A stretch of DNA of 64,000 bases from a virus. Both the position numbers and the translations under genes were made by a program. The DNA lies in the IMG/VR virus record IMGVR_UViG_3300050821_010764, positions 64,001 through 128,000 of that record; one strand, given 5' to 3'. This document shows, piece after piece, positions 1-64,000 of the stretch. Position 1 is the first letter of the stretch. Each line of letters opens with the position of its first letter. The notes below the pieces were generated by a model, which made no database searches, had not been told where the DNA came from, and saw nothing but the letters and a program-made list of their open reading frames with translations.

Positions 1-300
1 GGTGATTCTGAAAAGGGCATTGATAAAAGCAAAATGACTGAGAAATATAGAATATTGGAAGCTCCTTTGAGCACTCGATATTGTCCAGATCATCCGGGCG
101 TGCAAATTGCTCGTATTGGTGAGCATATGTGGCAATGCGAGATGGACAAGAAGTCTTACAATTTCGAAACAGGTTTTGAATTAAATAATGGCTCTAAGGT
201 TCCAGGTGGTGATGTGGCACAACAGACTCAAGGAGTCAATGTTCCTTATCATGCCATTTTTGATACTCGCGAAGGTAGATTAGGTTATAATAAACCATGA
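1..300 (+). CDS. Hypothetical protein, 5'-truncated, with a Cys/His motif (CPDH...C)
   Basis: Frame is open from position 1 to TGA at 298-300; the ORF track starts it at 34. Confidence 0.7.
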   Translation, partial: GDSEKGIDKSKMTEKYRILEAPLSTRYCPDHPGVQIARIGEHMWQCEMDKKSYNFETGFELNNGSKVPGGDVAQQTQGVNVPYHAIFDTREGRLGYNKP

Positions 301-476
301 GCGAACTACAGCAGACCATGCACAAGCTAATTGATACTATGGAAAAGAGAATAGAAGAAATATTGTCTTGTGTAGATAATGAGACTGCTGAAGAGTTTCT
401 CAGAATATTTAATGAGAAAATGAAGGAACTTAATGAACAAACCAACCTACAAAAAAATCCTGGAGCATCCGGATAA
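297..476 (+). CDS. Small hypothetical protein (59 aa, MSELQQTMHKL...)
   Basis: ATGA overlap with the previous stop; translated by hand; below the ORF-track cutoff. Confidence 0.5.
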   Translation: MSELQQTMHKLIDTMEKRIEEILSCVDNETAEEFLRIFNEKMKELNEQTNLQKNPGASG

Positions 477-1191
477 AGACGAAATCATTAATAAATTAGT
501 GATTGGACAGCCGTTAAATGATATTCATGATTGGCTAAAGGGTAAATATACCAACGTCAGTGAGGCTAAATTTGTTCTTTCTGAAAAAATTCTTAAGTCT
601 TTTCAACATACTTATTTAGATTTTTATAATGATGTTTTAACCGATCTTTCTAAAACAAAAACAGCTTTAGCTACTGGCACAGTTGATCAATTAGAATTAG
701 CTGTTAAAAAGAGTCCAGCCTATAAAGATGCCATGATTAGAACGGCAGGAACTGAATTAGATATTAGACAGATGGTACATAATTTATGTGTCAATGTGGA
801 ATCTCGTTTATCACAAGTCTTCGATGAAATTCAAGAAGACCCCAGAAATATCAACACCAAGGTAGATCGTTTATTGATTGATTATGCTGAAGTACTTGGT
901 AATATTCTTGAAAAATACTATAAGTTTACTGAAGCTCCTGCCGACCAAATTATTCAGCATAACGTGACTTTACAAGTGGTAGATCAGCATATTTCGGTAT
1001 TTCATGATGTAATTAAAGAAGTTTTGTCTCAGATGGATTTGGAGACCTCTTTGTATTTTATGGAGGTATTCAACACCAAGATGGCGGCGCTCAAGGTACC
1101 CGTACCAGATGCTCAGCCAACCCAGGAAATGAAGCTGGCTGAAGCAAGATTGCTTAATGAAACCATTAACCAAAAAATAAATCAACCATGA
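433..1191 (+). CDS. Hypothetical alpha-helical phage protein (a small terminase role is possible but unsupported)
   Basis: 252-aa ORF translationally coupled to its neighbours. Confidence 0.7.
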   Translation: MNKPTYKKILEHPDKDEIINKLVIGQPLNDIHDWLKGKYTNVSEAKFVLSEKILKSFQHTYLDFYNDVLTDLSKTKTALATGTVDQLELAVKKSPAYKDAMIRTAGTELDIRQMVHNLCVNVESRLSQVFDEIQEDPRNINTKVDRLLIDYAEVLGNILEKYYKFTEAPADQIIQHNVTLQVVDQHISVFHDVIKEVLSQMDLETSLYFMEVFNTKMAALKVPVPDAQPTQEMKLAEARLLNETINQKINQP

Positions 1192-3029
1192 CCAAACCTC
1201 GTTCAGCAATTATCGACATGCCATCCAAGAAACAATTGGAAATGGCTACCCGTCCATATTCTAATGAAGAGCTACAAGTGGAGCCTGAGGTTCAAGAAAG
1301 ACTTGACAAGTTGATGAAATTTTTCGACGAAGCTGGGATCGATTATAGTAAATTTGATCCAGAGTCTATTCCTAAATTAGACTTCAGCAAAAGACAAGCT
1401 TATCCAAACAATGACCAGTATATGTATATCCCGGGTCAACATAATACGCATAAATGGATGCAAGCAGTTAGAGAAATTTTTGCCAAGGAGAAATCCGGCG
1501 ACAACCGAGTTAATGCCATTCGTCGGGTTACTTCTGGTTGGAATATTATGGAGACGTTTGACTTTCTAAACTGGCTTAAATTTCATGAAGCAGGAGATCA
1601 TATGAAGTACAAGTTCGCACAACTATGGTATGAAAATGGTGAGCCCGGCTATTTTCTACATGTTAAGCCAGATCCAGCCAAAGAACCAGAGCCACAGGTT
1701 TCTGGACGTGATATCGATTTTGCTAGAGATCAAAGCAATAACAACGAAGAAAAGAAACAACTAATCGAAAAGCAACGTAATAAGATTATTGGCAGATTAG
1801 ATTCCGCTGAGAAACTTCTACGCTCTCCGGATGGACAAGTGTTCTCTGGTAAAGAATTTGAATCTCTGTTAGAAGCCATCTATCAACTAAAAAAGAAAAT
1901 TCAGATGGTAAACAAAGTAAGCGCTTCGACTAGATTGTATGAAGATATGATTATTCGTGAAGCCAACATTCTTAGCAGAAATGGTTTTACTAAGGCTGCT
2001 AGCGTATTACATTCTGTGGCACAAACTCCGGGCGCCGCCGGCGAACAAGCTAAAGGTACGCCTGGTGGAGAGATGGCTCTAACCCCTCCTGCTCCGCCTG
2101 ATCCATCTGGTGCTGGTAATCCTGGTGCTCCTGGTGGATTGCCATCAGTGGGTCCGGGAATGCCTCAAGGTGCTCCTAACTCTGCGACTCCAGCAGGCGT
2201 ACCTAATGAGACATCTCCTGCTCCAAAGGGGATTAGTGAATTTTTAGAGGGAATGAATACGGGTAAATTTTCTCCTGGCGACAATCTAGAAGTAGAAGAT
2301 ACTTTGTATGTATCTGACAACCAAGACGAGTTATTGGTAACAGAAGCGCAAGTTCCACCAGTAGATGAACCAATGACTGCTACTCCAGCACCTGCACCAC
2401 TAGATCCTGCTCCTGTAGCCACCCCACCAGCTCCTGATGCTCCTGCAACCGAAGAGCCGTTAGAAGTGACCGAGGATGATATTAAACCAAAGGGTGATGC
2501 TCCTGCGCCATCCGCCAGTGATTTTGATAGTAAAATTGATGCGGTCTTTTCCGGCATCACAGTCGCTGATGTGGTAGCCAAGCTAGAAGACATTGCCAAA
2601 GTTTATAAAACCAGAGAAATTCCAAGACAGCTCGGCGTCGTTGATATGATGCTAGATAGTCTGGGACTTGCCTCCTACTTCCCATCTTTATCAGAAGCTA
2701 CTAACAAAGCGCTTGAGTCTAACAACTATATTTCTACCCGTGTGGAAGACATTCTTTCCAAACTACGTGGAGCTATGGCTGGTAAGGATATTGATTTAAA
2801 GGGTGACGATAATGAGAAGCCAGAAGTAGCAGGCATTAAAAACCAGCTACAGTCTGATCAAGATAAAGAAAAGGCTCGTAAGCAGATGAGAAAAGATCAA
2901 GAAACTGCCGAGCTTGCCGGTAAGGGCAAAGAAACACCTGAAGTGGAAATTGAAGAAGATTTAGGTGCACCACCGACTCCGGCAGCACCTCCCGCCGCTC
3001 CTCCAAGAGCCCCTAGACCTCCAGCATAA
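1188..3029 (+). CDS. Pro/Ala-rich putative head-associated protein
   Basis: 613 aa with low-complexity Pro-rich linkers and several K-x-A / x-A-Q motifs. Confidence 0.7.
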   Translation: MTKPRSAIIDMPSKKQLEMATRPYSNEELQVEPEVQERLDKLMKFFDEAGIDYSKFDPESIPKLDFSKRQAYPNNDQYMYIPGQHNTHKWMQAVREIFAKEKSGDNRVNAIRRVTSGWNIMETFDFLNWLKFHEAGDHMKYKFAQLWYENGEPGYFLHVKPDPAKEPEPQVSGRDIDFARDQSNNNEEKKQLIEKQRNKIIGRLDSAEKLLRSPDGQVFSGKEFESLLEAIYQLKKKIQMVNKVSASTRLYEDMIIREANILSRNGFTKAASVLHSVAQTPGAAGEQAKGTPGGEMALTPPAPPDPSGAGNPGAPGGLPSVGPGMPQGAPNSATPAGVPNETSPAPKGISEFLEGMNTGKFSPGDNLEVEDTLYVSDNQDELLVTEAQVPPVDEPMTATPAPAPLDPAPVATPPAPDAPATEEPLEVTEDDIKPKGDAPAPSASDFDSKIDAVFSGITVADVVAKLEDIAKVYKTREIPRQLGVVDMMLDSLGLASYFPSLSEATNKALESNNYISTRVEDILSKLRGAMAGKDIDLKGDDNEKPEVAGIKNQLQSDQDKEKARKQMRKDQETAELAGKGKETPEVEIEEDLGAPPTPAAPPAAPPRAPRPPA

Positions 3030-3037
3030 GCAGATGA

Positions 3038-3802
3038 ATGAAACTACGAGAATTGCTTCAACAAATGAAGGAAGTGCAAGAGACTATAGGGACTTCTGAG
3101 CCCTATATCTGTGGAGGCACGCCTAGAGATAGATACTTGAAGCACTTAGAAAATATCTCGGATTTAGATATTACTACCGGTGACAAAACAGTAGATTATC
3201 TATCACAAGAATTTGCAGAGGCTCTTAAAAAACAATACAACATTACTAGAAGAACAATGGATGATGGTCACAGCACCATCTACATTGGTTCCTTTAAAAT
3301 GGATTTCTCTTCTAATTTTAATGTTCCTGGCATTGATGCTATCCTCGCCAAAACGGGGATTGCCAAGCCCACGGAAATACAAAAAGAAATGTTCAGCAGG
3401 GATTTTACCTGTAATGCTCTTCTTCTATCTTTGGACCTAAAAGAGTTAATTGATCCAACTCATAAAGGATTTAAAGATATGAATGAGAGAATGATTCGCA
3501 CCTGCTTGGCTCCTGAGATTACTTTGACTACCAACAGGAATAGAGTGATTAGAGCTATTTATTTGGCGTCTAAACTAGATTTTGATGTTGATCCTCGCCT
3601 CATTGAGTATGTTAGAAAAAATCCTCAGACTGTCAGAATCTCTACCGAAAAAGCCATGTCTGAGAAATTGAATGAAGCTTTCAATCGAGATGCTGATAAG
3701 GCTAGTAGTCTTATTACTAAAATGGGATTATGGAACTACATCCCAATTACTGAAGTAGTTTATCCATATTATATGAAACATAAGGGTTCCAATGGGAAAT
3801 AA
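3038..3802 (+). CDS. Class II (CCA/poly(A) polymerase-type) nucleotidyltransferase, divergent and short
   Basis: GGTPRD...DLDIT (motif A) and SRDFTCNAL (motif B); motif D reads TNRNRVIR instead of EDxxRxxR. Confidence 0.85.
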   Translation: MKLRELLQQMKEVQETIGTSEPYICGGTPRDRYLKHLENISDLDITTGDKTVDYLSQEFAEALKKQYNITRRTMDDGHSTIYIGSFKMDFSSNFNVPGIDAILAKTGIAKPTEIQKEMFSRDFTCNALLLSLDLKELIDPTHKGFKDMNERMIRTCLAPEITLTTNRNRVIRAIYLASKLDFDVDPRLIEYVRKNPQTVRISTEKAMSEKLNEAFNRDADKASSLITKMGLWNYIPITEVVYPYYMKHKGSNGK

Positions 3803-4886
3803 ACGAGCTTATTTTCAAGGAGGTGGTGGTGTCAATGAACCAACTCCGGGCGAAAAGAAATACAAATCAGACCCAGCCATTGTGGTACAGCCTCGTTTTG
3901 AAGAGGTGTTCTATCGCAATTATGACCTCTACGAAGTGCCTGGTTTCGAGCACATTGGTCCAGGGGCTGGTTGGCACGCCCTACAAAATTATAACTCGGT
4001 TGGGGAATTTCTAGAAGCCCGCAGGAAGAGACTCGCCCCTCGCTACGTGGCTGATGACTCTTGGCAGTTGGATAGTGGGAAGCGCACCAAAGAAAATCCC
4101 GGAATTAAAGCTAGAGCAGCCTTGCTAAACAGAATAATCAAAACGGCATCAAACTGTGGATTCTGTGGAAAATCTAAAATCGATGTAACTTTTCCTTGTG
4201 AACATTGTGGCAAAGGTGGAGCTGTTGTTGCGGGTGACGAGAATAATGGACCCAATTTTGATTATGGTAAAGGCTTGTACTCCAATATGAATAAGTATAA
4301 AAGTGTCCAAGATTTTGAAGAACATGCTGATAAAGGTCCTGGAGCTTTTTTTGCTGATGACAACGAAGACCATATGATGCCGCCTAAAGAGCATGGCACT
4401 AAAATCTACGATTGGAAAAACAGTATTTATCAAGGAACGCCTAAAGCTACTAAACGACACGACTCTAATAATATAGATTTCCTAGCTGATCAATATATTG
4501 ATCCAAATATTGTAACACCAGAACCTGGTGACGTAGATGGTGGCAATCCAGTAGGAGAGGCTAATCAAATGGGAGGATATTTAGATGAATATCTTCCAGA
4601 AAAAGATTTTGAGGGCAAAGATCCGGATACTCTGGATTTTGGTAGGGATTACTCTGGCAGTGACCAGTTTCCTAGCAAAAAAGACTTTGCTCCGGCGACC
4701 ATTGACCAAGAGTCTGTCAAAAAACTAATAGACAAATACTCTCCTGCACCTACTTCTGGGCTGTACGGTTTGCCTGATGGTGTGGATTTGCCGGAGGAAG
4801 ACCTTGGGAATCCAACGGATATTAATCCAGATTATGGCTCAGTGGGTCCAGAAAGTAAGATGTACGAAGATAAATGGAACATTTAA
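3792..4886 (+). CDS. Acidic hypothetical head-associated protein with a CxxC-x11-CxxC zinc site
   Basis: 364 aa; the N-terminal YFQGGGGVNEPTPG motif is shared with the protease-scaffold protein. Confidence 0.7.
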   Translation: MGNKRAYFQGGGGVNEPTPGEKKYKSDPAIVVQPRFEEVFYRNYDLYEVPGFEHIGPGAGWHALQNYNSVGEFLEARRKRLAPRYVADDSWQLDSGKRTKENPGIKARAALLNRIIKTASNCGFCGKSKIDVTFPCEHCGKGGAVVAGDENNGPNFDYGKGLYSNMNKYKSVQDFEEHADKGPGAFFADDNEDHMMPPKEHGTKIYDWKNSIYQGTPKATKRHDSNNIDFLADQYIDPNIVTPEPGDVDGGNPVGEANQMGGYLDEYLPEKDFEGKDPDTLDFGRDYSGSDQFPSKKDFAPATIDQESVKKLIDKYSPAPTSGLYGLPDGVDLPEEDLGNPTDINPDYGSVGPESKMYEDKWNI

Positions 4887-4936
4887 AACAACGGATATTA
4901 CTACATATAAATGCATATCAGCTTAGAGGTACCTAA

Positions 4937-5887
4937 ATGTCATTACAGTCAACAGCACAAGAATTAATCGTTGTCGACCCAGCTTCTATGGGTCACCAAA
5001 TGGGTGGTGGCACACCTATGCAACTAGTTCCTTTGGAAGTGCACGATGGACCATCAGAGCATGACCATTCTGAACCTTTAGAAGTCAGCGACCAACCCGT
5101 TGAAATTGAAATCGAACTTACTCCTGAGCATTTAGGTATTGCTGGACCTGATCCACAACAACCTTCCGAACTTGAAGTGTCAGAACATGACCACAAAGAC
5201 GAAGCCAAAGTAGATGAAGATCCCGCCCAAACAGCTAAGAATGAAAAATGGGACTGGGGTAAACGTGGACCAACTGGTTTTATTGCCTGGGTTAAAGAGC
5301 GCTGTGACGATGTTCCTAAACACTCCGGTTATGATACCGCAGGTCTTGAGCGTGCTGTAGCTTATCTTGAGAGACTAGATAACGAAGTTTCCAAAGCTAT
5401 GAGAATGGATTTGGATGGTGAGCTAGATGCTAACCAAATTGAGAAGGTTCGTTCTATCATCGATAATGGTATTGAACGTTTGCATGATCGTTTAGATAAG
5501 GTTAAGAGCAGCAAAAAGAAGACTCGCAAGAAGAAGTCCGATTACGAATCAGATGGTCTTGTTAAAGAGGCTCAGAAGATTACTGGAGTATCTGGGGTGT
5601 ACGTTATGGTACCTCTATTGATTTCTAGAATTGCCAGAGTTTGTATTAATGGCATGGTGTCTGCTGGTCATGACATCGAAGATTTGTTTGAGAGACAAGT
5701 AAAATTCTACAAGCTTGATGTGCAACAACAAGCCGAGGTAATGCAATTGTTGGCTGATATGGGCTATAATGTTCGTCAGGACAGAGGCTTCATGCCAGAT
5801 CAGGATATTGACGTTGCAGACAGCGGCAATATGGACTGGGCAGCAAACTACAATCCTTCGGCTAATGTGTGGGGCAAGGATAGATAA
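4937..5887 (+). CDS. Hypothetical head-associated protein
   Basis: 316 aa, GAGG RBS, LVKEAQ motif. Confidence 0.7.
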   Translation: MSLQSTAQELIVVDPASMGHQMGGGTPMQLVPLEVHDGPSEHDHSEPLEVSDQPVEIEIELTPEHLGIAGPDPQQPSELEVSEHDHKDEAKVDEDPAQTAKNEKWDWGKRGPTGFIAWVKERCDDVPKHSGYDTAGLERAVAYLERLDNEVSKAMRMDLDGELDANQIEKVRSIIDNGIERLHDRLDKVKSSKKKTRKKKSDYESDGLVKEAQKITGVSGVYVMVPLLISRIARVCINGMVSAGHDIEDLFERQVKFYKLDVQQQAEVMQLLADMGYNVRQDRGFMPDQDIDVADSGNMDWAANYNPSANVWGKDR

Positions 5888-6057
5888 TGAGCAGACCAAT
5901 TATTCAAAAGGTTAGCTTATTAATGTCTGCCATGATGAGAGCTTGTCTAACCAAGCAATCTACTTATAGGCAGCAAGTGCAGAAGTATGATTTGAATAGT
6001 ATCGAACAAAAATGTCTCTTAGAATTATTGTACGACATGGAGAGCAAACATGTCTAA
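5887..6057 (+). CDS. Small hypothetical protein (56 aa, MSRPIIQKV...)
   Basis: TAATG coupling to the upstream stop; fills the gap; translated by hand. Confidence 0.5.
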   Translation: MSRPIIQKVSLLMSAMMRACLTKQSTYRQQVQKYDLNSIEQKCLLELLYDMESKHV

Positions 6058-6718
6058 ATATTCTCGTCATCAATCAGTGGTTTCCAGACAATCCGATGAA
6101 AACATCAGTGAAGACCACTGGTTAAAAAACTTTCAAAAGAGTTTACAAAAGGGCGCGGTTCAACCACGTTCCACCGATAACTCTTTGTTTGACCAAATTA
6201 ATTCCATCATGAATGGAAAATCCAAATACACGTCAGTTGATCACGCTGTAAAGGATATGCAAGAAAGAAGCGGTCTTACCGCTTACTTAGATAAGATCAG
6301 CAAAACGTCGGGAGAAGAGCGCGCTACTAGTAGCAAAGCTAAAACCGCTTCCGACATCCACCATGTAATCGAGAAGAGAGTCGATAGCGAAAAGGGACTT
6401 CCCGTTGTATTCAAGAAGTGCCCACAAGCCAAGACGACCTTAGAGAATTACATTAGGGATACAAAGGGCAACTTGCCAGTTCCGGCAATTATTGAAAAAC
6501 TAAGGTCTATCCATCAGTCTGACGTCTCTGACGCCAAAGATTGGGATGATGACAATCTTATCAGAGAAGTAAGTAAGCAGAACCTGATCGCTAAGAGAGA
6601 TAATCCAGCTAGCTATGAAAATTATGCTAACTTGGGCTCTAGAGATCATGACGCTGATTCCGAAATAGATCCATCTAACACCGACGCATTTCACGCCCTT
6701 ACTCCCGTAAAACAGTAA
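6050..6718 (+). CDS. Hypothetical protein immediately upstream of the large terminase
   Basis: 222 aa, GGAG RBS. Confidence 0.7.
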   Translation: MSKYSRHQSVVSRQSDENISEDHWLKNFQKSLQKGAVQPRSTDNSLFDQINSIMNGKSKYTSVDHAVKDMQERSGLTAYLDKISKTSGEERATSSKAKTASDIHHVIEKRVDSEKGLPVVFKKCPQAKTTLENYIRDTKGNLPVPAIIEKLRSIHQSDVSDAKDWDDDNLIREVSKQNLIAKRDNPASYENYANLGSRDHDADSEIDPSNTDAFHALTPVKQ

Positions 6719-6731
6719 CTGGGAGGGCTAT

Positions 6732-8639
6732 ATGCCCGCTGCGTCAAATACGTTAACGATCTCTGATAAAGATATTTTCAACAAACTTAAGAACCAACTG
6801 CTCATGATTGATCCGGTTGCGTTCTGTGAAACCTATCTCACACTAGATGGCAAGCCATTTAGACTGCATGGTAATGGCTATAAACCCTTTGCCGATATTT
6901 ACCGCTACATCGGTATCAAAGCTTTAGAACCTAACGCTAAACCAGTTATCATGGTTAAAGGTCGTCAGGTCGGTGCCACTACCATGGCTAGTGCATTAGA
7001 AATGTACTTCATGGGATCCGGTTTATTTGGGAGTGGTATCAAACCAGCTATCAGAGTCATTCACGCTTTCCCTCAGTTGGAATTGGCGGCAGCTTACTCT
7101 AAGACTAAGCTAAATCAAATGATTGTCTCCGCTGTTCCAGCGGCAGGGCAAGAAGAAAAATCCAGGGCTGCTAAACCAAAATCTCATATGCAGGTTCTAT
7201 TAGATCAGTCTACTCCTACCAATGACTCCATGCATTTCAAGCAGTTCATTGGTGGAAACCATTTATGGATTGAGTCGGTCGGACTTGACGGAGACCGTAT
7301 CATGGGTCGTACTGCCGATGTTTTGTTTTTTGACGAAGTTCAGAAAACGACCGGCATGGCAATTGGTAACTCTCTAAAAGTTTTGACCACTGCCAAGTAT
7401 GGAGAACCAACCAAGGGTGTGCAGATTTATTTCGGAACTCCAAGGCGTAAAGGTTCTGATTTCCATAAGATGTGGCAGACCTCTTCTCAACAGTATTATT
7501 ACTTAGGTTGTGAAGACTGTAAAGAATATTTTCCATTGTATACTCCTGGTTCGGATGACTGGAAAGATATTTGGTTGCACGGCTACATTGTCAAATGTAC
7601 TAAGTGTGGTCATGAGCAGGATAAGCGCGAGGCAGCAGAACGTGGTAAATGGATTGCCCTCAAGAATCCAGATGATCCAGATTGTAAAATGATTGGATTC
7701 CATATTAATCAGCTTTACATGCCTATGTTTACTCGTGAGCAAATCGAGAGCGAATTACCTGGTAAGCATCCAATTAACACCGAACGTGTTTTCATGAATG
7801 AAGTATTGGGAGAGTTTTTCCAAGGTGATGCTAGCCCAATTACTCCAGAAGAAATTAAAGACCTCTGTGCTGACATTGGTAGAAAATTTAGCGCTCGTAT
7901 CATTCCGCAAAAGAATACTATTAACCAACAGATTGTAGTATTGGGAATAGACTATGGCGCCCGCGCAGACTTAGAGCAACTAGCTAATCCTGATAAAGTA
8001 AAAGCCACGGGTCAATCTTATAGCACTGCCGTAGTGTTAATGTCTAAAGGTCCTGGGTTATTATCTATTGAGTTTTGTACTAAATTCAAACGTAATGACA
8101 TTGAAAGTAAAAAGGGAATCATTGATCAGATTATGAGACAGTATAGTATCCAATTGGCAGTGGGAGATATTGGTTACTCCAATGACTTTTCTGCTTTATT
8201 GCATCAGTCTTATGGAGATCGTTATTTAGTTTCCCGCGCTCATAATAGAATAAATGGTCACGTTAAGTTTAGTGCCGACGCTTTTCCAAAAGAAATTATC
8301 TTTGAAAGAGATTTCTATATTGGAGAGTTGTATGAACAAATGAAGAAAGGTATGATTAAGTTTCCATTTGGAGATTATGAGAAGGTGGCTTGGTTAATTG
8401 AGCATTGTGCTAGTATGGAAATCAAACCATCCATTTCCAGAGGTGGAGATCCAAGCGTCCATTATGTAAAAGGTAGTACTCCAAACGACGGTTTTATGGC
8501 GCTATTGAACGCTTACATAGCTTATAAGTTCATTATCAGCCGAGGATTTACCAATAATAATCCACTACTTCAGCATCAAAACTTCAAACAACGCAATAAA
8601 CCACTGATTGTAACGGGCTATGTTCCTCGTAAATTCTGA
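6732..8639 (+). CDS. terL: Terminase large subunit, lambda gpA-like
   Basis: KGRQVGATT Walker A-like, FFDE Walker B, FGTP, CEDC/CTKC zinc pair, GKW, GFHINQLY, NEVLGE and the GIDYG nuclease motif. Confidence 0.9.
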   Translation: MPAASNTLTISDKDIFNKLKNQLLMIDPVAFCETYLTLDGKPFRLHGNGYKPFADIYRYIGIKALEPNAKPVIMVKGRQVGATTMASALEMYFMGSGLFGSGIKPAIRVIHAFPQLELAAAYSKTKLNQMIVSAVPAAGQEEKSRAAKPKSHMQVLLDQSTPTNDSMHFKQFIGGNHLWIESVGLDGDRIMGRTADVLFFDEVQKTTGMAIGNSLKVLTTAKYGEPTKGVQIYFGTPRRKGSDFHKMWQTSSQQYYYLGCEDCKEYFPLYTPGSDDWKDIWLHGYIVKCTKCGHEQDKREAAERGKWIALKNPDDPDCKMIGFHINQLYMPMFTREQIESELPGKHPINTERVFMNEVLGEFFQGDASPITPEEIKDLCADIGRKFSARIIPQKNTINQQIVVLGIDYGARADLEQLANPDKVKATGQSYSTAVVLMSKGPGLLSIEFCTKFKRNDIESKKGIIDQIMRQYSIQLAVGDIGYSNDFSALLHQSYGDRYLVSRAHNRINGHVKFSADAFPKEIIFERDFYIGELYEQMKKGMIKFPFGDYEKVAWLIEHCASMEIKPSISRGGDPSVHYVKGSTPNDGFMALLNAYIAYKFIISRGFTNNNPLLQHQNFKQRNKPLIVTGYVPRKF

Positions 8640-8715
8640 TAATCTCCTAAATACTTGTTTTACTGATATATTATTAGTTGAGTATAGTAGAGGATAGTGG
8701 AAACAATGAGGCTTC

Positions 8716-10599
8716 ATGGCTTTTAATAAAACCGCAAAAAAAATATGGACAGGACCATCTAACTCTGATCAATACTTTGAAAATAGGTCTACTTTACCTC
8801 AGGTTAGTGCTCTTATGGCTCAAAGCGTCTCTCCTTCAAGAAGGGAAGCCTTGGCTTCAGAGGTAGAGCAAGGTCTCTTTAGGGACGGCTCTGGTCCATC
8901 TTACAAAGAAGATGGGGCTACCTATAATTCTCGTGTAGTGGCTTCTGTTGGCATGAATAAATCTGCGCAGGTTGTCAGCAGTTCGGGAGGTAGTTTCCGT
9001 GGAGGAACCGGCGATACCGTCAAACAAACTCCTGAAGTTTATTCTCCCCTTTGGTTAAACTCCAATCTTAATTTACCACGAGATAGAGCTACTATCAATG
9101 CTTGGTGCCGAAGCTTTTATGCTTTGAATCCTTTCGTGCATAATGCTATCAATCTTCATAGCACCTATCCAATTAGTAAGCTTAACATCAAGTGTCCTAA
9201 CAAGGACATCGAAAAGTTTTTCAATGATATGATTGAAGAAATTGATTTGATGAACATCTGCGTGCAAATCGCCCAGGAATATTGGCTACTTGGAGAATCT
9301 TTCGTTTATGCTGAGCTTGATGAAAGCCGTGGTAAATGGAGCCGTCTGTTGATTCAGAATCCAGACTACATGATTGTCAAGCGTACAGTAGTTGCCAATG
9401 AGCCTATCATTATGTTACGCCCCGACGAAAACCTTAAGAAAATCATTTTCTCTAATCGTCCAACTGATATTGAACAGCGCAAGCAGTTAAATAATCATAT
9501 CATTGACTCTGTCAAGCGTGGCGAGAATATTCCATTAGATAACTTCCATGTGTCTCATTTAGCTCGTAGAATCAGCCCTTACGAAATCCGTGGCACTGGT
9601 CTTCCAGTCTGTATCTTCCGTCAGTTGATGTTATTCGACAAGCTAAGAGAATCTAAGTATGCTCAGGCTGATGGTATGATCAATCCACTTACTTTAGTGA
9701 AGATTGGAACCGATGGCGCCGATGGTTTGCATCCAACCTTTGCCGACCTGGAATCTTGGAGGAATGTATTTGAAGAAGCACAATATGATAAGGACTTCAA
9801 GATCTTTACGCATGCCGGTATTGCTGTTGAGCGAGTCGGTTATGGTCAAGGTATTTATGACATTTCGGGTGATATCACTCAGATTATCAAGGAAATCTAT
9901 GTCGGTTTGCAAGTTCCACCGGTTCTAATGGATGGCGGCGCCGACACTACCTATGCCAACGGTGGTGTGGCTCTTGACGTTCTTCGTCAGCGTTACATGC
10001 AATTCCGTAATATGATGTCTACTTGGTTGAAGCGAAAGATTTTTGCTCCAATCTCTAAGATTCAGGGCTTCTACGATTACTCAGGCGGTGAGAAACAACT
10101 TATCGTTCCAGAAATCGATTGGAACCATATGTCTTTGTTTGATGCAGGCGACTACATCAATAGCTTGGTAACTCTTACTCAGGGCGATGGTCCTGCTAAG
10201 AGAGCTTCTATTCATACTTTGTATCGTTCTTTGGGTCTAGAATTCGAAGACGAAGTTAGAAAGATGCGTAAAGAAGCTATCCAAAATGCTATTAACAAAA
10301 AAGAAGCGGTAGCACTAGATGCCATGGATTTGAACTCTCTTCGTGCATTGGATGAAGAGGATGAAATTCCAGAACCAGAATTGGCACCAGGTCAAGCTCC
10401 ACCAGGATCCGCGCCACCACTACCAGGTGAGTCTCCAGGCGGCGGACCTCCACCTCCGGGAGCAATGCCAGGATTAGATATGGGAATGCCACCAGGCGGA
10501 GCACCTCCTCCACCTCCACCACCAGGTGGAGCCCCTCCAGGAGGCGGAGAAGCACCTCCAGCAGCGCCTCCACCAGCAGGCGGAGCACCTCCAGCTTAA
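8716..10599 (+). CDS. Portal protein with a Pro/Gly-rich C-terminal tail
   Basis: Follows terL; NPFVHNAI, YWLLGESF and SPYEIRGTG are portal-like segments; size fits. Confidence 0.8.
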   Translation: MAFNKTAKKIWTGPSNSDQYFENRSTLPQVSALMAQSVSPSRREALASEVEQGLFRDGSGPSYKEDGATYNSRVVASVGMNKSAQVVSSSGGSFRGGTGDTVKQTPEVYSPLWLNSNLNLPRDRATINAWCRSFYALNPFVHNAINLHSTYPISKLNIKCPNKDIEKFFNDMIEEIDLMNICVQIAQEYWLLGESFVYAELDESRGKWSRLLIQNPDYMIVKRTVVANEPIIMLRPDENLKKIIFSNRPTDIEQRKQLNNHIIDSVKRGENIPLDNFHVSHLARRISPYEIRGTGLPVCIFRQLMLFDKLRESKYAQADGMINPLTLVKIGTDGADGLHPTFADLESWRNVFEEAQYDKDFKIFTHAGIAVERVGYGQGIYDISGDITQIIKEIYVGLQVPPVLMDGGADTTYANGGVALDVLRQRYMQFRNMMSTWLKRKIFAPISKIQGFYDYSGGEKQLIVPEIDWNHMSLFDAGDYINSLVTLTQGDGPAKRASIHTLYRSLGLEFEDEVRKMRKEAIQNAINKKEAVALDAMDLNSLRALDEEDEIPEPELAPGQAPPGSAPPLPGESPGGGPPPPGAMPGLDMGMPPGGAPPPPPPPGGAPPGGGEAPPAAPPPAGGAPPA

Positions 10600-10680
10600 T
10601 TGAAATCAAATAGCTATTACCCCGGCACTTAGGGATAATTACGTATTATTTTACTGATTCCACCAAGTGAAGGGTTAACA

Positions 10681-11964
10681 ATGCAGAAAACTGCTCAAAG
10701 TGCACGACAAACAGGACGAGGTCTTCTCAATAAATTACGTGAGATGACCAATGTTAGCGGCATTGCTGCCGAAAAATTCTTCAATCCACAATTTCAAAAG
10801 ATTATGGAAGAGTTAAGAAAGAATGATGATCAGGTTAGATCTATCGTTACTGGCACTACTATTGGATCTGGTGACCCTGGCATGGACCCTAAGTCACTCA
10901 AAGATCTATTAAAAATGGCTAAGTCTAATTTCAATAGACGCGAGTACATGACAGCCACCGCCGAGCTTGCCAGATTTCATCGTAAAATTACCGAAGTTAT
11001 TAAAGTGTTGAATGCCATTAGCGATAATGTTGATGAAGTTCATCATGAGTTTTTATTCAAAGATTTAGGTCCAGAACATAAAGAAGAACTATTAGATTTA
11101 CAGAAGCGTTGGGAAACCAAAAAGGCAGCTCGTGATGCACTACTAGTTAAAGAGGCTGGCGTATCTGACATTGTAGATTTTTTGAAGACTTTTAATACCA
11201 GAGGTCGTGGTTTAGCTGCTTGGGAAAAAAGATATCCTCAAGAAGTTGGCAAGATCAAAAGTGGCGTTAGCTCTATTTTACAAAGATCTGAAAGCTTATT
11301 CGACACACTCATCTCTTCATTAAAAGAAATGGCACGTGCTCGTTCCACTAGAGATCTTAATACCTACATAAAAGAAATTGGTAGAGTTAAAAAGTCTTTT
11401 GAAATCTATGAAAATGGCAAAGGTGGATTTAAAGATGTTTACAATGGTACTCTAAAAAATTGGGTTGACAAGATGGCACGTTTAGAACAAACGACATCTG
11501 CTCCTCCACCAGAGACCACTGCTCCTACTGCTCCAGCTCCTGGGGCAACTAATTTGGGCAAGACAGAAATTGCAGTTGAACCTGCTCCTGCTCCAACACC
11601 TTCAGCTCCAGCACCAACTGTCCCCGCGCCAACTGTAATGACCGGACCGGCAGGGAATCTTCCACCAGGAGCGGGTCCTCCATTTGCTCCTGCCCCTCAC
11701 GCAGTAGAAGAGGAAGAAGCCCCAGTTACTTTAAGAGATCCTTCAGTACAATCTCCACCTATTGAGGGTAAGAGACCTGAAAAGGCACCAGAAGAGTTGC
11801 TAAAAACACAACACAGAAAATTCTTTGCATCTTTAGAATCACTGTCGAATGAGAGTCCGTTGTTATTAGCTAGCTACATTAACAAGTATGCTCGTTCAGT
11901 ACAAATTAGTGATCCTGACACCGCAATCCAACTATTCAAAATAGCCAAATCTATTAGGGGGTGA
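10681..11964 (+). CDS. Hypothetical helical head-associated protein
   Basis: 427 aa; MQKTAQ and LVKEAG motifs; Pro-rich linker. Confidence 0.7.
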   Translation: MQKTAQSARQTGRGLLNKLREMTNVSGIAAEKFFNPQFQKIMEELRKNDDQVRSIVTGTTIGSGDPGMDPKSLKDLLKMAKSNFNRREYMTATAELARFHRKITEVIKVLNAISDNVDEVHHEFLFKDLGPEHKEELLDLQKRWETKKAARDALLVKEAGVSDIVDFLKTFNTRGRGLAAWEKRYPQEVGKIKSGVSSILQRSESLFDTLISSLKEMARARSTRDLNTYIKEIGRVKKSFEIYENGKGGFKDVYNGTLKNWVDKMARLEQTTSAPPPETTAPTAPAPGATNLGKTEIAVEPAPAPTPSAPAPTVPAPTVMTGPAGNLPPGAGPPFAPAPHAVEEEEAPVTLRDPSVQSPPIEGKRPEKAPEELLKTQHRKFFASLESLSNESPLLLASYINKYARSVQISDPDTAIQLFKIAKSIRG

Positions 11965-11965
11965 A

Positions 11966-13210
11966 ATGGCAACCGTCACGCGCAACCCTAATTTAGGCGC
12001 TAACTTCTATCCCAAACTAGTTCAAATATCTGCTGAAGCCGGTATTAGACCCGAGGATTTATTAGCTGTTATGGTCTCGGAATCCGGTATCAATCCTGGA
12101 GCCTATGAAGAAAAATTTCATGGTGCAGGTTTGGTAGGATTCATGCCAGATACACTAAGAGGACTAGGATACAAGGGTAGTTGGGAGGACTTTGCTCATT
12201 TACCGGGCGAAGCACAACTTGATTATGTCAAAAAGCTAGTGCAGGGGTTTGCTCAAACTAATGGCGGACCCTTTACTTCTGCTGCCCAATATTATGTCGC
12301 TAATTTATGGCCTGTTGCTTTGAGGTTGCCCGGCATTCGTCAAGGTAATCCTAGTACAGTGTTTATTGAAGAACATCCGGAAACCACTACTGATCCTAAA
12401 ACGGGTAAAGCTTGGAGCAAGAAGTATTTTAATCTAGGCTACAAAATTAGTCCAGAAATGGAAAGTAACGCATATAAGTATAACCCTTTATTTCACGGTT
12501 CAGTACCTGGGGCTATTACTTATGGTGATATGATGAAACAGGTAGAAAAGAATAAACGCAACCCAGCTTATCAAAAAGCTTTAGTAGCTATGAGAGATTC
12601 AGCCGGTTATACGCCAGGCAAAGAGGAGCCAACTATGGTAGCTACTCAAGACAAAGATAACATTTTCCAGAGATATTATGATAAAATGAGGGGCAAGGAA
12701 GAAGATATCTATCAAGAAATGGGTAGCAAGTGGGCACCTGCTCCTGGCGCGGCTCCAGCAGCCAGTACTAACGATTATGATCAGATTCTTGGCAAGTATT
12801 TGCAACTTGCCGCTTCTACTGAAAGATCTAACAAGAAGTTGTATAAACAATTCTTGCCTAATAACTATCTGACTATTAAGGTTCAAGCACGAAACTTGAC
12901 AGACGCTGTCGAATTTTCTCGTGTTCTTTGTACGGCTCTGGATGAAGAGTTAATGGCTAAAGCGTATACCCATACTAATGGTCAAGAGGTAGAAGTAGAG
13001 TGCTGTATTCCTGGACCGGAATATGAATGTTTTGAAACTGTCAAGCAATTAACCGAGTCTATGGCAGATGCTTTTCATTTTGCTACCACTAAAGTGGGCG
13101 GCATCCAAGTAAAAACTCAATTCATTACCAATAAAAAGTCATCTTATCAACAAATCAGCCTTCAGGCTGCCAACAACCACTACAGGAAATTCCTGCTAAA
13201 ATTCATTTAA
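11966..13210 (+). CDS. Lytic transglycosylase (SLT/lysozyme-like) domain protein
   Basis: LLAVMVSESGINPGA (catalytic ES) followed by GAGLVGFMP, resembling the SLT GLxQxMP motif. Confidence 0.7.
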   Translation: MATVTRNPNLGANFYPKLVQISAEAGIRPEDLLAVMVSESGINPGAYEEKFHGAGLVGFMPDTLRGLGYKGSWEDFAHLPGEAQLDYVKKLVQGFAQTNGGPFTSAAQYYVANLWPVALRLPGIRQGNPSTVFIEEHPETTTDPKTGKAWSKKYFNLGYKISPEMESNAYKYNPLFHGSVPGAITYGDMMKQVEKNKRNPAYQKALVAMRDSAGYTPGKEEPTMVATQDKDNIFQRYYDKMRGKEEDIYQEMGSKWAPAPGAAPAASTNDYDQILGKYLQLAASTERSNKKLYKQFLPNNYLTIKVQARNLTDAVEFSRVLCTALDEELMAKAYTHTNGQEVEVECCIPGPEYECFETVKQLTESMADAFHFATTKVGGIQVKTQFITNKKSSYQQISLQAANNHYRKFLLKFI

Positions 13211-13219
13211 GGACATGAA

Positions 13220-13639
13220 ATGGTAACAGAACAAAAGGTATTAGAGGTAGTGCAGGAGTCCAATAAAGATAGAACTAGGACTTTTGCCGAGTTTATTGCT
13301 GCCATTTTTCACGATAAATTCATTGAAATTTATCTTGGCGACTCTTATGAAGAAGTTAGCACTGAACAAATCTCCACGGCTTATCCTGCCGTTTTTTGTG
13401 GCAAGGTAGTTTCTGCTTATAGAGAGTGCTTAGTGTTGAACTCTGTATTTGTTAATAGTTCTACCAATAAACTGGAGTTGGGTAATCTAATGTTCATCAG
13501 TGAAAGAGCTATTAGAGGACTTAATGAAATTGATGGTAAAGGAATTATGGAAGATATGTTCTTAAGAAGCAAAGAATCTTTAGACATCAAAGCACATTTT
13601 CTCGATGGCGTTCCAGTTAAACTGTCTCCCAAAAAATAA
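13220..13639 (+). CDS. Hypothetical protein
   Basis: 139 aa, AAGGA RBS. Confidence 0.7.
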   Translation: MVTEQKVLEVVQESNKDRTRTFAEFIAAIFHDKFIEIYLGDSYEEVSTEQISTAYPAVFCGKVVSAYRECLVLNSVFVNSSTNKLELGNLMFISERAIRGLNEIDGKGIMEDMFLRSKESLDIKAHFLDGVPVKLSPKK

Positions 13640-13645
13640 TGAATC

Positions 13646-14398
13646 ATGCACGATACCAATCAACTACTCAAATTAGCCGACACATATTATCAAGATTGTG
13701 TTCAAGGCTTATCTAAAATTGCCCGCATCAGGCAATTACCGGGTGGAAAGTATCGTGTGCTCTCTATGAAGGGCAAAAATCTGGGCACTTACGACTCTCG
13801 TGAAGCAGCCGAAAAAAGACTTAAGCAAGTTGAGTATTTCAAAAACGTTGACCAAGCTAATGCCAAGGATTCTTCTTCAGAAGAAAAGGTTATTGACCTA
13901 ACTGGTGCTGTAGATTTCTCTTATTCCGCCATTATGCGTGAAATGAGAAAAGAAGCAGACAAAGAACAAGTTCGTTTATTTTTAACTATGTTCAAAAAAG
14001 AATTTGATAATGCAGTAAAGAAGAAACTTCAAAAACCAGAAAAAGTGGCTTTACAAAATTCTTTGGTTAAATTCAACAAGAGACATAAGGTAAAGTGCAA
14101 AAAGAAATTAGTAAAGAATGCGGCTGTTAGTGAGCTAGGCGATCCAGCTATGGTAGGAAAATACTTAGCTGATATTGTTAGATTTACACTTAATAGAGTG
14201 CCAGCTGATAAGAGACAAAATGCTCTTGATAGTTTAAGACATAAATTCTATTCTTTTAATGCCAACGAAATTGCGCAGAAGGATTTGCCGCCCACCTCTG
14301 CTATTGGTCAATCTATTACTTTCGTCAAACACGTTCTCTTCAATCATGACGCCGTGTATATCCGCGAGGTGCTCAACAACATTGTGAGCAATTTATAA
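13646..14398 (+). CDS. Hypothetical protein with a small KYRV..KNLGTYDSREAAEKRL domain
   Basis: 250-aa ORF in the operon. Confidence 0.7.
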   Translation: MHDTNQLLKLADTYYQDCVQGLSKIARIRQLPGGKYRVLSMKGKNLGTYDSREAAEKRLKQVEYFKNVDQANAKDSSSEEKVIDLTGAVDFSYSAIMREMRKEADKEQVRLFLTMFKKEFDNAVKKKLQKPEKVALQNSLVKFNKRHKVKCKKKLVKNAAVSELGDPAMVGKYLADIVRFTLNRVPADKRQNALDSLRHKFYSFNANEIAQKDLPPTSAIGQSITFVKHVLFNHDAVYIREVLNNIVSNL

Positions 14399-14399
14399 C

Positions 14400-15173
14400 A
14401 TGATACACAGGCTTCGCAAGGTAACTGACCAACTGTATCGAGGGAGCGCTCCGTCTCCCAAGGATGTTCTTTGGTTGAAAGAAAATTTAGGCATTAAAAA
14501 AATAGTCAGTTTAGATAAAATAGCCGGTGATAGAATTGATAGGACTACTAAGTTATTGGGTATCAAACATATTATATGTCCTATTGGTCATCCTAATTTT
14601 AAACACTCTCTATTGCATTTTCTGAAACATGATTTAAAAGAGTTATTGTTAGAAGGCGGACCCACTTATGTTCATTGTCAGGCTGGTAAAGATAGAACTG
14701 GATTAGCAGTAGCTTTAGTTCAATGTAAATATCTAGGTAAAAGTCCAGAAGACGCTTTAGAAGAAGCTAAGTCTTTGGGATTTGGTTTGGATGTTGACCC
14801 TAAGCCTATTCATGTTTTTGAGAAGCTAATTAAGGCTTGCAAGCCAGCCAAAGACAAAGATACTAATCATGCTGATATAGTTTCAAACGAACGAGAATAC
14901 ATTAGTGATAATCGAGACTCGTTTTTGGATGAGGGACATCAGGGTTCTTTTGCGCCTTATTTGAATGTTACTCGTCAGAATCCGCAAGATGCTCTTTACA
15001 ATTTTGTGGTTGATCAATCTCCAACCCGTGAGAATTATCACCATGGCAAGCCAATAAAAGAGCATGAATCTCAAGAGGAAGACGTTGTGCCTATGGTCGG
15101 CGTTTACGATAATGATGCGGGTGGCAGAGGCTTTGGACCTGCGGAAAACAATGGTGGATTCATTTATGATTAA
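14400..15173 (+). CDS. Protein tyrosine / dual-specificity phosphatase
   Basis: HCQAGKDRTG (HCx5R P-loop) and N-terminal LYRGSAP. Confidence 0.9.
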   Translation: MIHRLRKVTDQLYRGSAPSPKDVLWLKENLGIKKIVSLDKIAGDRIDRTTKLLGIKHIICPIGHPNFKHSLLHFLKHDLKELLLEGGPTYVHCQAGKDRTGLAVALVQCKYLGKSPEDALEEAKSLGFGLDVDPKPIHVFEKLIKACKPAKDKDTNHADIVSNEREYISDNRDSFLDEGHQGSFAPYLNVTRQNPQDALYNFVVDQSPTRENYHHGKPIKEHESQEEDVVPMVGVYDNDAGGRGFGPAENNGGFIYD

Positions 15174-15819
15174 GAAGGCGTATGCAGTACAAATGACCTA
15201 TGATGTTTCTGATGCTGAAAAGACTCAGGCGCAACAGGCATTGATATTGTTTAATTTCACCTTGAAACAGTTGGATTTAGCTTCCGACCATCTTAACATT
15301 ATGAAGACACCTTTCAAGAATAACCCAGAAATGTCTCCTGAAGAGGTTATGAAGGCTAGAGTTTCTATCAGACGCTTCAGAGATAAGGCTATCGATAATT
15401 TTAATGAGTTCAAGAAGACAGCTTTTAAATGCGTTAACGTAATGCAGAACTTCGCTTCCGATACCCAGACTCTCAAACTAATGAAATCTTTTATCTCTGC
15501 TATTGATGATCTGGAAGTCAAGGTCAATAAGTTTGCTGACATCTTTGATGATTTAGAAGTGAAAGACTTCGCCACCAATGTTGTCAAGGAAATTGAGGCC
15601 ATTCAAGAGCAATGCGATGATATTACTGAGATTATTGATGAAAGAATCAAAAATCATATTCAGAACAATATCTTGGCTACTAGTTGGGTAGATAACGTAA
15701 GTGAAGAGTTACAGGAGAAGGTTCAGGAGAAAACTCCACTCATTTTGGACCTTTTTAATAGACGACAAGACCAATTAAATGACATGATAAAGGAGAGAAC
15801 CTCACAGCCTGGCAATTGA
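15166..15819 (+). CDS. Coiled-coil hypothetical protein
   Basis: Likely start MIKKAY at 15166, overlapping the phosphatase stop (ORF track starts it at 15064). Confidence 0.7.
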   Translation: MIKKAYAVQMTYDVSDAEKTQAQQALILFNFTLKQLDLASDHLNIMKTPFKNNPEMSPEEVMKARVSIRRFRDKAIDNFNEFKKTAFKCVNVMQNFASDTQTLKLMKSFISAIDDLEVKVNKFADIFDDLEVKDFATNVVKEIEAIQEQCDDITEIIDERIKNHIQNNILATSWVDNVSEELQEKVQEKTPLILDLFNRRQDQLNDMIKERTSQPGN

Positions 15820-15936
15820 TTTTATTGTTACGGAATAGTAATAATGCCATATAAAGGTAAAGTTACTGTCACAATGTGGCAATAATCCATTATAATAATT
15901 GTAAAAAGATTGTGATTCTCCCCAATTGGAGAGTAG

Positions 15937-16092
15937 ATGTTTATCAAACACGGTGACGGAAAAATATTATCAGTTGTTGAGACTGAGGAGATGACGGAAG
16001 AGCAAAAGAAAGCTGCTCGTGATCTATCTAAGAAAGTCGTCAAGACATCAGAGGAAACTGATCCTTCAGAGATGAAGAAATCAGGGAGATAA
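15937..16092 (+). CDS. Small protein (51 aa, MFIKHGDGKILSVVE...)
   Basis: GGAGAG RBS; stop 3 nt before the protease start; translated by hand. Confidence 0.65.
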   Translation: MFIKHGDGKILSVVETEEMTEEQKKAARDLSKKVVKTSEETDPSEMKKSGR

Positions 16093-16095
16093 CGC

Positions 16096-19000
16096 ATGAC
16101 ATTTATTAAACTAGGCGAAGCACAGGAGATTAAGTTAGAGAGCATGGATTCGTGCCTCCCTGCTGTGAGTCCTGAAATTCTAGAGAACTTTAGGAAGTTT
16201 GCAATCAATCTTAAGAAGGTTGCCCCTAAAGCAGAAGACTTTTTATATTTCTCTGCTGTTATGATGCATGCTGCTGAAGCAGCCGCCCTCAATGACGACG
16301 GGACTCCTAAGCTAACGGCTAGAGGAGAGACGGTAGAAGTAGGTTGGGATAAATCTGGTGGTACTTATCGCTGGATGAGCAACGACTCTAGTGTTAAACC
16401 CTATAAGAATTCTAATGGAGATATATTTCCAGAGGAAGAACTGGTAAAAGCATATAAGAAGTGGGTGGGTAAGCCTCTTTGCGTGGATCATAAATCGAGT
16501 TCGGTTGACCATGTAAGAGGCTTTATTGTTGATACCTACTATGATCGTAATCTTAAGAGAGTTATAGCTTTATGTGCTTTAGATAAGGCTGGATATCCTC
16601 AATTAGCAAGACAAATCTCCACTGGAGTTTCTAGCTGCGTGTCCATGGGTACCGCTGTTGGAAGAGCAATTTGCACCGATTGTGCCCGAGTCGCCCGCAC
16701 GGAACAAGACTTCTGTGACCATATGCGCCGCAAGAGCTGCTATGGTGAAATTAACGTAGATTTAAATCCACTTGAATTATCCATTGTTGTTAACGGAGCC
16801 GATCCAAAGGCTAATATCAAGCATATTATTGCTGCCGCTAACACCCTTAATACTTATGTCGAGAACAAACAAAAGGAACTCGACAAGCTAGCAGACTTGA
16901 CTTACTCAGCTACTTTGACTGTAAATGACCCTCAAGGACATGAAGGTGGAAATAGCACACAAGTTACAGTCAATGCGACGGACCTTGCTAAATTCAAAGA
17001 AGACGTCGAGGCAGCTTTTCAGAAATTGAGTGAAATTAAAAATTCTGGAAAAGATACTACTAATGATACGGCATCTAATCAAGAGCTAGGTACTGTGATA
17101 CCAGCCGCTGATTCTGGATTGGCTCCCCCACACGCAAGATATGCATCCGCTGAAGTAGGGGTGGATCCTATTGCTGAACTTCATGAGGTTACTAGAACCA
17201 TTGAAGCCAAGCTGAGCCAAATGAAACAAAGCTTGGACAAGTTAGCAAACACTTCTACTACAAACAAACAAGAGGAAAATATGTCTGGATCAAATGAAAC
17301 TGTAAAAAAGGGTTATTACCAAGGCGCCGGTGGCGTTAATGAGCCTACCCCTGGTCAGGCAAAATATCCAAAGGATCCTCTTCAAGAGCATCTCCGTGAA
17401 AAAGAGGATAAACAAATGGTGGGTCAACCTCCATTTCCAGATGTAGGACCAGTCGATGGTATGCATCCATCCCCAGAATCTGCTGACCAGTCTAATGAGT
17501 TAGAGCGTAAAAAGATGCTTGCTCGTGCTGAGTCTGAAGAGAGAGCCCAACGTCGTCAAGCGATTGTTGATTTAGCTAAGAGAACTATTGAAAACAAAAA
17601 AACCGCTTGGTTTCAAAATGGTGATGGCAACAACCCAGGAACCCCAACTCCAGGTAAACCAAAATACCCAGTTGATAAACTAGAGTATGTACTTCGTGAA
17701 CACGAAGATAAGCAGATGGTTGGACAGAAGCCTTTCCCAGGTGTTGGTCCAGTTGATGGTCTTCATCCATCTCCACAATCCGCTGACACCTCTGATGAGT
17801 TAAAGCGTAAGGAAATGCTACGTAGAGCTGGTTTAATAGCCAGATTCGTTCGTGCTTCCAATAATGATGGTACTGCCAATCTAGGTAATAGTGCTTGGGA
17901 AGTTTATCTTGGTGACAAGCTACTTCTTACTGCCTCTGTCAATGAACTATCTGGTGGACGTGCTGAAGTATTACATGACAGCATTGCAACCCGTGAATTC
18001 GGTGGCAAACTAATTGAGAAGATTAAGACTCATGGTGCAGACAAGATTCGCTCCTTAGTAAAGAGTGGACAACCAGCTCCAGGCGGTGCTCCTCCAGCTC
18101 CAGGCGGTGACGCAGGCGCTCCACCAGCAGGTGGCGATGCCGGTCCTCCAGCCGAAGATACTGGTAAATCCGGTGATCCAAAAGATCAAGCTCTTGCATT
18201 AGCAGAGAAGGGTGTCGAGCTTAGCTCCGACCTTAACGAAGCAGTCAAGGCTATGGTCGGTGAGAAATCCGAAATGGGCGATATGGAAGGCGGACCAGCA
18301 GCAGCTCCAGAAATGGGTGCTTCAGCCTCCTTTAGTACACAAACACTCAACAATTTGAGGAAGGAACTTAATGGCGCGCTAACTCACGCTATGCAAGAAT
18401 CCATTGCTTCCATTAACGATCATGTTGAAGAACTTAATATGATTTCTGGATTATATGATAAGGGCGCAGTAACTGACTCTAACCAAGAGTTCGTTGGCTC
18501 TATCGTTGAAGATGCACTAAGCGAAGCCAAGACTGCAATTGCAGATGGTTTCAAATTGATGAGCGCATTTGTGAAGTACGCCCGTGGTACTACTGCCATC
18601 GTCAAGCGTGCAGAAATCGAGGCAGAACTAGAGGCATTAGCTGAGGGAGAGACTATGACAGGCGAACAAGACGCCAACAATGGCGATGATTTAATGGCTA
18701 TGATCAGCGATACCAATTCAGATTTGGATGCTATCCATGGTCTTATGGCAGATGACAACGCTCATGCCGGCGAAGAGCCACATGACGAGGCACTAGAGGG
18801 CTTACTAGACATGCCAGCAGATGATGCAAATGATCTTAAAGCCGGTGATTTGAAGCCAGAAACTATGCTAGACCCAGCAATGATGTCTCATGCATCTTTT
18901 GATACCAAAGAAGGTCGTCAAGCAATGAGAGCCAAGCTAGCCGCTGACGCTCTTGGCAAGCAAGACGACGGAGAAATCTCCGATATGTCTAAGCAAAAGT

Positions 19001-19662
19001 TTAGCGACATGCTAGACCAAGCTGACAAGCTTACTGATGGTCAAACTGACTTGGATACCAAGCCATCTGACAATCTAGGATATGTTGAAACTCTTCCAGA
19101 AGTTAACAAGGCTATGATGGATCTTGCAAAAGCTCCACCAAAGGTCCGTAAGGAAGCAGAAGCTATCCATAACCTAATCTCTGAAGGCAAGCTTCACCCA
19201 TCCGACCTAGACGCTCTAGTAGCAGAAGGTTTGGATAAGGATGCAGTAGCTTACTACAAGAAGTACTGGGCTCAGACTGAAGGTGGCGGAGAATTCGCCA
19301 GTGAATTGGTCAAGGAGCACGTCAAGGCAGACCTTGAGGCAGAACTTAACAAGTACAGAGTAAAGCTAGGACGTTCTTACGAACTAGCATATGACATGGT
19401 TGACCGTGGTTTGTGTCACCACGACAGAAACGCAGTTTCTGCCCAGGTAGATGAAATCATGAAGTTCAATGACGAGTCTTTCGATTCTCTAAAGAGAGTT
19501 GTTGCAAGACACCCAGTAACCAACCTTCGTAAGGAAGGTGGAAGAATGCCACAAGTTGGTATGATCGGTTCTGGTGACCTAAGCACCACACCACAGTCTG
19601 ATGGTGATATGTTTGCACAATTGTCGGCAGCATTTTCTAAGACTTCCAAGAGAAGTTTCTAA
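16096..19662 (+). CDS. Prohead maturation protease fused to a long scaffold-like region
   Basis: NSNGDIF, GKPLCVDH, RGFIVD, VSMG, CTDC..FCDH and ELSIVVNGADPKA match the HK97/assemblin-like protease pattern; coiled-coil C-terminal part. Confidence 0.8.
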   Translation: MTFIKLGEAQEIKLESMDSCLPAVSPEILENFRKFAINLKKVAPKAEDFLYFSAVMMHAAEAAALNDDGTPKLTARGETVEVGWDKSGGTYRWMSNDSSVKPYKNSNGDIFPEEELVKAYKKWVGKPLCVDHKSSSVDHVRGFIVDTYYDRNLKRVIALCALDKAGYPQLARQISTGVSSCVSMGTAVGRAICTDCARVARTEQDFCDHMRRKSCYGEINVDLNPLELSIVVNGADPKANIKHIIAAANTLNTYVENKQKELDKLADLTYSATLTVNDPQGHEGGNSTQVTVNATDLAKFKEDVEAAFQKLSEIKNSGKDTTNDTASNQELGTVIPAADSGLAPPHARYASAEVGVDPIAELHEVTRTIEAKLSQMKQSLDKLANTSTTNKQEENMSGSNETVKKGYYQGAGGVNEPTPGQAKYPKDPLQEHLREKEDKQMVGQPPFPDVGPVDGMHPSPESADQSNELERKKMLARAESEERAQRRQAIVDLAKRTIENKKTAWFQNGDGNNPGTPTPGKPKYPVDKLEYVLREHEDKQMVGQKPFPGVGPVDGLHPSPQSADTSDELKRKEMLRRAGLIARFVRASNNDGTANLGNSAWEVYLGDKLLLTASVNELSGGRAEVLHDSIATREFGGKLIEKIKTHGADKIRSLVKSGQPAPGGAPPAPGGDAGAPPAGGDAGPPAEDTGKSGDPKDQALALAEKGVELSSDLNEAVKAMVGEKSEMGDMEGGPAAAPEMGASASFSTQTLNNLRKELNGALTHAMQESIASINDHVEELNMISGLYDKGAVTDSNQEFVGSIVEDALSEAKTAIADGFKLMSAFVKYARGTTAIVKRAEIEAELEALAEGETMTGEQDANNGDDLMAMISDTNSDLDAIHGLMADDNAHAGEEPHDEALEGLLDMPADDANDLKAGDLKPETMLDPAMMSHASFDTKEGRQAMRAKLAADALGKQDDGEISDMSKQKFSDMLDQADKLTDGQTDLDTKPSDNLGYVETLPEVNKAMMDLAKAPPKVRKEAEAIHNLISEGKLHPSDLDALVAEGLDKDAVAYYKKYWAQTEGGGEFASELVKEHVKADLEAELNKYRVKLGRSYELAYDMVDRGLCHHDRNAVSAQVDEIMKFNDESFDSLKRVVARHPVTNLRKEGGRMPQVGMIGSGDLSTTPQSDGDMFAQLSAAFSKTSKRSF
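17302..17830 (+). repeat. Two copies of a ~75-aa module inside the protease-scaffold protein
   Basis: ...KYPKDPLQEHLREKEDKQMVGQPPFPDVGPVDGMHPSPESAD vs ...KYPVDKLEYVLREHEDKQMVGQKPFPGVGPVDGLHPSPQSAD. Confidence 0.9.
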
Positions 19663-19688
19663 GAACTAAACAACTAATAGAGGATACT

Positions 19689-20573
19689 ATGACTAATAAA
19701 AGTGTATCAGATTTTGTCGCTGCAACCATGGATGCAGTACTAAAGAGCGCAGAGCACAAGGCTTTGTTCGGCACCCAATACAAATATGCTTCGGATGAAA
19801 ACGATGCAAAGTGTTCAAAGTGTGGCAAGGATGCTTGCTCATGCGGTGACACCGGTATGGCAGATGACAATGAAGCAAAAAAGAAGATGCCACCTTGGCT
19901 AAAAGATAAGAGTGACTCTGCTAGTGCGGACGATCAAGATGCCAAGAAAAAGAAAGACTCTTCTGGTGATTCTTCCAGTGCTTGGGATGACAACGATGCT
20001 CGTAAGAAGAAGGATTCTTCCTCTTCCAGCAGCGATTCAGCCAGCGCTTGGGATGACAATGACGCCCGTAAAAAGAAGGACTCCTCTGGTGATTCTTCTA
20101 GTGCAGATGATAACGATGCTCGCAAAAAGAAGGAAGAATCTTCTAGCTCCAGCGATTCTTCTAGCGCAGATGATTTGGAAACTTCCGCAGCATTTGATGT
20201 TGCTATCGACAGCCTATTGACTGCTTCCGCAGCTCTTGACTCTGTCGGTATGGAAAAGTCTTCTGCATTCAGTTTGAAGCTTGCTTCTTTGGTTGTTGAA
20301 GCCAAGAAGAAGGACAAGGATTCTAAGAAGAGCAAGAGCGATTCTAACGATGCTAAGGATAAAGCCAAGGCAAAGAAAGAAAAAGAGCTAGCCGCCGAAA
20401 AGAAGAAGAAAGAAAAAGAGAAGGCTGATGCTCAATCCGCTAAGGATAAGGCTGCCAAGGAAAAAGAGAAGGAAAAGGCTAAAGCAAAAGCAGATAAAGA
20501 CAAGGCTGATGCTCAAGCTGCTAAAGATAAAGCTTCCAAAGAGAAGGCAAAATCATCTTCTTCTAAGAAGTAA
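19689..20573 (+). CDS. Lys/Asp/Ser-rich protein with tandem repeats and a basic C-terminus
   Basis: DDNDARKKKDSSxxSSSA repeats; K/A/E-rich tail; GAGG RBS. Confidence 0.8.
   Translation: MTNKSVSDFVAATMDAVLKSAEHKALFGTQYKYASDENDAKCSKCGKDACSCGDTGMADDNEAKKKMPPWLKDKSDSASADDQDAKKKKDSSGDSSSAWDDNDARKKKDSSSSSSDSASAWDDNDARKKKDSSGDSSSADDNDARKKKEESSSSSDSSSADDLETSAAFDVAIDSLLTASAALDSVGMEKSSAFSLKLASLVVEAKKKDKDSKKSKSDSNDAKDKAKAKKEKELAAEKKKKEKEKADAQSAKDKAAKEKEKEKAKAKADKDKADAQAAKDKASKEKAKSSSSKK
19861..20175 (+). repeat. About five imperfect tandem ~19-21 aa repeats (DDNDARKKKDSS...SA)
   Basis: Visible at both protein and DNA level (e.g. gcttgggatgacaa repeated). Confidence 0.9.
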
Positions 20574-20596
20574 TTAACTTCCAATAAGAGGATATC

Positions 20597-20824
20597 ATGT
20601 TTAAAACAGCCAGTTTCGAAGAAGAGATCTATCGTTCAATGGAAAAGAAATTGGTGTCAAACCAATTAGAAGAGAAGCATGGATTTACTAGGCTAGCTCA
20701 AGCTGCCGACTATCTTAATGCTGCCGCTGAAATTTTTGATCAAGCTGGTATGACCGAACAATCTGAAGAAGTAACAGAGGTCTTGCAGGGATTGGCTCAA
20801 CAGCTATCCGGCAAGACTTCTTAA
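20597..20824 (+). CDS. Small helical protein, paralogue of the next gene
   Basis: AADYLNAAAEIFDQAGM. Confidence 0.8.
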   Translation: MFKTASFEEEIYRSMEKKLVSNQLEEKHGFTRLAQAADYLNAAAEIFDQAGMTEQSEEVTEVLQGLAQQLSGKTS

Positions 20825-20835
20825 TTTGAGGAACC

Positions 20836-21261
20836 ATGATCAAGAAAAGCGTTTTCGAAGATGATTTAATTGCCGGGATGCAGAGAGAACTGCAAGCTCA
20901 TGATAAAAAACAAGGTATGCAAAACCTTGATAAGGCAGTGGACTATCTTCAAGCTGCGGCAGAAATTTTCGAAGAGACTGGCATGACAGCTAAAGCCGAC
21001 CAAGTATTGAAAATTCTACTTAAAATTGGTCAAGAAAAAACCCCTCCTCATCCAAAGAATCCTGCTAATGTCAGTGATAGACATACTAAAGGATTAACCT
21101 CTGAAAAGATGGTAGCTAATCTAAAAGACCATGGTTCTATGTTTAATATGGTAGATGATGGTGCAGCTGATGACCTACTTAATATTGATATAGATGACAA
21201 AGGGTTAGAGGTTGCCGAGGGCGAAAACTCCTACGAGAAAACCTTTGAGGATAGTGACTAA
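20836..21261 (+). CDS. Small helical protein, paralogue of the previous gene
   Basis: AVDYLQAAAEIFEETGM. Confidence 0.8.
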   Translation: MIKKSVFEDDLIAGMQRELQAHDKKQGMQNLDKAVDYLQAAAEIFEETGMTAKADQVLKILLKIGQEKTPPHPKNPANVSDRHTKGLTSEKMVANLKDHGSMFNMVDDGAADDLLNIDIDDKGLEVAEGENSYEKTFEDSD

Positions 21262-21301
21262 TTGTTATATACTGAGTAGGTATAGTTAGAAAAAGGCATC
21301 C

Positions 21302-21991
21302 ATGCTCAGACTAGTACAAGTAGGTAATACACTTCCAGCCAGTTTTATCGTTGATCCATCCGCTGAATTTCAGCCTGGACAGATTGCTGAATTAACCGTT
21401 ATCGGCAACCAAGTGATGGCAACCGTTAGTAACGGTACTGCCCCTATTGGTGTCATTGACGATATCAAAACCAAAGCATTTACTAACGTCTCTTGGAACG
21501 AAGTTGTTATCGTCCCAGCCGTAGGTGTTCCGGGTCCGGGCGGCACATTAGTTACTCCGGTTGATATCAAATCAGAATTAAAGAAACCTAATATCATTCC
21601 ATCCAGTTTCAACTCTACCGTTAACGTAGTGTTGAATCCAAATAATGGTGTTATTACTTTCGTAGCTGGTACCTCTTTGAATTTCGATTTAATGGGTACT
21701 GGACAACCAAATGCCATTAGAACTATTGTTAATTATACTTATCAAGTAGCTAATATTCCTGGTGATGATAGTACTCAAGGCTCTGGTAGAATGACCGTTT
21801 GGTTTAACAGAATGTTTTTCCAGACTGATCAATATGAGACTAATCAACAGTATCCTGTCAGAGCTAATTTGTATGTTAGTGAGGTAGGATTTTTGACGAC
21901 TAGAAGACCTAGCGCTATTCATCCGGCAGTGGCAATGGTAACGGCACCACCTACTCCTATGAATCCGATGATCGAAGTTCTTTGGTTTTAA
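21302..21991 (+). CDS. Putative capsid decoration/cement-like protein
   Basis: Beta-rich; STQGSGRMTVW resembles HTATGSGKVTCW in the gene before the MCP. Confidence 0.55.
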   Translation: MLRLVQVGNTLPASFIVDPSAEFQPGQIAELTVIGNQVMATVSNGTAPIGVIDDIKTKAFTNVSWNEVVIVPAVGVPGPGGTLVTPVDIKSELKKPNIIPSSFNSTVNVVLNPNNGVITFVAGTSLNFDLMGTGQPNAIRTIVNYTYQVANIPGDDSTQGSGRMTVWFNRMFFQTDQYETNQQYPVRANLYVSEVGFLTTRRPSAIHPAVAMVTAPPTPMNPMIEVLWF

Positions 21992-22081
21992 ACCCTCAAT
22001 ATTACTGCATATCCTTTTATTTAGAGAGAAGCTTTCTATATTCCAGCATATTATAGACGAATCTATCGATAGAGGATAAAA

Positions 22082-23344
22082 ATGACTTTTAAACACGTGA
22101 AATTTGAGGATTCTGCGGTAATGCGCTCCCTGGAAAAGGTAGCCTCCCAAAAAGGTTTGGTTAAGTCCGATCCTCTCAAGAAAACCGCATCCAAACAAAC
22201 TGATTTGTTTCCTACTACCAATTTGACGGAGAACATCCTCAAGTTGTGCGAAGGTTTGAGACATCAAGGTTTCAACAAGTATGCCGATGAACTAGAAGAT
22301 AAATTCGTCGTTTACAAGCAAGCTGCGGCTGCTACTCTTTATGAAACCTCGCCTGAAGAAGGAAAAGATTTAGTAGATGCCGCTCATCCAAAGGGTAGCC
22401 ATCATCTTGAGGGTCTTGATAGCGATGAAGCTGTCATTGAGACCATTTTGGACCAACACCTAAAGGATACTAAGGTAGTAGAGAAAAAACCAACTGGCAA
22501 ATTGTCATCTTCTCGTGATATTTTAAGAGCTGTCAAATTTGTTTTAGCTCAAGAAGTAACGGAAGAGCAACTAATCCCAGTACGTGCTGAGAGAGCCATC
22601 GAGCAATTAAAATCTGTTCTTGGCATACTTGGTCAGTCTCGTACTACTATTTTGAACAAGATGAATACTACCACCCTGGCTAAATCTTTTGATACCAACT
22701 ACAATGAGATTGCTAATGTAGTTAACGCTCTCACTCCAGAGACCATTAGCATTAAAAGTATTGACAGTGTTATTGGAGATTTAGGTGACATCCAAAACTC
22801 TATTGATTTCTTCAACTGGAAAGATTTAGGAGTTCTGATTCCAGGAATTGGATTTGCTTCATTGCTACAACATGTCGGTGATTTTACTGACATGGCTACG
22901 GGAGATTGGGATCAAGCCCTAAGAGATAAAATGACCGGCTTCGTAAATAAAGCTAAGGCTGCGGCGAAAAAAGCCCGTGCTTTTATGCGTGGTGAAGCTG
23001 ATGCCGAAGTAAAAGAAATGGCAGCCAAGAAAAATGCACCACTTACCATTCCAACTGTTGAAATAAAGGCAGGACCATTAAGTTCGTATTTTGGTCAAAT
23101 TGCAAAATTAAAGACTCAGCTCAATACTTGGAAAGCGTTCCGTTCAATTTCCCAGAATCCAGAAGCAATGAAATGGATTGCAGAAGAGATTGCTGCTCTT
23201 GATGATATTGATAAAAGATATGACGCTCTACCAGAAGATCAAGAAGCCGGCGCTGCTAGTGAAATGGGCAAAGAAGTAAACGAAGAGGCTCAAAATATTA
23301 ATCAGTTCCAAGCAGACTGGGTTAGTGCTAAACCTAGTGCCTAA
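22082..23344 (+). CDS. Putative internal head/ejection protein
   Basis: N-terminal domain (AAHP motif) shared with 27268; Gly/hydrophobic segment GVLIPGIGFASLL. Confidence 0.6.
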   Translation: MTFKHVKFEDSAVMRSLEKVASQKGLVKSDPLKKTASKQTDLFPTTNLTENILKLCEGLRHQGFNKYADELEDKFVVYKQAAAATLYETSPEEGKDLVDAAHPKGSHHLEGLDSDEAVIETILDQHLKDTKVVEKKPTGKLSSSRDILRAVKFVLAQEVTEEQLIPVRAERAIEQLKSVLGILGQSRTTILNKMNTTTLAKSFDTNYNEIANVVNALTPETISIKSIDSVIGDLGDIQNSIDFFNWKDLGVLIPGIGFASLLQHVGDFTDMATGDWDQALRDKMTGFVNKAKAAAKKARAFMRGEADAEVKEMAAKKNAPLTIPTVEIKAGPLSSYFGQIAKLKTQLNTWKAFRSISQNPEAMKWIAEEIAALDDIDKRYDALPEDQEAGAASEMGKEVNEEAQNINQFQADWVSAKPSA

Positions 23345-23354
23345 GGGTAAAGAT

Positions 23355-24620
23355 ATGTCAAAATCATCCGCCAAAGAAATATTGGACTATATTGAAAAGT
23401 ATGGTCGAGGCAGACCACCTCCGAAGCCGGGGGCAGGTTATGTGGCGTCCCCTACACCAGCACCATCTACTAAAGCTCCAGCGGGTGCAACGCATGCTCC
23501 TCCAAAACCTGGACAACATGTGCCATCTGGTGGCGGATCTGCAAGTAGTCCTGCGATCAAAGACATGCAAGAAAAGCTAGTTGGTTTATCTAAGTTAGTT
23601 TTATCTCAGCTTAATATTGAAAACATCGCTAAACAAGATGATTTGCGTCAAGCTGGCGAAGCCGCTCATCGAGATTCGTTCGGAGATTTCGTCGTTAAAA
23701 ACTATCTAAGACCTGCGGGTGGCGGAGCCCAAGAGTTTGATCCAAGTGAAAGGGTAACTGATGTTGCCAAAAAGCAACCTTCTACACCAACCAGAATGTA
23801 TTCTATCATGAATACCATGTCAAGAATTGGCGGACCAAAAGCTGAATTTAAACCAGATGGTGTCTGGGGACCAAGAACTAATCAAGCTCTTCATAATACA
23901 AAAGCCTTTGCAGAAGCCATGCTAAAATTATCCAAAGACTTTGAGACGCCAGTTAAGTCATATACTTTATCTGACCTAAAAAACTTCGCACTTCCAGATA
24001 AAGAAACTGACCTATCGCCACAAGATCGTGCTAAGTCAGCTTCAGTATTGGCTCAGCACATTCGAGCTATTACTAACATGTTTCATGAAATCAAAGAAAA
24101 CATTTTAGAGAATCCTCAGCATCAAGCCTCTATTGAGGGTGATACTCCATATGCTGTTATTGGAAAAGGCAAGGAAAAGCCAGGCGCCAAACCAGAACAA
24201 GCTCCTCAACCACTTACACCACAAGCTATTGCCTCCTTACAAACTAGATTTAAAGATGGTTTTCCAATCTTGTTTACTGATCCACAAACAAACAAAGGTA
24301 AAACCGTACTAGTTTTTGTGCAAGATTTAGTTAGCCCAGATGCATTTCAAGGATGGATGTATAAGCAACAAACAAATCAAGATCCGGCTAAAATTATAGA
24401 ACAAGTTAAAGATAGATTGGCTGGACGTCCAATTAAGCCACTACCAAGAAGATATGAAGACACTCTTTCTCCAACTGATAGAGAGCAATTTTTCAAGAGA
24501 AATCCAGACCTAAAAAAACAATACAATAAAGAAGTGGCAGAAGAAGCAGCAGATCAAGCAAAACAAGAACAAGGAATGGCACAACAAAGGACAGAAATGT
24601 CTGGGAAAGCTGGAGCATAA
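23355..24620 (+). CDS. Putative virion protein with a peptidoglycan-binding-like motif
   Basis: PDGVWGPRTNQAL resembles the PG_binding_1 DGxxGxxTxxAL motif; likely start at 23355. Confidence 0.55.
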   Translation: MSKSSAKEILDYIEKYGRGRPPPKPGAGYVASPTPAPSTKAPAGATHAPPKPGQHVPSGGGSASSPAIKDMQEKLVGLSKLVLSQLNIENIAKQDDLRQAGEAAHRDSFGDFVVKNYLRPAGGGAQEFDPSERVTDVAKKQPSTPTRMYSIMNTMSRIGGPKAEFKPDGVWGPRTNQALHNTKAFAEAMLKLSKDFETPVKSYTLSDLKNFALPDKETDLSPQDRAKSASVLAQHIRAITNMFHEIKENILENPQHQASIEGDTPYAVIGKGKEKPGAKPEQAPQPLTPQAIASLQTRFKDGFPILFTDPQTNKGKTVLVFVQDLVSPDAFQGWMYKQQTNQDPAKIIEQVKDRLAGRPIKPLPRRYEDTLSPTDREQFFKRNPDLKKQYNKEVAEEAADQAKQEQGMAQQRTEMSGKAGA

Positions 24621-24622
24621 CG

Positions 24623-26146
24623 ATGTCTTTTATTTATGATGACTCAAATCTTATTAGCGATCTGATCAAAAGTGGTTTGGATTTTGAATCCAAATTCACT
24701 AAGGAGGGTCAAGCTACGGCTGCTGCTAATTCAGATTTTCAGAACATCACTACTGTATTGGACAACCTTCAAAAAGCAATGCCTTCGCCAGCCGGTGCTA
24801 CTCCAGCAGCAGCTCCCGGAGATGAGGCAGATCCTAATGCTCTTCCAGAAATTTCACATGTTGGTGCTGGCAAACCTGGATCACAGGATCCTAAACTTAC
24901 CAGTGCCAATTTAGAGGGCTTAGGTGCATTAGCAAGTTGGGCAGCGGGCAATGCTATTACTGTAGATGGAAAGCGTATAGCCTTTTCTTCAAACGAAGTG
25001 CAGGACGCCCCAGGAGAAGATTATCAACTATATAGGCTTGAGCCGAATGCTGGTTTATTAGAGGTCGGTGATAGGTCTGTCGTTAAGCAGGGGTTCTACA
25101 TCAATAAAGATTTATTGGTAAAATTCATTACGTGGAGACTGGCTGTTCTATCTCAAAAACCAAACATGGTAGAAAAAGTACAGTTAGGTAAATTGATTGC
25201 CGATGCTAATAGACTCCTGGGTACTAAAATTAGTCCAGAGTATAAAGCTCCAGAAGCAACCCTGTCACCAAATACACTTATTGATGAACTACCTGGTGTT
25301 ATCGATGGGAATAACCCAATGAATAATGGTGCTAAGCAACTATTTTTCAAGGACATCCAGTCTGACACCGCACTTAATGCATGGCTCAAGAATGCGCCAA
25401 TGACATTTATGAAAACCAAAGACAAAGACGTTCCCGCATATCCGCCCAGCAATGAGTTTGATATGTGTGTTATCGTTAAAGTTCTATGGACCAGAGCTAA
25501 TGTCTGGTCTACTCGTGCACCAAGTGATGCAGAGAAAAAGAAGTTTGTTGTTTATAAGCGTCAAATGGAAAAGCTAGCTCCAACTATTACCGGTGCCAAT
25601 GGCAAAGCTTGTCAATTAGCTGGGGCGACTCCGCAACCAGGTGCTCAGCCAAATCAAGTTAATGCTCCCGCTATTGCGCAAGCCATCAGCACTCTGCCAT
25701 TTAACATTAGAGATATCAATTTCAACAGAATTAAGAAATTCTTTGAAGTCGTTAAACCTCTCATGGAAAATGTACCAAACAACGAAGCCGCCATGGCACA
25801 CATGACTAATGTGGAAGAAACATTGATACCACAAGCTTTCAATTTGCTAGCTGTTAAAGATGGTATCATCCCATTGGGCGAAAGAGTTCATCAATTTGCA
25901 GGCAGACTAAGCAATCAACAAGAGCCGGGCAAACAAGTATTTCCATTGATCTCAGCTTTAGATAGAATTCTAGATGAGACTCGTGCAGTAGTGGAGGCTT
26001 TCTGGTCCGCTTATGGCGACAAGGTCAATTCTGGTCAACAGGCTCAGATTCTGGGTCAAATCGGCAGAAACCCAAATGACAGCTCTATCTATAGTAGAAA
26101 TGCGGACGCCCTTGAAACCTTAAGAACCTCTGGAACTGTAACCTAA
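24623..26146 (+). CDS. Hypothetical internal virion protein
   Basis: 507 aa, operonic. Confidence 0.65.
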   Translation: MSFIYDDSNLISDLIKSGLDFESKFTKEGQATAAANSDFQNITTVLDNLQKAMPSPAGATPAAAPGDEADPNALPEISHVGAGKPGSQDPKLTSANLEGLGALASWAAGNAITVDGKRIAFSSNEVQDAPGEDYQLYRLEPNAGLLEVGDRSVVKQGFYINKDLLVKFITWRLAVLSQKPNMVEKVQLGKLIADANRLLGTKISPEYKAPEATLSPNTLIDELPGVIDGNNPMNNGAKQLFFKDIQSDTALNAWLKNAPMTFMKTKDKDVPAYPPSNEFDMCVIVKVLWTRANVWSTRAPSDAEKKKFVVYKRQMEKLAPTITGANGKACQLAGATPQPGAQPNQVNAPAIAQAISTLPFNIRDINFNRIKKFFEVVKPLMENVPNNEAAMAHMTNVEETLIPQAFNLLAVKDGIIPLGERVHQFAGRLSNQQEPGKQVFPLISALDRILDETRAVVEAFWSAYGDKVNSGQQAQILGQIGRNPNDSSIYSRNADALETLRTSGTVT

Positions 26147-27217
26147 ATGACCCTAACCAATAGTGAAATCAAACTATATAATGATATCCTGATAGCAGAA
26201 ATTATCCTATCAGATACCAATGGTTTGTCTAAAACGGCACAAGAGGGTGTCGCTTCACAATTGATTAGTAAAGTTCATAGTTACGTTAGTAACAACATTA
26301 ATCCAGAAGATAAAACTGGCAGTTTACTTAACATGCTGGCTCCAGGTGCCATTACCGTTCTTTTTAGAGCATTAGGTTTGGGTTGGTTAGGATTTTTGTT
26401 TGGTATCGCTATGAGGGTATTTCATATTGACGTTGCCAGTATTATTGAATCTATTTGGAATTCTTTGAAAAGTGAATTGAGTGGCGGGAAGCAAATGACT
26501 TCTGCTCAAGTAGATAATATCGTCAATAGTGCAGTAGAAACTCATACTAAACCAGCTACCCAAGAAGAGGCTGAAAAAGCCTCTCAAACTTATCAACTAC
26601 AATCGGTTAATTTTCGAGATGCTAAGATGTTGAAACTAGCATTAGCAGATTATGCTTTGTTAGAGTGCGGCATTATTAAACAGTCTGGAATTTTAGACAT
26701 TTTCAGTTCTCAAAAAACAAAGACAGCCTCTATTTTGTCTAGGGTGCTCAGTCTATTTTTCAAGGTGGCTTTAGCCTCTGCTGCTGCCATGGTAGCCGGA
26801 GATGTCATCAACAAATTTTTAGGAAGACCTAATGCGCTGGATGACACCATGCAACATGGTAAGCCGGTGGGTGAACAAGCTACCGCTCCTGCGGTTATTT
26901 CTAAGCAGACCAAGTTTAAGGTTAGTCCATCTTATCATGATACTCCTAAGGGAGGTAATTGGATAGAAAATGTTTCTAATACTAAAGAAGGTATTCAGGA
27001 TATGTTAACTAGATTTACCAAAGAAGTATATCCAGATACCGGTAGTATGGATGGTGTTATTAGAAGTACGGCTGGATTTCAAGCCATTGTAGATAATATT
27101 CTATGGCACAATCATACTTCTGCTGGCGGACCTATTGTTTTTATTCCGCCCATGTTTAGTTCTAAAAAAATGTTGGTTGACCACTTCATCGACGACGTGG
27201 CGGAAAAAGCTCCCTAA
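26147..27217 (+). CDS. Hypothetical protein with hydrophobic, possibly membrane-inserting segments
   Basis: ITVLFRALGLGWLGFLFGIAM and LFFKVALASAAAMVAG. Confidence 0.7.
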   Translation: MTLTNSEIKLYNDILIAEIILSDTNGLSKTAQEGVASQLISKVHSYVSNNINPEDKTGSLLNMLAPGAITVLFRALGLGWLGFLFGIAMRVFHIDVASIIESIWNSLKSELSGGKQMTSAQVDNIVNSAVETHTKPATQEEAEKASQTYQLQSVNFRDAKMLKLALADYALLECGIIKQSGILDIFSSQKTKTASILSRVLSLFFKVALASAAAMVAGDVINKFLGRPNALDDTMQHGKPVGEQATAPAVISKQTKFKVSPSYHDTPKGGNWIENVSNTKEGIQDMLTRFTKEVYPDTGSMDGVIRSTAGFQAIVDNILWHNHTSAGGPIVFIPPMFSSKKMLVDHFIDDVAEKAP

Positions 27218-27267
27218 TCAGGTGATATGAGAGCATATAATTACACTTTCCATATGGTGAGAATATA

Positions 27268-28515
27268 ATGAGCAGAAGCGAAATTTTTGATGCATTTGTC
27301 AAAATAGCCCAAGAAAAGGGCATGATCTCCAATGATTCCAGCGACTCCAAAAAGAAGCTAGAACAGACAGGTCGTGCAGACTCTTTGGATATTTCTGCCA
27401 TTGAGGCTTTATATGGTGTGAAACCTAATACACCTAAGGGTTCTGATTATAAAGACAATATTATGGAAGCTGCCCATCCAAACTCGGTAGTGGTAGCACC
27501 ATCTTACGACAAGCTTAACGGTCTAGTCGAGAACAATATCGAAAGACAGAACATCATTCTTCACATTGTTCAAAAGACTCCAGACGGATTGCAGACTCAA
27601 CGTAAATATGCGGAACAAGAATTGCTTCTGTCTTTGGTACGTATCGGTAATGATCTAGATAATCGTGATGAAGATCAATTGCGTGTATTGGCAGATTCTT
27701 GCCTATTACAACTAAAAAAAAACTCTGAAGGCTTCAAGAAAGAAGCTATCGGTCCATTAGCTATTGCCTTAATTGCAGCCGCTGTTATTGGTGCAATTTA
27801 TGCGCATCAACATTTAGCAGATGCTAATCATGGAATGATGCAAGCAACGCAAAATTTACAATCAACTCTTAGTAAGTTTGCAAGTAGCAGTGTAGATTGG
27901 GGTGTAGGTCATGAATATGATCAAGATCTTAAATCAGATGTTCAAGGATTAAAAGACAGAATCGATTTGTTTTCTCAAACATATCAATCATTGGAAGCTA
28001 TTATCAGAGAACTAGAAAGACCAAAGGATGCAACTGAGTTAAAGCAGATTGCTGCTCAACCAGAATCACAACAAGTGGTAGCTGCATACAATAAATTGTA
28101 TGAGCTAATCACGAATATGTCTGCCTATATGGATAAGATTGAGACTGATTTTAAGTCAGAGTTCTATAAGACTCGTCACACTAAAGATACGGGAGTTCTA
28201 ACCAAAGGTTTAGAATGGGCTCATTTAGAGGGCGGAACTACTTCTTTGTTTGCCGATCCTTTCCAAGACGTAATGAATGCCATTCCTCCATTCAAAGAAA
28301 ACGTTAAATCGCTTCTTGATATGTTGAAGGAAGCTAAATCCAGAGAAGCTAAGGCGCGTGCCGAATTACTAGCCGCTCAATCTAAGGCTAAAGAAGAATA
28401 TGGCAGTGGCGCTACTACCAGTTGGGATGATAAATCCCATGAAAAAGAGCCAGAATCTCATGTTCGTAAGCTAGAAGAGGACTTAAAGGGTCTTATTCCG
28501 GCTGGGATGAGATAA
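27268..28515 (+). CDS. Putative internal head/ejection protein with one hydrophobic helix
   Basis: FKKEA followed by IGPLAIALIAAAVIGAIYA; N-terminal domain shared with 22082. Confidence 0.65.
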   Translation: MSRSEIFDAFVKIAQEKGMISNDSSDSKKKLEQTGRADSLDISAIEALYGVKPNTPKGSDYKDNIMEAAHPNSVVVAPSYDKLNGLVENNIERQNIILHIVQKTPDGLQTQRKYAEQELLLSLVRIGNDLDNRDEDQLRVLADSCLLQLKKNSEGFKKEAIGPLAIALIAAAVIGAIYAHQHLADANHGMMQATQNLQSTLSKFASSSVDWGVGHEYDQDLKSDVQGLKDRIDLFSQTYQSLEAIIRELERPKDATELKQIAAQPESQQVVAAYNKLYELITNMSAYMDKIETDFKSEFYKTRHTKDTGVLTKGLEWAHLEGGTTSLFADPFQDVMNAIPPFKENVKSLLDMLKEAKSREAKARAELLAAQSKAKEEYGSGATTSWDDKSHEKEPESHVRKLEEDLKGLIPAGMR

Positions 28516-28624
28516 TTTTTATCAAAATCTGGTAATAACAGAATATGCTTTGTAGATTTAGTAAGAAAAAGTGTAAGTAACTTATCGCAGACAAGGTCTC
28601 GATATTATAATTTAGGAAACTAAA

Positions 28625-29341
28625 ATGTCTTTAAAACTATTGCAACCAGGCGTCCAACCACTAGGTCAATTTGACGGTTATGACTCCGATTTCTTGACTC
28701 TTAAGGGCGGTGAGATTGTTACACTCATTTCCGTTCCAGTGCCAGGCACTGATCACGCAGCTGCTGACTCTTTTGACGGATACGTCAACCCAGGTAGCGT
28801 GCAAAAACGTCCAGTTGTGACTCGTAACGTCGCAACCACCAAGCGTCCTTTGATGCTTTCTGATGATGGTATTACTGGCTACGGTACTCTATTCGGAGCC
28901 GTTGTTGGTGGAACTGTTGGTCAGCAAGTAAATGGACCAACCACCTTTACTGGTGCGCTTCTAGGACCTCACACTGCAACTGGTTCTGGCAAGGTAACTT
29001 GCTGGGAAAAGCCAGGTCTATATGCCGTCTCTCTTGATGCATGTGACACTGATGCAGTAACTGGTTTGCAACCAACCAACACCACTCTTGATGTTGGCGC
29101 TGCTTTGACCTTCGTTCCTGCTCTAGCCCTTGGTGGTCAATTGACTCCAGTGGGTAGCACCGCAGCCGCAGGTAACACTGTTGTTGTTGCTCGTCTAGTC
29201 GACTTCGAAACCAACGGATCTTTGGTAACCACTCCAAACAGACTAGTTGCCGCTCTAAACAGCCCATCTGGTTTGGTCAGCTCTGTCGGTCCTCGTCAGT
29301 TCGCCTTCGCAACCTTCTACTTCAACCCACCAGTTGCCTAA
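28625..29341 (+). CDS. Putative capsid decoration/stabilising protein
   Basis: Directly upstream of the MCP; beta-rich; TxGSGKVTxW. Confidence 0.65.
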   Translation: MSLKLLQPGVQPLGQFDGYDSDFLTLKGGEIVTLISVPVPGTDHAAADSFDGYVNPGSVQKRPVVTRNVATTKRPLMLSDDGITGYGTLFGAVVGGTVGQQVNGPTTFTGALLGPHTATGSGKVTCWEKPGLYAVSLDACDTDAVTGLQPTNTTLDVGAALTFVPALALGGQLTPVGSTAAAGNTVVVARLVDFETNGSLVTTPNRLVAALNSPSGLVSSVGPRQFAFATFYFNPPVA

Positions 29342-29454
29342 GTTAGTTGCTTAAATAATTCAAGCGTTTCGTGGATTAACTTTCACAAAACGCTCTATCA
29401 CACGCAAGTGTGTCGCTGGTAAGACTGGCAAATAATTCCACTAGGAGACGATTT

Positions 29455-30468
29455 ATGAATATGTTTAGCAACCAAGGCCAAATGAATGCCTCATCCCTTA
29501 AGGATGCACTACAAACTCTTGTTAAGTATGCAGCCGTTCTTGAAGAGAACACTCCATCTAACATGGGTCTTGCAGGACAAACTGCCCTAAGTGATGATAA
29601 GCGCGATGAATTGATTTCTCGCGCTATTATGACTCAAGATGGCAAGATTGCTCTAGCTCAGGCTATGGCAAACCCAATCCGTAGAAACTTGGATTACCAC
29701 GGTATCGCACGTCGTGCCTTGGTCGTTGACCCACTACCACAAGGTGCAATGCCAACTTACGATAGAGATATCGATGTTGCTGCTGTTGTTATCTCAAGCA
29801 ACGGTACTGGTCCAGAGTCCAGAGTATTCGGCGACAGAGTTGTCGTTCCAGAATTCGAAATCTATGCAAACCCAACGGTGAGAATCGCTGAAGTTAAGAG
29901 ACGTAGATTTAACGTAATTGACAGAGCAGTTCAGAAGGCTCGTCAAGAAATCATGGCTCAGGAAGATGCTAACATCTTCGCAGCTCTTGATGCAGCAGCT
30001 TCTGTTGAAAACGTCCTAACCGACATCGCAGATGCAGGTCTTCTAAAGAGAGACCTTGTCGAAATCAAGCAACAAATTGATCGTTGGGACTTAGTTACTA
30101 CTAAGTACTTCATGAACATCAATGAGTTCACTGATATCCTTAAGTGGGGTTCAGGTGGTGGACAAGGCGTAGGCGGCGGAGATTTCGATCCTGTCACTAT
30201 GAGAGAAGTTCTACAAACTGGTCTTTACGCCCACATCTGGGGTACTGACATCATGGTTTCCAAGATCGTTCCACCAGGAACCATCTACGGTGCCGCAGAC
30301 CCTGAGTTCGTTGGTGTTATGCCAATCAGACAGGACATTGAAGTGCTACCAGCAGACGAGCCAAAGCAATTGAAGCTTGGATGGGTAGTTTCCGAGATCA
30401 TCGGTATTGCTATCGTTAACCCACGTGGTTGCGCAGCAGGTCGTAAGTCTGTCGTAATCGGAGCCTAA
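29455..30468 (+). CDS. Major capsid protein (HK97 fold), 337 aa
   Basis: AGGAG RBS before ATG 29455; position, size and strong codon bias; RRALVVDPLP, PEFEIYANP and EIMAQED are capsid-like segments; strong terminator follows. Confidence 0.85.
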   Translation: MNMFSNQGQMNASSLKDALQTLVKYAAVLEENTPSNMGLAGQTALSDDKRDELISRAIMTQDGKIALAQAMANPIRRNLDYHGIARRALVVDPLPQGAMPTYDRDIDVAAVVISSNGTGPESRVFGDRVVVPEFEIYANPTVRIAEVKRRRFNVIDRAVQKARQEIMAQEDANIFAALDAAASVENVLTDIADAGLLKRDLVEIKQQIDRWDLVTTKYFMNINEFTDILKWGSGGGQGVGGGDFDPVTMREVLQTGLYAHIWGTDIMVSKIVPPGTIYGAADPEFVGVMPIRQDIEVLPADEPKQLKLGWVVSEIIGIAIVNPRGCAAGRKSVVIGA

Positions 30469-30491
30469 TAAGCCTGATTGAATAAAGTTCA

Positions 30492-30531
30492 AAATCCCCT
30501 CTTAGCGAAAGCTAAGAGGGGATTTCTATTT
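30492..30531. terminator. Bidirectional intrinsic terminator between the MCP and the CCA-enzyme gene
   Basis: Perfect 15-bp stem AAATCCCCTCTTAGC-GAAA-GCTAAGAGGGGATTT. Confidence 0.9.
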
Positions 30532-31773
30532 CTACTGTCCTGCCGCGAAGTCCAGCAAGAAGCTCTTGTTATTGTTGTCCGGATTTCTCAGAATTTCCAA
30601 ATAACAAGCTTCCAAAATGGATTTAATTTGCGGTCCCGGCTTGATGCCGATAACCAGCAAATCGTCTCCATTTAATTGCATTTCGCGCTTGGCGAAGACA
30701 GTTTCGCTAACGTATTTGCCGAACTGCACCCTAGAGTTGATTTCCATAGCCTCAGTCAATCGTATAAATTGGTCAAAGGTATAGTCCCAGGGGTCAGGGG
30801 CATGGTTCTTAATGACCGCCATAAAGCTCTTATAAGCCAAAGGCGTGTCCTTCTTAAGGAATTCATTATACCTGTCCAAAAGGCTCAGTAAGAAAGTGAC
30901 TCTTTTGATTTCTTTATTAGGAAACTTTAAGAATAACAGTTCTGCCTGTACCTGTTCGACTGGGCACATGCCATACATAAATGCCAAGCGAGTTTCTAGT
31001 TCCTCTTGACATTTATCTAAGAAGGGCAAGAAGTGCATATAGACATCTCGGCTACAGAGGAATGGACAAGCCACTGCCAATGCACCCGATTGTTGAAGCA
31101 GTTGAATCCCATACGAAGGATCCTTCGTCATCAAGGTTTTGCACAACTCATCTTGAATACGTTCCTTGGAAACCTTCTTCAAGGTTTCAAGGCTGCTTTT
31201 CATTCCAGTAAAAGTAGGAGATTCCACCGCATAACCAAAACGAGCGGCGAATCGTGCAACTCGCATGATTCGGAGTCCGTCTTCTTGGAATCTAGTTTCT
31301 GGATTTCCAACTGCTCGAATAATTCCTTTGTGTAGGTCTTCTAATCCACCATAAGGATCGACTAAACGATCTGCAATAGGGTCGTAGGCGATAGCGTTGA
31401 TGGTCAAGTCTCGTCTTGCCAAGTCTTGTTCCACATTGAGCACAAAGAAGACTTCTTCTGGACGTCGTCCGTCCTTGTATTCTCCTTCGATGCGAAAGGT
31501 GGTAACTTCGAAATGATTTTCGACACCTGGACCCATCACTACCGTGACAGTTCCGTGCTGCAAACCCGTGGGAATGGTCTTAGGAAATAATCCAATGACT
31601 TCTTGCGGGCTAGCATCCGTGGTAATATCCCAATCCTTGGGGGTTTGACCAAGCAGTAAGTCGCGCACACACCCACCTACGATGAAGGCTTGGTAACCTT
31701 CCGCGCTCAGGACGCGGCACACCTCGAAAGCTTGAGGATTGACGTGTTGTTGCGAAATTTGTACGTTTAGCAT
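30532..31773 (-). CDS. cca: CCA-adding tRNA nucleotidyltransferase (class II)
   Basis: GGCVRD, DWDI, EVTTFR-EGEYKDGRRP flexible loop, RRDLTINA, EDGLRIMR, SKERI, and C-terminal NGDDLL..G..PGPQI. Confidence 0.9.
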   Translation of the reverse strand: MLNVQISQQHVNPQAFEVCRVLSAEGYQAFIVGGCVRDLLLGQTPKDWDITTDASPQEVIGLFPKTIPTGLQHGTVTVVMGPGVENHFEVTTFRIEGEYKDGRRPEEVFFVLNVEQDLARRDLTINAIAYDPIADRLVDPYGGLEDLHKGIIRAVGNPETRFQEDGLRIMRVARFAARFGYAVESPTFTGMKSSLETLKKVSKERIQDELCKTLMTKDPSYGIQLLQQSGALAVACPFLCSRDVYMHFLPFLDKCQEELETRLAFMYGMCPVEQVQAELLFLKFPNKEIKRVTFLLSLLDRYNEFLKKDTPLAYKSFMAVIKNHAPDPWDYTFDQFIRLTEAMEINSRVQFGKYVSETVFAKREMQLNGDDLLVIGIKPGPQIKSILEACYLEILRNPDNNNKSFLLDFAAGQ

Positions 31774-31780
31774 GTCACCG

Positions 31781-31808
31781 AACGTAAATCTTTAAAAATT
31801 GCTGTCAA
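31781..31808 (-). promoter_or_regulatory. Sigma70-type promoter for cca, probably leaderless
   Basis: TTGACA-N16-TACGTT on the minus strand, ending 7 nt before the ATG; no RBS. Confidence 0.55.
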
Positions 31809-31879
31809 GGGTTGCGGATATTTATCCGGGGCAAGTGTAATAATACAGCATAATATTGAACTACACCCGAAAGAAGAGC

Positions 31880-32584
31880 ATGAAACTAGACACCATTTCA
31901 GAGCTATATCAATTAATTTCTAGCGGAACTCAAAATCTTCCAGCTAGAAAACAATCTATTCTGCTAAGAAAAGCGGGTCTTGCTGCTCATGTGTCTGGCA
32001 CAGGTTTTAATAAAGTAGCTTTTGATACCAGACGTATTGATCAAGAAACTGAATATAATCCTCGTCGTGGTTTACAGAATTACAATCGAAGTGAAGCTTT
32101 TCTTTCCGAAGCTATGGGACAAAAACTTATTCATCTATCTAAACTCAAGGGAGTGCTAGATGATTTGAAGCAAGAATTTGGTAAAGAACATGAATGGCAA
32201 GACAGTAATGCTCGTGTTCTTTTATCTACACTTGATCAGGGTATGCGCACTCTTCAAAAAGATGGTGACTACTCCGATGCCCAGCCGTCTCAAGGCAGCA
32301 TTGATTACATTGAAGAGCTATTGCATGTTAGATATAGACTTGGTCTGGATGATTTAACAAGGCTTGGTAAATCTGAATTGAAGAAAGTAATTCTATCTAA
32401 AGATGAAGAGATGACTCGCAAAGATGTTAATCGCGCCTTAGAAATTACTAAGAGTGATGTGGGTTCTCAAACTTATGACACTTTGATGGAAAAGTTGTTC
32501 GGAGGTGTCCGTGCAACTCAAGAAAACCCTGAAGTGGAGAGAACGGTCACGATTACGATCAAAGACAAGTTTGTGGAGAAGTAA
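31880..32584 (+). CDS. Hypothetical protein
   Basis: Likely start at ATG 31880 (ORF track starts it at 31856). Confidence 0.7.
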   Translation: MKLDTISELYQLISSGTQNLPARKQSILLRKAGLAAHVSGTGFNKVAFDTRRIDQETEYNPRRGLQNYNRSEAFLSEAMGQKLIHLSKLKGVLDDLKQEFGKEHEWQDSNARVLLSTLDQGMRTLQKDGDYSDAQPSQGSIDYIEELLHVRYRLGLDDLTRLGKSELKKVILSKDEEMTRKDVNRALEITKSDVGSQTYDTLMEKLFGGVRATQENPEVERTVTITIKDKFVEK

Positions 32585-32587
32585 GTC

Positions 32588-33349
32588 ATGAGTAGCGAGA
32601 GCAATTTTGCATATTCTTTAAAGTACAATACGCACTTTATCGTAAAAAACATTACGGGTTATACCGACGCCCAAATTCTTGCAGAAGAAAATTTGTTTAT
32701 TCCTTTTGAGGTTAGATCTACCCGTAAAGTAATCAATATTTTTCTTTATCCAATTAATCCTGGTGAAACCAGAGATTTATTACAGATTCCCGGAGTTCAA
32801 GAGGAAGACATTAGATCATCTCTTCTTAAGGGTGTACTTAGACACAAGTTTTTATGTGGTGATATTGCTCTAGTCTCTAGTAATATTGATCTTCTTCAGT
32901 TTAGCGATAAGCAACGTGCTTTCTTGCAAAAATTTGGATTTGGCGAAGGTGTTCAGATTGGCTGGGATGAATTGGATGGATACACTCAGGGACAGATCAA
33001 TTCTGGTGGTGACAATGATGATGGATACATCACCGAGAAACAACATAAGACATTAAGAGATCTTATTCATTTCGTTGATCAGGGTCCTGGTGATGGATTT
33101 GCTTCGGGTGCTTTCAAAGAAGATTTGCCGTTGGGCAGTCCCTTTCCAACCTCAATCATTTGGTATTTAGATGTAGGTAAGACTAAAAAATTAGTGGCCA
33201 AAACAATTACTTATGGTATCAATAAATTTCCTATTACTATTCAATGGGATATGTATGATTATGATGGTGTAACTTTGATTCATACGGTCACTGACCATAT
33301 TACTTATAGTACGGCTTTTGAAGCAACTAGAATAAGGACTATTAGCTAA
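32588..33349 (+). CDS. Putative virion structural protein
   Basis: 253 aa; two DGY motifs. Confidence 0.65.
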   Translation: MSSESNFAYSLKYNTHFIVKNITGYTDAQILAEENLFIPFEVRSTRKVINIFLYPINPGETRDLLQIPGVQEEDIRSSLLKGVLRHKFLCGDIALVSSNIDLLQFSDKQRAFLQKFGFGEGVQIGWDELDGYTQGQINSGGDNDDGYITEKQHKTLRDLIHFVDQGPGDGFASGAFKEDLPLGSPFPTSIIWYLDVGKTKKLVAKTITYGINKFPITIQWDMYDYDGVTLIHTVTDHITYSTAFEATRIRTIS

Positions 33350-33846
33350 TGTCAACCGATTCACCAGCGGCAATTTTATTTGATGAGCTTGGTAATCCAG
33401 TTGGGGTTATGCTGGATGGTTACGTTTATCGTTTGCAAGTTGAAACCATTATTACTGACACTTCGGGCAATGGTCCAGCCGCTGTCAAACCACCTAATAC
33501 TGCCGCAGTTGCTGCCGACCCGGCTCTAGTAGTAGCTTTTTCTCCCAATAACCCTATTACGGTATCTAGTGCTCGTCCGGCTACTTCTACCACTCATAGC
33601 GTGGTCGGCTCTGCCACCAACGTAGTTCTTTTAGCCTCTAATACTACTCGTTTAGGCGCAACCATCTATAATGATTCTTCTGCTTTATTGTATGTGAAGC
33701 TTGGTGCTACGGCTAGTACAACTGATTTTACTATTAAAATGTTTCCATTAGGTTATTATGAAATTCCGTATGGTTATACTGGTGAAATAGATGGAATTTG
33801 GTCATCAGCTCTTGGTCATGCAAGAATTGATGAACTTACTCCTTAA
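33349..33846 (+). CDS. Modular fibre/decoration-like protein 1
   Basis: Shares N-terminal, DPALVV and C-terminal (...ELTP) modules with downstream genes. Confidence 0.7.
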   Translation: MSTDSPAAILFDELGNPVGVMLDGYVYRLQVETIITDTSGNGPAAVKPPNTAAVAADPALVVAFSPNNPITVSSARPATSTTHSVVGSATNVVLLASNTTRLGATIYNDSSALLYVKLGATASTTDFTIKMFPLGYYEIPYGYTGEIDGIWSSALGHARIDELTP

Positions 33847-33905
33847 ACAATGCATAAAATTATATTAATGTAGAAAGATACTTCTAACTTACAAGAGGCA
33901 ATCAT

Positions 33906-35048
33906 ATGTCAGGTGAATCCCCAGCATCAGTTTTATTTAGCTCAGACGGTACAGAATTAGCCGTTGTAAGTGGTAGTGCGATCCCAACTAGTACCAGGGC
34001 ACTATTAATTTCTGGTCAAAATCCAAGCGGTAACGCTACTTATGTACCATCATCTTTACATGGTGCTTTTGGTACTGCCGAGATGTCCAACGATTTCTCG
34101 ATTCAGTCTAACGCTACGTTAATAGCCAGCGGTTCTACTTTAGTCACCGCTAACTATTTCGGTACTCACGAAATTGCATTGATTGTTAACGTTACAGTGG
34201 CTCCAACCGGTACTACTCCAACACTATCATATTCTATTCAGGAAGTTGATCCTGGCAACGGCACTACACTTTATGGTAGCACCGCCTCTACCGGCTCTAT
34301 TACTGGTACCGGTGTGTTTACAGCCATTTTGAATGTGACCACCAGCTCTATGGTCAAGGTTACTTGGACCATTACTGGTACTACGCCAAGCTTCACTGGC
34401 GTTTACGCTACGATCACTACTAAGAACACTCCATCCACTCAGACTATTAACGGAACAGTTACATCAACTAACCCGTCCGTAGGTACTGATGGCGGTGCTT
34501 CTCTTACTTCTGATACTCAGGTTGGTGGTATTGCAACTACAGCTGCTCCAACTTATACCACTGGCACTCTAGATGCGTTGTCTTTGACATTAGGTGGTCA
34601 GTTGCGTATCGATGGTGCTTATCCAAAAGCTACTACTACCGCTAACTCTGCTGATATGATGCAGGTAGGTGGTATCGTTACTACTGCTGCTCCAGCCTAT
34701 ACTACTGGTCAGATTAACGCCCTATCTTTGGATACTGCTGGTAATCTACGTGTTTCGGCAATTACTAATAAGGCAGCAACTTCCGCTGTTACTTCTGTTG
34801 CCGTCACAGCCAGCACTAACACTACTTTGTTGGCTTCTAACGCTAGCAGAATTTTCGCCTCTATATTCAACGGCTCTAACAAGACCATTTACATTAAATT
34901 GGGAACTACTGCCAGCTTAACCAGTTATACAATTCAGTTGTTTACTGGTTCTTATTGGGAAGTTCCAAACGACTACACCGGTAACATTGATGAATTCTCT
35001 CCAGCCGGCGCATCTGGAAACGTTCTTGTAACTGAGCTAACTCCATAA
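33906..35048 (+). CDS. Modular fibre/decoration-like protein 2 (Thr-rich)
   Basis: C-terminal domain paralogous to 33349; QVGG..TTAAP.YT.G repeats. Confidence 0.7.
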   Translation: MSGESPASVLFSSDGTELAVVSGSAIPTSTRALLISGQNPSGNATYVPSSLHGAFGTAEMSNDFSIQSNATLIASGSTLVTANYFGTHEIALIVNVTVAPTGTTPTLSYSIQEVDPGNGTTLYGSTASTGSITGTGVFTAILNVTTSSMVKVTWTITGTTPSFTGVYATITTKNTPSTQTINGTVTSTNPSVGTDGGASLTSDTQVGGIATTAAPTYTTGTLDALSLTLGGQLRIDGAYPKATTTANSADMMQVGGIVTTAAPAYTTGQINALSLDTAGNLRVSAITNKAATSAVTSVAVTASTNTTLLASNASRIFASIFNGSNKTIYIKLGTTASLTSYTIQLFTGSYWEVPNDYTGNIDEFSPAGASGNVLVTELTP

Positions 35049-35074
35049 TCTGATTGATTGGTGGATAAAAATGA

Positions 35075-35113
35075 AAAAGAAGCTTGCTAGAAATAGCAAG
35101 CTTCTTTTATTTT
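35075..35113 (+). terminator. Intrinsic terminator
   Basis: AAAAGAAGCTTGCTA-GAAA-TAGCAAGCTTCTTTT followed by a T tract. Confidence 0.85.
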
Positions 35114-35144
35114 ATCTATAATCCAGCATTTAGACGAGGAGAAA

Positions 35145-38117
35145 ATGTCAGGAACAAATCCAGAGTCAGTACTGTATGATATTAATGGAAATCCATTAGC
35201 CGTACAGAGCGGATCAGCAACGCCTACCTCTACTCCAGCTTTAATGATGGCTGGTTCAGATGGTGCTAATTCTAGATTCATCTTAGTTGATGGTTCTGGT
35301 CGCACAGTTGCGGTTGGAGCTGGTGTGGCGGGAACGCCTGCTGGTGGAGTACTGTCTATTCAAGGTATCTCTGGTGGTACAGTCGTTCCTATCAGCGGAA
35401 CCCTTACAGCCAATCAGGGAACCGCTAACACTATAGCTAACTCTTGGCCAATAGAAGTGACCGATGGTACTAATATTTTGGGTACCGCCGCTCATCCAAT
35501 TAGAATAGATCCAACGGGCACAACTATCCAACCAGTCTCAGGAACTGTAGCCGTTACACAAAGTACCTCTCCTTGGGTAGTGGGACAAGCTACCGCTTCT
35601 AGCTTAAATGCTACGGTTGTTGGATTAGGCGGCGCGGGCGCGCCCTCTGGTGGAATTATATCTACTCAAGTTCCAGATACAATAAATTCTGGAACTTTGA
35701 ATGCCTTGAATGCTGTTGTTTCGGTCTCATTAACTGGCAATCATGGCGCTGGTATGCAGTTATTGGCTGGTACTTTGCAAGGCACTATCACTCCTGAAAT
35801 TTCTTATGATGGCGGGACCACCTGGGTCGCCTCCTTTTTTGACGATCCGGTTACGGGAAATAAAGTTGCTACCATAGTTTTCGGAGCTAACAACACTGCT
35901 ACTGCCAGAACTATTGTAGCGCCCGCTGGTGCATCTCATGCTCGTGTTAGAGTTTCTGCTTTCACTTCGGGAACTGCGAATTGTAATATCCGCGCCACCA
36001 CATTAATAGAACCACCAGTTTTGTTTTCGGGCGCTGCTGGAGCAGCTTTACCACCAACTATCGTGCAAATGGGAGGTAATGATGGTAGTAATCTTAGAGC
36101 TATGCTTACAGATGCTTCCGGTCATCCAATCATTGTGGGTCCAGGAGTAGCTGGCACGCCATCTGGTGGAGTGGTAACTATTCAGGGAGTCTCTGGGGGA
36201 ACTGTAGTGCCCGTTAGTGGTACGGTAGCAGTTACACAGAGCACTTCTCCTTGGGCAGATAATATCACTCAGTTTGGTGGAACTAATATTTCTACTGGTA
36301 CTGGAGCTAGTGGAGCTGGTATTCCAAGAGTTACTGTTTCCAATGATTCCAATATTTTGGCAACACAATCTGGTTCTTGGACTGTTACCGATAATCAAGG
36401 AACTCCAAACACACTTGCCAATAAGTGGCCAGTTCAAGTTACGGACGGAACTAATACCATGCCAACTGGCGATGCAGTTGGTAGGGCTATTTTCGAGAAA
36501 ATTACCGATGGTACCAATACAGCTGCCGTCAAGGCGGCTTCCACTGCCGCTGTGGCAACCGATCCATCACTGGTAGTCGGCTTCTCACCTAACTCTCCAT
36601 TGCCAACAGGTGCTAATACTATAGGTATCGTTAATCAAGGCACTGCTGCCTCTCTAGCTAATGCTTGGTCTACCAAAATTACAGATGCTACCAATGGTCC
36701 GGTCGCCGTCAAAGCGGCATCTACCGCTGCCGTTGCTACTGATCCGGCTCTAGTCGTTGCCATTAGTCCTAACAATGTTATCAACGCTGCTGTTTCTGAC
36801 GTAACAGCTACTGGAACTTTAAATGCTCTTAACGCTACTGTTCAACTAGCTATTCAAGGCGAAAATGATGCTGGTATGCAATTAGTAGCCGGTACATTGG
36901 TGGGCACAATAGTGCCGGAAATTTCTATTGATGGTGGTACTACTTGGGCAGCCACCTTTTTCTCAGATCCAACTACTAAAAATAAAGTTTCCAGTATCGT
37001 TTTTGGCTCTAGTAACACCGCTACTACTAGAGCTATTGTTGGTGTTGGTGGCACATCACATGTTCGTGTTAGGGTGTCTGCTTTCACTTCTGGCACTGCT
37101 ACTTGTAATTTGCGTGCTACCGCCATGCAAGATCCGTCTAATATGTATGATAGTTCAGCGGGTGCTGCTCTCCCTCCAACCATTGCTCAGGTAGGAGGTT
37201 CAGTAACCACTGCCTCTCCAACTTATGTAACTGGTACTGCTAACGCCTTATCTTTAGACACATCCGGTCGTCTGCGTGAAGATGTTACCTCTTGGCTAGG
37301 TTCTACAGCTCCCACTGTGGGACAGAAAACCATGGCTAACTCTGTGCCAGTCACCATTGCTTCTGATCAATCTGCTATTCCAGTTTCCATTTCTGCTCCG
37401 GCTGGAGCTAGAGTGGGTCTTGTTCAAGGAATAGTTATCCTGGGTGGAGGTACCGGAGGATCATTGAATGCCATTCGTGCTACCACTTATAATGAACAGA
37501 CTACCAATGCTCAACGTTCCGTTTCTTCTGCTAGTGCCAGCGACACCTCTGCGGGGACGGGCGCCCGACAAATAACTATTACCTATTATGATCAAACTTG
37601 CGCCGGTCCTTTTACTGAAGTGGTTACTATGAATGGTACTACTTCGGTAAATACTGTTAGTACTACAATTTGTTTTATCGAAAAAATACAAGTTACTAGC
37701 GTTGGATCAGGAGGTACTAATGCCGGAGTAATTACATTATTTGTCAGTACTGCGGGCGGTGGAGGAACTATTGGTACTATTGGAACCGGTAACGTCGTAT
37801 CTGGAGTAGGAGATAGACAAACATTGTGGGCTCATCATTATATTGCTACCGGAAAAACTGCTCAGTTGGCAACCCTAGTAATTGGATCAACCAACTCCAG
37901 CGCCTCTAATGCTACTTTCTTAATGAGGTCTAAAGATCCAACAAGTGCTACTAGTTCGGACCTTCAGATCAGCGACTTCTTACCATCCAATATTTCTACG
38001 GTAAGAGCCTTGGGAATTCCTCTTAAAATTGCTGGTCCCGCCCGAATTTTGGTTTTGGGAAACCCAACTGGTAACAACAGCACTTTAGTCGCTTCATTCG
38101 ACTACTCGGAGACATAA
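35145..38117 (+). CDS. Modular fibre-like protein 3 (990 aa, internal duplications)
   Basis: G/T/A/S-rich; duplicated ~130-aa domain (35691-36077 vs 36813-37199). Confidence 0.75.
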   Translation: MSGTNPESVLYDINGNPLAVQSGSATPTSTPALMMAGSDGANSRFILVDGSGRTVAVGAGVAGTPAGGVLSIQGISGGTVVPISGTLTANQGTANTIANSWPIEVTDGTNILGTAAHPIRIDPTGTTIQPVSGTVAVTQSTSPWVVGQATASSLNATVVGLGGAGAPSGGIISTQVPDTINSGTLNALNAVVSVSLTGNHGAGMQLLAGTLQGTITPEISYDGGTTWVASFFDDPVTGNKVATIVFGANNTATARTIVAPAGASHARVRVSAFTSGTANCNIRATTLIEPPVLFSGAAGAALPPTIVQMGGNDGSNLRAMLTDASGHPIIVGPGVAGTPSGGVVTIQGVSGGTVVPVSGTVAVTQSTSPWADNITQFGGTNISTGTGASGAGIPRVTVSNDSNILATQSGSWTVTDNQGTPNTLANKWPVQVTDGTNTMPTGDAVGRAIFEKITDGTNTAAVKAASTAAVATDPSLVVGFSPNSPLPTGANTIGIVNQGTAASLANAWSTKITDATNGPVAVKAASTAAVATDPALVVAISPNNVINAAVSDVTATGTLNALNATVQLAIQGENDAGMQLVAGTLVGTIVPEISIDGGTTWAATFFSDPTTKNKVSSIVFGSSNTATTRAIVGVGGTSHVRVRVSAFTSGTATCNLRATAMQDPSNMYDSSAGAALPPTIAQVGGSVTTASPTYVTGTANALSLDTSGRLREDVTSWLGSTAPTVGQKTMANSVPVTIASDQSAIPVSISAPAGARVGLVQGIVILGGGTGGSLNAIRATTYNEQTTNAQRSVSSASASDTSAGTGARQITITYYDQTCAGPFTEVVTMNGTTSVNTVSTTICFIEKIQVTSVGSGGTNAGVITLFVSTAGGGGTIGTIGTGNVVSGVGDRQTLWAHHYIATGKTAQLATLVIGSTNSSASNATFLMRSKDPTSATSSDLQISDFLPSNISTVRALGIPLKIAGPARILVLGNPTGNNSTLVASFDYSET

Positions 38118-38118
38118 A

Positions 38119-39084
38119 ATGCCAGTAACTTTTAGCAATCCCGTTATCTTATCATCTACTTGGACTGTTTTTAAGTCTAGTGCCATCACTGGTAAATCTT
38201 TATTGGTCCAGTATCAAGATGACGGTTCCATCTATACTATTTTTGCCATTGATTTATCAATTGCCTATACGTGTATTATCTGGAAGGGGACCGTACCAGA
38301 TGGTGTAATTAATAGTGGGTATTCACAAGCACAAAATGACACCGACAAAGCAGATTTTGAAAATAACTATAAAGCCCAAGCCAATAAAACTTTAACTCCT
38401 AAAAGCCAGGTAAATCTAGGGTACACTACTTCTGTTGGTAGCGCATTAACTGCTATTCGTGCTACAGCTTATGTTCAACAGACCACTAATGCTCAAAGAT
38501 CTTTAGTATCTAGCAGTGCTTCCGATACGGCAGCAGGTGCGGGTGCACAATCTATTAAAATAACATATTATGATCAAACTTTAGCTGGACCCTTCACTGA
38601 GACTGTTAGTTTGAATGGTATTACTGCCGTTAATACTGTAGGTACCAATATCTGTTTTATAGAAAAGATGGAGTGTACCTCTGTAGGAAATCAACTTTCT
38701 AATGTGGGAACTATTACTTTAACCATATCAACTGGTGGAGCTGGTGGAACTATAGGAACTATTGCGGCGGGTGATGGAATTACTAATTGGTGCCATCACT
38801 ATGTGGCTACCGGTAAAACCATGAATCTTGTTTCTGTCATAGGAACTATTCAAGGACAAAATAGTGGTGCCATGGAAGTCCATCGTACGGTTCCCACTGA
38901 CACAACAAAGACAGAATTAACGATTGCTCCCAAATATAGAATTACCACTAATTCATCTGGAACTTTGAGTTTTAATTCTCCAATTATGGTTGCCGGACCA
39001 GCTTTAGTTTTGGTGTATGGTCGTTCTGACGCATCTACTGGAAATCTAAATTGGTCCGTTGGTATGGGATATTACGAGGCTTAA
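38119..39084 (+). CDS. Modular fibre-like protein 4
   Basis: AIRATAY.QQTTNAQRS...ICFIEK...WCHHY domain shared with 35145 and 40056. Confidence 0.7.
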   Translation: MPVTFSNPVILSSTWTVFKSSAITGKSLLVQYQDDGSIYTIFAIDLSIAYTCIIWKGTVPDGVINSGYSQAQNDTDKADFENNYKAQANKTLTPKSQVNLGYTTSVGSALTAIRATAYVQQTTNAQRSLVSSSASDTAAGAGAQSIKITYYDQTLAGPFTETVSLNGITAVNTVGTNICFIEKMECTSVGNQLSNVGTITLTISTGGAGGTIGTIAAGDGITNWCHHYVATGKTMNLVSVIGTIQGQNSGAMEVHRTVPTDTTKTELTIAPKYRITTNSSGTLSFNSPIMVAGPALVLVYGRSDASTGNLNWSVGMGYYEA

Positions 39085-39085
39085 C

Positions 39086-40045
39086 ATGGCAATTGGCGAT
39101 AGATCAATAGAAAATATAATCATATATGATGAGAACGGTAATCAACTTACTAGTTTTAACTCACCAACTGAAGATATTCCAATTTCTCAGAGTGCCTCAT
39201 GGCTTGATTATGCTTTTAATCAGTCAGATGGTACGTTAGATACTACTCAATTTTGGACCAGCACTGTGGTAGGAACAGGAACGGCTACTCAAGGTAGTGG
39301 TGTTGGAACTTTATCTACTGGTACCACGGCTAATTCCACAGTTTCTTTACAGAGTCCTATTTCTCGTCTTCTGCCGGCGACCACAAATGCATTTCAAGCG
39401 GACGTGCAAACAGGAAATACAGGAGTCGCTAATAACAATCGTTTGTGGGGTGTTTTTGATGCCAATAACGGATATTTTTTCAAGTTAGCAGGTACGACCT
39501 TACAATTCGTAACGCGCAAGGCAACTGTCGATAGTACCACTAACATTACTTTATTTACCTTGGATACTAATTTCCATAGATATAAAATTGTGTACAATGG
39601 TATGGGAGCGGTCGCATCTGTTGATGGAATTGTAGTAGTTACTCTGACAATGAATCCGGCTGCCGTTCTTACCGCCAATGATAACTTACCTATTCGTTTA
39701 GAAAATGACAACTCTGGTGGATTAGCAACCAATCAAACTCTTTTAGTTAGATCGGTCGGAGTAGATGGGCATGGAATATTAGGACGCAGATCAAGATTTG
39801 TTCGTCTGAATGCGGCGGCTACTACAGTAGTAAAAAGAGGTCCGGGAACTTTGCGCAAAATAATGGTTAATAACGGAGCATTAGCAGCCACCGTTACGAT
39901 TACAGATAATACAGCCGCAGGTGGAACCGCTATCGGCGTGATTAATGCTGCTAATCCTGGTTCTTTCATTTATGATTTAGATTTTAACGTCGGTTTAACT
40001 GTAGTTATTGCAGGTACACCCGACATAACCGTTGTATATGAATAA
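39086..40045 (+). CDS. Modular fibre-like protein 5 with a possible lectin/ConA-like beta-sandwich
   Basis: IIIYDENGNQ N-terminal module; FHRYKIVY...ASVDG; likely start at 39086. Confidence 0.6.
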   Translation: MAIGDRSIENIIIYDENGNQLTSFNSPTEDIPISQSASWLDYAFNQSDGTLDTTQFWTSTVVGTGTATQGSGVGTLSTGTTANSTVSLQSPISRLLPATTNAFQADVQTGNTGVANNNRLWGVFDANNGYFFKLAGTTLQFVTRKATVDSTTNITLFTLDTNFHRYKIVYNGMGAVASVDGIVVVTLTMNPAAVLTANDNLPIRLENDNSGGLATNQTLLVRSVGVDGHGILGRRSRFVRLNAAATTVVKRGPGTLRKIMVNNGALAATVTITDNTAAGGTAIGVINAANPGSFIYDLDFNVGLTVVIAGTPDITVVYE

Positions 40046-40055
40046 GGGGCTGTAA

Positions 40056-40799
40056 ATGAGTATTAGCGATTTACTTTCATTATCACAGCACCTCGAAGTG
40101 CAAAGTGGAACTGTGAGCGGCTATATCGCCACATCTGCTACGACATCAGTGACTGTTCGTGCAACAATTTATACTCCACAAGGCGCTAATGCACAACGTA
40201 GTATTGTATCAACCAATGTTAATGATACGGCAGCGGGAACTGGTGCAAGAACTATTTTGATTACATATTTAAGCACAGACATGGCATCCTATAAAACAGA
40301 CACCGTCACTTTGAATGGGACTACAGCTGTTAACACCAATGCAACAGATATAGCTTTGATTGAAAAAATGACCGTAGCTACTAGTGGAAGTAGTGGAGGC
40401 AATGCTGGAACTATAAATTTTCTTACTGGACTTGCTGGAGCTGGCTCTATCTGGGGCTCTATTGCCACTGGTGATGGTCAAACATTTTGGTGTCATCACT
40501 ATGTGATCACTGGGAAAACGTTCTACATAGCGGCTGTTACCGCCGCTGCGACCGCCACTAATGGACAAGTAAGCATTCTACAGATTGCTAATCCAACATC
40601 CGTCCCCCAGGGACCACAATTACAGGTAGTCTCTACTTATTTACATGGCAATCAAACTACTGCCGGATTTCCTCCTGTAGATAAAGAAATTCAAGCGGCA
40701 AATCCTATTGTGGGACCAGCTATCATATTTCTCAACGAAAGACCGGCAGCTGTTACTGCCTCTACAACTCACGCATCATTTGAATATATTCAATTCTAA
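40056..40799 (+). CDS. Modular fibre-like protein 6
   Basis: VRATIY.PQGANAQRS...WCHHY domain. Confidence 0.7.
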   Translation: MSISDLLSLSQHLEVQSGTVSGYIATSATTSVTVRATIYTPQGANAQRSIVSTNVNDTAAGTGARTILITYLSTDMASYKTDTVTLNGTTAVNTNATDIALIEKMTVATSGSSGGNAGTINFLTGLAGAGSIWGSIATGDGQTFWCHHYVITGKTFYIAAVTAAATATNGQVSILQIANPTSVPQGPQLQVVSTYLHGNQTTAGFPPVDKEIQAANPIVGPAIIFLNERPAAVTASTTHASFEYIQF

Positions 40800-40868
40800 T
40801 TCTACTAACAATTCAGCATATAGTTGAAATAATAAAGTCGGACGCAAACTTCAACTAAGGGGAAAAGC

Positions 40869-41777
40869 ATGACAGTTACAGCAGTTACCATTCCAACTCC
40901 ACCAAATAGCAATCTAGATCGTGCTATGTTCGTATGGATACCACAGGTGGGTGGAGCAAGTGATCCATTAAGTTCCGACACCAATATGCAGAATCTGCTA
41001 AACTGGTGTACTAACAACGGAATCAACGTACTTTTCTTGGATATCTGGGTTTACTTGGGTGGTGGAAATTTCTCTACTACACACGCACAAACTTTCCAGA
41101 AATTTATTCATTTTGCTCACGCTTCAGGCATTCGTGTTCTAGCACTTGGCGGAAATACTGATTGGGGACACAATCAACAATGGGTTATGGCAAATGTTGT
41201 TAAGAACATTGCCCAATATCAAGCTTACTGCGCAAATAACTCAACTAACACCGAGGGTGGTTTTGATGGTGTTATTCTAGATGCAGAATACTGGACCGTT
41301 AACGGTTACACCTCTACTGAACCAACGGGTATGTGTGATCTTATGAAGGCTATGCGTTCTGTTCTACAACTACCAGTTGGATTCGCTCCAACTCAGTGGT
41401 TGACTGACCCACTTAGTGCGGCATTGTCTTTCACTTATGACGGTTACACTGGTCTAGAGGGATATCATTTGATGAGACACGCAGATTTCTGTGTCATTCA
41501 AGCTTACTCTAACAGTGCTACCACTCAAACTAGCATGTTGCAAAACTGGTTTAACTACGCAAGCCAATCCGGATTCAATCTTGGATTGTACTGTGCCTCT
41601 TTGACTGATACCGGACAAGGAAGCGCTTCTTACTGGACTGGTTCTGCTGGCGCAAAAGCAACTATGGAGACCGCTCACACCACTATCTCTGGTAATTTTA
41701 CTGCTTCGCCTAATACTAATGCAAGTTTTAGAGGTCAAGCTATTGAACAGTATTCTTCTTACAAAAACATGACCTAA
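40869..41777 (+). CDS. Putative glycoside hydrolase-like TIM-barrel protein
   Basis: GINVLFLD, AHASGIRVLAL and GFDGVILDAE (resembling the GH18 DGxDxDxE motif). Confidence 0.55.
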   Translation: MTVTAVTIPTPPNSNLDRAMFVWIPQVGGASDPLSSDTNMQNLLNWCTNNGINVLFLDIWVYLGGGNFSTTHAQTFQKFIHFAHASGIRVLALGGNTDWGHNQQWVMANVVKNIAQYQAYCANNSTNTEGGFDGVILDAEYWTVNGYTSTEPTGMCDLMKAMRSVLQLPVGFAPTQWLTDPLSAALSFTYDGYTGLEGYHLMRHADFCVIQAYSNSATTQTSMLQNWFNYASQSGFNLGLYCASLTDTGQGSASYWTGSAGAKATMETAHTTISGNFTASPNTNASFRGQAIEQYSSYKNMT

Positions 41778-41798
41778 TATTTGCTTAATTAGGTAATT

Positions 41799-41836
41799 AG
41801 CGCCTGGCAACGAAAGTTGCTGGGCGTTTCTGTTTT
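41799..41836 (+). terminator. Intrinsic terminator
   Basis: AGCGCCTGGCAAC-GAAA-GTTGCTGGGCGTT stem (with G-U pairs) and a T-rich tail. Confidence 0.75.
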
Positions 41837-41887
41837 CAACCTACTAAATTGATATATGATTAAGGGACATTGTGCAAGTGAGGTTAA

Positions 41888-42748
41888 ATGCGAGCTTTGG
41901 TCTTGTCCGGTGGTGGCAGCAAAGGAGCTTATCAGGCAGGTGCACTCAAATATATTTTGGGTGAGCTGAGTGTTGCCTACGATGTCTTCTGTGGTGTCTC
42001 TGTAGGAGCCATTAATTGTTCTTTTCTATCTATGTTTCATAGTGGTCAAGAGGTTGAATCTGCTAATCTTCTTGCGGAGTTATGGTCTAAACTGGATAAT
42101 TCTAAAATTTACAAGCGTTGGTTTCCATTTGGACGCTGGCATGCTCTCTGGAATAAGAGTTTTTTCGATAGTTCACCATTACACACTATGCTGAAAGGCT
42201 ATTTAGACCTAGATAAAATTAGAGCAAGTGGTAAAAAAGTTAATGTAGGAACCGTTTCTTTAAGTTCAGGTAAGTATACCATCTTCGATCAGTCTTCTGA
42301 CCATTTTATTGAAGCAGTTATTGCTTCGGCATCCTTTCCTGGTATGCTGACACCGGTTAAATTTTTAGGACAGTTGTGGACTGATGGTGGAGTCAAGGAA
42401 ATATCGCCCATTAAAAAGGCAATGGAAATGGGAGCCGATGAAATCGACGTTATTATTACATCTCCTCAGACCAGGGTGAAACATTTCATCGAGAATCCGA
42501 CTACTGTAGATATTTTGAAGCGCTCTATTGACCTATCTACTGATAAAATCATGGCAAATGACATTGAGAAGATTCAAATGCACAATACTTTAGCGCAAGC
42601 AGGGCTGGCGGATTATAAGTACGTAAAACTTAACATTTTACGTCCAGATTACAATCTAATTGAGGATTTGCTAGATTTTAGACCGGAAAAAATCAAAGAG
42701 ATGATGGAAAAGGGCTATAAGGACGCTAAATACAAATACACAATGTAA
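41888..42748 (+). CDS. Patatin-like phospholipase
   Basis: GGGSKG, GVSVG nucleophile, ASASFP and DGG. Confidence 0.92.
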   Translation: MRALVLSGGGSKGAYQAGALKYILGELSVAYDVFCGVSVGAINCSFLSMFHSGQEVESANLLAELWSKLDNSKIYKRWFPFGRWHALWNKSFFDSSPLHTMLKGYLDLDKIRASGKKVNVGTVSLSSGKYTIFDQSSDHFIEAVIASASFPGMLTPVKFLGQLWTDGGVKEISPIKKAMEMGADEIDVIITSPQTRVKHFIENPTTVDILKRSIDLSTDKIMANDIEKIQMHNTLAQAGLADYKYVKLNILRPDYNLIEDLLDFRPEKIKEMMEKGYKDAKYKYTM

Positions 42749-42778
42749 TAATTCCATATAGTAACAGGAGAATACTCG

Positions 42779-43096
42779 ATGCCTAACTTTGCCGACCCAC
42801 TAGCGCCCATTGACTACGGTTATGACTTCAATTTCTTTAAGAAATACACCTCTTCAGGTGGGTCATACTCAACTGACGCCAATGTGTTAATCAACATGAA
42901 AGCTCCAACCTATACGGTGACTTTTCAATTAGAATCGGGCGGACCAGTTACTTATTCTTTCAATGGTTTGACTGATCATGGTGATATGACTCTAACTTTG
43001 CCAAGTCAGAACCTTATTTTTGAGAATAGGGTAATTTCTAAGATTTGGTTCAAAGGTTCTGGTGTAGTTCGTATCGAGGCATGGGCAATTAGATAA
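42779..43096 (+). CDS. Small beta-rich putative structural protein
   Basis: AGGAG RBS; 105 aa. Confidence 0.7.
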   Translation: MPNFADPLAPIDYGYDFNFFKKYTSSGGSYSTDANVLINMKAPTYTVTFQLESGGPVTYSFNGLTDHGDMTLTLPSQNLIFENRVISKIWFKGSGVVRIEAWAIR

Positions 43097-43105
43097 GGGG
43101 CAATA

Positions 43106-43462
43106 ATGTCAACAGTATTGTCGCATCAGCCCGGTCAAACGGCAACCATCGTTCAACAAATTCTTAATCTAGATGGTTACAGAGCCGATGGTTATTCTTT
43201 TAGTGGCATTGGTGCACCCATCATAGCTAGAATCATCTATCCCAATTTTATGTTGGCACCTAACTTCCCTCTTATTATGACTAAGTTAGATACCGGCTTG
43301 TATAGTCATTCATTTACATTGCCTAGTGGAGCGGCAGCGGTTGGACTCTACATAGTAGATATTTATTGGTATCATCCTAATACATTAAGTTTGCAACAAG
43401 AGATTGTTCAAATAAATGTAACGGCTCCATTTGGATTATATAGCATTACGGCAGGACCATAA
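43106..43462 (+). CDS. Small Ig-like putative structural protein
   Basis: TGLYSHSFTLP...GLYIVD; two DGY motifs. Confidence 0.65.
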   Translation: MSTVLSHQPGQTATIVQQILNLDGYRADGYSFSGIGAPIIARIIYPNFMLAPNFPLIMTKLDTGLYSHSFTLPSGAAAVGLYIVDIYWYHPNTLSLQQEIVQINVTAPFGLYSITAGP

Positions 43463-44904
43463 TGGCTCAAATTCTTCCACCACTCAATCTTGTTCCTAAT
43501 GCCCCAGGGACTCCTGTAGAAGGTCCAACCGGACCTCAGGGACCTGCTGGTCCGCCTGGCGCTCAAGGTCCAGCTGGACCTCCTGGTAGTGGGGGAAACG
43601 GTGGTGTCTTTGTCTATCGAGATTCAGAACCATCTCCATCAGGCAATGTGTTTGCTACTTGGGCAGGAGCTTATGCAGCCGCTCATGCTACAAAACAACC
43701 AGCTACAATCATCATCGATCAATCATTACATGCGTGCGCTATTCCAACTAATGCTGGCAATTTTGATCTCAGTATAATCTCTCTAGCAGCGATTAGTATT
43801 GACAATGGATCTACTCTAAACATCAATGATGGTGTAACATGGAATCAAGGAGTGCTAAAAATTAGTAATGGATTACAAGTCGTTACTCTATTTTCTTCTC
43901 CAACCACTGCACTTATAACACCAGTCAATGGTGTAAATATAATTCTTGAAAACGGTGGATCTCTTTTTGTTGGAAATATGGGACGCATTGTTGATACTGA
44001 TGTTAATGATGCCGGAGTTAATCTTTATGTCGGAAATAATTGCCAAGTAAGGGGACTTGGTGCCAATGGACAAGTCTTATGGGCTAATGGTAATGGTGGT
44101 GACATAGAAATCACTATTGTTGGAACAGAGGGCGTTAACATTGGCAATGATACGGTAGGCGGAACGTCTCGTGCTACCTTGAACATCAATGTTGAAAGTC
44201 TTTCTAGTGGAAATGTCAGTAATAATGTATTTCCTGGTTCTGATACTAACAATCCAGCAGTTTGGCCATTTTATACGGGAAATACTCCTAGATATAATTA
44301 TTACCAATCTACACAGAACTCTTTGCCATTTGTAAGCGGTTCAATCGCAGGACCACCAACTAATCCTTTTGTTCAACTTGGAACTATGCGTTATGATTCT
44401 GGACAAACTCAACCATTCTGGTGGAATGGAACTACATGGTCTACGGTCGCATATGAACCCGACTATCTGATGGCAACTTTAGCTGCTCCACAGACTACAG
44501 GTCTTACCACGGGTGGGCACGTCAATTTTGATACTGTTCTAGCTAATCGAACCAACCAAGCAGGATACTCTTCTAATGGCAGGCTCTTCATTAACTATTT
44601 TGCCGGGTTCACTACCACAATTAAAGTTATTGGAAATCCTGGCTACTGTGATGGAACTATTTTTTATCAGTGGTGGGACCTAACTAATAATGTGGGCATC
44701 GGCAATGTGGCAAGTAATCTTGTCAATGGTGGCATTTGTCCTGATGTGGTAGCTATTTTGCCCAACACTTATAGTAATGTCAGTATTTTTCTTGAATTAC
44801 GACTGAGATTCGTTAGCTCAGCTACCACCATTGGCGCAACCGGACCCGCTGGAACCGTAATTCTACCTTGGGTTACGCTTGAAGCCATTGGAACCTTCCA
44901 ATAA
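43462..44904 (+). CDS. Collagen-repeat fibre-like protein
   Basis: Eight Gly-X-Y triplets at 43522-43593, then an N/G-rich beta region. Confidence 0.75.
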   Translation: MAQILPPLNLVPNAPGTPVEGPTGPQGPAGPPGAQGPAGPPGSGGNGGVFVYRDSEPSPSGNVFATWAGAYAAAHATKQPATIIIDQSLHACAIPTNAGNFDLSIISLAAISIDNGSTLNINDGVTWNQGVLKISNGLQVVTLFSSPTTALITPVNGVNIILENGGSLFVGNMGRIVDTDVNDAGVNLYVGNNCQVRGLGANGQVLWANGNGGDIEITIVGTEGVNIGNDTVGGTSRATLNINVESLSSGNVSNNVFPGSDTNNPAVWPFYTGNTPRYNYYQSTQNSLPFVSGSIAGPPTNPFVQLGTMRYDSGQTQPFWWNGTTWSTVAYEPDYLMATLAAPQTTGLTTGGHVNFDTVLANRTNQAGYSSNGRLFINYFAGFTTTIKVIGNPGYCDGTIFYQWWDLTNNVGIGNVASNLVNGGICPDVVAILPNTYSNVSIFLELRLRFVSSATTIGATGPAGTVILPWVTLEAIGTFQ

Positions 44905-44921
44905 TCTGATATAGTGAGAGC

Positions 44922-45251
44922 ATGAGAAAGAGTAAGCTAATCAAGAACAAATGCGAGATTGAGTCGTGCACCGTCACTGACCCTCAGCTACTAGAATTGC
45001 ATCATATTGTAGAAAGAACCGAAGTCAATACCACTAATAATACTTTTAATTTAGCTATTTTATGTGGTAATTGTCACGCATTAACCCATACAGGAAGATT
45101 GAAGATTATTGGAGTTTATCCATCAACTCAATTACCTAATGGAAGAACCATAATCTACGAATTAGATGGCAAAAGAAATATTGAAGGTATTGATAAGCCC
45201 TATGTTGAGTTTAAGAATAAGTCGTTTAAGTTGTTTGGAGAAAGTAAATGA
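44922..45251 (+). CDS. HNH-like nuclease
   Basis: CEIESC, LHHI, NLAILCGNCHALTH. Confidence 0.8.
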   Translation: MRKSKLIKNKCEIESCTVTDPQLLELHHIVERTEVNTTNNTFNLAILCGNCHALTHTGRLKIIGVYPSTQLPNGRTIIYELDGKRNIEGIDKPYVEFKNKSFKLFGESK

Positions 45252-45571
45252 GTAAAAATATTGATAAGTCTTTCCTGCGAGATGTTGGTGGTTCTGTTGA
45301 AAAGATTGATGCCTCTGATCCAAATAATTTAAGTAACAAGGTGCTACAAGAACGAGAAACTCGTAGCAGATTGCTTACACATGCTCGTCAATTGGGGTGT
45401 GAAAGAGAAATGTTATTGCTCTTTGCAAAATATGATAAGTTGTTACGCAATTGTACCAATGAAAAAGAGAGATCGGATATGGCTAAACTAGGAGCCGTAG
45501 ATATGTATAGGCTACTAGGTGGTGGCGGCGAGTTGTACGTTGATGGACAACTTGTTTGTAAAGAAAGCTAA
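45248..45571 (+). CDS. Hypothetical protein
   Basis: 107 aa, coupled to its neighbours. Confidence 0.7.
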   Translation: MSKNIDKSFLRDVGGSVEKIDASDPNNLSNKVLQERETRSRLLTHARQLGCEREMLLLFAKYDKLLRNCTNEKERSDMAKLGAVDMYRLLGGGGELYVDGQLVCKES

Positions 45572-45580
45572 GGAAATACA

Positions 45581-45817
45581 ATGAGTGCTAATGAAAAGTT
45601 TGTTGGTGAAGTGCTATGGTTCGACCCGAAGAGGGGTTTCGGATTTATTGGATGGGAGAAGGATGGAGTCAAGCAAAAAGATTTGTTTGTCCACTTCTCG
45701 GATATCTCTTGTGAAGGATTCAAAACCCTCTACAAGGCTCAAAAGGTGTCCTTCGGTCTTGGCGTTAATGTGCGCGGAGATCCAAAGGCAACCGAAGTCG
45801 AAATCCTGAAGAATTAA
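45581..45817 (+). CDS. Cold-shock domain protein
   Basis: GEVLWFDPKRGFGFI (RNP1) and DLFVHFSDI (RNP2), GFKTL. Confidence 0.93.
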   Translation: MSANEKFVGEVLWFDPKRGFGFIGWEKDGVKQKDLFVHFSDISCEGFKTLYKAQKVSFGLGVNVRGDPKATEVEILKN

Positions 45818-46210
45818 TTACTTCTTGACGATGAAAATTTGAATGATTTGGATTATTAGTGATAATAGTCCGGTTAAGAATAAGACTTGAATCTTGAAGA
45901 TGTCTCTATTGGTTTCTTCTGATTGTTTAATCAGTTTGTCCATTTTAAGATCGTGTTCTATTTGAGTTTTGCGAATATCAGCAACTGATGCTGTAATTTC
46001 TTTATTCTTTTCGTGTAAAGTTTTCTTAACTTCAATGGCGGTTTCGTTAACTTCCATTTGAGTTTTACGAATATCAGTTAATACTTCAATAATTTCTTCA
46101 TTCTGTTCAACAACAGATGTTTCAATCTCAATAGCTTTTTTATTGACTTCTAGAATTAATTCCAGGTCGTGTTTTTTGATATTTTCGTTGGGATTTATCT
46201 TGTCGACCAT
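45818..46210 (-). CDS. Coiled-coil protein with a C-terminal transmembrane helix
   Basis: GAGG RBS; VLFLTGLLSLIIQIIQIFIV-KK. Confidence 0.75.
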   Translation of the reverse strand: MVDKINPNENIKKHDLELILEVNKKAIEIETSVVEQNEEIIEVLTDIRKTQMEVNETAIEVKKTLHEKNKEITASVADIRKTQIEHDLKMDKLIKQSEETNRDIFKIQVLFLTGLLSLIIQIIQIFIVKK

Positions 46211-46224
46211 GGTTCCTCATCTGG

Positions 46225-46398
46225 TTATTTCTTTTCGTTCTTCTTTTCTTTCCTGACTTTAATTTTGGTGATAACTTTATCACATTTTTCATTTAACTTT
46301 TCATAATCTTCCAATATTTCTGATTCCACATTCTCTGTTTGTGATGGGATACTAGAAATAACCATTTCAATAGCTGTGCTTAATTGTTTACGTTGCAT
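46225..46398 (-). CDS. Small hypothetical protein (57 aa, MQRKQLSTAI...)
   Basis: Fills the gap between two minus-strand genes; AAGGTG RBS; translated by hand. Confidence 0.55.
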   Translation of the reverse strand: MQRKQLSTAIEMVISSIPSQTENVESEILEDYEKLNEKCDKVITKIKVRKEKKNEKK

Positions 46399-46400
46399 GA

Positions 46401-46793
46401 TTACACCTTTGGAGGAAGTGGTTTCGTGTCTAAAACCACAATATCAGCATTTTCTTTGGCGAAATCCTCATCTGATAGATTCAGTTCGTCATAATACTCT
46501 TCTTTAATGCTGAAGGTTGATCTTTCTCTAGTTGGAATGAACGTCTCCCTATCAAAAGGAATATTCATTTTGGTAACTATGGGTGCCATTTGACGCACTG
46601 TAAGTGCGTTTCTTTTGCTAAAAATGGAGCCGGAGGTTTTGGACTTCTCTAACTGTTCCAATGTATAGTCGTAGTGTCTTTTATCCAATAAATTGATAGA
46701 CGAAAGGGCTTTAACTGTCAGATTCAAATCTGCCAGACTAACATTTCGTTTAGAAAAATTGGTAAGCCAAAAGGCAGGTGGTTCTGGTTTCAT
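46401..46793 (-). CDS. Hypothetical protein
   Basis: 130 aa. Confidence 0.7.
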   Translation of the reverse strand: MKPEPPAFWLTNFSKRNVSLADLNLTVKALSSINLLDKRHYDYTLEQLEKSKTSGSIFSKRNALTVRQMAPIVTKMNIPFDRETFIPTRERSTFSIKEEYYDELNLSDEDFAKENADIVVLDTKPLPPKV

Positions 46794-46862
46794 GTAAGTA
46801 CACTATAATGTGAGCATATTCATAAATTGCCACTAATAATGTAGTATAGAAAGAGGAGAATC

Positions 46863-47762
46863 ATGACAATTAAAGCGCGAGGCGAATTAATCGATGTCAC
46901 CGATCAGGTTAATTTAACTGTACAATTTAGAGATACCTCAGGGAACCCGGTGGATACCGACTCCTTCCCTACAATTTCTATTATTCAACCAAGCGGCTTG
47001 GTTGCCTTAGCTCCCACCTCGGCAGGAGTAGCTCGCATCGGCGTTGGCAAATACTCTTTCATTTACACAATTCCTATCAATGGTCCTTATGGCGTTTTCA
47101 ATGATGTCTGGGTTGGATTCATCAATGGATATCGAGTAGAAACCAATTTTGAGTTTATTGTTCTCCATACTCAGACTCCAGGCATCAACACAGACGGATA
47201 CGTTCATCTTGGAGATGATCCAGGTTTTGATTACTCCCAAGCCGCCATCAAGAATATCAATAAGCTATTGAAATCTTTGAAAGCCAGATTGAATAGCTCC
47301 GGTAAAGCTAAATCTACTGACGGATACGGCAATGTTATCTATGTCGACTGCGATATTTTCTCTGTCGACATGCTAGTTACCTTTTTAGCAACTGCTTTGT
47401 GGGATTTTAACCAAGTTCCCTTTTTTACTTTCTTCCAGTTCGATGACGATAGTTTCGTAGAACAATTCGGAGAAATTCTGGTCGAAGGCGCCACATTATA
47501 TGCTTTAGCATCTAAAGCATTGATTGAGCGTGGTCGTGAGTTTCAGGTTACTGATAATGGATTGAATTTCAATCCACCAACCGTCAGCGAATTGATGAAC
47601 ACTCAATATAGCACATTACTTTCTCATTATTGGGAGAAGTTAAAGTTCATCAAGGCAAGCTTGCGTCCAGCTCCAAGAGGCTTGGGTGTCTTCAGCATGA
47701 ACTCCGCTATCAACCCGGCTTTTGCTCGATTGAGACATCTTCGTGCAAGACGTCTTATTTAA
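46863..47762 (+). CDS. Putative neck/head-tail adaptor protein with an N-terminal Ig-like domain
   Basis: GAGGAG RBS; helical C-terminal domain with QVTDNGLNFN hairpin; two DGY motifs. Confidence 0.55.
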   Translation: MTIKARGELIDVTDQVNLTVQFRDTSGNPVDTDSFPTISIIQPSGLVALAPTSAGVARIGVGKYSFIYTIPINGPYGVFNDVWVGFINGYRVETNFEFIVLHTQTPGINTDGYVHLGDDPGFDYSQAAIKNINKLLKSLKARLNSSGKAKSTDGYGNVIYVDCDIFSVDMLVTFLATALWDFNQVPFFTFFQFDDDSFVEQFGEILVEGATLYALASKALIERGREFQVTDNGLNFNPPTVSELMNTQYSTLLSHYWEKLKFIKASLRPAPRGLGVFSMNSAINPAFARLRHLRARRLI

Positions 47763-48336
47763 TTTTCTCAATCGTTACTTGCGATTGTTTATCTAGTAGT
47801 TTATACTTTCCTTGGAAGACTGACAAGAAAGCATCAATAGCTAGTTTAGGTCTATCCAGTAGTTGTGGGGCTAGGCTCCATTGATAGTCATCAAAGGTCA
47901 TGATGCCGCCCGCCCTTAGCAGTCCCCAAGATAAGACGGCATCTTCCAAGACGGCAGCAGCATTATGAGCGCCATCAATGTAGATAAAATCATAAGCTGT
48001 GGTGGGAAGCTTCCTCAAAATGTCCTGAGAATCTCCGCTCATCTTCTGTACTGCATTAGGTCTACCCAATGCAGCTATGTTATGGTCGAAGTTACTCTCC
48101 ATTAAAGATGGATCTAGTTTCAAACCTTGGGCTTGAAATGACCAATTATCAATACAGTCTATGAAACTAGTAGAATGTGTTAATACATTTTGTAATAACC
48201 AAACCGCCGCTCGCCCCTCAAAGGTTCCTATCTCTAGAAAAGTTAGATTGGGTTGATCAATAAATTTTGCTAGGTTCTTTTTCCACTGTGGAATGTGTTG
48301 CGAGAACCAATCTTGGGAAAACTTAAATTCAGGCAT
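47755..48336 (-). CDS. Class I SAM-dependent methyltransferase (Methyltransf_24-like)
   Basis: LEIGTFEG, DFIYIDGAH, GGIMTFDDY. Confidence 0.88.
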   Translation of the reverse strand: MPEFKFSQDWFSQHIPQWKKNLAKFIDQPNLTFLEIGTFEGRAAVWLLQNVLTHSTSFIDCIDNWSFQAQGLKLDPSLMESNFDHNIAALGRPNAVQKMSGDSQDILRKLPTTAYDFIYIDGAHNAAAVLEDAVLSWGLLRAGGIMTFDDYQWSLAPQLLDRPKLAIDAFLSVFQGKYKLLDKQSQVTIEKIK

Positions 48337-48950
48337 TATCTATCTATTTTTCTTCGCTCATAAGAAGGGGTCAGATATTCTTGCGGCGGATTGTTAGCTA
48401 GCTTGCAAAACATTTCAGCTTTCTGTAACAACAAAGAATGTTTTTGTCTCTCTGGACCTTTTAACGGAAAGGTAATGAAAATACGATCATCTCCATGATC
48501 TCCGCCCCATAAAACAAGCTCTTGAACAGAAAATTCTACCGGGTCAATCTTGAAATCATCTATTTCATCATCTGCATACGACAGAGTGATATGCGGTTTA
48601 TAGTCTTTGAAAGTTTTAGAGTATTCTATTTTGCAGTCATCGAACTCTTTAGCTAATTTCTCGTGTAGCTCATGTAATTCAGCTGATTTGACTCTAGCAA
48701 CGACGGCACACTTATCCTCACGTTTGGGAAAGCAAGTGACCTCATCAATTTCTGCTATAAAGGGTTTTACTTTGGAAACTACATCGTAAGTAGCTTCAAG
48801 AGCATGAGCTATTTCAGCAATAGGCCAATTTTCTTCAAAATGCAAAATAGTAATGTGCATATCGGACGGGGCAGTGTTTTTACCCGGCGTTTCAATGCCC
48901 GCTAATAAGCGTCCAGTTTCGTGAGGGATTCTAATTCCTAAAAAAGCCAT
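48336..48950 (-). CDS. 2H phosphoesterase (2'-5' RNA ligase / Acb1-like fold)
   Basis: Two HxT motifs: MHITI and PHITL. Confidence 0.85.
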   Translation of the reverse strand: MAFLGIRIPHETGRLLAGIETPGKNTAPSDMHITILHFEENWPIAEIAHALEATYDVVSKVKPFIAEIDEVTCFPKREDKCAVVARVKSAELHELHEKLAKEFDDCKIEYSKTFKDYKPHITLSYADDEIDDFKIDPVEFSVQELVLWGGDHGDDRIFITFPLKGPERQKHSLLLQKAEMFCKLANNPPQEYLTPSYERRKIDR

Positions 48951-48962
48951 GGTTACCTATGT

Positions 48963-48991
48963 ATCTTATATCCGGGCGTGCCCTTTGTCAA
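48963..48991 (-). promoter_or_regulatory. Sigma70-type promoter for the 2H phosphoesterase/methyltransferase pair
   Basis: TTGACA-N17-TAAGAT on the minus strand. Confidence 0.65.
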
Positions 48992-49024
48992 GATGGTAAA
49001 ATATGACTATTTTCGTATCGTCAT

Positions 49025-49546
49025 ATGGCTTCTAAAAACGATAAACTACCTCTATCCGCAGTTAAGAAACTGCCCTATAAGTCTTTGAATCGTATGATAA
49101 AGAAAATGAGGGAGTATCTTAAACATGATGGCGTGGTCCAAGAAATGTTTAAAGAGTATGGTGTGGATATCGCAGAAATTGACCTGATTCCCATGAAGTT
49201 TGGTAACTTAGATGTCTCTGCCAAAACTGATCATGGAGTTATTACTTTCAATTACAAATTACTAACTGATGGCGACTTTTTCAAGGACTTCTCTTACGGT
49301 GTCCATGAAATGACCCATTGGCTTCAGCAGACTACAGGCGATAAGCCTACGCAAAGTGCTGATGACGGAGAATATCTGGATAATCCATTCGAACAAGAGG
49401 GCTTCCAGAACCAAGTAGAGTATATTGCTAATCAATTTGGCAAAGATGAAGCCGAAAATTATGTGGATGACTTGCTAGATCATCATGATGTCGAAGGCAA
49501 AAAGGAATTTAAAGAAAAGAAAGAGACCTTGATGTCTAAAGTTTGA
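49025..49546 (+). CDS. Putative zincin metallopeptidase
   Basis: HEMTH (HExxH) with downstream YLDNPFEQE. Confidence 0.65.
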   Translation: MASKNDKLPLSAVKKLPYKSLNRMIKKMREYLKHDGVVQEMFKEYGVDIAEIDLIPMKFGNLDVSAKTDHGVITFNYKLLTDGDFFKDFSYGVHEMTHWLQQTTGDKPTQSADDGEYLDNPFEQEGFQNQVEYIANQFGKDEAENYVDDLLDHHDVEGKKEFKEKKETLMSKV

Positions 49547-49574
49547 GTAGAAGCTAATAAACTAGAATAATAGT

Positions 49575-51539
49575 ATGGTTTTCTACCCTAATCCATCTAA
49601 TGTCGGAACTAATCAAGTATCTTCGCTTGGTGACGGATACACTATTAATGTTACCTGGTTTCCAGCCGAACATTCTGCTCCGAAAAACAAGATAGCCTAT
49701 CAAATTTACTACTCTATCGTCAAAGAGACTGTCTTTGCCGAAGGACCTAAGCTTGTTTCCATTGATGGCGCCACTTCCGCCAATATCATCGATTTAACTC
49801 CAGGACAAGACTATTTTATTGCGGTTAGACCTGTAGAATACGATCCAACCATTTTTGATTTGACTTTGCTCCCCATTGCTCATGATAATCTAAGGTTTTA
49901 CCCACACAGCATCCTAAGACACGATATGACAGCTGCCGATTTGGTGGTGCCACTTCTAGATGTAGAAGGCTTCCCTGATGCTGGAGTAGTTAAAGTAGGT
50001 GTCGAACTCATTAGATATTTGGCTATTGATCATGTCAATAACAACCTTGTTGTTCCTGCCGGTGGCGGAGGTGCTCAACCAGTTCGATTAGTGGACCAAG
50101 GTGGTGGTAATTTCTTTACCGCCTCTCCTTCCAATGTTGGTCATGGCTCTGTTACTAATTTAACTGCCGTCTCTGGTTCTGGTGGTCCAACTGAAACTTG
50201 GACTATTAAATGTGTTTTCGTGCAAAGAGATATGTCCAACAACCCAATGCCGGGCACTGCTCAGTTTATTGCTATTGGCACCGTCTCTGGTCAAAAATTA
50301 GATGTACACGGTAATCCATTTGTCTGGACTGCCAATGGAATGGTCGTCTCTAACGGTATTTTAAGTTTTTCCATTACTGAAACGGCTCCGCCATTTAGAC
50401 CAGGTGATTTATTCACTATCAAAGTAGCTGGAGCAGTCGCAGGTGCTGCGAGCGGGCGCGGCTATAACAATTCTACTGCCACTCTTCATACAGTGGGCGG
50501 CTCCGATGGACTTAATACTTGGGATCCAACTGTGCCACTATTTACAGTCGGAGAAGACTCCCGTTGGGACCTAATCTATATTTGCCAATCACGTTTCGAG
50601 TATCCTCATTTTCCATTTACCATGGTGGATGGTTATCACCAGGTTGCCAAAGATTTGCTATCCACAGATTTATCCGCAGCTGATGCTGCTAACGTTACTT
50701 TCCCGGCATTCGACTTCGCAGGATATCATAGAACTGATCCAGTACAATTATTGAATGGTACTTGTGTAGGCAGCTACATTGGTGGAGAAATGGGTTGTAT
50801 TGATGGATATGGTAACGTACAAATTCTAAGAGGGTTTTCCTTACAAGATCAAAATACTCAGAGACAAGATGTCTTGCTATCGGTAACTGGTAAGCCAGCT
50901 GTTTTGATTAAGAGGGTGCAGACCGGAATTACTTGTAATTGTTATCTTCCATCTAGCGAGCATCCAGATGATAGATGTCCATTTTGCTATGGTACCAAAT
51001 TTGTTTTCGGTTACGAGCAATATTTTAATCCGCGCCGTTCTGATGGTAGAATTTTGGTTAGACCAGGACCAACCGAAGAAAGTTTAAAACGATATGAAGC
51101 CGGTATGGAGTCAGAGTTTCCATTGGACTTGTGGACACTAACTGTTCCCACTATCAAGATGAGAGATATCATTGTAATGTTTGACCAGGATGACAATGAA
51201 GAGTTTAGATATGAAGTGGCGGGTGTCATTAGAAACAATACCATCAATGGTCTAGATGGTGGTCAACATTTCAAGGTGATTAGAATTAGAAAGTTTGACC
51301 CAGCTTATCAAATCAGAATATTTAGAAATACTGCGGACTTCCCAAGCAAGCTGAATACTAGCATTGGATTCGTTCCTGGTATTCCTCCTCATACTCATGA
51401 GATCGTCATAAATGAGAAGATTATGTCGGTCAATCAAATAAATCAAACTACAGCGGTTTCACAGGGACATAATCATCCAATCGTCAATGGACAGGTTATG
51501 GAAGCGCTAGGGCATACCCACACTATCATCTTGCCGTAA
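49575..51539 (+). CDS. Multi-domain virion protein (FN3-like N-terminus, sheath-shared domain, neck/head-closure-like C-terminus)
   Basis: FN3-like DLTPGQDYFIAVR; CNC...CPFCYG; terminal HTH/HNH/HTH tripeptides; three DGY motifs. Confidence 0.6.
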   Translation: MVFYPNPSNVGTNQVSSLGDGYTINVTWFPAEHSAPKNKIAYQIYYSIVKETVFAEGPKLVSIDGATSANIIDLTPGQDYFIAVRPVEYDPTIFDLTLLPIAHDNLRFYPHSILRHDMTAADLVVPLLDVEGFPDAGVVKVGVELIRYLAIDHVNNNLVVPAGGGGAQPVRLVDQGGGNFFTASPSNVGHGSVTNLTAVSGSGGPTETWTIKCVFVQRDMSNNPMPGTAQFIAIGTVSGQKLDVHGNPFVWTANGMVVSNGILSFSITETAPPFRPGDLFTIKVAGAVAGAASGRGYNNSTATLHTVGGSDGLNTWDPTVPLFTVGEDSRWDLIYICQSRFEYPHFPFTMVDGYHQVAKDLLSTDLSAADAANVTFPAFDFAGYHRTDPVQLLNGTCVGSYIGGEMGCIDGYGNVQILRGFSLQDQNTQRQDVLLSVTGKPAVLIKRVQTGITCNCYLPSSEHPDDRCPFCYGTKFVFGYEQYFNPRRSDGRILVRPGPTEESLKRYEAGMESEFPLDLWTLTVPTIKMRDIIVMFDQDDNEEFRYEVAGVIRNNTINGLDGGQHFKVIRIRKFDPAYQIRIFRNTADFPSKLNTSIGFVPGIPPHTHEIVINEKIMSVNQINQTTAVSQGHNHPIVNGQVMEALGHTHTIILP

Positions 51540-51579
51540 GTAATAAAGTCACATAATACTAGTAAATTGAGGCACATAT

Positions 51580-52812
51580 ATGAGCGATCCTTTAGTTCCT
51601 AACTTCAAAAAAGGTGTTGGCAGATTAGCCACTGATCGATTTGATTTTGAAGATCATGTCGAAGGGAAGAGATTTAGGCATAAGGCTAACCAAATAGATT
51701 TATTTCCTACTGTTGTAGTTGCTACCGTTCCCCAAACCAATGTTCAAGGTGCTATTGCCGCTCTAGCAGCAGCCGTTGGTACTCCTGTTGTTCCAGACGC
51801 TACCACCTCAGCTAAAGGTATTGTTCAGTTAGCTGGAGATATCGGTGGAACTGCCATCAATGTTATAGTGACTAGAATTCAGGCGAAGCCTATTAGTACA
51901 GTGGTTCCTAATACCAATGATGTATTAACTTGGAACGGATCTACCTGGACACCAGCACCTATTGTTAGCTCATTCATTCCAAATAACGATCTTTCTGGAA
52001 GCAATGTTAGTCAAAATGTTATTGGTTTAACTGGAACTGGAACTAGCCCTAATGCTACTGTTAGCGCTAAATGTGATATCATTAATTTTGCTGCTTCAAC
52101 CATACCATTTATTGAGCAGGCAAGAGCCAGTGCCGGAGATGGTGGTAATTTTACTATTCAAGCACAGGGTGGAAATTTTGCTGATTCTGGACATGGTGGA
52201 AGTCTTATATTGCACGGCGGCGGAGACGGATTTGAATCTCATGTTAATGGTGGTGTTGCCATGTTGTTGGGTGATGGCACTTACATGGTAGAGAGCGTTG
52301 GAGTTGATAATAGCGGTTCTGGAAGTAAAGTTCTTTCTTTGCTTGCTAATAGCGCGATTACTTCTACTCAAATGCCAGCCAACACTGGCAGTAGAGTTAT
52401 TTACATTTCTGACACCGGTATTCCACCAGGTTCTGGTATTCCAGTTGGTGGAACTATTTTGTTTTCAGCTGGCGGCAAATTATCTATAAAACAAGGAGAT
52501 GGTGCCCAATTTGTTATCTCTCCAAATTATTTGCCGACCCGAACTATCACGGGCAACTACGCCATGACCGTAACTGATGTTGTTATTTTAGTGGACACTA
52601 GCTCTCTGTCTATCTCAGTCACTTTACCCGTACCAGAATCAGGCAGAAGAGTTGTTGTTAAGGACTCCAAAGGTTTTGCTGCGACACGTAATATTTCCAT
52701 ACTAAGATTTGGAGTTGAAAAGATTGAAGGATTAGCCGCCACTAAATTAATAACCGCTAACTGGGGATCTGTTACACTTGATTCTGATGGTACGGACTGG
52801 TTCATAGTCTAA
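51580..52812 (+). CDS. Tail-fibre-like protein
   Basis: PDATTSAKGIVQLA fibre repeat; C-terminal VTLP...VVVKD...SDGTDWF domain. Confidence 0.75.
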   Translation: MSDPLVPNFKKGVGRLATDRFDFEDHVEGKRFRHKANQIDLFPTVVVATVPQTNVQGAIAALAAAVGTPVVPDATTSAKGIVQLAGDIGGTAINVIVTRIQAKPISTVVPNTNDVLTWNGSTWTPAPIVSSFIPNNDLSGSNVSQNVIGLTGTGTSPNATVSAKCDIINFAASTIPFIEQARASAGDGGNFTIQAQGGNFADSGHGGSLILHGGGDGFESHVNGGVAMLLGDGTYMVESVGVDNSGSGSKVLSLLANSAITSTQMPANTGSRVIYISDTGIPPGSGIPVGGTILFSAGGKLSIKQGDGAQFVISPNYLPTRTITGNYAMTVTDVVILVDTSSLSISVTLPVPESGRRVVVKDSKGFAATRNISILRFGVEKIEGLAATKLITANWGSVTLDSDGTDWFIV

Positions 52813-52822
52813 AGGAAATTCC

Positions 52823-53647
52823 ATGGGACTATCAAGGCTAAATAAAAAACTCTTCACTTCATCTGGAACTTGGCTCGCACCTGCTGGCATTACTCAAATC
52901 ACAGTATTTGGTATGGGTGCTGGTGGTGGTGGAGGAGGTGGAGGTGGCGGAGGCATTACTAATCCTGGAGGAGGAGGATCTGGTGGTGGTGGAGCTATTC
53001 ACAACGTACAAATTATCACCGTAGTTCCAGGCGTTTCATATGCCATTACTATTGGTGGAGGGGGTGCGTCTGGTAGTGGTGGTACTGGTGGAGGCAATGG
53101 TGGTAATGGTGGAGATGGTGGTGATACTACTTTTGATGGTCTTGCTACATTCTATGGTGCTGGAGGTGGATTTGGTGGTAGAGGAAATTTTGGTGGCAAC
53201 TCTTTCGTTGTAGGTGGGGCTCCCCGTCGTGGGTTATTTCCGGGTTCTGGTGATGGCGCTCCGAGTAATCCGGGTCAAGGTGGTTTTGGTATTACCAGAG
53301 GTTGGTCTGTTGCAAGGGTTGGAGCCCTTCTTCTTAATGGTGGGGCAACGGCTGCTGGTCCTGGTGGTGGTTCTGGTGGTCCAGGTTTTGATGGTACTGA
53401 TTTGGGTGGAGGTGGAGGAGGCGGTGGTGGAGCTAGTACTTGGAATGGAATGCAGGCAGGATTTGGAAATCCTGGTGGACCAGGTTTTCCAATCAATGGT
53501 GGTAGCGGTCAAGTTGGTCCCAGTTTAGGTGCGGGTGGTGGAGGTGGAGGCGGTGGCGGCGGCACCGATTCAGGTCAACCATTGCGTGGTGGTGCCTCAG
53601 GAACAGCTGGCGCTTCGGGCGCGTTAATAATTTTGTGGATAGAGTAA
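52823..53647 (+). CDS. Glycine-rich fibre-associated protein A
   Basis: FTSSGTW.AP.G.T N-terminus and poly-Gly tracts. Confidence 0.8.
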   Translation: MGLSRLNKKLFTSSGTWLAPAGITQITVFGMGAGGGGGGGGGGGITNPGGGGSGGGGAIHNVQIITVVPGVSYAITIGGGGASGSGGTGGGNGGNGGDGGDTTFDGLATFYGAGGGFGGRGNFGGNSFVVGGAPRRGLFPGSGDGAPSNPGQGGFGITRGWSVARVGALLLNGGATAAGPGGGSGGPGFDGTDLGGGGGGGGGASTWNGMQAGFGNPGGPGFPINGGSGQVGPSLGAGGGGGGGGGGTDSGQPLRGGASGTAGASGALIILWIE

Positions 53648-54469
53648 ATGAGTAGATTAAACACACAAACATTTCTTTCATCTGGAACTTGGACTGCACC
53701 TGCGGGTGTAACCCAAGTTACACTGTTTGGTATTGGTGGCGGCGGCGGTGGTGGTGGCGGAGGAAGTGGAGGAACAGGATCTCCTGGATTGCCTGGTACT
53801 GGTGGTGGTGGAGGTGGCGGAGCCATTCATAGAATACTCACAGTTAATGTTGTTCCAGGAACCGTATATACGATAACTATTGGCGCTGGCGGCGGAGGCG
53901 GGTCAGGTAGTGGAGGTGGCGCTAATGGTGCTCCTGGTGGAGATGCTGGTGATACTACCTTTGATGGTCTTGCTACATTTCGTGGAGCCCAAAGGGGTTC
54001 AGGAGGCGTTGCGGCTACAACTGGTACAACCACTTTTGGTCCTGCTGGACAGCCAGCTAAGTTGGTTTCTTTTGGTGTTGGTCTTGGAGCGCAAGAAAAT
54101 GTTGGTTCGGGTGGTGAAGGAGTTAGTAGAGGTGTAGCAGTTAGCACTTCAGTAGCTAGTGGTAGTGGAACTGCAAACAATGTTGGGGGCGGTGGCGCTT
54201 TTGCTGGTGGTGATGATCAAGCTTTAGGTGGTCAAGGTGGAGGTGGTGGCGGTGCTAGTACTTGGCCAGGCGGAAATGGTGGAACTGGTATTCCTGGAGG
54301 TCCAGGTTACGCTATTAATGGCGGTGGTGGATCTGCTGGACCAGGTATTGCTGGGGGTGGAGGAGGTGGTGGTGGCGGTGGTGGAACTGTTACTGGTCAG
54401 CCGCTACGTTCTGGCAGTAATGGACAAGCTGGTGGCAGTGGCGCATTAACAGTTACGTGGGTAGAATAA
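53648..54469 (+). CDS. Glycine-rich fibre-associated protein B
   Basis: Paralogue of A. Confidence 0.8.
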   Translation: MSRLNTQTFLSSGTWTAPAGVTQVTLFGIGGGGGGGGGGSGGTGSPGLPGTGGGGGGGAIHRILTVNVVPGTVYTITIGAGGGGGSGSGGGANGAPGGDAGDTTFDGLATFRGAQRGSGGVAATTGTTTFGPAGQPAKLVSFGVGLGAQENVGSGGEGVSRGVAVSTSVASGSGTANNVGGGGAFAGGDDQALGGQGGGGGGASTWPGGNGGTGIPGGPGYAINGGGGSAGPGIAGGGGGGGGGGGTVTGQPLRSGSNGQAGGSGALTVTWVE

Positions 54470-55332
54470 TGACTCTTAGTAAATTCAACAAACAACTATT
54501 TACTTCTTCTGGAACTTGGACAGCTCCTTCTGGAGTTACTGTTGTCATTTTACGTGGTATTGGAGGCGGTGGAGGTGGAGCTGGTGGAGGTGGAGGAGAT
54601 ATTAACGTAGCTGGAGAGGGTGGCGGAGGTGGAGGTGGTGCACGACAGAATACGGCAGTGTTAGACGTTATACCGGGAGTTGTTTATTCGGTTAATATTG
54701 GTATTGGTGGAACGGGCGGTTTAGGGGGAGGAACTGGTTCAGTTAGTGCTCCTGGTGGCAATTCTACAGATGGACAGGACACTACCTTTGCAGATCCTAC
54801 TCCGACCACATTAGCAACATTTCGTGGAGCTAGTGCGACATTTGGCGGAGTCAATGCTAATGAAGGAACTATTTCGGCAGTAGGCGGACCGCCAGTAAAA
54901 GGATTATGGCCTTCTGGTTCTACCACTGGTGGTTCAGGTGGTCATCCACATAATACAGGTCAAGGTGGAGATGGTATTGGTAGAGGTAATGCTGGTGTAG
55001 ATTTTCTTCGTTTAGATGGCGCCTCTACTGAAGCTGGCACGGCAGGCGGTCGTGGAGCTTTAGGGACTAACGGTGGTAGAAATGGTGGAGGCTCTGGCGG
55101 AGGTGGTGGTGCGAGCACTTGGGAAGGTGGAACGGCAGGAGCTGGTGGAAATGGAACTCCCGGATTCGGAGCTTCTGGTACTGGTCCATTTACTGGTGGT
55201 GCAGGTACATTAGGTGGTGGCGGAGGTGGGGGCGGTGGTGGCGGTGGAACTATCAATGGACAACCATTGCGTGCAGGACAAGCCGGTGGTAATGGCGGAA
55301 ATGGTGCTTTAGAAATTAGTTGGGTTGAATAA
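54469..55332 (+). CDS. Glycine-rich fibre-associated protein C
   Basis: Paralogue of A and B; TAATG coupling gives the start at 54469. Confidence 0.8.
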   Translation: MTLSKFNKQLFTSSGTWTAPSGVTVVILRGIGGGGGGAGGGGGDINVAGEGGGGGGGARQNTAVLDVIPGVVYSVNIGIGGTGGLGGGTGSVSAPGGNSTDGQDTTFADPTPTTLATFRGASATFGGVNANEGTISAVGGPPVKGLWPSGSTTGGSGGHPHNTGQGGDGIGRGNAGVDFLRLDGASTEAGTAGGRGALGTNGGRNGGGSGGGGGASTWEGGTAGAGGNGTPGFGASGTGPFTGGAGTLGGGGGGGGGGGGTINGQPLRAGQAGGNGGNGALEISWVE

Positions 55333-55395
55333 TCTGATTAGGTCGGCATAAAAGCGCAATATACCAATTCTTTTGCATGTCTATAAGGAGTTACT

Positions 55396-55833
55396 ATGGA
55401 TCCGATTCTTCAAACCCTATTAAGTTGGCAGTTTCTTATTTTTGGACTTGCCGTTGCCTCTATTATGTTTGTCTTGAGAAAATTTGTCGAATATCTCATG
55501 GCTAATTGGTCACCTGCATCCAAAGAATCAAAACTTTGGAATGATCTATTAATGCCAATTTTGCCAGTTCTTTTGGGTGCTTTCGGAGCTTTACTGTTTA
55601 AAACATATCCATATCCAGATGGTTTAGTTACTACTGGCGGAAGAGTTATTTTTGGATTAGTAGCAGGTCTTCTATCCACTCTATTTTATAGGGTAATTAA
55701 GGCACTAATGATTCAGAGAATAACTGGTGCACCCACCCCAACTACTACAGCTGGTAATCCAGATGCACCCGTTGATCCAGCAGCAGATGTAAATGATTTA
55801 GCAAATCAAGTAAGACAAACAATCAATAAATGA
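55396..55833 (+). CDS. Small membrane protein with three hydrophobic helices (holin-like)
   Basis: Three hydrophobic segments; AAGGAG RBS. Confidence 0.55.
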   Translation: MDPILQTLLSWQFLIFGLAVASIMFVLRKFVEYLMANWSPASKESKLWNDLLMPILPVLLGAFGALLFKTYPYPDGLVTTGGRVIFGLVAGLLSTLFYRVIKALMIQRITGAPTPTTTAGNPDAPVDPAADVNDLANQVRQTINK

Positions 55834-55873
55834 GAATTTCAGTTATATATTTACTGAAATTAGCCGGTGAGAT

Positions 55874-58800
55874 ATGAGCAAATTCCCTTCAGACTTTGAT
55901 GATGACACAACCCTGCCGTTTATAAACGACAATTTGAATGACATTGGTGGAGAAGCCATCAATGCTCTTCGTGATGTCGCATTTGCGCTTGAGCAAAATA
56001 TTGGTTTAGGAGCTGCCGGTACCACTAATTCTATCGCCGATAGACTAGGTGTTTCTATCAATCCTAACGGCACCATCAAAGCCTCTGCTATTGCCAGCTT
56101 AGGACTAGTTACCCTACCTATTCGTCAAGATCAGATTGCTGATGATGCTGAAATCCCAGAATCTAAATTAAGATTAGACCACAGAACCCAAGACCTGTTT
56201 AACTACATCAGAGATTTATCTGGAGACGTTAATCTAGCTTTGGGGTGGATCTCTGTCAGTGGAGTTAAACTAGAACCACATCTGATTGGTGCTATTTATC
56301 GACACACCATGGATCAAATTGATGTGACCGGTGATCCAATTGGTTTTCCTTTCCTAAAAAATAAGTTTAGACAGTTTAGAAATAATCTACAATCTTATAA
56401 TCTAGTTAATGATATCAATAATGAGTTACTAGCTCATCAATGGGCAGATGGTTCTAATTTTACCACTGGAACCGTTGTCACTAACAATGGTTCTTTATTT
56501 TCTGCCAATTACGGACATACCGCTAGTGGTATCTTCCTAAATACCACTAGATTTGTTAATATCCCTCAAATTGCTGACGATTTACAATTGTTTGCTGAGT
56601 TTATTGACGAGTCCAGCATTCTATTGTTGGGCACCAGAATTCAAAATCTATACTCTAATGGTATTTCTAGAGTTTCTAGATCTTCTAGTTTAAGCATCGA
56701 TGGCTATGGACAGTCCATTATTCCAATGACCCCTGCCATTGCTTACTTGAAGAATATTGGATCTAACAGCACTCCATTCGATGATATCGATAGGGGCGAC
56801 GACATTATCGAATTCAAACCATTGGCAGCCGCCAAAACCTCTAAATCTTTTGATGAGCAATTCGCGTTGGTTAAAGTTGGCGATATCATTAGAATCAACT
56901 ATGGCACCATTGAGACCTCTTTTATCATTAAAGAGAAAAAATATATTGCTGCCTCTCAGAAATATCTAGTTAGAATTGCCGGTAAAAACCTATTCTATTC
57001 TCCTATTGCTGTTGCCCGTATTGACCGTCCGCTAGTCAATAACAATAAGTTTGGTGTACTGGCTATTGCTCCTGCCAACAACCAGTTCAATCAGATACCA
57101 AGTCTGGTTGTGGGTAGCCCTCGTGGTGCTCAGGCACTAGGAGTTGGATTTAGCTCTGATGAGTTTAATGAAACTCATTATCTATTGTATCTAGCTTTGT
57201 ATCCAACTGGATCACCTCAAGATGGATATACTATTCTGCCTGGTATCGATGTCACTGGTAACAGAGGACAAACTCCAGGAGCTTATACTCTTGATTCCAT
57301 TGTAGATGCAACCAACGCAGCCCTTAGAAAACCAGGGTTTAATTACCGCTTCATTGCCTTCTCTTATCAAGGCGAGTTTGGTATCATGTTGGCAGATCCT
57401 TACAGTGATACGGCATTCTCAGTGCTCAGTGCGGTGGTTAAACCAGATGGAACTTTTGATGCAGTAGCCACTGGCATAGTATTTCAGAATAATGTTGTAG
57501 ACTTATTTCCAGTCCCACCACATACCGTCGCACCTGACCCTCTTGGATTTGGTCCTTTTGGCGCTAATATTGCCAGCCCTCCATTCATGCTTTCTTATGG
57601 CTCCACAGAAGCCTCTCAGAACCCGACCAGACTATTTGTTCCACTAAAAAGAAACAACTACTATGTCAACGGCGCTGAGAAGGAAAGACTTAATCTACAG
57701 CCAGGACAAGCTTTGGATGGCTATGGTGATGGTTACTGGGTAGGTACTATTCAAGTGCCACTTCCTGTTACAGGCGGTAGAGTAGAAAAAGTTTATCGTG
57801 TAGCTCAAGATCTATCTACTTCTGATTTGAAAATTGGTAAGACACTAGTTGTTCAGTCTTTGGGAGCTGGTAGTCTGTTAGATTTTGGTCGCTTCATCAT
57901 CAAAGATATCAATTTTGGATGTAACCCCGCCAACTTCACTGATATTACGGTGTACGATGCTGTTCATGCACAAGGATTTTCACCAACACCGACTTTAGGA
58001 TCAGACGGTAATCCCGCCAATGTTGCGCTGTATTTTAACTCTGATTCTGTTTCCTTTAATGCAGAAACGGCGACCGATTTCGTAGCTGTATCTCCGTTTA
58101 AGAGACATTTTGAAGTATATATTGATCAATTCAGTAATACCTTTACTCATGAAAGAGGTAGAATGGGTATTAGCGGTAGCAATATCGTTATTGATACTCC
58201 TACTCCAGTAACTCTATATGGTTCTACCCAACCAGCCAAGCTAGACATTATTAAAATTTCTCCAAAGTTAAGAGGATATCAGTTCGGTCCAGTCACTAAG
58301 ATCAATCTCAATATTATTGCTTTTGATTCTGCCAGCGGAATCTACGACGGATACTTATCCTCTTTCGATGGCAGCTTCCATACACACCTTGGTCCGACAA
58401 TCAACGGCAAAAAAGGTGAGGTCACTAGATTCTACGATGAGACTAATATTGATTACATTGATGTGTTGTTTGACATCACCACCATCGTTGGTTCTTTTGC
58501 TTTACAGAACATAGACATTCAACTATTTCCAACTTTGTCGTTGGATGATGAGGTTATGTTAATCGGAACCTGTCAGCTAAACGACACTACTAAATTTGTC
58601 AATCGTGTACGAGATGAAAGACAGTTTGGAAACACTAGTGAAAAAGAACTTAGCACTTCTGCTTTGAATTTCATCGCACTACCAGAAAGACTACTACACT
58701 TCAACGGAGTTATCAGAGGATTTGATATTGTTGATGTAAATGCCGAGGTTATTACATTAACCGGTGGGCAGGCTCTTGTCAATGGTAAATTCCAACTTCT

Positions 58801-61800
58801 CAATAATGAAATTCTCACCATTCCATTTACTAGAGAGTTGTATTTCTCAGTAGACTTCCCAATCAATTGGGCATTGTGTATTAATTCTATTGGTGAATTA
58901 GTCACTATTCCATTAACAGATTTTGATTCTGTTTTGGGCACTCCTAATGATCCTACTAGGCTAGTAGTTCTAAAAAATGTTATTTCTAATACTACCTATA
59001 CGGTGGATTCAACTACATTTGCCAATCTTCTAAATAATAGAAAAGATTTGACCATACTGTATATTGTAGCTTCGACTGTCTCTATGACGCCAACGGTCTC
59101 ACTATCTGTTAAAGATGTAAGAAGATATGTAAATGATCAAGACTCCAATATCCCGGCAGTAGTTACCGATGACAACTCACAGGGTAACTTTAAAAACTTT
59201 GTATCGGCTGCGACATGGATCAAACTAGATAACAAATTTCAAAATACCATTCAAATTAAGGGAAGTCAATTTGCAACTGTAGATCCCGGTTTCTCAGCCG
59301 GTAATAGTGTCAATATCGTAGGTGGTGGAGTTGGAGCCATACTTACTTTTAATACTAATGTAGTGATGTTTAATGTGAATTTCAAAGATTTAGAAATTCA
59401 TTTTCTTGGAAACACGACTCTAACTAATGTTAATTTTGATAACTGTGTAGTTTACAATGGTGGACCATCTCATAATTTCACGGCTACTAACTGTATTCTA
59501 AACAGATGTACTATTACAGTTGATGGAACCGCAACTCTTACTAATGTGTTAATCAATAAATCTACTGCAACTTTCGAGAGCACTATTATTGCAAATACCA
59601 CCAGATTTACTGATAGCATATTAACCTTCCTAATTGGTGGAACTTTTACTAATGTAATCATCGATCCATCTACGATAACGATTGGTGGAACGATTACCAT
59701 CAATTCTTCTGCTACTATTACCGATTCGACTATCCTAGTTACTACCGTCCAAGCTTTTGTAATAAGCAATCTTTTCAGATTTGAAAGAAATCAAGTTACC
59801 TATACGGGAGCCCCAGGTGGAGGATATGACACCACCGATCTAGTTAATGCAGGTGGAGGCATGATTTATGCCAGTGTAGGAGCCAACTTATCAGATGTTA
59901 TTGTCAGAGATAATACATTCACTACGGCTCTGACCGATAGATTCTCCTTTTTCAGTTTGCAACTAACTAGCTTCTCTTCTGTTATTGAAAATATTGATGT
60001 TTCCAAAAACAAGTTTATTTCTACAGCTATGGTAGATGATTTGAGAGCAGTTATCTCAATTGTATCTACTCTGACTGCACCAGCTAGTCCGGGCGCCTAT
60101 CCAAGATCTCCTAAATTAGTCAATGTATTTATTGATGGTAATATGTGCAACGCTAATCAGATGATTGTTGTATCTGTCCAGCGTACTCCGGGCGTGGTTG
60201 CTATCACTGGAGGCATGTTAACTACTACCAGTACAAAGATTTCTAATAACACCTGTGGTACCATTGGATTTATCACGGCAGCAGCTTCCGCTTCCGATTT
60301 CTCTAACGTTACCTCTCCAAATATTGGATTGATACAAGATAAATCAGATCAATTAGTCATCAGTGGTAATGCTTGCAAGTTTATTGCTAATCTTGATTTT
60401 AGAGGCGATTATATTCCATTCAGAAGTACAGCATATCCAGGAAACAATATTGACTTTGTTGCAACTGGTACCGGCGCTTTCAGCATCTACAATAACACTG
60501 TCAATTGGATTCAAGTTGGTTGCAGCGCTTATACTGTGCTAAATGACGGTGGCATCATCACTAGCAATAGAGTGTCTCCCGCTAATCCTGCCTATTTAAA
60601 CAACTTTACCGACGCATTAGTTAGCGGTGTTACACCGGGCAATGTAGGCATTTTGTTAAGAAGAGAATTTAACGGTACTGGCACTACTCGTAGCATTATT
60701 GCCAATAACATAATTGTTCAGAAGAATCTATTTAATACTGTTGGTACCGCCGTTAGCTATTATTATGATGCGGCTTTGGTCTGTTTCAACAGTGCCAATA
60801 TTACTGGCAACTCTATCATTGGCGTAGTCAACACCCTAACTAACCCACTATCTCCGTTCTCTACTATATTGTATTTGGGACCATCAGGTAATATGATTGT
60901 TTCAGGTAATAATTTGGATAGAGCTGGTTTAGGAATTCAATCTTATGTAGCTACAGCGCCTGGTGCGGTCAACCAAGTCTCTGTTACGAATAACATTTTC
61001 GATAGCCAATTTATTGATGTAGCTAATACTATCGAAACGGTGGGGGTTAATATTCCTTCTGCATGGTCATTCCGCAATAATAGAAATCAGATTTTCTATA
61101 AAGAAATATCTTTGGTAGATGACTCTTTTGGTTTAGATGGTCTTTTTGGGGCAGGAGTACAAAACAACTCTTATCCAGCACATACTCAGCTAACTCTTTT
61201 TGCCGACCAAAGAACTGGTGCTGACGGTTTTATTACTGTTTTTAGACAAATTGGTCCGGCTAGCTATACAGAAATAGCTTCTGATCATTTTATTCAAGTA
61301 CAAGATTTCGGTCAAGGCGCAAGCCATACATTTGGCTGGACTAAGCGTGGGGCAATTGATCCTTACTTGCCAGATAATGTTAGAATTTTGAACGCTAGAA
61401 TTGGATATTTTGAAAGTACTTGGAATAGCGTTAATGCTTTGGATTACAATGCCGCCCCTGCTTATAACGTTGCTACTTTAACTATGTTCAGGTACAAAGA
61501 TTCGACAACTTCAAATGATCCTCTCAATGGAGTATTGAATGTTAGAGACCAAATAACGGCTCATGCAGGAAGTTTTGGAAATGATAATTCTGTTTTTGAT
61601 AACGTAGCCGCCTCTCATCATATTACATCTGCTGGTGATGAAACCAATATTAGAACAAATACCGTTATTATCACTGCCGATTTAACTGCTCATGATTTTA
61701 CTACCAATCAAAATTACAGAATAGGTTATTCGTTAGAACAAAACTTTAAAAAAGCAGCTCCCACAGATGGCAACTTCGTCTTTTTTGATTGGTCTCCAAT

Positions 61801-61825
61801 TGTTTTGAAGTGCATTTATCGTTAA
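55874..61825 (+). CDS. Very large virion structural protein (baseplate/fibre-like) with a C-terminal parallel beta-helix-like region
   Basis: 1983 aa; repeated I-x-x-N / N-x-I patterns in the C-terminal ~800 aa; five DGY motifs. Confidence 0.7.
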   Translation: MSKFPSDFDDDTTLPFINDNLNDIGGEAINALRDVAFALEQNIGLGAAGTTNSIADRLGVSINPNGTIKASAIASLGLVTLPIRQDQIADDAEIPESKLRLDHRTQDLFNYIRDLSGDVNLALGWISVSGVKLEPHLIGAIYRHTMDQIDVTGDPIGFPFLKNKFRQFRNNLQSYNLVNDINNELLAHQWADGSNFTTGTVVTNNGSLFSANYGHTASGIFLNTTRFVNIPQIADDLQLFAEFIDESSILLLGTRIQNLYSNGISRVSRSSSLSIDGYGQSIIPMTPAIAYLKNIGSNSTPFDDIDRGDDIIEFKPLAAAKTSKSFDEQFALVKVGDIIRINYGTIETSFIIKEKKYIAASQKYLVRIAGKNLFYSPIAVARIDRPLVNNNKFGVLAIAPANNQFNQIPSLVVGSPRGAQALGVGFSSDEFNETHYLLYLALYPTGSPQDGYTILPGIDVTGNRGQTPGAYTLDSIVDATNAALRKPGFNYRFIAFSYQGEFGIMLADPYSDTAFSVLSAVVKPDGTFDAVATGIVFQNNVVDLFPVPPHTVAPDPLGFGPFGANIASPPFMLSYGSTEASQNPTRLFVPLKRNNYYVNGAEKERLNLQPGQALDGYGDGYWVGTIQVPLPVTGGRVEKVYRVAQDLSTSDLKIGKTLVVQSLGAGSLLDFGRFIIKDINFGCNPANFTDITVYDAVHAQGFSPTPTLGSDGNPANVALYFNSDSVSFNAETATDFVAVSPFKRHFEVYIDQFSNTFTHERGRMGISGSNIVIDTPTPVTLYGSTQPAKLDIIKISPKLRGYQFGPVTKINLNIIAFDSASGIYDGYLSSFDGSFHTHLGPTINGKKGEVTRFYDETNIDYIDVLFDITTIVGSFALQNIDIQLFPTLSLDDEVMLIGTCQLNDTTKFVNRVRDERQFGNTSEKELSTSALNFIALPERLLHFNGVIRGFDIVDVNAEVITLTGGQALVNGKFQLLNNEILTIPFTRELYFSVDFPINWALCINSIGELVTIPLTDFDSVLGTPNDPTRLVVLKNVISNTTYTVDSTTFANLLNNRKDLTILYIVASTVSMTPTVSLSVKDVRRYVNDQDSNIPAVVTDDNSQGNFKNFVSAATWIKLDNKFQNTIQIKGSQFATVDPGFSAGNSVNIVGGGVGAILTFNTNVVMFNVNFKDLEIHFLGNTTLTNVNFDNCVVYNGGPSHNFTATNCILNRCTITVDGTATLTNVLINKSTATFESTIIANTTRFTDSILTFLIGGTFTNVIIDPSTITIGGTITINSSATITDSTILVTTVQAFVISNLFRFERNQVTYTGAPGGGYDTTDLVNAGGGMIYASVGANLSDVIVRDNTFTTALTDRFSFFSLQLTSFSSVIENIDVSKNKFISTAMVDDLRAVISIVSTLTAPASPGAYPRSPKLVNVFIDGNMCNANQMIVVSVQRTPGVVAITGGMLTTTSTKISNNTCGTIGFITAAASASDFSNVTSPNIGLIQDKSDQLVISGNACKFIANLDFRGDYIPFRSTAYPGNNIDFVATGTGAFSIYNNTVNWIQVGCSAYTVLNDGGIITSNRVSPANPAYLNNFTDALVSGVTPGNVGILLRREFNGTGTTRSIIANNIIVQKNLFNTVGTAVSYYYDAALVCFNSANITGNSIIGVVNTLTNPLSPFSTILYLGPSGNMIVSGNNLDRAGLGIQSYVATAPGAVNQVSVTNNIFDSQFIDVANTIETVGVNIPSAWSFRNNRNQIFYKEISLVDDSFGLDGLFGAGVQNNSYPAHTQLTLFADQRTGADGFITVFRQIGPASYTEIASDHFIQVQDFGQGASHTFGWTKRGAIDPYLPDNVRILNARIGYFESTWNSVNALDYNAAPAYNVATLTMFRYKDSTTSNDPLNGVLNVRDQITAHAGSFGNDNSVFDNVAASHHITSAGDETNIRTNTVIITADLTAHDFTTNQNYRIGYSLEQNFKKAAPTDGNFVFFDWSPIVLKCIYR

Positions 61826-61833
61826 AGGAAAAA

Positions 61834-62019
61834 ATGAGCTTAGATGACAAATTCTTACTAATAAATCAAAAGTGTTCATGTATTGATCAGCCGCCTCGAT
61901 TAATTGATGGCTATGCTATAGTTAGAGAGCGCTGTTTACAATGTCATGGTAGGGGAGTTAAAACCTCTGAAATTTCATTGGCTGAATTAAAGGCTTGGTT
62001 AGATGGGTATTCTGGATAA
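61834..62019 (+). CDS. Small Cys-rich protein (CSC...CLQCHGRG)
   Basis: AAGGA RBS; TAATG coupling to the next gene; two DGY motifs. Confidence 0.6.
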   Translation: MSLDDKFLLINQKCSCIDQPPRLIDGYAIVRERCLQCHGRGVKTSEISLAELKAWLDGYSG

Positions 62020-62843
62020 TGTCAACCAATAATTTTTTCAAATCTAATTTGATGAATCTACATCACGTTGTTCAGGCGTCGATGTTGGTCTATCCTAAAG
62101 AAATGATTATCTCGGTTCTCAGAGATTTCTTTTCTAAGGACGACTATTATCATTACTCTAAAGATCAATGGGGATTTGCTAATACTACTGATCATACCGA
62201 TTTGCCACCTGGCGCCGACATCCCCGAAGGCGCTATTGGCTCCACAGCTACTTCTAGCATTTTACTGCCCACCAGAGTATTTATCGGAGAGAACTATCGA
62301 TACGATGGAATTTATTATCCTGCCATCTTGGTCAAAAGTGGCGGGGCTCGTTACGTCCCAATTTCCATTAATAGAGAGCAAGAAGGAATTCAATACGAAG
62401 ACTTAATCTTTGAAGATGGCTATGGTAACCAAACTATTGTTCATAAACCAGTTTCTTTTATTACTGCTGGCATATGGGAAGGATCAATTATTGTTGATGT
62501 TTTAACTAGAAGTCTAAGAGCTAGAGACGACTTAGTAGAAGCAATGGGTATGTTCTTTGCGGACATTACTTTTGATACTCTTCATGATGTGGGCATTATA
62601 GTCAAACCGCCTGTTATTGGGGCTGCTTCAGAGGCAGATGATAGAAATGACAAGCTATTTAGGCAAACTCTCACATTAGATATAAGAACTGAGTGGAGAA
62701 GGGAAGTGCCCGTAAGCAACGTCATTGACGCTATCTTCTTCACCGCAACTTTTGAAGATTTATCTAGACCTAGCAGCCCCGTTCCCGCTAATATGACTGT
62801 TAATACCGAAGTTAGCTTGACGGATATGCTACTAAACATGTAA
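62019..62843 (+). CDS. Putative tail completion/terminator protein
   Basis: Directly upstream of the sheath; YPAILV, IVDVLTRS..RDDL, LDIRTEW pattern. Confidence 0.55.
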   Translation: MSTNNFFKSNLMNLHHVVQASMLVYPKEMIISVLRDFFSKDDYYHYSKDQWGFANTTDHTDLPPGADIPEGAIGSTATSSILLPTRVFIGENYRYDGIYYPAILVKSGGARYVPISINREQEGIQYEDLIFEDGYGNQTIVHKPVSFITAGIWEGSIIVDVLTRSLRARDDLVEAMGMFFADITFDTLHDVGIIVKPPVIGAASEADDRNDKLFRQTLTLDIRTEWRREVPVSNVIDAIFFTATFEDLSRPSSPVPANMTVNTEVSLTDMLLNM

Positions 62844-62984
62844 ATTAGAGAGAATTCGAATGTCTAATTCGAAAAGTTTCAAGGTCAAGGTAAGACAATA
62901 AAATGTGCTAATATATCGCCCCCGATAGGAATATTATTACATTTTAATGATACAATCTACAAAACCGAGTGATAAGGATTCAAT

Positions 62985-64000
62985 ATGGCTAACATACCAG
63001 GCGCAACAAATGTCCTACCAGGAGTTTTTACTGACGTAATTACTCAATCACGTGGAGTATCAGTTCCTGGTGGTTCACGTATAGCCGCTATGATCGGCGA
63101 AGGCTCCACCGATGAAACCCTAGTTTCGCAAGCTGTTGGTGGTGGTCAAGACGGATTAAACCCCAGCTATACTGGAACGACTGGTCGTGACGGCAGACAC
63201 TTTCAACTTCAAAATTTCCCTCTAATTTCCAATAGAACCACCCTCTTCAAGAATGGCATTCCTCTAGTTGGTCTAGAGTCACTTATTGACAGCAATCCCT
63301 TCAGCAACAAATTTGACTATAGAGTCGACATCACCACTGGCAAAGTAGAGCTTCAAAGAGCCCACTTAGTTGACCAGGGCGGAGCCTTTTACTCAGCACT
63401 TTCTACTAACGTCGGTGTCGGTGTTATCAACAACCTAACCCTTGGCGATCCTAATGCTCCACCAGAGACTTGGACAGTTAGATGTGTGTCTGTTCAAAGA
63501 AACCCAATGAACGTACCTATTGCTGGTACCGCCTCTTTCTTAGCCTTCGGATCTATTTCAGGAGCCAAGTTGGATGCCAATGGTAATCCAGTCGTCTGGA
63601 TTGCTAACAACAATATCGTTACCAACGGAGTTTTAAGCTTCTCTATTCAAGAGACTGCCTCTACTCCATTCCGTGAAGGCGATGCTTTCACTATTTTGGT
63701 TGCTAGCGGAGTTTTGGTTCGTAATGATTCTTTGACCGCCAACTATATCCCAGTCCTTAATTTGAATGACCCTGTTCTACTTCAAGGTCTTGGTGCAGTT
63801 GTTCAAAGACACGGTCTTCCAAGCTTAACTAACAATCTTTCTTTGGGCGCTCAATTAGCTTTTGCTAACAACGCACCCGCTCTATTGACCGTTCAAGCTG
63901 CCCCTCCTATCCCAAGAAGAACTTCTTATGTTCTAGATTCTGATGTCAATGCGTTAGCTCCAGATGATGATGAATTCATCTTCCCATTGCCAGTTGGTGT
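62985..64000 (+). CDS. Tail sheath protein, 3'-truncated
   Basis: Translated by hand: MANIPGATNVLPGVFTDV...RIAAMIGEG (sheath PGV[YF] N-terminus); AAGGA RBS; open to the window end. Confidence 0.75.
   Translation, partial: MANIPGATNVLPGVFTDVITQSRGVSVPGGSRIAAMIGEGSTDETLVSQAVGGGQDGLNPSYTGTTGRDGRHFQLQNFPLISNRTTLFKNGIPLVGLESLIDSNPFSNKFDYRVDITTGKVELQRAHLVDQGGAFYSALSTNVGVGVINNLTLGDPNAPPETWTVRCVSVQRNPMNVPIAGTASFLAFGSISGAKLDANGNPVVWIANNNIVTNGVLSFSIQETASTPFREGDAFTILVASGVLVRNDSLTANYIPVLNLNDPVLLQGLGAVVQRHGLPSLTNNLSLGAQLAFANNAPALLTVQAAPPIPRRTSYVLDSDVNALAPDDDEFIFPLPVG

What the first reader, a model, noticed from the sequence alone, without database searches (positions are those of the whole stretch)
3038..3802. 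Divergent CCA/poly(A)-polymerase-like enzyme embedded in the head-gene operon
Seen: the catalytic DLD and RDFTxNA motifs are intact, but the templating motif EDxxR reads TNRNR, the flexible-loop region is not recognisable, and the protein is 254 aa with no tail domain. It is coupled to putative head-protein genes. Known: EDxxR selects CTP/ATP in class II enzymes. Inference: altered nucleotide or substrate specificity (RNA tailing, protein nucleotidylation or signal-nucleotide synthesis), possibly packaged in the virion. It is unlikely to be a redundant CCA enzyme because a canonical one lies at 30532-31773.
Basis: partly seen in the sequence, partly recalled or inferred. Interest (0 to 1): 0.7.

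Follow-up and report, generated by a model that had tools for sequence, protein, structure and literature searches.

The report
Mini CCA-type nucleotidyltransferase in phage head module
A giant uncultured phage and hundreds of its relatives keep, just before their DNA-packaging genes, a stripped-down and probably active cousin of the enzyme that adds CCA to tRNAs; it is joined or fused to capsid-assembly-type and cell-wall-cutting partners, so it may be cargo shot into the host with the DNA, which has not been shown.

Summary
ORF 3038-3802 (+) encodes a 254-aa class II (CCA/poly(A)-polymerase type) nucleotidyltransferase with head and neck domains only. GGTPRD, DLD, the third carboxylate D89 and RDFTCNA are intact. 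Motif D reads TNRNR, RRD reads SRD, and the BxA motif, flexible loop, body and tail are absent.

It is not a decaying gene. It belongs to an almost phage-only family of about 250 aa, under purifying selection (omega about 0.18). In every testable locus of 160 IMG/VR loci it sits 3-5 kb upstream of terL, even where TerL is only about 40% identical. All five near-complete 430-480 kb relatives carry it; only two carry a canonical CCA enzyme.

Here it overlaps the next gene, a disordered protein, by 11 nt. In 23 of 79 relatives the two are fused in frame, through at least 5 fusion or fission events. That partner starts with a peptide module copied from the prohead protease-scaffold protein. In a deep branch the partner is an M15-like cell-wall peptidase, in some members with a tail lysozyme.

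Best reading (about 0.4): a capsid-loaded, injected RNA 3'-end nucleotidyltransferase with a single nucleotide specificity. Packaging, cleavage and substrate are inferred. The scan reached much the same reading before on another genome (e1-5347637).

The parts
3038..3802 (+). Minimal class II nucleotidyltransferase (P0001, 254 aa), head and neck only. GGTPRD at nt 3113-3130, DLD at 3161-3169, D89 at 3302-3304, SRD at 3395-3403, TNRNR (in place of EDxxR) at 3530-3544.
3782..3794 (+). Shine-Dalgarno-like AAGGG (3782-3786) and the ATG of the next gene (3792-3794), both inside the end of the nucleotidyltransferase gene (stop codon 3800-3802). The next gene is in the +1 frame. This is translational coupling.
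   Evidence: Overlaps of 4-32 nt (mostly 14) occur in the split relatives.
3792..4886 (+). Partner protein g3792 (P0123, 364 aa). It is intrinsically disordered and built of short conserved motifs: K-R-A|YFQGGGGVNEPTPG at the N-terminus, a CxxC..CxxC zinc ribbon, NFDYGKGLYSNMNKYKSV, and the C-terminal GLYGLPDG...YEDKWNI. It is fused in frame to the nucleotidyltransferase in 23 of 79 relatives.
17305..17850 (+). Tandem segment (residues 404-500 and 502-585) of the prohead protease-scaffold polyprotein (ORF 16096-19662, P0278). It is homologous to the N-terminal 100 residues of g3792. Each copy follows a K-x-G or K-x-A tripeptide.
   Evidence: BLASTP E 2e-11; the motif occurs only in these two proteins of the 144.8-kb record.
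433..3029 (+). Two conserved upstream genes of the module: g433 (252 aa) and g1188 (613 aa, Pro-rich and disordered). They are syntenic in all testable relatives.
4937..6718 (+). Two conserved downstream genes of the module: g4937 (316 aa) and g6050 (222 aa), lying between the partner and terL.
6732..10599 (+). Large terminase (6732-8639) and portal (8716-10599). These anchor the module as a head and packaging block.
30532..31773 (-). Canonical full-length CCA-adding enzyme (P0002, 413 aa; EDGLR, RRD and RIE motifs). It is an accessory gene in the clade.

Best explanation
The ORF encodes a genuine and probably active minimal class II nucleotidyltransferase, consisting of the catalytic head plus the neck. 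It belongs to an almost phage-only family that is a core gene of a broad lineage of jumbo and mega-phages, and it always sits in the same slot of the terL-proximal head module.

The family has lost what makes a class II enzyme a tRNA CCA-adding enzyme: the body and tail tRNA-binding domains, the BxA motif, the flexible loop that switches C to A, and the first Arg of RRD. This subclade has also lost the templating Asp.

The enzyme is tied to a partner encoded immediately downstream, either by translational coupling or by in-frame fusion. Here the partner is a disordered protein whose N-terminus copies a peptide module of the prohead protease-scaffold polyprotein, directly after a K-x-[AGS] tripeptide. 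In a deep branch the partner is a LAS/M15-type cell-wall peptidase, in some members with a tail lysozyme.

Most likely mechanism: the enzyme enters the prohead with or through its partner. Where the two are fused, the prohead protease cuts it free at K-x-A. It is delivered into the cell with the DNA and there adds one kind of nucleotide (probably C or A, since Arg169 is kept) to RNA 3' ends, either tRNA acceptor ends or other RNAs, at the very start of infection.

Shown: fold, motifs, conservation, selection, synteny, fusions and the shared peptide. Inferred: catalytic activity, packaging, cleavage, substrate and nucleotide.
For: - Fold and motifs.
- Invariant across 56 diverse family members at 24-48% identity: G26, G27, R30, D42, D44, D89, F90, R121, D122, R172. 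R169 is kept in at least 90%.
- Purifying selection: NG86 omega 0.18, against 0.12 for TerL and 0.16-0.27 for the neighbouring genes. This is rough, because dS is near saturation.
- Family size: 708 relatives in the first protein search; 114 50%-identity clusters at E<1e-30; 322 plus 137 IMG/VR loci.
- Almost phage-only: only 3 hits in 185,579 species genomes, all in MAGs, one of them a 383-kb contig carrying the same module.
- Synteny: g1188 upstream in 70/70 and terL downstream in 59/59 close loci. terL is downstream in 43/43 deep-branch loci where TerL is only 40-45% identical. The same order is seen on a 96-kb contig.
- Core gene: 5 of 5 near-complete relatives of 433-481 kb carry it.
- Fusion to g3792 in 23 of 79 loci, with 6 changes on the tree and at least 5 forced by well-supported branches. 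12 of the 14 rows in the window's nearest clade are fused.
- The g3792 N-terminus is homologous to a tandem module of the protease-scaffold protein (E 2e-11).
- K-x-[AGS] occurs at 54 of 62 distinct junctions, against a background of 27%.
- Deep-branch fusions: PolyA_pol + Peptidase_M15_3 (P0234, 27.1 bits against 23.2) and PolyA_pol + M15 + Phage_lysozyme2 (P0203 and L111, 38-39 bits against 28.2).
- The separate downstream gene in unfused deep-branch loci is homologous to that extension (E 3e-31 and 6e-17) and ends in the H..D / HxH metallopeptidase signature.
- RNA link: one member is fused to the HAD domain of 'Swiss Army Knife' RNA-repair proteins and one to a canonical CCA-type domain.
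Against: - There is no direct evidence of packaging. No cultured phage in INPHARED carries the family, so no virion proteome exists.
- The protease site K-x-A is inferred only from sequence recurrence. In the deep branch it is found at only 21 of 36 junctions.
- In the split form, as in this window, nothing shows how the enzyme itself would be recruited.
- AlphaFold on a natural fusion shows no docking of partner motifs onto the enzyme. Residues 253-569 are mostly below pLDDT 50.
- A head-and-neck-only enzyme may bind RNA poorly by itself.
- In many deep-branch loci the downstream gene is a different small Cys-rich protein, so the partner is not uniform.
Confidence: 0.4

Rival explanations
1. 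A cytoplasmic, late-expressed RNA or tRNA 3'-end repair enzyme, a CC-adding-like or A-adding-like partial activity, that is not packaged. The disordered partner, with its zinc ribbon and basic stretches, supplies RNA binding in place of the lost body and tail. The position in the head operon reflects only timing of expression.
For: - Deep-branch members keep a DDPxR template, which the literature allows for A-adding and CCA-adding enzymes (PMC11784652).
- CC-adding enzymes also lack the flexible loop and vary at the first template position (PMC11784652, PMC2910056).
- One member is fused to the HAD domain of RNA-repair proteins and one to a canonical CCA-type domain.
- Partner extensions in several clusters carry poly-Lys/Arg tails.
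Against: - There are no body or tail domains.
- The BxA motif, thought to position the tRNA 3' end, is absent.
- When the template of the human enzyme was randomised, no replacement of Asp or Arg (Asn was available) survived selection for A-addition or CCA repair (PMC11784652).
- 3 of 5 near-complete relatives have no second class II enzyme to complete a CC/A pair.
- The slot next to terL is fixed over very deep divergence, and the fusions to cell-wall hydrolases are hard to explain for a cytoplasmic repair enzyme.
Confidence: 0.25
2. A protein nucleotidyltransferase. The enzyme transfers NMP to Tyr, Ser or Thr of its own partner or of other head proteins during assembly, as the minimal nucleotidyltransferase MNT oligo-AMPylates its HEPN partner. 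The fusions would then be enzyme-substrate fusions.
For: - Enzyme and partner are repeatedly fused or coupled.
- The partner is a disordered chain of conserved Tyr-containing motifs (YFQGGGG, NFDYGKGLY, GLYGLPDG, NPDYG, MYEDKWNI).
- The loss of the RNA-binding body and tail fits a non-RNA acceptor.
- The MNT precedent comes from my own knowledge and was not checked here.
Against: - As far as I know, no class II (PolyA_pol-type) enzyme is known to modify proteins.
- AlphaFold gives no sign that any partner motif docks on the enzyme.
- In the deep branch the partner is a folded M15-like peptidase or a small Cys-rich protein without these Tyr motifs.
Confidence: 0.13
3. A packaging-linked DNA-end enzyme. 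It adds one or a few nucleotides to the 3' ends of the genome made by terminase, to protect or mark the termini.
For: The gene holds a fixed position just upstream of terL in all testable loci. One relative has direct terminal repeats and hence defined ends.
Against: The R121-D122 pair, aligned to the RD of motif B, is kept. From my own knowledge, motif B is read as the ribose 2'-OH sensor. No class II enzyme is known to prefer DNA primers. The fusions to an RNA-repair HAD domain and to lysins do not fit this reading.
Confidence: 0.07
4. A catalytically dead domain kept as a structural or adaptor module of the head.
For: Several substrate-reading residues are changed (SRD, TNRNR, no BxA), and position 166 varies in relatives at 40-50% identity.
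Against: All three metal-binding carboxylates, the GG and R30-D31 of motif A, R121-D122 and R169/R172 are invariant or nearly so across members down to 24% identity. Dead enzymes normally lose these first.
Confidence: 0.04

Closest known systems
Class II CCA-adding enzymes (e.g. PDB 6qxn/6ibp Planococcus halocryophilus, 1miv Geobacillus stearothermophilus, 3h37 Thermotoga maritima, 9ns4 cca2)
   Same: Same head and neck fold (Foldseek E 7e-10, TM 0.66-0.69 over about 240 residues). Same GGxxRD, DxD, third carboxylate, RDFTxN, DP..G..D, and the Arg of motif D followed by R..R.
   Different: No body or tail. RRD reads SRD. EDxxR reads TNRNR. BxA is absent, and the flexible loop is replaced by an ordered helix. 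It scores far below the NCBIfam equivalog cut-off (62 against 290 bits). The family is almost phage-only and lies in the head module.
CC-adding enzymes of split CC/A systems (Aquifex aeolicus, Bacillus halodurans; PDB 3wfo-3wfs)
   Same: No functional flexible loop, and a free choice of residue at the first template position (PMC11784652, PMC2910056).
   Different: CC-adding enzymes keep the templating Asp, RRD and the tRNA-binding body and tail, and they co-occur with an A-adding enzyme. Here 3 of 5 near-complete genomes have no second class II enzyme.
Bacterial poly(A) polymerase I (PcnB; PDB 3aqk-3aqn)
   Same: Same superfamily and head fold.
   Different: The PAP signature [LIV][LIV]G[RK][RK]Fx[LIV]h[HQL][LIV] (PMC2910056) is absent; the corresponding stretch reads YIGSFKMDF. 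EDxxR is not kept. There is no C-terminal RNA-binding region. 38 bits against a cut-off of 306.
Capsid-packaged, injected phage enzymes (T4 Alt and internal proteins with a cleaved capsid-targeting sequence; N4 virion RNA polymerase; T7 gp16 with a lytic transglycosylase domain). From my own knowledge, not tested here.
   Same: An enzyme encoded in the head module, joined to a peptide shared with the scaffold or protease next to a putative protease site, and in some lineages fused to a cell-wall hydrolase.
   Different: I found no class II nucleotidyltransferase reported as phage cargo. Packaging here is inferred, not shown.
HEPN-MNT minimal nucleotidyltransferases (protein oligo-AMPylation). 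From my own knowledge.
   Same: A small Pol-beta-type nucleotidyltransferase genetically coupled to a partner protein.
   Different: A different family (NTP_transf_2, not PolyA_pol). It belongs to a toxin-antitoxin context, not a head module.

Membership tests
Class II nucleotidyltransferase superfamily (Pfam PolyA_pol head, PF01743) | Profile match above the gathering score | tested here: met
   48.4 bits against a cut-off of 23, covering residues 23-154.
Class II nucleotidyltransferase superfamily (Pfam PolyA_pol head, PF01743) | Motif A GGxxRD and DxD plus a third carboxylate | tested here: met
   GGTPRD 26-31, D42, D44 and D89. All are invariant in 56 diverse members.
Class II nucleotidyltransferase superfamily (Pfam PolyA_pol head, PF01743) | Head and neck fold | tested here: met
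   AF2 pLDDT 88.7. All top Foldseek hits are class II enzymes, aligned over 230-260 residues.
CCA-adding enzyme (tRNA nucleotidyltransferase) | Motif D amino-acid template E/D-D-x-x-R | tested here: not met
   It reads T-N-R-N-R; only the Arg is kept. The Asn is kept in 106 of 120 close relatives.
CCA-adding enzyme (tRNA nucleotidyltransferase) | [quoted passage not shown] | tested here: not met
   NFN stands where the canonical copy has RIE. The stretch is modelled as an ordered helix 99-105 with pLDDT 84-93 (PMC2910056).
CCA-adding enzyme (tRNA nucleotidyltransferase) | Motif B RRD | tested here: not met
   It reads SRD, which is nearly invariant in the family.
CCA-adding enzyme (tRNA nucleotidyltransferase) | Body and tail tRNA-binding domains; NCBIfam equivalog score | tested here: not met
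   The protein ends about 40 residues after the start of the neck's ER..E-like helix. 62 bits against 290 (NF009814). The canonical copy P0002 scores 307.
CCA-adding enzyme (tRNA nucleotidyltransferase) | CCA addition on tRNA | not testable with these tools
   This needs an enzyme assay.
CC-adding enzyme | Loss of the flexible loop with a retained x-D-x-x-R template and a full tRNA-binding C-terminus, paired with an A-adding enzyme | tested here: not met
   The loop is absent (met), but the Asp is replaced, there is no body or tail, and 3 of 5 near-complete relatives have no second class II enzyme.
Bacterial poly(A) polymerase I | PAP signature [LIV][LIV]G[RK][RK]Fx[LIV]h[HQL][LIV]; EDxxR; pcnB profile score | tested here: not met
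   The stretch reads YIGSFKMDF. 38 bits against a cut-off of 306 for TIGR01942 (signature from PMC2910056).
Phage capsid cargo / ejection protein (functional class) | Presence in purified virions | not testable with these tools
   No cultured member exists. The INPHARED hits are canonical CCA+HD enzymes.
Phage capsid cargo / ejection protein (functional class) | Head-module position, a link to scaffold or protease elements, and fusion to virion-type lysins | tested here: met

The most novel reading that the evidence does not exclude
This would be the first class II (CCA/PAP-type) nucleotidyltransferase that is phage capsid cargo. It would be loaded through a scaffold-mimicking disordered partner, released by the prohead protease and injected with the genome. 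It would then rewrite host or phage RNA 3' ends (for example tRNA acceptor ends) within seconds of infection, using a natural head-and-neck-only enzyme whose nucleotide choice no longer relies on the canonical Asp/Arg template.
Probability: 0.3. Interest if true: 0.8.

Novelty: new variant of a known kind. Interest (0 to 1): 0.62.

Why it matters
For the CCA-enzyme field, this is a large natural family showing what the class II catalytic core does without the body, tail, flexible loop, BxA and, in this subclade, the templating Asp. Until now this has been explored mainly with engineered truncations and mutants.

For phage biology, it is a core gene of an abundant group of uncultured 130-480 kb phages. 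Its only consistent associations are with capsid assembly and cell-wall breaching. If it is packaged, RNA 3'-end nucleotidyl transfer would join the activities that phages inject ahead of gene expression.

The protein is small and, by its confident model, well folded, and it has clear active-site controls, so the question can be tested directly.

Tried and rejected
- Near-identity DNA search of the first 12 kb against GenBank phages found no match.
- tblastn against the same collection gave 7 weak hits. The two inspected are full-length CCA+HD enzymes, one inside a 1233-aa deaminase fusion, and are not this family.
- BFVD fold search returned only full-size CCA-like viral proteins and nothing of this short type.
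- ESM Atlas on the partner g3792: disordered (pLDDT 0.38), no usable neighbour.
- AlphaFold on a natural fusion (L005, 569 aa): the enzyme domain is confident and the rest is disordered, so there is no evidence that a partner motif docks on the enzyme. This neither supports nor excludes the protein-modification rival.
- Programmed +1 frameshifting at the overlap (GGG AAA TAA A) was considered and set aside. The downstream gene has its own AAGGG-N5-ATG start, and the overlaps differ among relatives.
- An internal K-x-G in the enzyme (L-A-K-T-G, 103-107) was considered as a protease site and rejected, because it is not conserved in the family alignment.
- The first dN/dS script timed out. The rerun used my own NG86 code, and dS is near saturation, so omega is only approximate.
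- Cho et al. 2007 (PMC1765476), on re-engineering the EDxxR template, is not held. I therefore make no claim on what Asn plus Arg would select.
The deep-branch context came from IMG/VR instead.
- No tree against CCA, CC, A-adding and PAP enzymes was built, because no tool-given set of those sequences was at hand.

Full report
**1. What is there.**
The window is bases 64001-128000 of a 144.8-kb IMG/VR virus record that CheckV rates 34% complete. It is therefore a fragment of a very large phage. ORF 3038-3802 (+) gives a 254-aa protein, P0001.

P0001 matches the Pfam PolyA_pol head domain at 48.4 bits against a cut-off of 23. It also matches two PHROG tRNA nucleotidyltransferase families.

HMMER alignments to solved structures and BLASTP to the window's own canonical enzyme P0002 fix the register:
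- Intact: GGTPRD (26-31), DLD (42-44), D89 in DFSSNF (aligned to EVTTFR), and SRDFTCNA (120-127).
- TNRNR (165-169) sits on EDxxR.
- The first Arg of RRD is Ser.
- The basic-x-acidic (BxA) motif that precedes the flexible loop (RIE in P0002) reads NFN.

An AlphaFold model built on 23 relatives has pLDDT 88.7. It shows an ordered helix (99-105) where canonical enzymes have the disordered loop. All top Foldseek hits are class II CCA-, CC- and A-adding enzymes and PAP, aligned only over their first 230-260 residues. The protein is head plus neck, without body or tail.

NCBIfam puts P0001 far below every equivalog cut-off (62 against 290 bits). P0002 passes as a CCA tRNA nucleotidyltransferase at 307 bits and has the RNA-binding and tRNA_NucTran2_2 domains.

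**2. It is a conserved family, not a relic.**
The protein search found 708 relatives. The best 120 are 67-77% identical and about 257 aa long, on contigs of up to 479 kb. In these, [STAN]-N-[RK]-N-R, GGxxRD, DxD and SRDFTCN are kept.

A profile search of 1.84 billion cluster representatives found 114 clusters at E<1e-30. They define a family of about 250 aa with these hallmarks: D[ILV]D[IL]TTGD, DGH, DFSSNF, E..SRDFT[CI]N and R169/R172. Across 56 members at 24-48% identity, the following are invariant: G26, G27, R30, D42, D44, D89, F90, R121, D122, R172.

Motif D is not uniform across the family:
- The most distant members keep DDPxR.
- Relatives at 40-50% identity have K, S, M, Q or D at position 166.
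- Only the window's own clade has a fixed Asn there.
- R169 is kept in 105 of the 109 family rows of that alignment.

The Asp-to-Asn change is therefore a subclade trait laid over an older family-wide remodelling (SRD, no BxA or loop, no body or tail).

Pairwise NG86 omega is 0.18. That compares with 0.12 for TerL, 0.09 for portal and 0.16-0.27 for the neighbouring genes. dS is near saturation, so these values are rough, but relaxed selection is excluded.

The family is essentially viral. A scan of 185,579 species genomes gave three hits, all in MAGs. One is a 383-kb contig with the same module, binned with a Chitinophagales genome. No GenBank phage in INPHARED has it.

**3. Context.**
In 80 close IMG/VR loci the gene order is g433 - g1188 - nucleotidyltransferase - g3792 - g4937 - g6050 - terL - portal. 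It holds wherever the flanks allow a test: 70/70 upstream and 59/59 for terL.

In 80 loci of the deep DDPxR branch, where TerL is only 40-45% identical to the window's, the enzyme still sits between the g1188 and g4937 homologues, 3-6 kb before terL (43/43). A 96-kb contig shows the same order.

All five near-complete relatives of 433-481 kb have the short enzyme, and only two have a canonical CCA enzyme. The short enzyme is the core gene and the canonical one is accessory. The two are not a CC/A pair.

**4. The partner.**
The next gene, g3792 (P0123), starts 11 nt before the enzyme's stop codon, in the +1 frame, behind its own AAGGG. It is predicted to be disordered. It is built of short conserved motifs separated by variable linkers.

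In 23 of 79 close loci the enzyme and this protein form one reading frame of 447-783 aa, most ending in YEDKWNI. On a tree of the enzyme the fused and split states change 6 times, and well-supported branches force at least 5 changes. The window's nearest clade is 12 fused to 2 split.

Residues 4-100 of g3792 are homologous to a tandem segment (404-500 and 502-585) of the protease-scaffold polyprotein at 16096-19662, at E 2e-11. Its N-terminal stretch, [YW][YF]QG.GGVNEPTPG, follows a K-x-[AG] tripeptide in both proteins and occurs nowhere else in the record. K-x-[AGS] occurs at 54 of 62 distinct enzyme/partner junctions, against a background of 27%.

In the deep branch a subgroup has a different partner. 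Several cluster representatives and IMG/VR loci carry the enzyme fused to a conserved middle region plus an M15-type metallopeptidase (P0234, above the Pfam cut-off). In P0203 and L111 a tail lysozyme (above the cut-off) follows as well. Where the two are not fused, the separate downstream gene is homologous to that extension (E 3e-31 and 6e-17) and ends in the H..D / HxH signature.

Other deep-branch loci have a small Cys-rich gene in that slot instead. One member carries the HAD domain of RNA-repair proteins in place of the peptidase. Another is fused to a canonical CCA-type domain.

**5. Reading.**
The invariant catalytic residues, the purifying selection and the confident fold argue for an active nucleotidyltransferase.

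Published work bears on what it cannot be:
- BxA and the flexible loop are needed for A-addition and are missing in CC-adding enzymes (PMC2910056).
- CC-adding enzymes vary at the first template position (PMC11784652).
- When the template of the human enzyme was randomised, with Asn available, no replacement of Asp or Arg survived selection for A-addition or CCA repair (PMC11784652).

The enzyme is thus not a CCA-adding or A-adding enzyme. With no C-to-A switch it most likely has a single nucleotide specificity. Which nucleotide cannot be read from the sequence.

Its only constant associations are with the head module, a scaffold-like peptide next to a recurring K-x-A tripeptide, and cell-wall hydrolases of the kind found in virion ejection proteins. 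The most economical explanation is capsid cargo delivered with the DNA (confidence about 0.4).

The rivals are:
- an unpackaged late RNA or tRNA-end repair enzyme whose partner supplies RNA binding (0.25);
- a protein nucleotidyltransferase acting on the Tyr-rich partner (0.13);
- a DNA-end function in packaging (0.07);
- a dead structural domain (0.04).

**6. Earlier notes of this scan.**
A follow-up on another genome (e1-5347637) reached much the same reading: a mini CCA-like enzyme tied to capsid assembly and fused to a floppy protein sharing a peptide with the protease. I reproduced this independently here.

Notes on this genome pointed to the shared peptide (e1-5786600) and to a K-x-A/G motif across head proteins (e1-5786596). 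I tested the first. I tested the second only at the enzyme/partner junction.

**7. Verdict.**
This is a real, conserved and probably active enzyme. It is a new variant of the class II nucleotidyltransferases, defined by a minimal architecture, a remodelled nucleotide pocket and a fixed place in the capsid module of a large group of uncultured giant phages. Function and packaging remain to be shown.

Noticed in passing
window 3792-4886 and 17305-17850: The first 100 residues of g3792 are a third copy of a module that is tandemly duplicated in the protease-scaffold polyprotein (BLASTP E 2e-11). Each copy directly follows K-x-A or K-x-G. This looks like a shared capsid-targeting or processing module.
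   Followed up: yes
G001-G005 (records of L012, L016, L021, L030, L042): Only 2 of 5 near-complete relatives of 433-481 kb encode a canonical full-length CCA-adding enzyme, while all 5 encode the short one. IMG/VR labels three of these records 'provirus', which seems doubtful for contigs of 430-480 kb rated 97-100% complete.
   Followed up: partly
L088:6676-10377 (LR756501.1, the 735-kb uncultured phage): A 1233-aa ORF combines a cytidine/dCMP deaminase domain (residues 115-227) with a full CCA-type enzyme (PolyA_pol head, RNA-binding region, HD domain, residues 790-1144). This is an unusual deaminase plus tRNA nucleotidyltransferase fusion.
   Followed up: no
L170:8764-11667 and several loci (e.g. 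L029, L065, L073, L095, L099): The terL match is split into two pieces about 1 kb apart, or lies 1.5-2 kb further downstream than in other relatives. This suggests an intein, intron or homing-endonuclease insertion in terL in some members.
   Followed up: no
L105-L161, the gene directly after the nucleotidyltransferase (e.g. L105:10814-11248, L139:10121-10513): Many deep-branch loci have in the partner slot a 130-148-aa protein that starts MIRGKxKxCPFGL...C. It has no Pfam match.
   Followed up: no
window 4149-4220 (g3792 residues about 120-141): The CxxC..CxxC zinc ribbon of g3792 is present here. In the alignment of fused relatives it is absent or lies at other positions (L074, L008, L026), so it behaves as a mobile insert.
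   Followed up: partly
L170 (JAIXLO010000160.1, 383-kb contig in a Chitinophagales MAG): A complete copy of the module (g433 through portal, 38-65% identity) lies on a 383-kb contig binned with a Chitinophagales genome. This is a possible clue to the host, or a binning artefact.
   Followed up: partly
P0001 residues 25, 125, 156: Three cysteines (ICGG, FTCNA, RTCL) are invariant in the close clade. In the deep branch they are replaced together by V, I and P/T, which suggests a co-varying structural cluster.
   Followed up: no

Follow-up and report, generated by a model that had tools for sequence, protein, structure and literature searches.

The window analysed here, a stretch of 64,000 nucleotides, is part of a 145-kb contig from an uncultured giant phage, a megaphage of ~450 kb. 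Its major capsid protein (MCP) is 54% identical to gp27 of Bacillus phage G (Donellivirus gee), the one megaphage brought into culture (PMC12484599). Downstream of 28.6 kb, ten open reading frames (ORFs) encode the tripeptide Asp-Gly-Tyr (DGY); these are listed below with two neighbouring genes (DGY positions are those of the Asp codon).

28625–29341, + strand: 238-aa glycine-rich protein, directly 5′ of the major capsid gene; DGY at 28673 and 28775
29410–30468, + strand: MCP (phrog_2522, E 1e-77); 0 DGY
32588–33349, + strand: 253-aa protein encoded in a fibre-like array of genes; DGY at 32975 and, 15 residues on, at 33020
33349–33846, + strand: 165-aa protein; DGY at 33415
40869–41777, + strand: 302-aa protein; DGY at 41439
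43106–43462, + strand: 118-aa Ig-like protein; tandem DGYRADGY (43172, 43187)
46863–47762, + strand: 299-aa protein (N-domain Ig-like, C-domain helical); DGY at 47193 and 47319
49575–51539, + strand: 654-aa neck- or fibre-like protein; DGY at 49632, 50628 and 50802
55874–61825, + strand: 1983-aa giant virion protein; DGY at 56699, 57221, 57716/57728 (DGYGDGY) and 58346
61789/61834–62019, + strand: 61-aa ORF with a CxC...CxxC pattern; DGY at 61906 and 62002
62019–62843, + strand: ~274-aa protein; DGY at 62415, kept in 9/10 orthologues
62985–64000, + strand: start of a 941-aa protein that continues past the window end; one DGY beyond the window

The MCP gene forms the head-side boundary of the DGY region. 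Immediately before it, the 238-aa protein occupies the position held in the phage G gene order by the capsid decoration gene gp26, and its 223-aa orthologue in one relative (G001) likewise has two DGYs. The 654-aa protein has an FN3 domain at its N-terminus and HxH motifs at its C-terminus, Pfam and PHROG searches with the 253-aa protein gave no family, and the ORF of the ~274-aa protein was called from 61995, the conserved Met being residue 9 of that ORF. Because the 61-aa ORF has no homologue among related loci, it may not be a real gene. Synteny with the sheath of G001, whose neighbour gene matches tail-sheath PHROGs, makes the 941-aa protein the probable tail sheath. At 52823–55332 lie three tandem proteins of 35–40% glycine, with orthologues almost undetectable in relatives.

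All 21 Asp codons listed in the initial annotation begin a GAY-GGN-TAY on the + strand that is read in frame within one of the ten ORFs. Elsewhere in the window this pattern occurs once on the + strand, out of frame at 62819, and once on the − strand, so that 21 of the 22 + strand matches are in the coding frame. Composition predicts 1.5 DGYs for the 36 proteins downstream of 28.6 kb, near the ~2 estimated previously, and 5000 per-protein shuffles, a check proposed together with that estimate, gave a mean of 1.5 and a maximum of 8 (Poisson p for 21 DGYs, 2e-17). DGY ranks first among all tripeptides in these proteins, the next that is not of low complexity reaching p ~1e-4. The absence of DGY upstream of 28.6 kb was also borne out (0 in 9,195 residues), although with 1.24 expected it is not significant on its own. 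Among DG dipeptides, Y follows in 0 of 37 upstream and 21 of 89 downstream (Fisher p 4e-4), and in 3 of 123 in the remainder of the 145-kb contig (2.4%, versus 24% in the DGY region).

Two features of the window would suit an origin of this enrichment in chance, in hidden paralogy through a repeated domain, or in a strand-specific DNA motif of the late region: an Ig-like domain is common to two of the ten proteins, and the sites are all on the + strand. Chance is countered by the shuffling above. The shared domain corrects the earlier description of ten apparently unrelated proteins, since the 118-aa protein family matches the N-terminal Ig-like domain of the 299-aa protein as a homologue (hhalign 95%, E 2e-8), but the DGYs of the two Ig domains are at non-homologous positions, and those of 118-aa protein orthologues are spread over 6 different columns. 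Since hhalign comparisons across the DGY families align the motif alone, and since homologous Ig domains differ in the loop that carries it, the DGYs were not inherited as part of a common domain. Against a DNA signal, codons vary within DGY, as had been observed, with usage equal to background; a minus-strand fibre gene in G001 holds 7 DGYs; and the enrichment extends across GC contents of 25–44%. An origin of this kind is thus refuted by the shuffling, profile, codon, strand and GC tests, and we regard it as extremely improbable. These sequence comparisons strongly support the idea that selection acts on the DGY peptide and not on the DNA.

DGY enrichment was present in every relative tested, at 14–22 times chance overall. 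In the window and 13 loci, 203 DGYs were observed versus 15.3 expected (13x); isosteric swaps of Asn for Asp (NGY, 0.7x) or Phe for Tyr (DGF, 1.1x) were not enriched, and EGY and DSY stood at 0.9x and 2x. Across 65 baseplate loci spanning the above GC range, the 10 kb upstream of a GT4-like glycosyltransferase gene hold 771 DGYs versus 45.3 expected, and the sequence downstream of that gene holds 20 versus 27.8. DGY is carried by proteins in the capsid-decoration position, by fibre and neck proteins, and by those of the baseplate wedge and the tail fibres. No DGY occurs in terminase, portal, protease, MCP or the internal proteins of the head, nor in the C-part of the sheath, the tube-like protein and the tape measure of G001.

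Within families, the sites are mobile. The ~1200-aa distal protein has a mean of 5.4 DGYs per orthologue versus 0.24 expected, distributed over 35 columns with no column universal, and at least one DGY occurs in 22 of 34 distant homologues of the 299-aa protein, across 11 columns. Other sites are stable: in the alignment of close orthologues of the 299-aa protein, which is highly conserved (82–91% identity), the DGY at 47193 is kept in 11/11, and some columns of the 1983-aa protein are kept in 10–12 of 12 orthologues, alongside many lineage-specific gains. Conservation among homologues, to which the initial annotation had looked as a check, holds for the enrichment and for some sites, while many sites turn over. 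The alignments indicate that DGY sites are gained convergently and turn over while site number is kept. DGY pairs no more than 10 residues apart number 153, versus 38.6 ± 5.7 under random placement (~4x), tandem forms include DGYDGY and DGYxDGY, and 28 of 35 DGY columns are near indels versus a background of 60%. Excess conservation is highest on D, G and Y. DGY thus displays the traits of a short linear motif, namely an island of conservation, convergent gain, turnover and multivalent clusters.

Structural placement was examined with AF2 at three sites, and 3/3 lie in a turn or linker, in line with solvent accessibility and with the surface turns that had been expected; the enrichment of DGY columns near indels likewise points to the surface. 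In the 299-aa protein (pLDDT 82), the linker between the two domains, modelled at low confidence, holds the DGY at 47193, and a beta-hairpin turn holds that at 47319; in the 654-aa protein, for which the model is confident for residues 1–110 only, the DGY at 49632 lies in the FN3 A-B turn. Hairpin placement, together with flanks that resemble beta strands, would also fit a self-contained structural device without a reader, a possible but somewhat unlikely explanation. Asp-Gly would form a type I′ beta-hairpin turn locked by Tyr, replacing Asn-Gly, which deamidates in long-lived particles, as the clade's preferred route to stable beta-sandwich and fibre proteins. The enrichment indeed tracks beta-rich outer proteins, helical head proteins presumably being poor in hairpins anyway, and milder excesses occur without GT4: 2.8-fold in T4 structural proteins, and 6-fold in the gp420–431 giant proteins of phage G (14 DGYs versus 2.24), which has no GT4 orthologue. 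Judging by the T4 excess, a general tendency of beta-rich proteins may account for part of the DGY signal. Such a device should, however, tolerate Phe and co-vary with its flanks, yet DGF is at chance level; DGYDGY and DGYxDGY tandems cannot both form two-residue hairpins; one conserved site is in the low-confidence linker; site number is maintained through turnover; and the beta-rich tail-tube-like protein and part of the sheath lack DGY.

Taken together, spread, specificity, codons, turnover, tandems and turns strongly support the part of the initial annotation that saw in DGY a recognition or docking code on outer-virion proteins, and selection for DGY would mark those proteins as such. The chemistry attached to this code fared less well. 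Something probably reads DGY, and the motif's confinement to the outer surface in tandem, multivalent copies would be compatible with a non-covalent docking or ligand site, for an accessory protein (for example the glycine-rich proteins at 52823–55332), a metal ion or a host-surface glycan; with a glycan or metal, the whole outer surface would gain weak multivalent adhesion. Asp and Tyr are a typical sugar-binding or Fe/Ca-binding pair, and the HxH motifs of the 654-aa protein are of metal type. We nevertheless consider docking unlikely, given that three residues are small for a protein-protein contact and that no clade-conserved partner was found, the glycine-rich proteins being nearly without detectable orthologues.

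Three enzymes encoded in the window had been mentioned in this context, with no link claimed, and all proved poor candidates as modifiers. The "divergent nucleotidyltransferase" (30532–31773, − strand) is a CCA-adding tRNA nucleotidyltransferase, the methyltransferase (47755–48336) has a counterpart in 0 of 15 related loci, and the Tyr-phosphatase-like gene (14400–15173, HCxxGxxRT) belongs to the head module. More promising is a conserved GT4/GT2 glycosyltransferase block that closes the baseplate operon and is known from relatives only, because the window's own contig, which is 34% complete, ends before that region. In 7/7 relatives examined, the next gene after the DGY-rich baseplate giants is GT4-like (43–70% identity), with an EX7E motif that is invariant. 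Its usual companions are GT2 genes and an NAD-dependent sugar epimerase/dehydratase, so that GT4, GT2, a further GT2 and the epimerase/dehydratase all lie just past the baseplate genes; G002 is without a GT2 partner. Of the glycosyltransferases and kinases for which a search had been proposed, GT4/GT2 genes lie beside DGY genes in relatives, and no kinase was linked to the motif. The GT4-like gene is present in these relatives and in all 65 full loci, which form one clade with one outgroup contrast, phage G; the proposed link to DGY, drawn from one-clade synteny and this single contrast, is phylogenetically weak.

The same evidence for a reader would serve some other modification, autocatalytic or made by an enzyme of phage or host, which we consider doubtful: Tyr phosphorylation, sulfation, nucleotidylation, oxidation with cross-linking, or Asp-Gly succinimide/isoaspartate formation. 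Asp and Tyr are strictly needed, and the head module encodes a protein with a PTP-like phosphatase signature. On the other side, no link from DGY to a kinase, sulfotransferase or oxidase was found, the nucleotidyltransferase and methyltransferase are as described above, and in the one bacterial genome bin holding a relative of the phage the DGY codon pattern is not in excess (261 versus 316 in the control).

We put forward glycosylation, tentatively and at rather less than even chance, with DGY as a candidate sequon on outer virion proteins and the clade's own sugar-transferases as its most plausible reader. DGY would be a short linear recognition motif exposed on surface turns and linkers of outward-facing virion proteins, from the protein in the capsid-decoration position and the neck/collar and fibre array to the wedge and the distal giants of the baseplate and on to the tail fibres. 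The Asp carboxylate and the Tyr hydroxyl would be recognised by a reader acting in trans, most plausibly the clade-conserved retaining GT-B (GT4-like, EX7E) glycosyltransferase. This enzyme would add a sugar, probably on Tyr, attachment, residue and enzyme all being proposed; neighbouring GT2 enzymes would extend it. The resulting glycan coat on exposed virion parts might shield the particle or tune adsorption, as on mycobacteriophage and chlorovirus virions. Phage glycosyltransferases frequently target DNA or host surface glycans; a literature search returned no Tyr-directed or DGY-directed glycosyltransferase, and we know of none.

Compared with known Asp-Gly/Asn-Gly type I′ turns, two of the three modelled DGY sites are likewise two-residue turns between strands, the third being in a linker; DGY goes beyond such turns in excluding NGY and DGF, in its tandems and in its 14–22-fold enrichment within one phage clade (T4, 2.8x). 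Phage G is the closest cultured relative by MCP, with a decoration gene upstream of its capsid gene and a genome of ~0.5 Mb. It differs in having no GT4 orthologue, its GT1/GT2 matches being sub-threshold and elsewhere in the genome, and in a DGY excess limited to the gp420–431 giants, with no excess in its head module (0 versus 0.56) or tail/baseplate module (3 versus 2.0).

According to PMC12619734, which cites Freeman et al. 2023, mycobacteriophage virions are glycosylated by phage-encoded glycosyltransferases. Their glycans are borne by capsid and tail-tube subunits at the C-terminus. As in those phages, the structural operon contains or adjoins glycosyltransferase genes, here in relatives, and a glycan coat is proposed. 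Unlike in those phages, the capsid protein (29410–30468) and the tube-like protein of G001 are without DGY, and the code, a strict tripeptide at internal positions, is spread across more than ten families of proteins, its glycan so far a proposal.

Known protein glycosylation sequons include N-X-S/T, D/E-X-N-X-S/T for Campylobacter PglB, and the Bacteroidota O-glycosylation motif D-(S/T)-(A/I/L/V/M/T). DGY resembles N-X-S/T-type sequons as a short code in exposed loops, gained and lost with site number maintained, and like the bacterial sequons it includes Asp. Those systems are extracytoplasmic, use lipid-linked donors and modify Asn, Ser or Thr, whereas DGY contains none of these; as phage assembly is cytoplasmic, the transferase would have to be soluble and to act on Tyr (or Asp). 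Chlorovirus PBCV-1, whose capsid receives its glycans from cytoplasmic glycosyltransferases of its own, differs in being a eukaryotic virus with N-linked glycans on its major capsid protein, and the likeness of the GT4-like protein to a chlorovirus enzyme is at family level only (PDB 3oy2, GT B736L of chlorovirus NY-2A, among its weak sequence matches, E 3e-4). What the two systems would share is a soluble, virus-encoded GT-B enzyme that acts on atypical, virus-specific acceptor sites.

Each of the 21 Asp-Gly-Tyr (DGY) sites reported in the initial annotation was found to encode the tripeptide on the + strand, in the frame of a called open reading frame; further GAY-GGN-TAY occurrences in the window amounted to one on the + strand (out of frame) and one on the - strand. 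From 28.6 kb on, the window encodes 36 proteins (11,426 residues; the downstream set). Their composition predicts 1.5 DGY, in line with the earlier estimate of about 2, and 5000 per-protein shuffles gave a mean of 1.5 and a maximum of 8, versus 21 observed (Poisson probability 2e-17). DGY was the top-ranked tripeptide, above GGG, which came from three glycine-rich proteins, and since the next ordinary tripeptide reached only p ~1e-4, post hoc choice of DGY cannot account for the signal. As had been claimed, DGY was absent from the 9,195 upstream residues (1.24 expected). Of the Asp-Gly dipeptides, 89 lie downstream, 37 upstream and 123 elsewhere on the contig; Tyr came next in 21, 0 and 3 of them, respectively. 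Within the downstream set Asp preceded 44% of Gly-Tyr dipeptides and Gly filled 66% of D-x-Y. None of the window's head-module proteins contained DGY, nor did the capsid protein. The following genes mark this part of the genome:

6732-8639, large terminase
8716-10599, portal
16096-19662, prohead protease fusion
29410-30468, major capsid protein (phrog_2522, E 1e-77)

The capsid protein shares 54% identity with gp27 of Bacillus phage G, and in both phages a small gene lies directly upstream of the capsid gene, that of phage G encoding decoration protein gp26. The window covers bases 64,001-128,000 of a linear virus contig of 144.8 kb with an estimated completeness of 34%; in IMG/VR, close relatives span 430-450 kb per contig, and one of these has terminal repeats. 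This clade of ~450-kb phages is very abundant: the 299-aa DGY protein (46863-47762) has 1,174 homologue clusters (90% identity) in public metagenomes, some on contigs of up to 490 kb. No cultured relative was found by tblastn with the 654-aa neck/fibre-like protein (49575-51539) and the 299-aa protein. A Chitinophagales MAG contains one relative, which points weakly to a Bacteroidota host, with host assignment uncertain. When the ten DGY proteins were scanned against Pfam and PHROG, nothing useful was returned, and PDB profile searches with three DGY-protein alignments (A1-A3) gave no match. Sequence relatives in these databases are missing for nearly all DGY proteins; a Foldseek search with the 299-aa model matched generic Ig/filamin domains only. 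Two further features of the region were observed:

41888-42748 (+), patatin-like phospholipase (E 2e-29) within the fibre/neck block, with conservation in five relatives; its product may be a lipase carried in the virion
52823-55332 (+), three tandem genes whose 273-291-aa products contain 35-40% glycine, under strong local GC skew (0.28), with orthologues almost undetectable in related loci; they may encode fibrous or 'hair' proteins

The enrichment extends through the clade. Fifteen loci around the 654-aa protein each held 7-24 DGY versus 0.4-1.5 expected. A relative of 31% GC had 12 (0.8 expected), and a more distant lineage had 17 (0.8 expected), yet its 299-aa copy lacked the motif. A search from P0135 added one lineage having both DGY and a GT4-like glycosyltransferase; an outgroup search with P0143 found nothing. 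In a complete relative (G001), the DGY proteins were the following:

decoration-position protein
small Ig-like proteins, 299-aa protein, neck-like protein, a 1785-aa giant and its neighbour
Baseplate_J-like wedge protein, giants of 2376 and 1245 aa
collagen/DUF5907 tail fibres, one of which is encoded on the minus strand and has 7 copies

In the same genome, DGY was missing from the C-terminal part of the sheath, the tube-like protein, the tape measure and ~6,000 neighbouring residues. At 327.9-337.4 kb of G001 (locus L017:1-8400), what appeared of the tail sheath was a C-terminal piece of 462 aa, and endonuclease VII/HNH-like genes lay close by, which suggests that the sheath genes are interrupted by homing endonucleases or introns. 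Separately, on the contig in the Chitinophagales-labelled MAG (L022:15925-20879), ~5 kb without a long ORF under code 11 occupied the place where a homologue of the 1983-aa giant (55874-61825) is expected; this could reflect stop-codon recoding or an interrupted gene. A host-wide motif was rejected, as the DGY codon pattern was not in excess in that bin, in what was a crude test with an uncertain host assignment.

In pooled data, DGY reached 13x expectation. Its near neighbours were not enriched (DGF 1.1x, DGW 0.8x, NGY 0.7x, EGY 0.9x, SGY 0.8x), and mildly raised variants were limited to DSY (2x) and YDG (3x). Gly at +1, present at 28% of sites (DGYG[NQD]), was the only wider context. Within DGY, Asp, Gly and Tyr are encoded at background codon frequencies, which upholds the earlier view that selection is on the peptide and not the DNA; a DNA-level motif was likewise rejected by reading frame, codon use and the occurrence of DGY in a minus-strand gene.

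The carrier proteins had been described as apparently unrelated. This holds only in part: the family of the 118-aa Ig-like protein (43106-43462) shares homology with the 299-aa family over the latter's Ig-like N-domain, with the motif in a different loop in each. Profile comparisons among three DGY families aligned the DGYGN word and nothing else, and on these two grounds hidden paralogy was rejected. Conservation of the sites was also mixed. In orthologue alignments some DGY columns were invariant against a background identity of 50-60%, with D, G and Y the exact peak of excess conservation; many others were lineage-specific gains, some within insertions. Among 299-aa homologues down to 34% identity, 22 of 34 had DGY, over 11 columns. 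Each of 56 distinct orthologues of the ~1200-aa distal baseplate protein carried 1-12 copies (mean 5.4, expectation 0.24); the sites occupied 35 columns, none of them universal. Tandem copies (DGYDGY, DGYxDGY) were 4x as frequent as random placement predicts. Judged from these alignments, the motif behaves like a recognition site and not like an inherited domain signature. We consider it highly improbable that chance, paralogy or a DNA signal explains the pattern. That DGY is a non-covalent docking or ligand site we rate unlikely, third among the readings.

Predicted structures were consistent with exposure of the motif. In an AlphaFold model of the 299-aa protein (pLDDT 82), the invariant site at 111-113 is placed in a flexible linker between Ig-like and helical domains, and the site at 153-155 at the tip of a beta-hairpin. 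The AF2 model of the 654-aa protein (mean pLDDT 43) was confident for its N-terminal FN3 domain alone, where DGY is predicted to form the turn joining the first two strands. Near-indel positions accounted for 28 of the 35 DGY columns, versus an average of 60%. The surface turns expected in the initial annotation are in keeping with the models, with surface location indicated rather than proven because just three sites could be modelled. The hairpin tip and the strand-joining turn are what a structural hairpin device that needs no reader would predict, and the invariant site is modelled in a linker; this explanation, ranked second, is possible but on the doubtful side. The C-terminal third of the 654-aa protein (49575-51539, +) also contains invariant CxC...CPxC and repeated HxH motifs (PPHTHE, GHNHP, GHTH), resembling metal sites in T4-type fibre tips.

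Three window enzymes had been put forward as possible modifiers:

14400-15173 (+), phosphatase-like protein of 257 aa with the VHCQAGKDRTG signature of Cys-based Tyr/dual-specificity phosphatases
30532-31773 (-), CCA-adding tRNA nucleotidyltransferase located between capsid gene and fibre array; its domains are PolyA_pol head, RNA-binding and tRNA_NucTran2_2
47755-48950 (-), Methyltransf_24 methyltransferase beside a 2H phosphoesterase with an Acb1-like match, inside the structural region

None emerged as a good candidate: the nucleotidyltransferase does not fit, being CCA-adding, 15 related loci contain no orthologue of the methyltransferase, and the phosphatase-like gene sits among head genes. 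Another covalent modification is given a low rating, fourth in order. The suggested search for a glycosyltransferase was more productive in relatives, where a GT-B gene always lies directly after the DGY-rich baseplate giants; the window's contig ends before that region. The enzyme (GT4-like, ~375 aa, invariant EX7E motif; L018:16715-17851 in G001) was present in 7 of 7 relatives examined at 43-70% identity, and is usually followed by a GT2 gene, to which some genomes add another GT2 together with an NAD-dependent sugar epimerase/dehydratase. A GT2 also adjoins the 7-DGY fibre gene of G001. For 65 full loci (GC 25-44%) retrieved by baiting with the glycosyltransferase, DGY numbered 771 in the 10 kb upstream of it (45.3 expected) and 20 in the 10 kb downstream (27.8 expected). 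Among cultured phages, a query with this GT4-like enzyme found only matches of 22-25% identity, all in phages of Streptomyces and Microcystis. In G001, the only relative where it was seen, a 259-aa protein of FGE-sulfatase/C-type-lectin fold (L018:15207-15986) lies after the last baseplate giant and ahead of the glycosyltransferases; it could be a receptor-binding tip or a diversity-generating retroelement target.

Our first-ranked reading, held tentatively, is that the conserved GT-B enzyme recognises DGY as a glycosylation sequon. In a fuller form, which we regard as possible at best, DGY would be the acceptor code of a new megaphage modification system: the putative GT-B enzyme would glycosylate Tyr (or Asp) at D-G-Y of folded virion proteins in the cytoplasm, so coating the whole outer surface of the particle. 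If true, it would give phage virions their first sequon-type code, along with a new enzyme specificity. A sequon would define a new enzyme-substrate system with potential for site-specific protein tagging in the cytoplasm, reveal how giant phages dress their particles, and allow sequence-only prediction of which unknown megaphage proteins are virion-exposed. A purely structural motif would still amount to a clade-specific rule for building proteins, and an unusually strong one.

Full-text literature searches turned up no description of DGY as a phage motif, and we know of no counterpart in phage biology to a strict three-residue code limited to outward-facing proteins. The 'moraphages', with a Bacteroidota host and core glycosyltransferases, are a different, smaller lineage (PMC12619734). 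Phage G (JN638751.1), the only cultured megaphage (PMC12484599), served as outgroup. The GT-B profile, which did detect the distant copy in the relative G007, had no match in phage G, where sub-threshold GT1/GT2 matches alone were found, elsewhere in the genome. Its DGY counts were:

Head module: 0 observed, 0.56 expected
Tail-baseplate module (gp174-195): 3 observed, 2.0 expected
Giant proteins gp420-431 (316.8-347.7 kb, 1000-2010 aa): 14 observed, 2.24 expected

The head and tail-baseplate counts agree with a link between glycosyltransferase and motif, whereas that of gp420-431 does not. T4 structural proteins held 5 DGY versus 1.76 expected. Given the excess in gp420-431 and in T4, large beta-rich virion proteins may commonly have a modest surplus of DGY. 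The clade stands apart in how large and how specific its excess is, in the turnover of the sites and in their spread across the entire outer surface.
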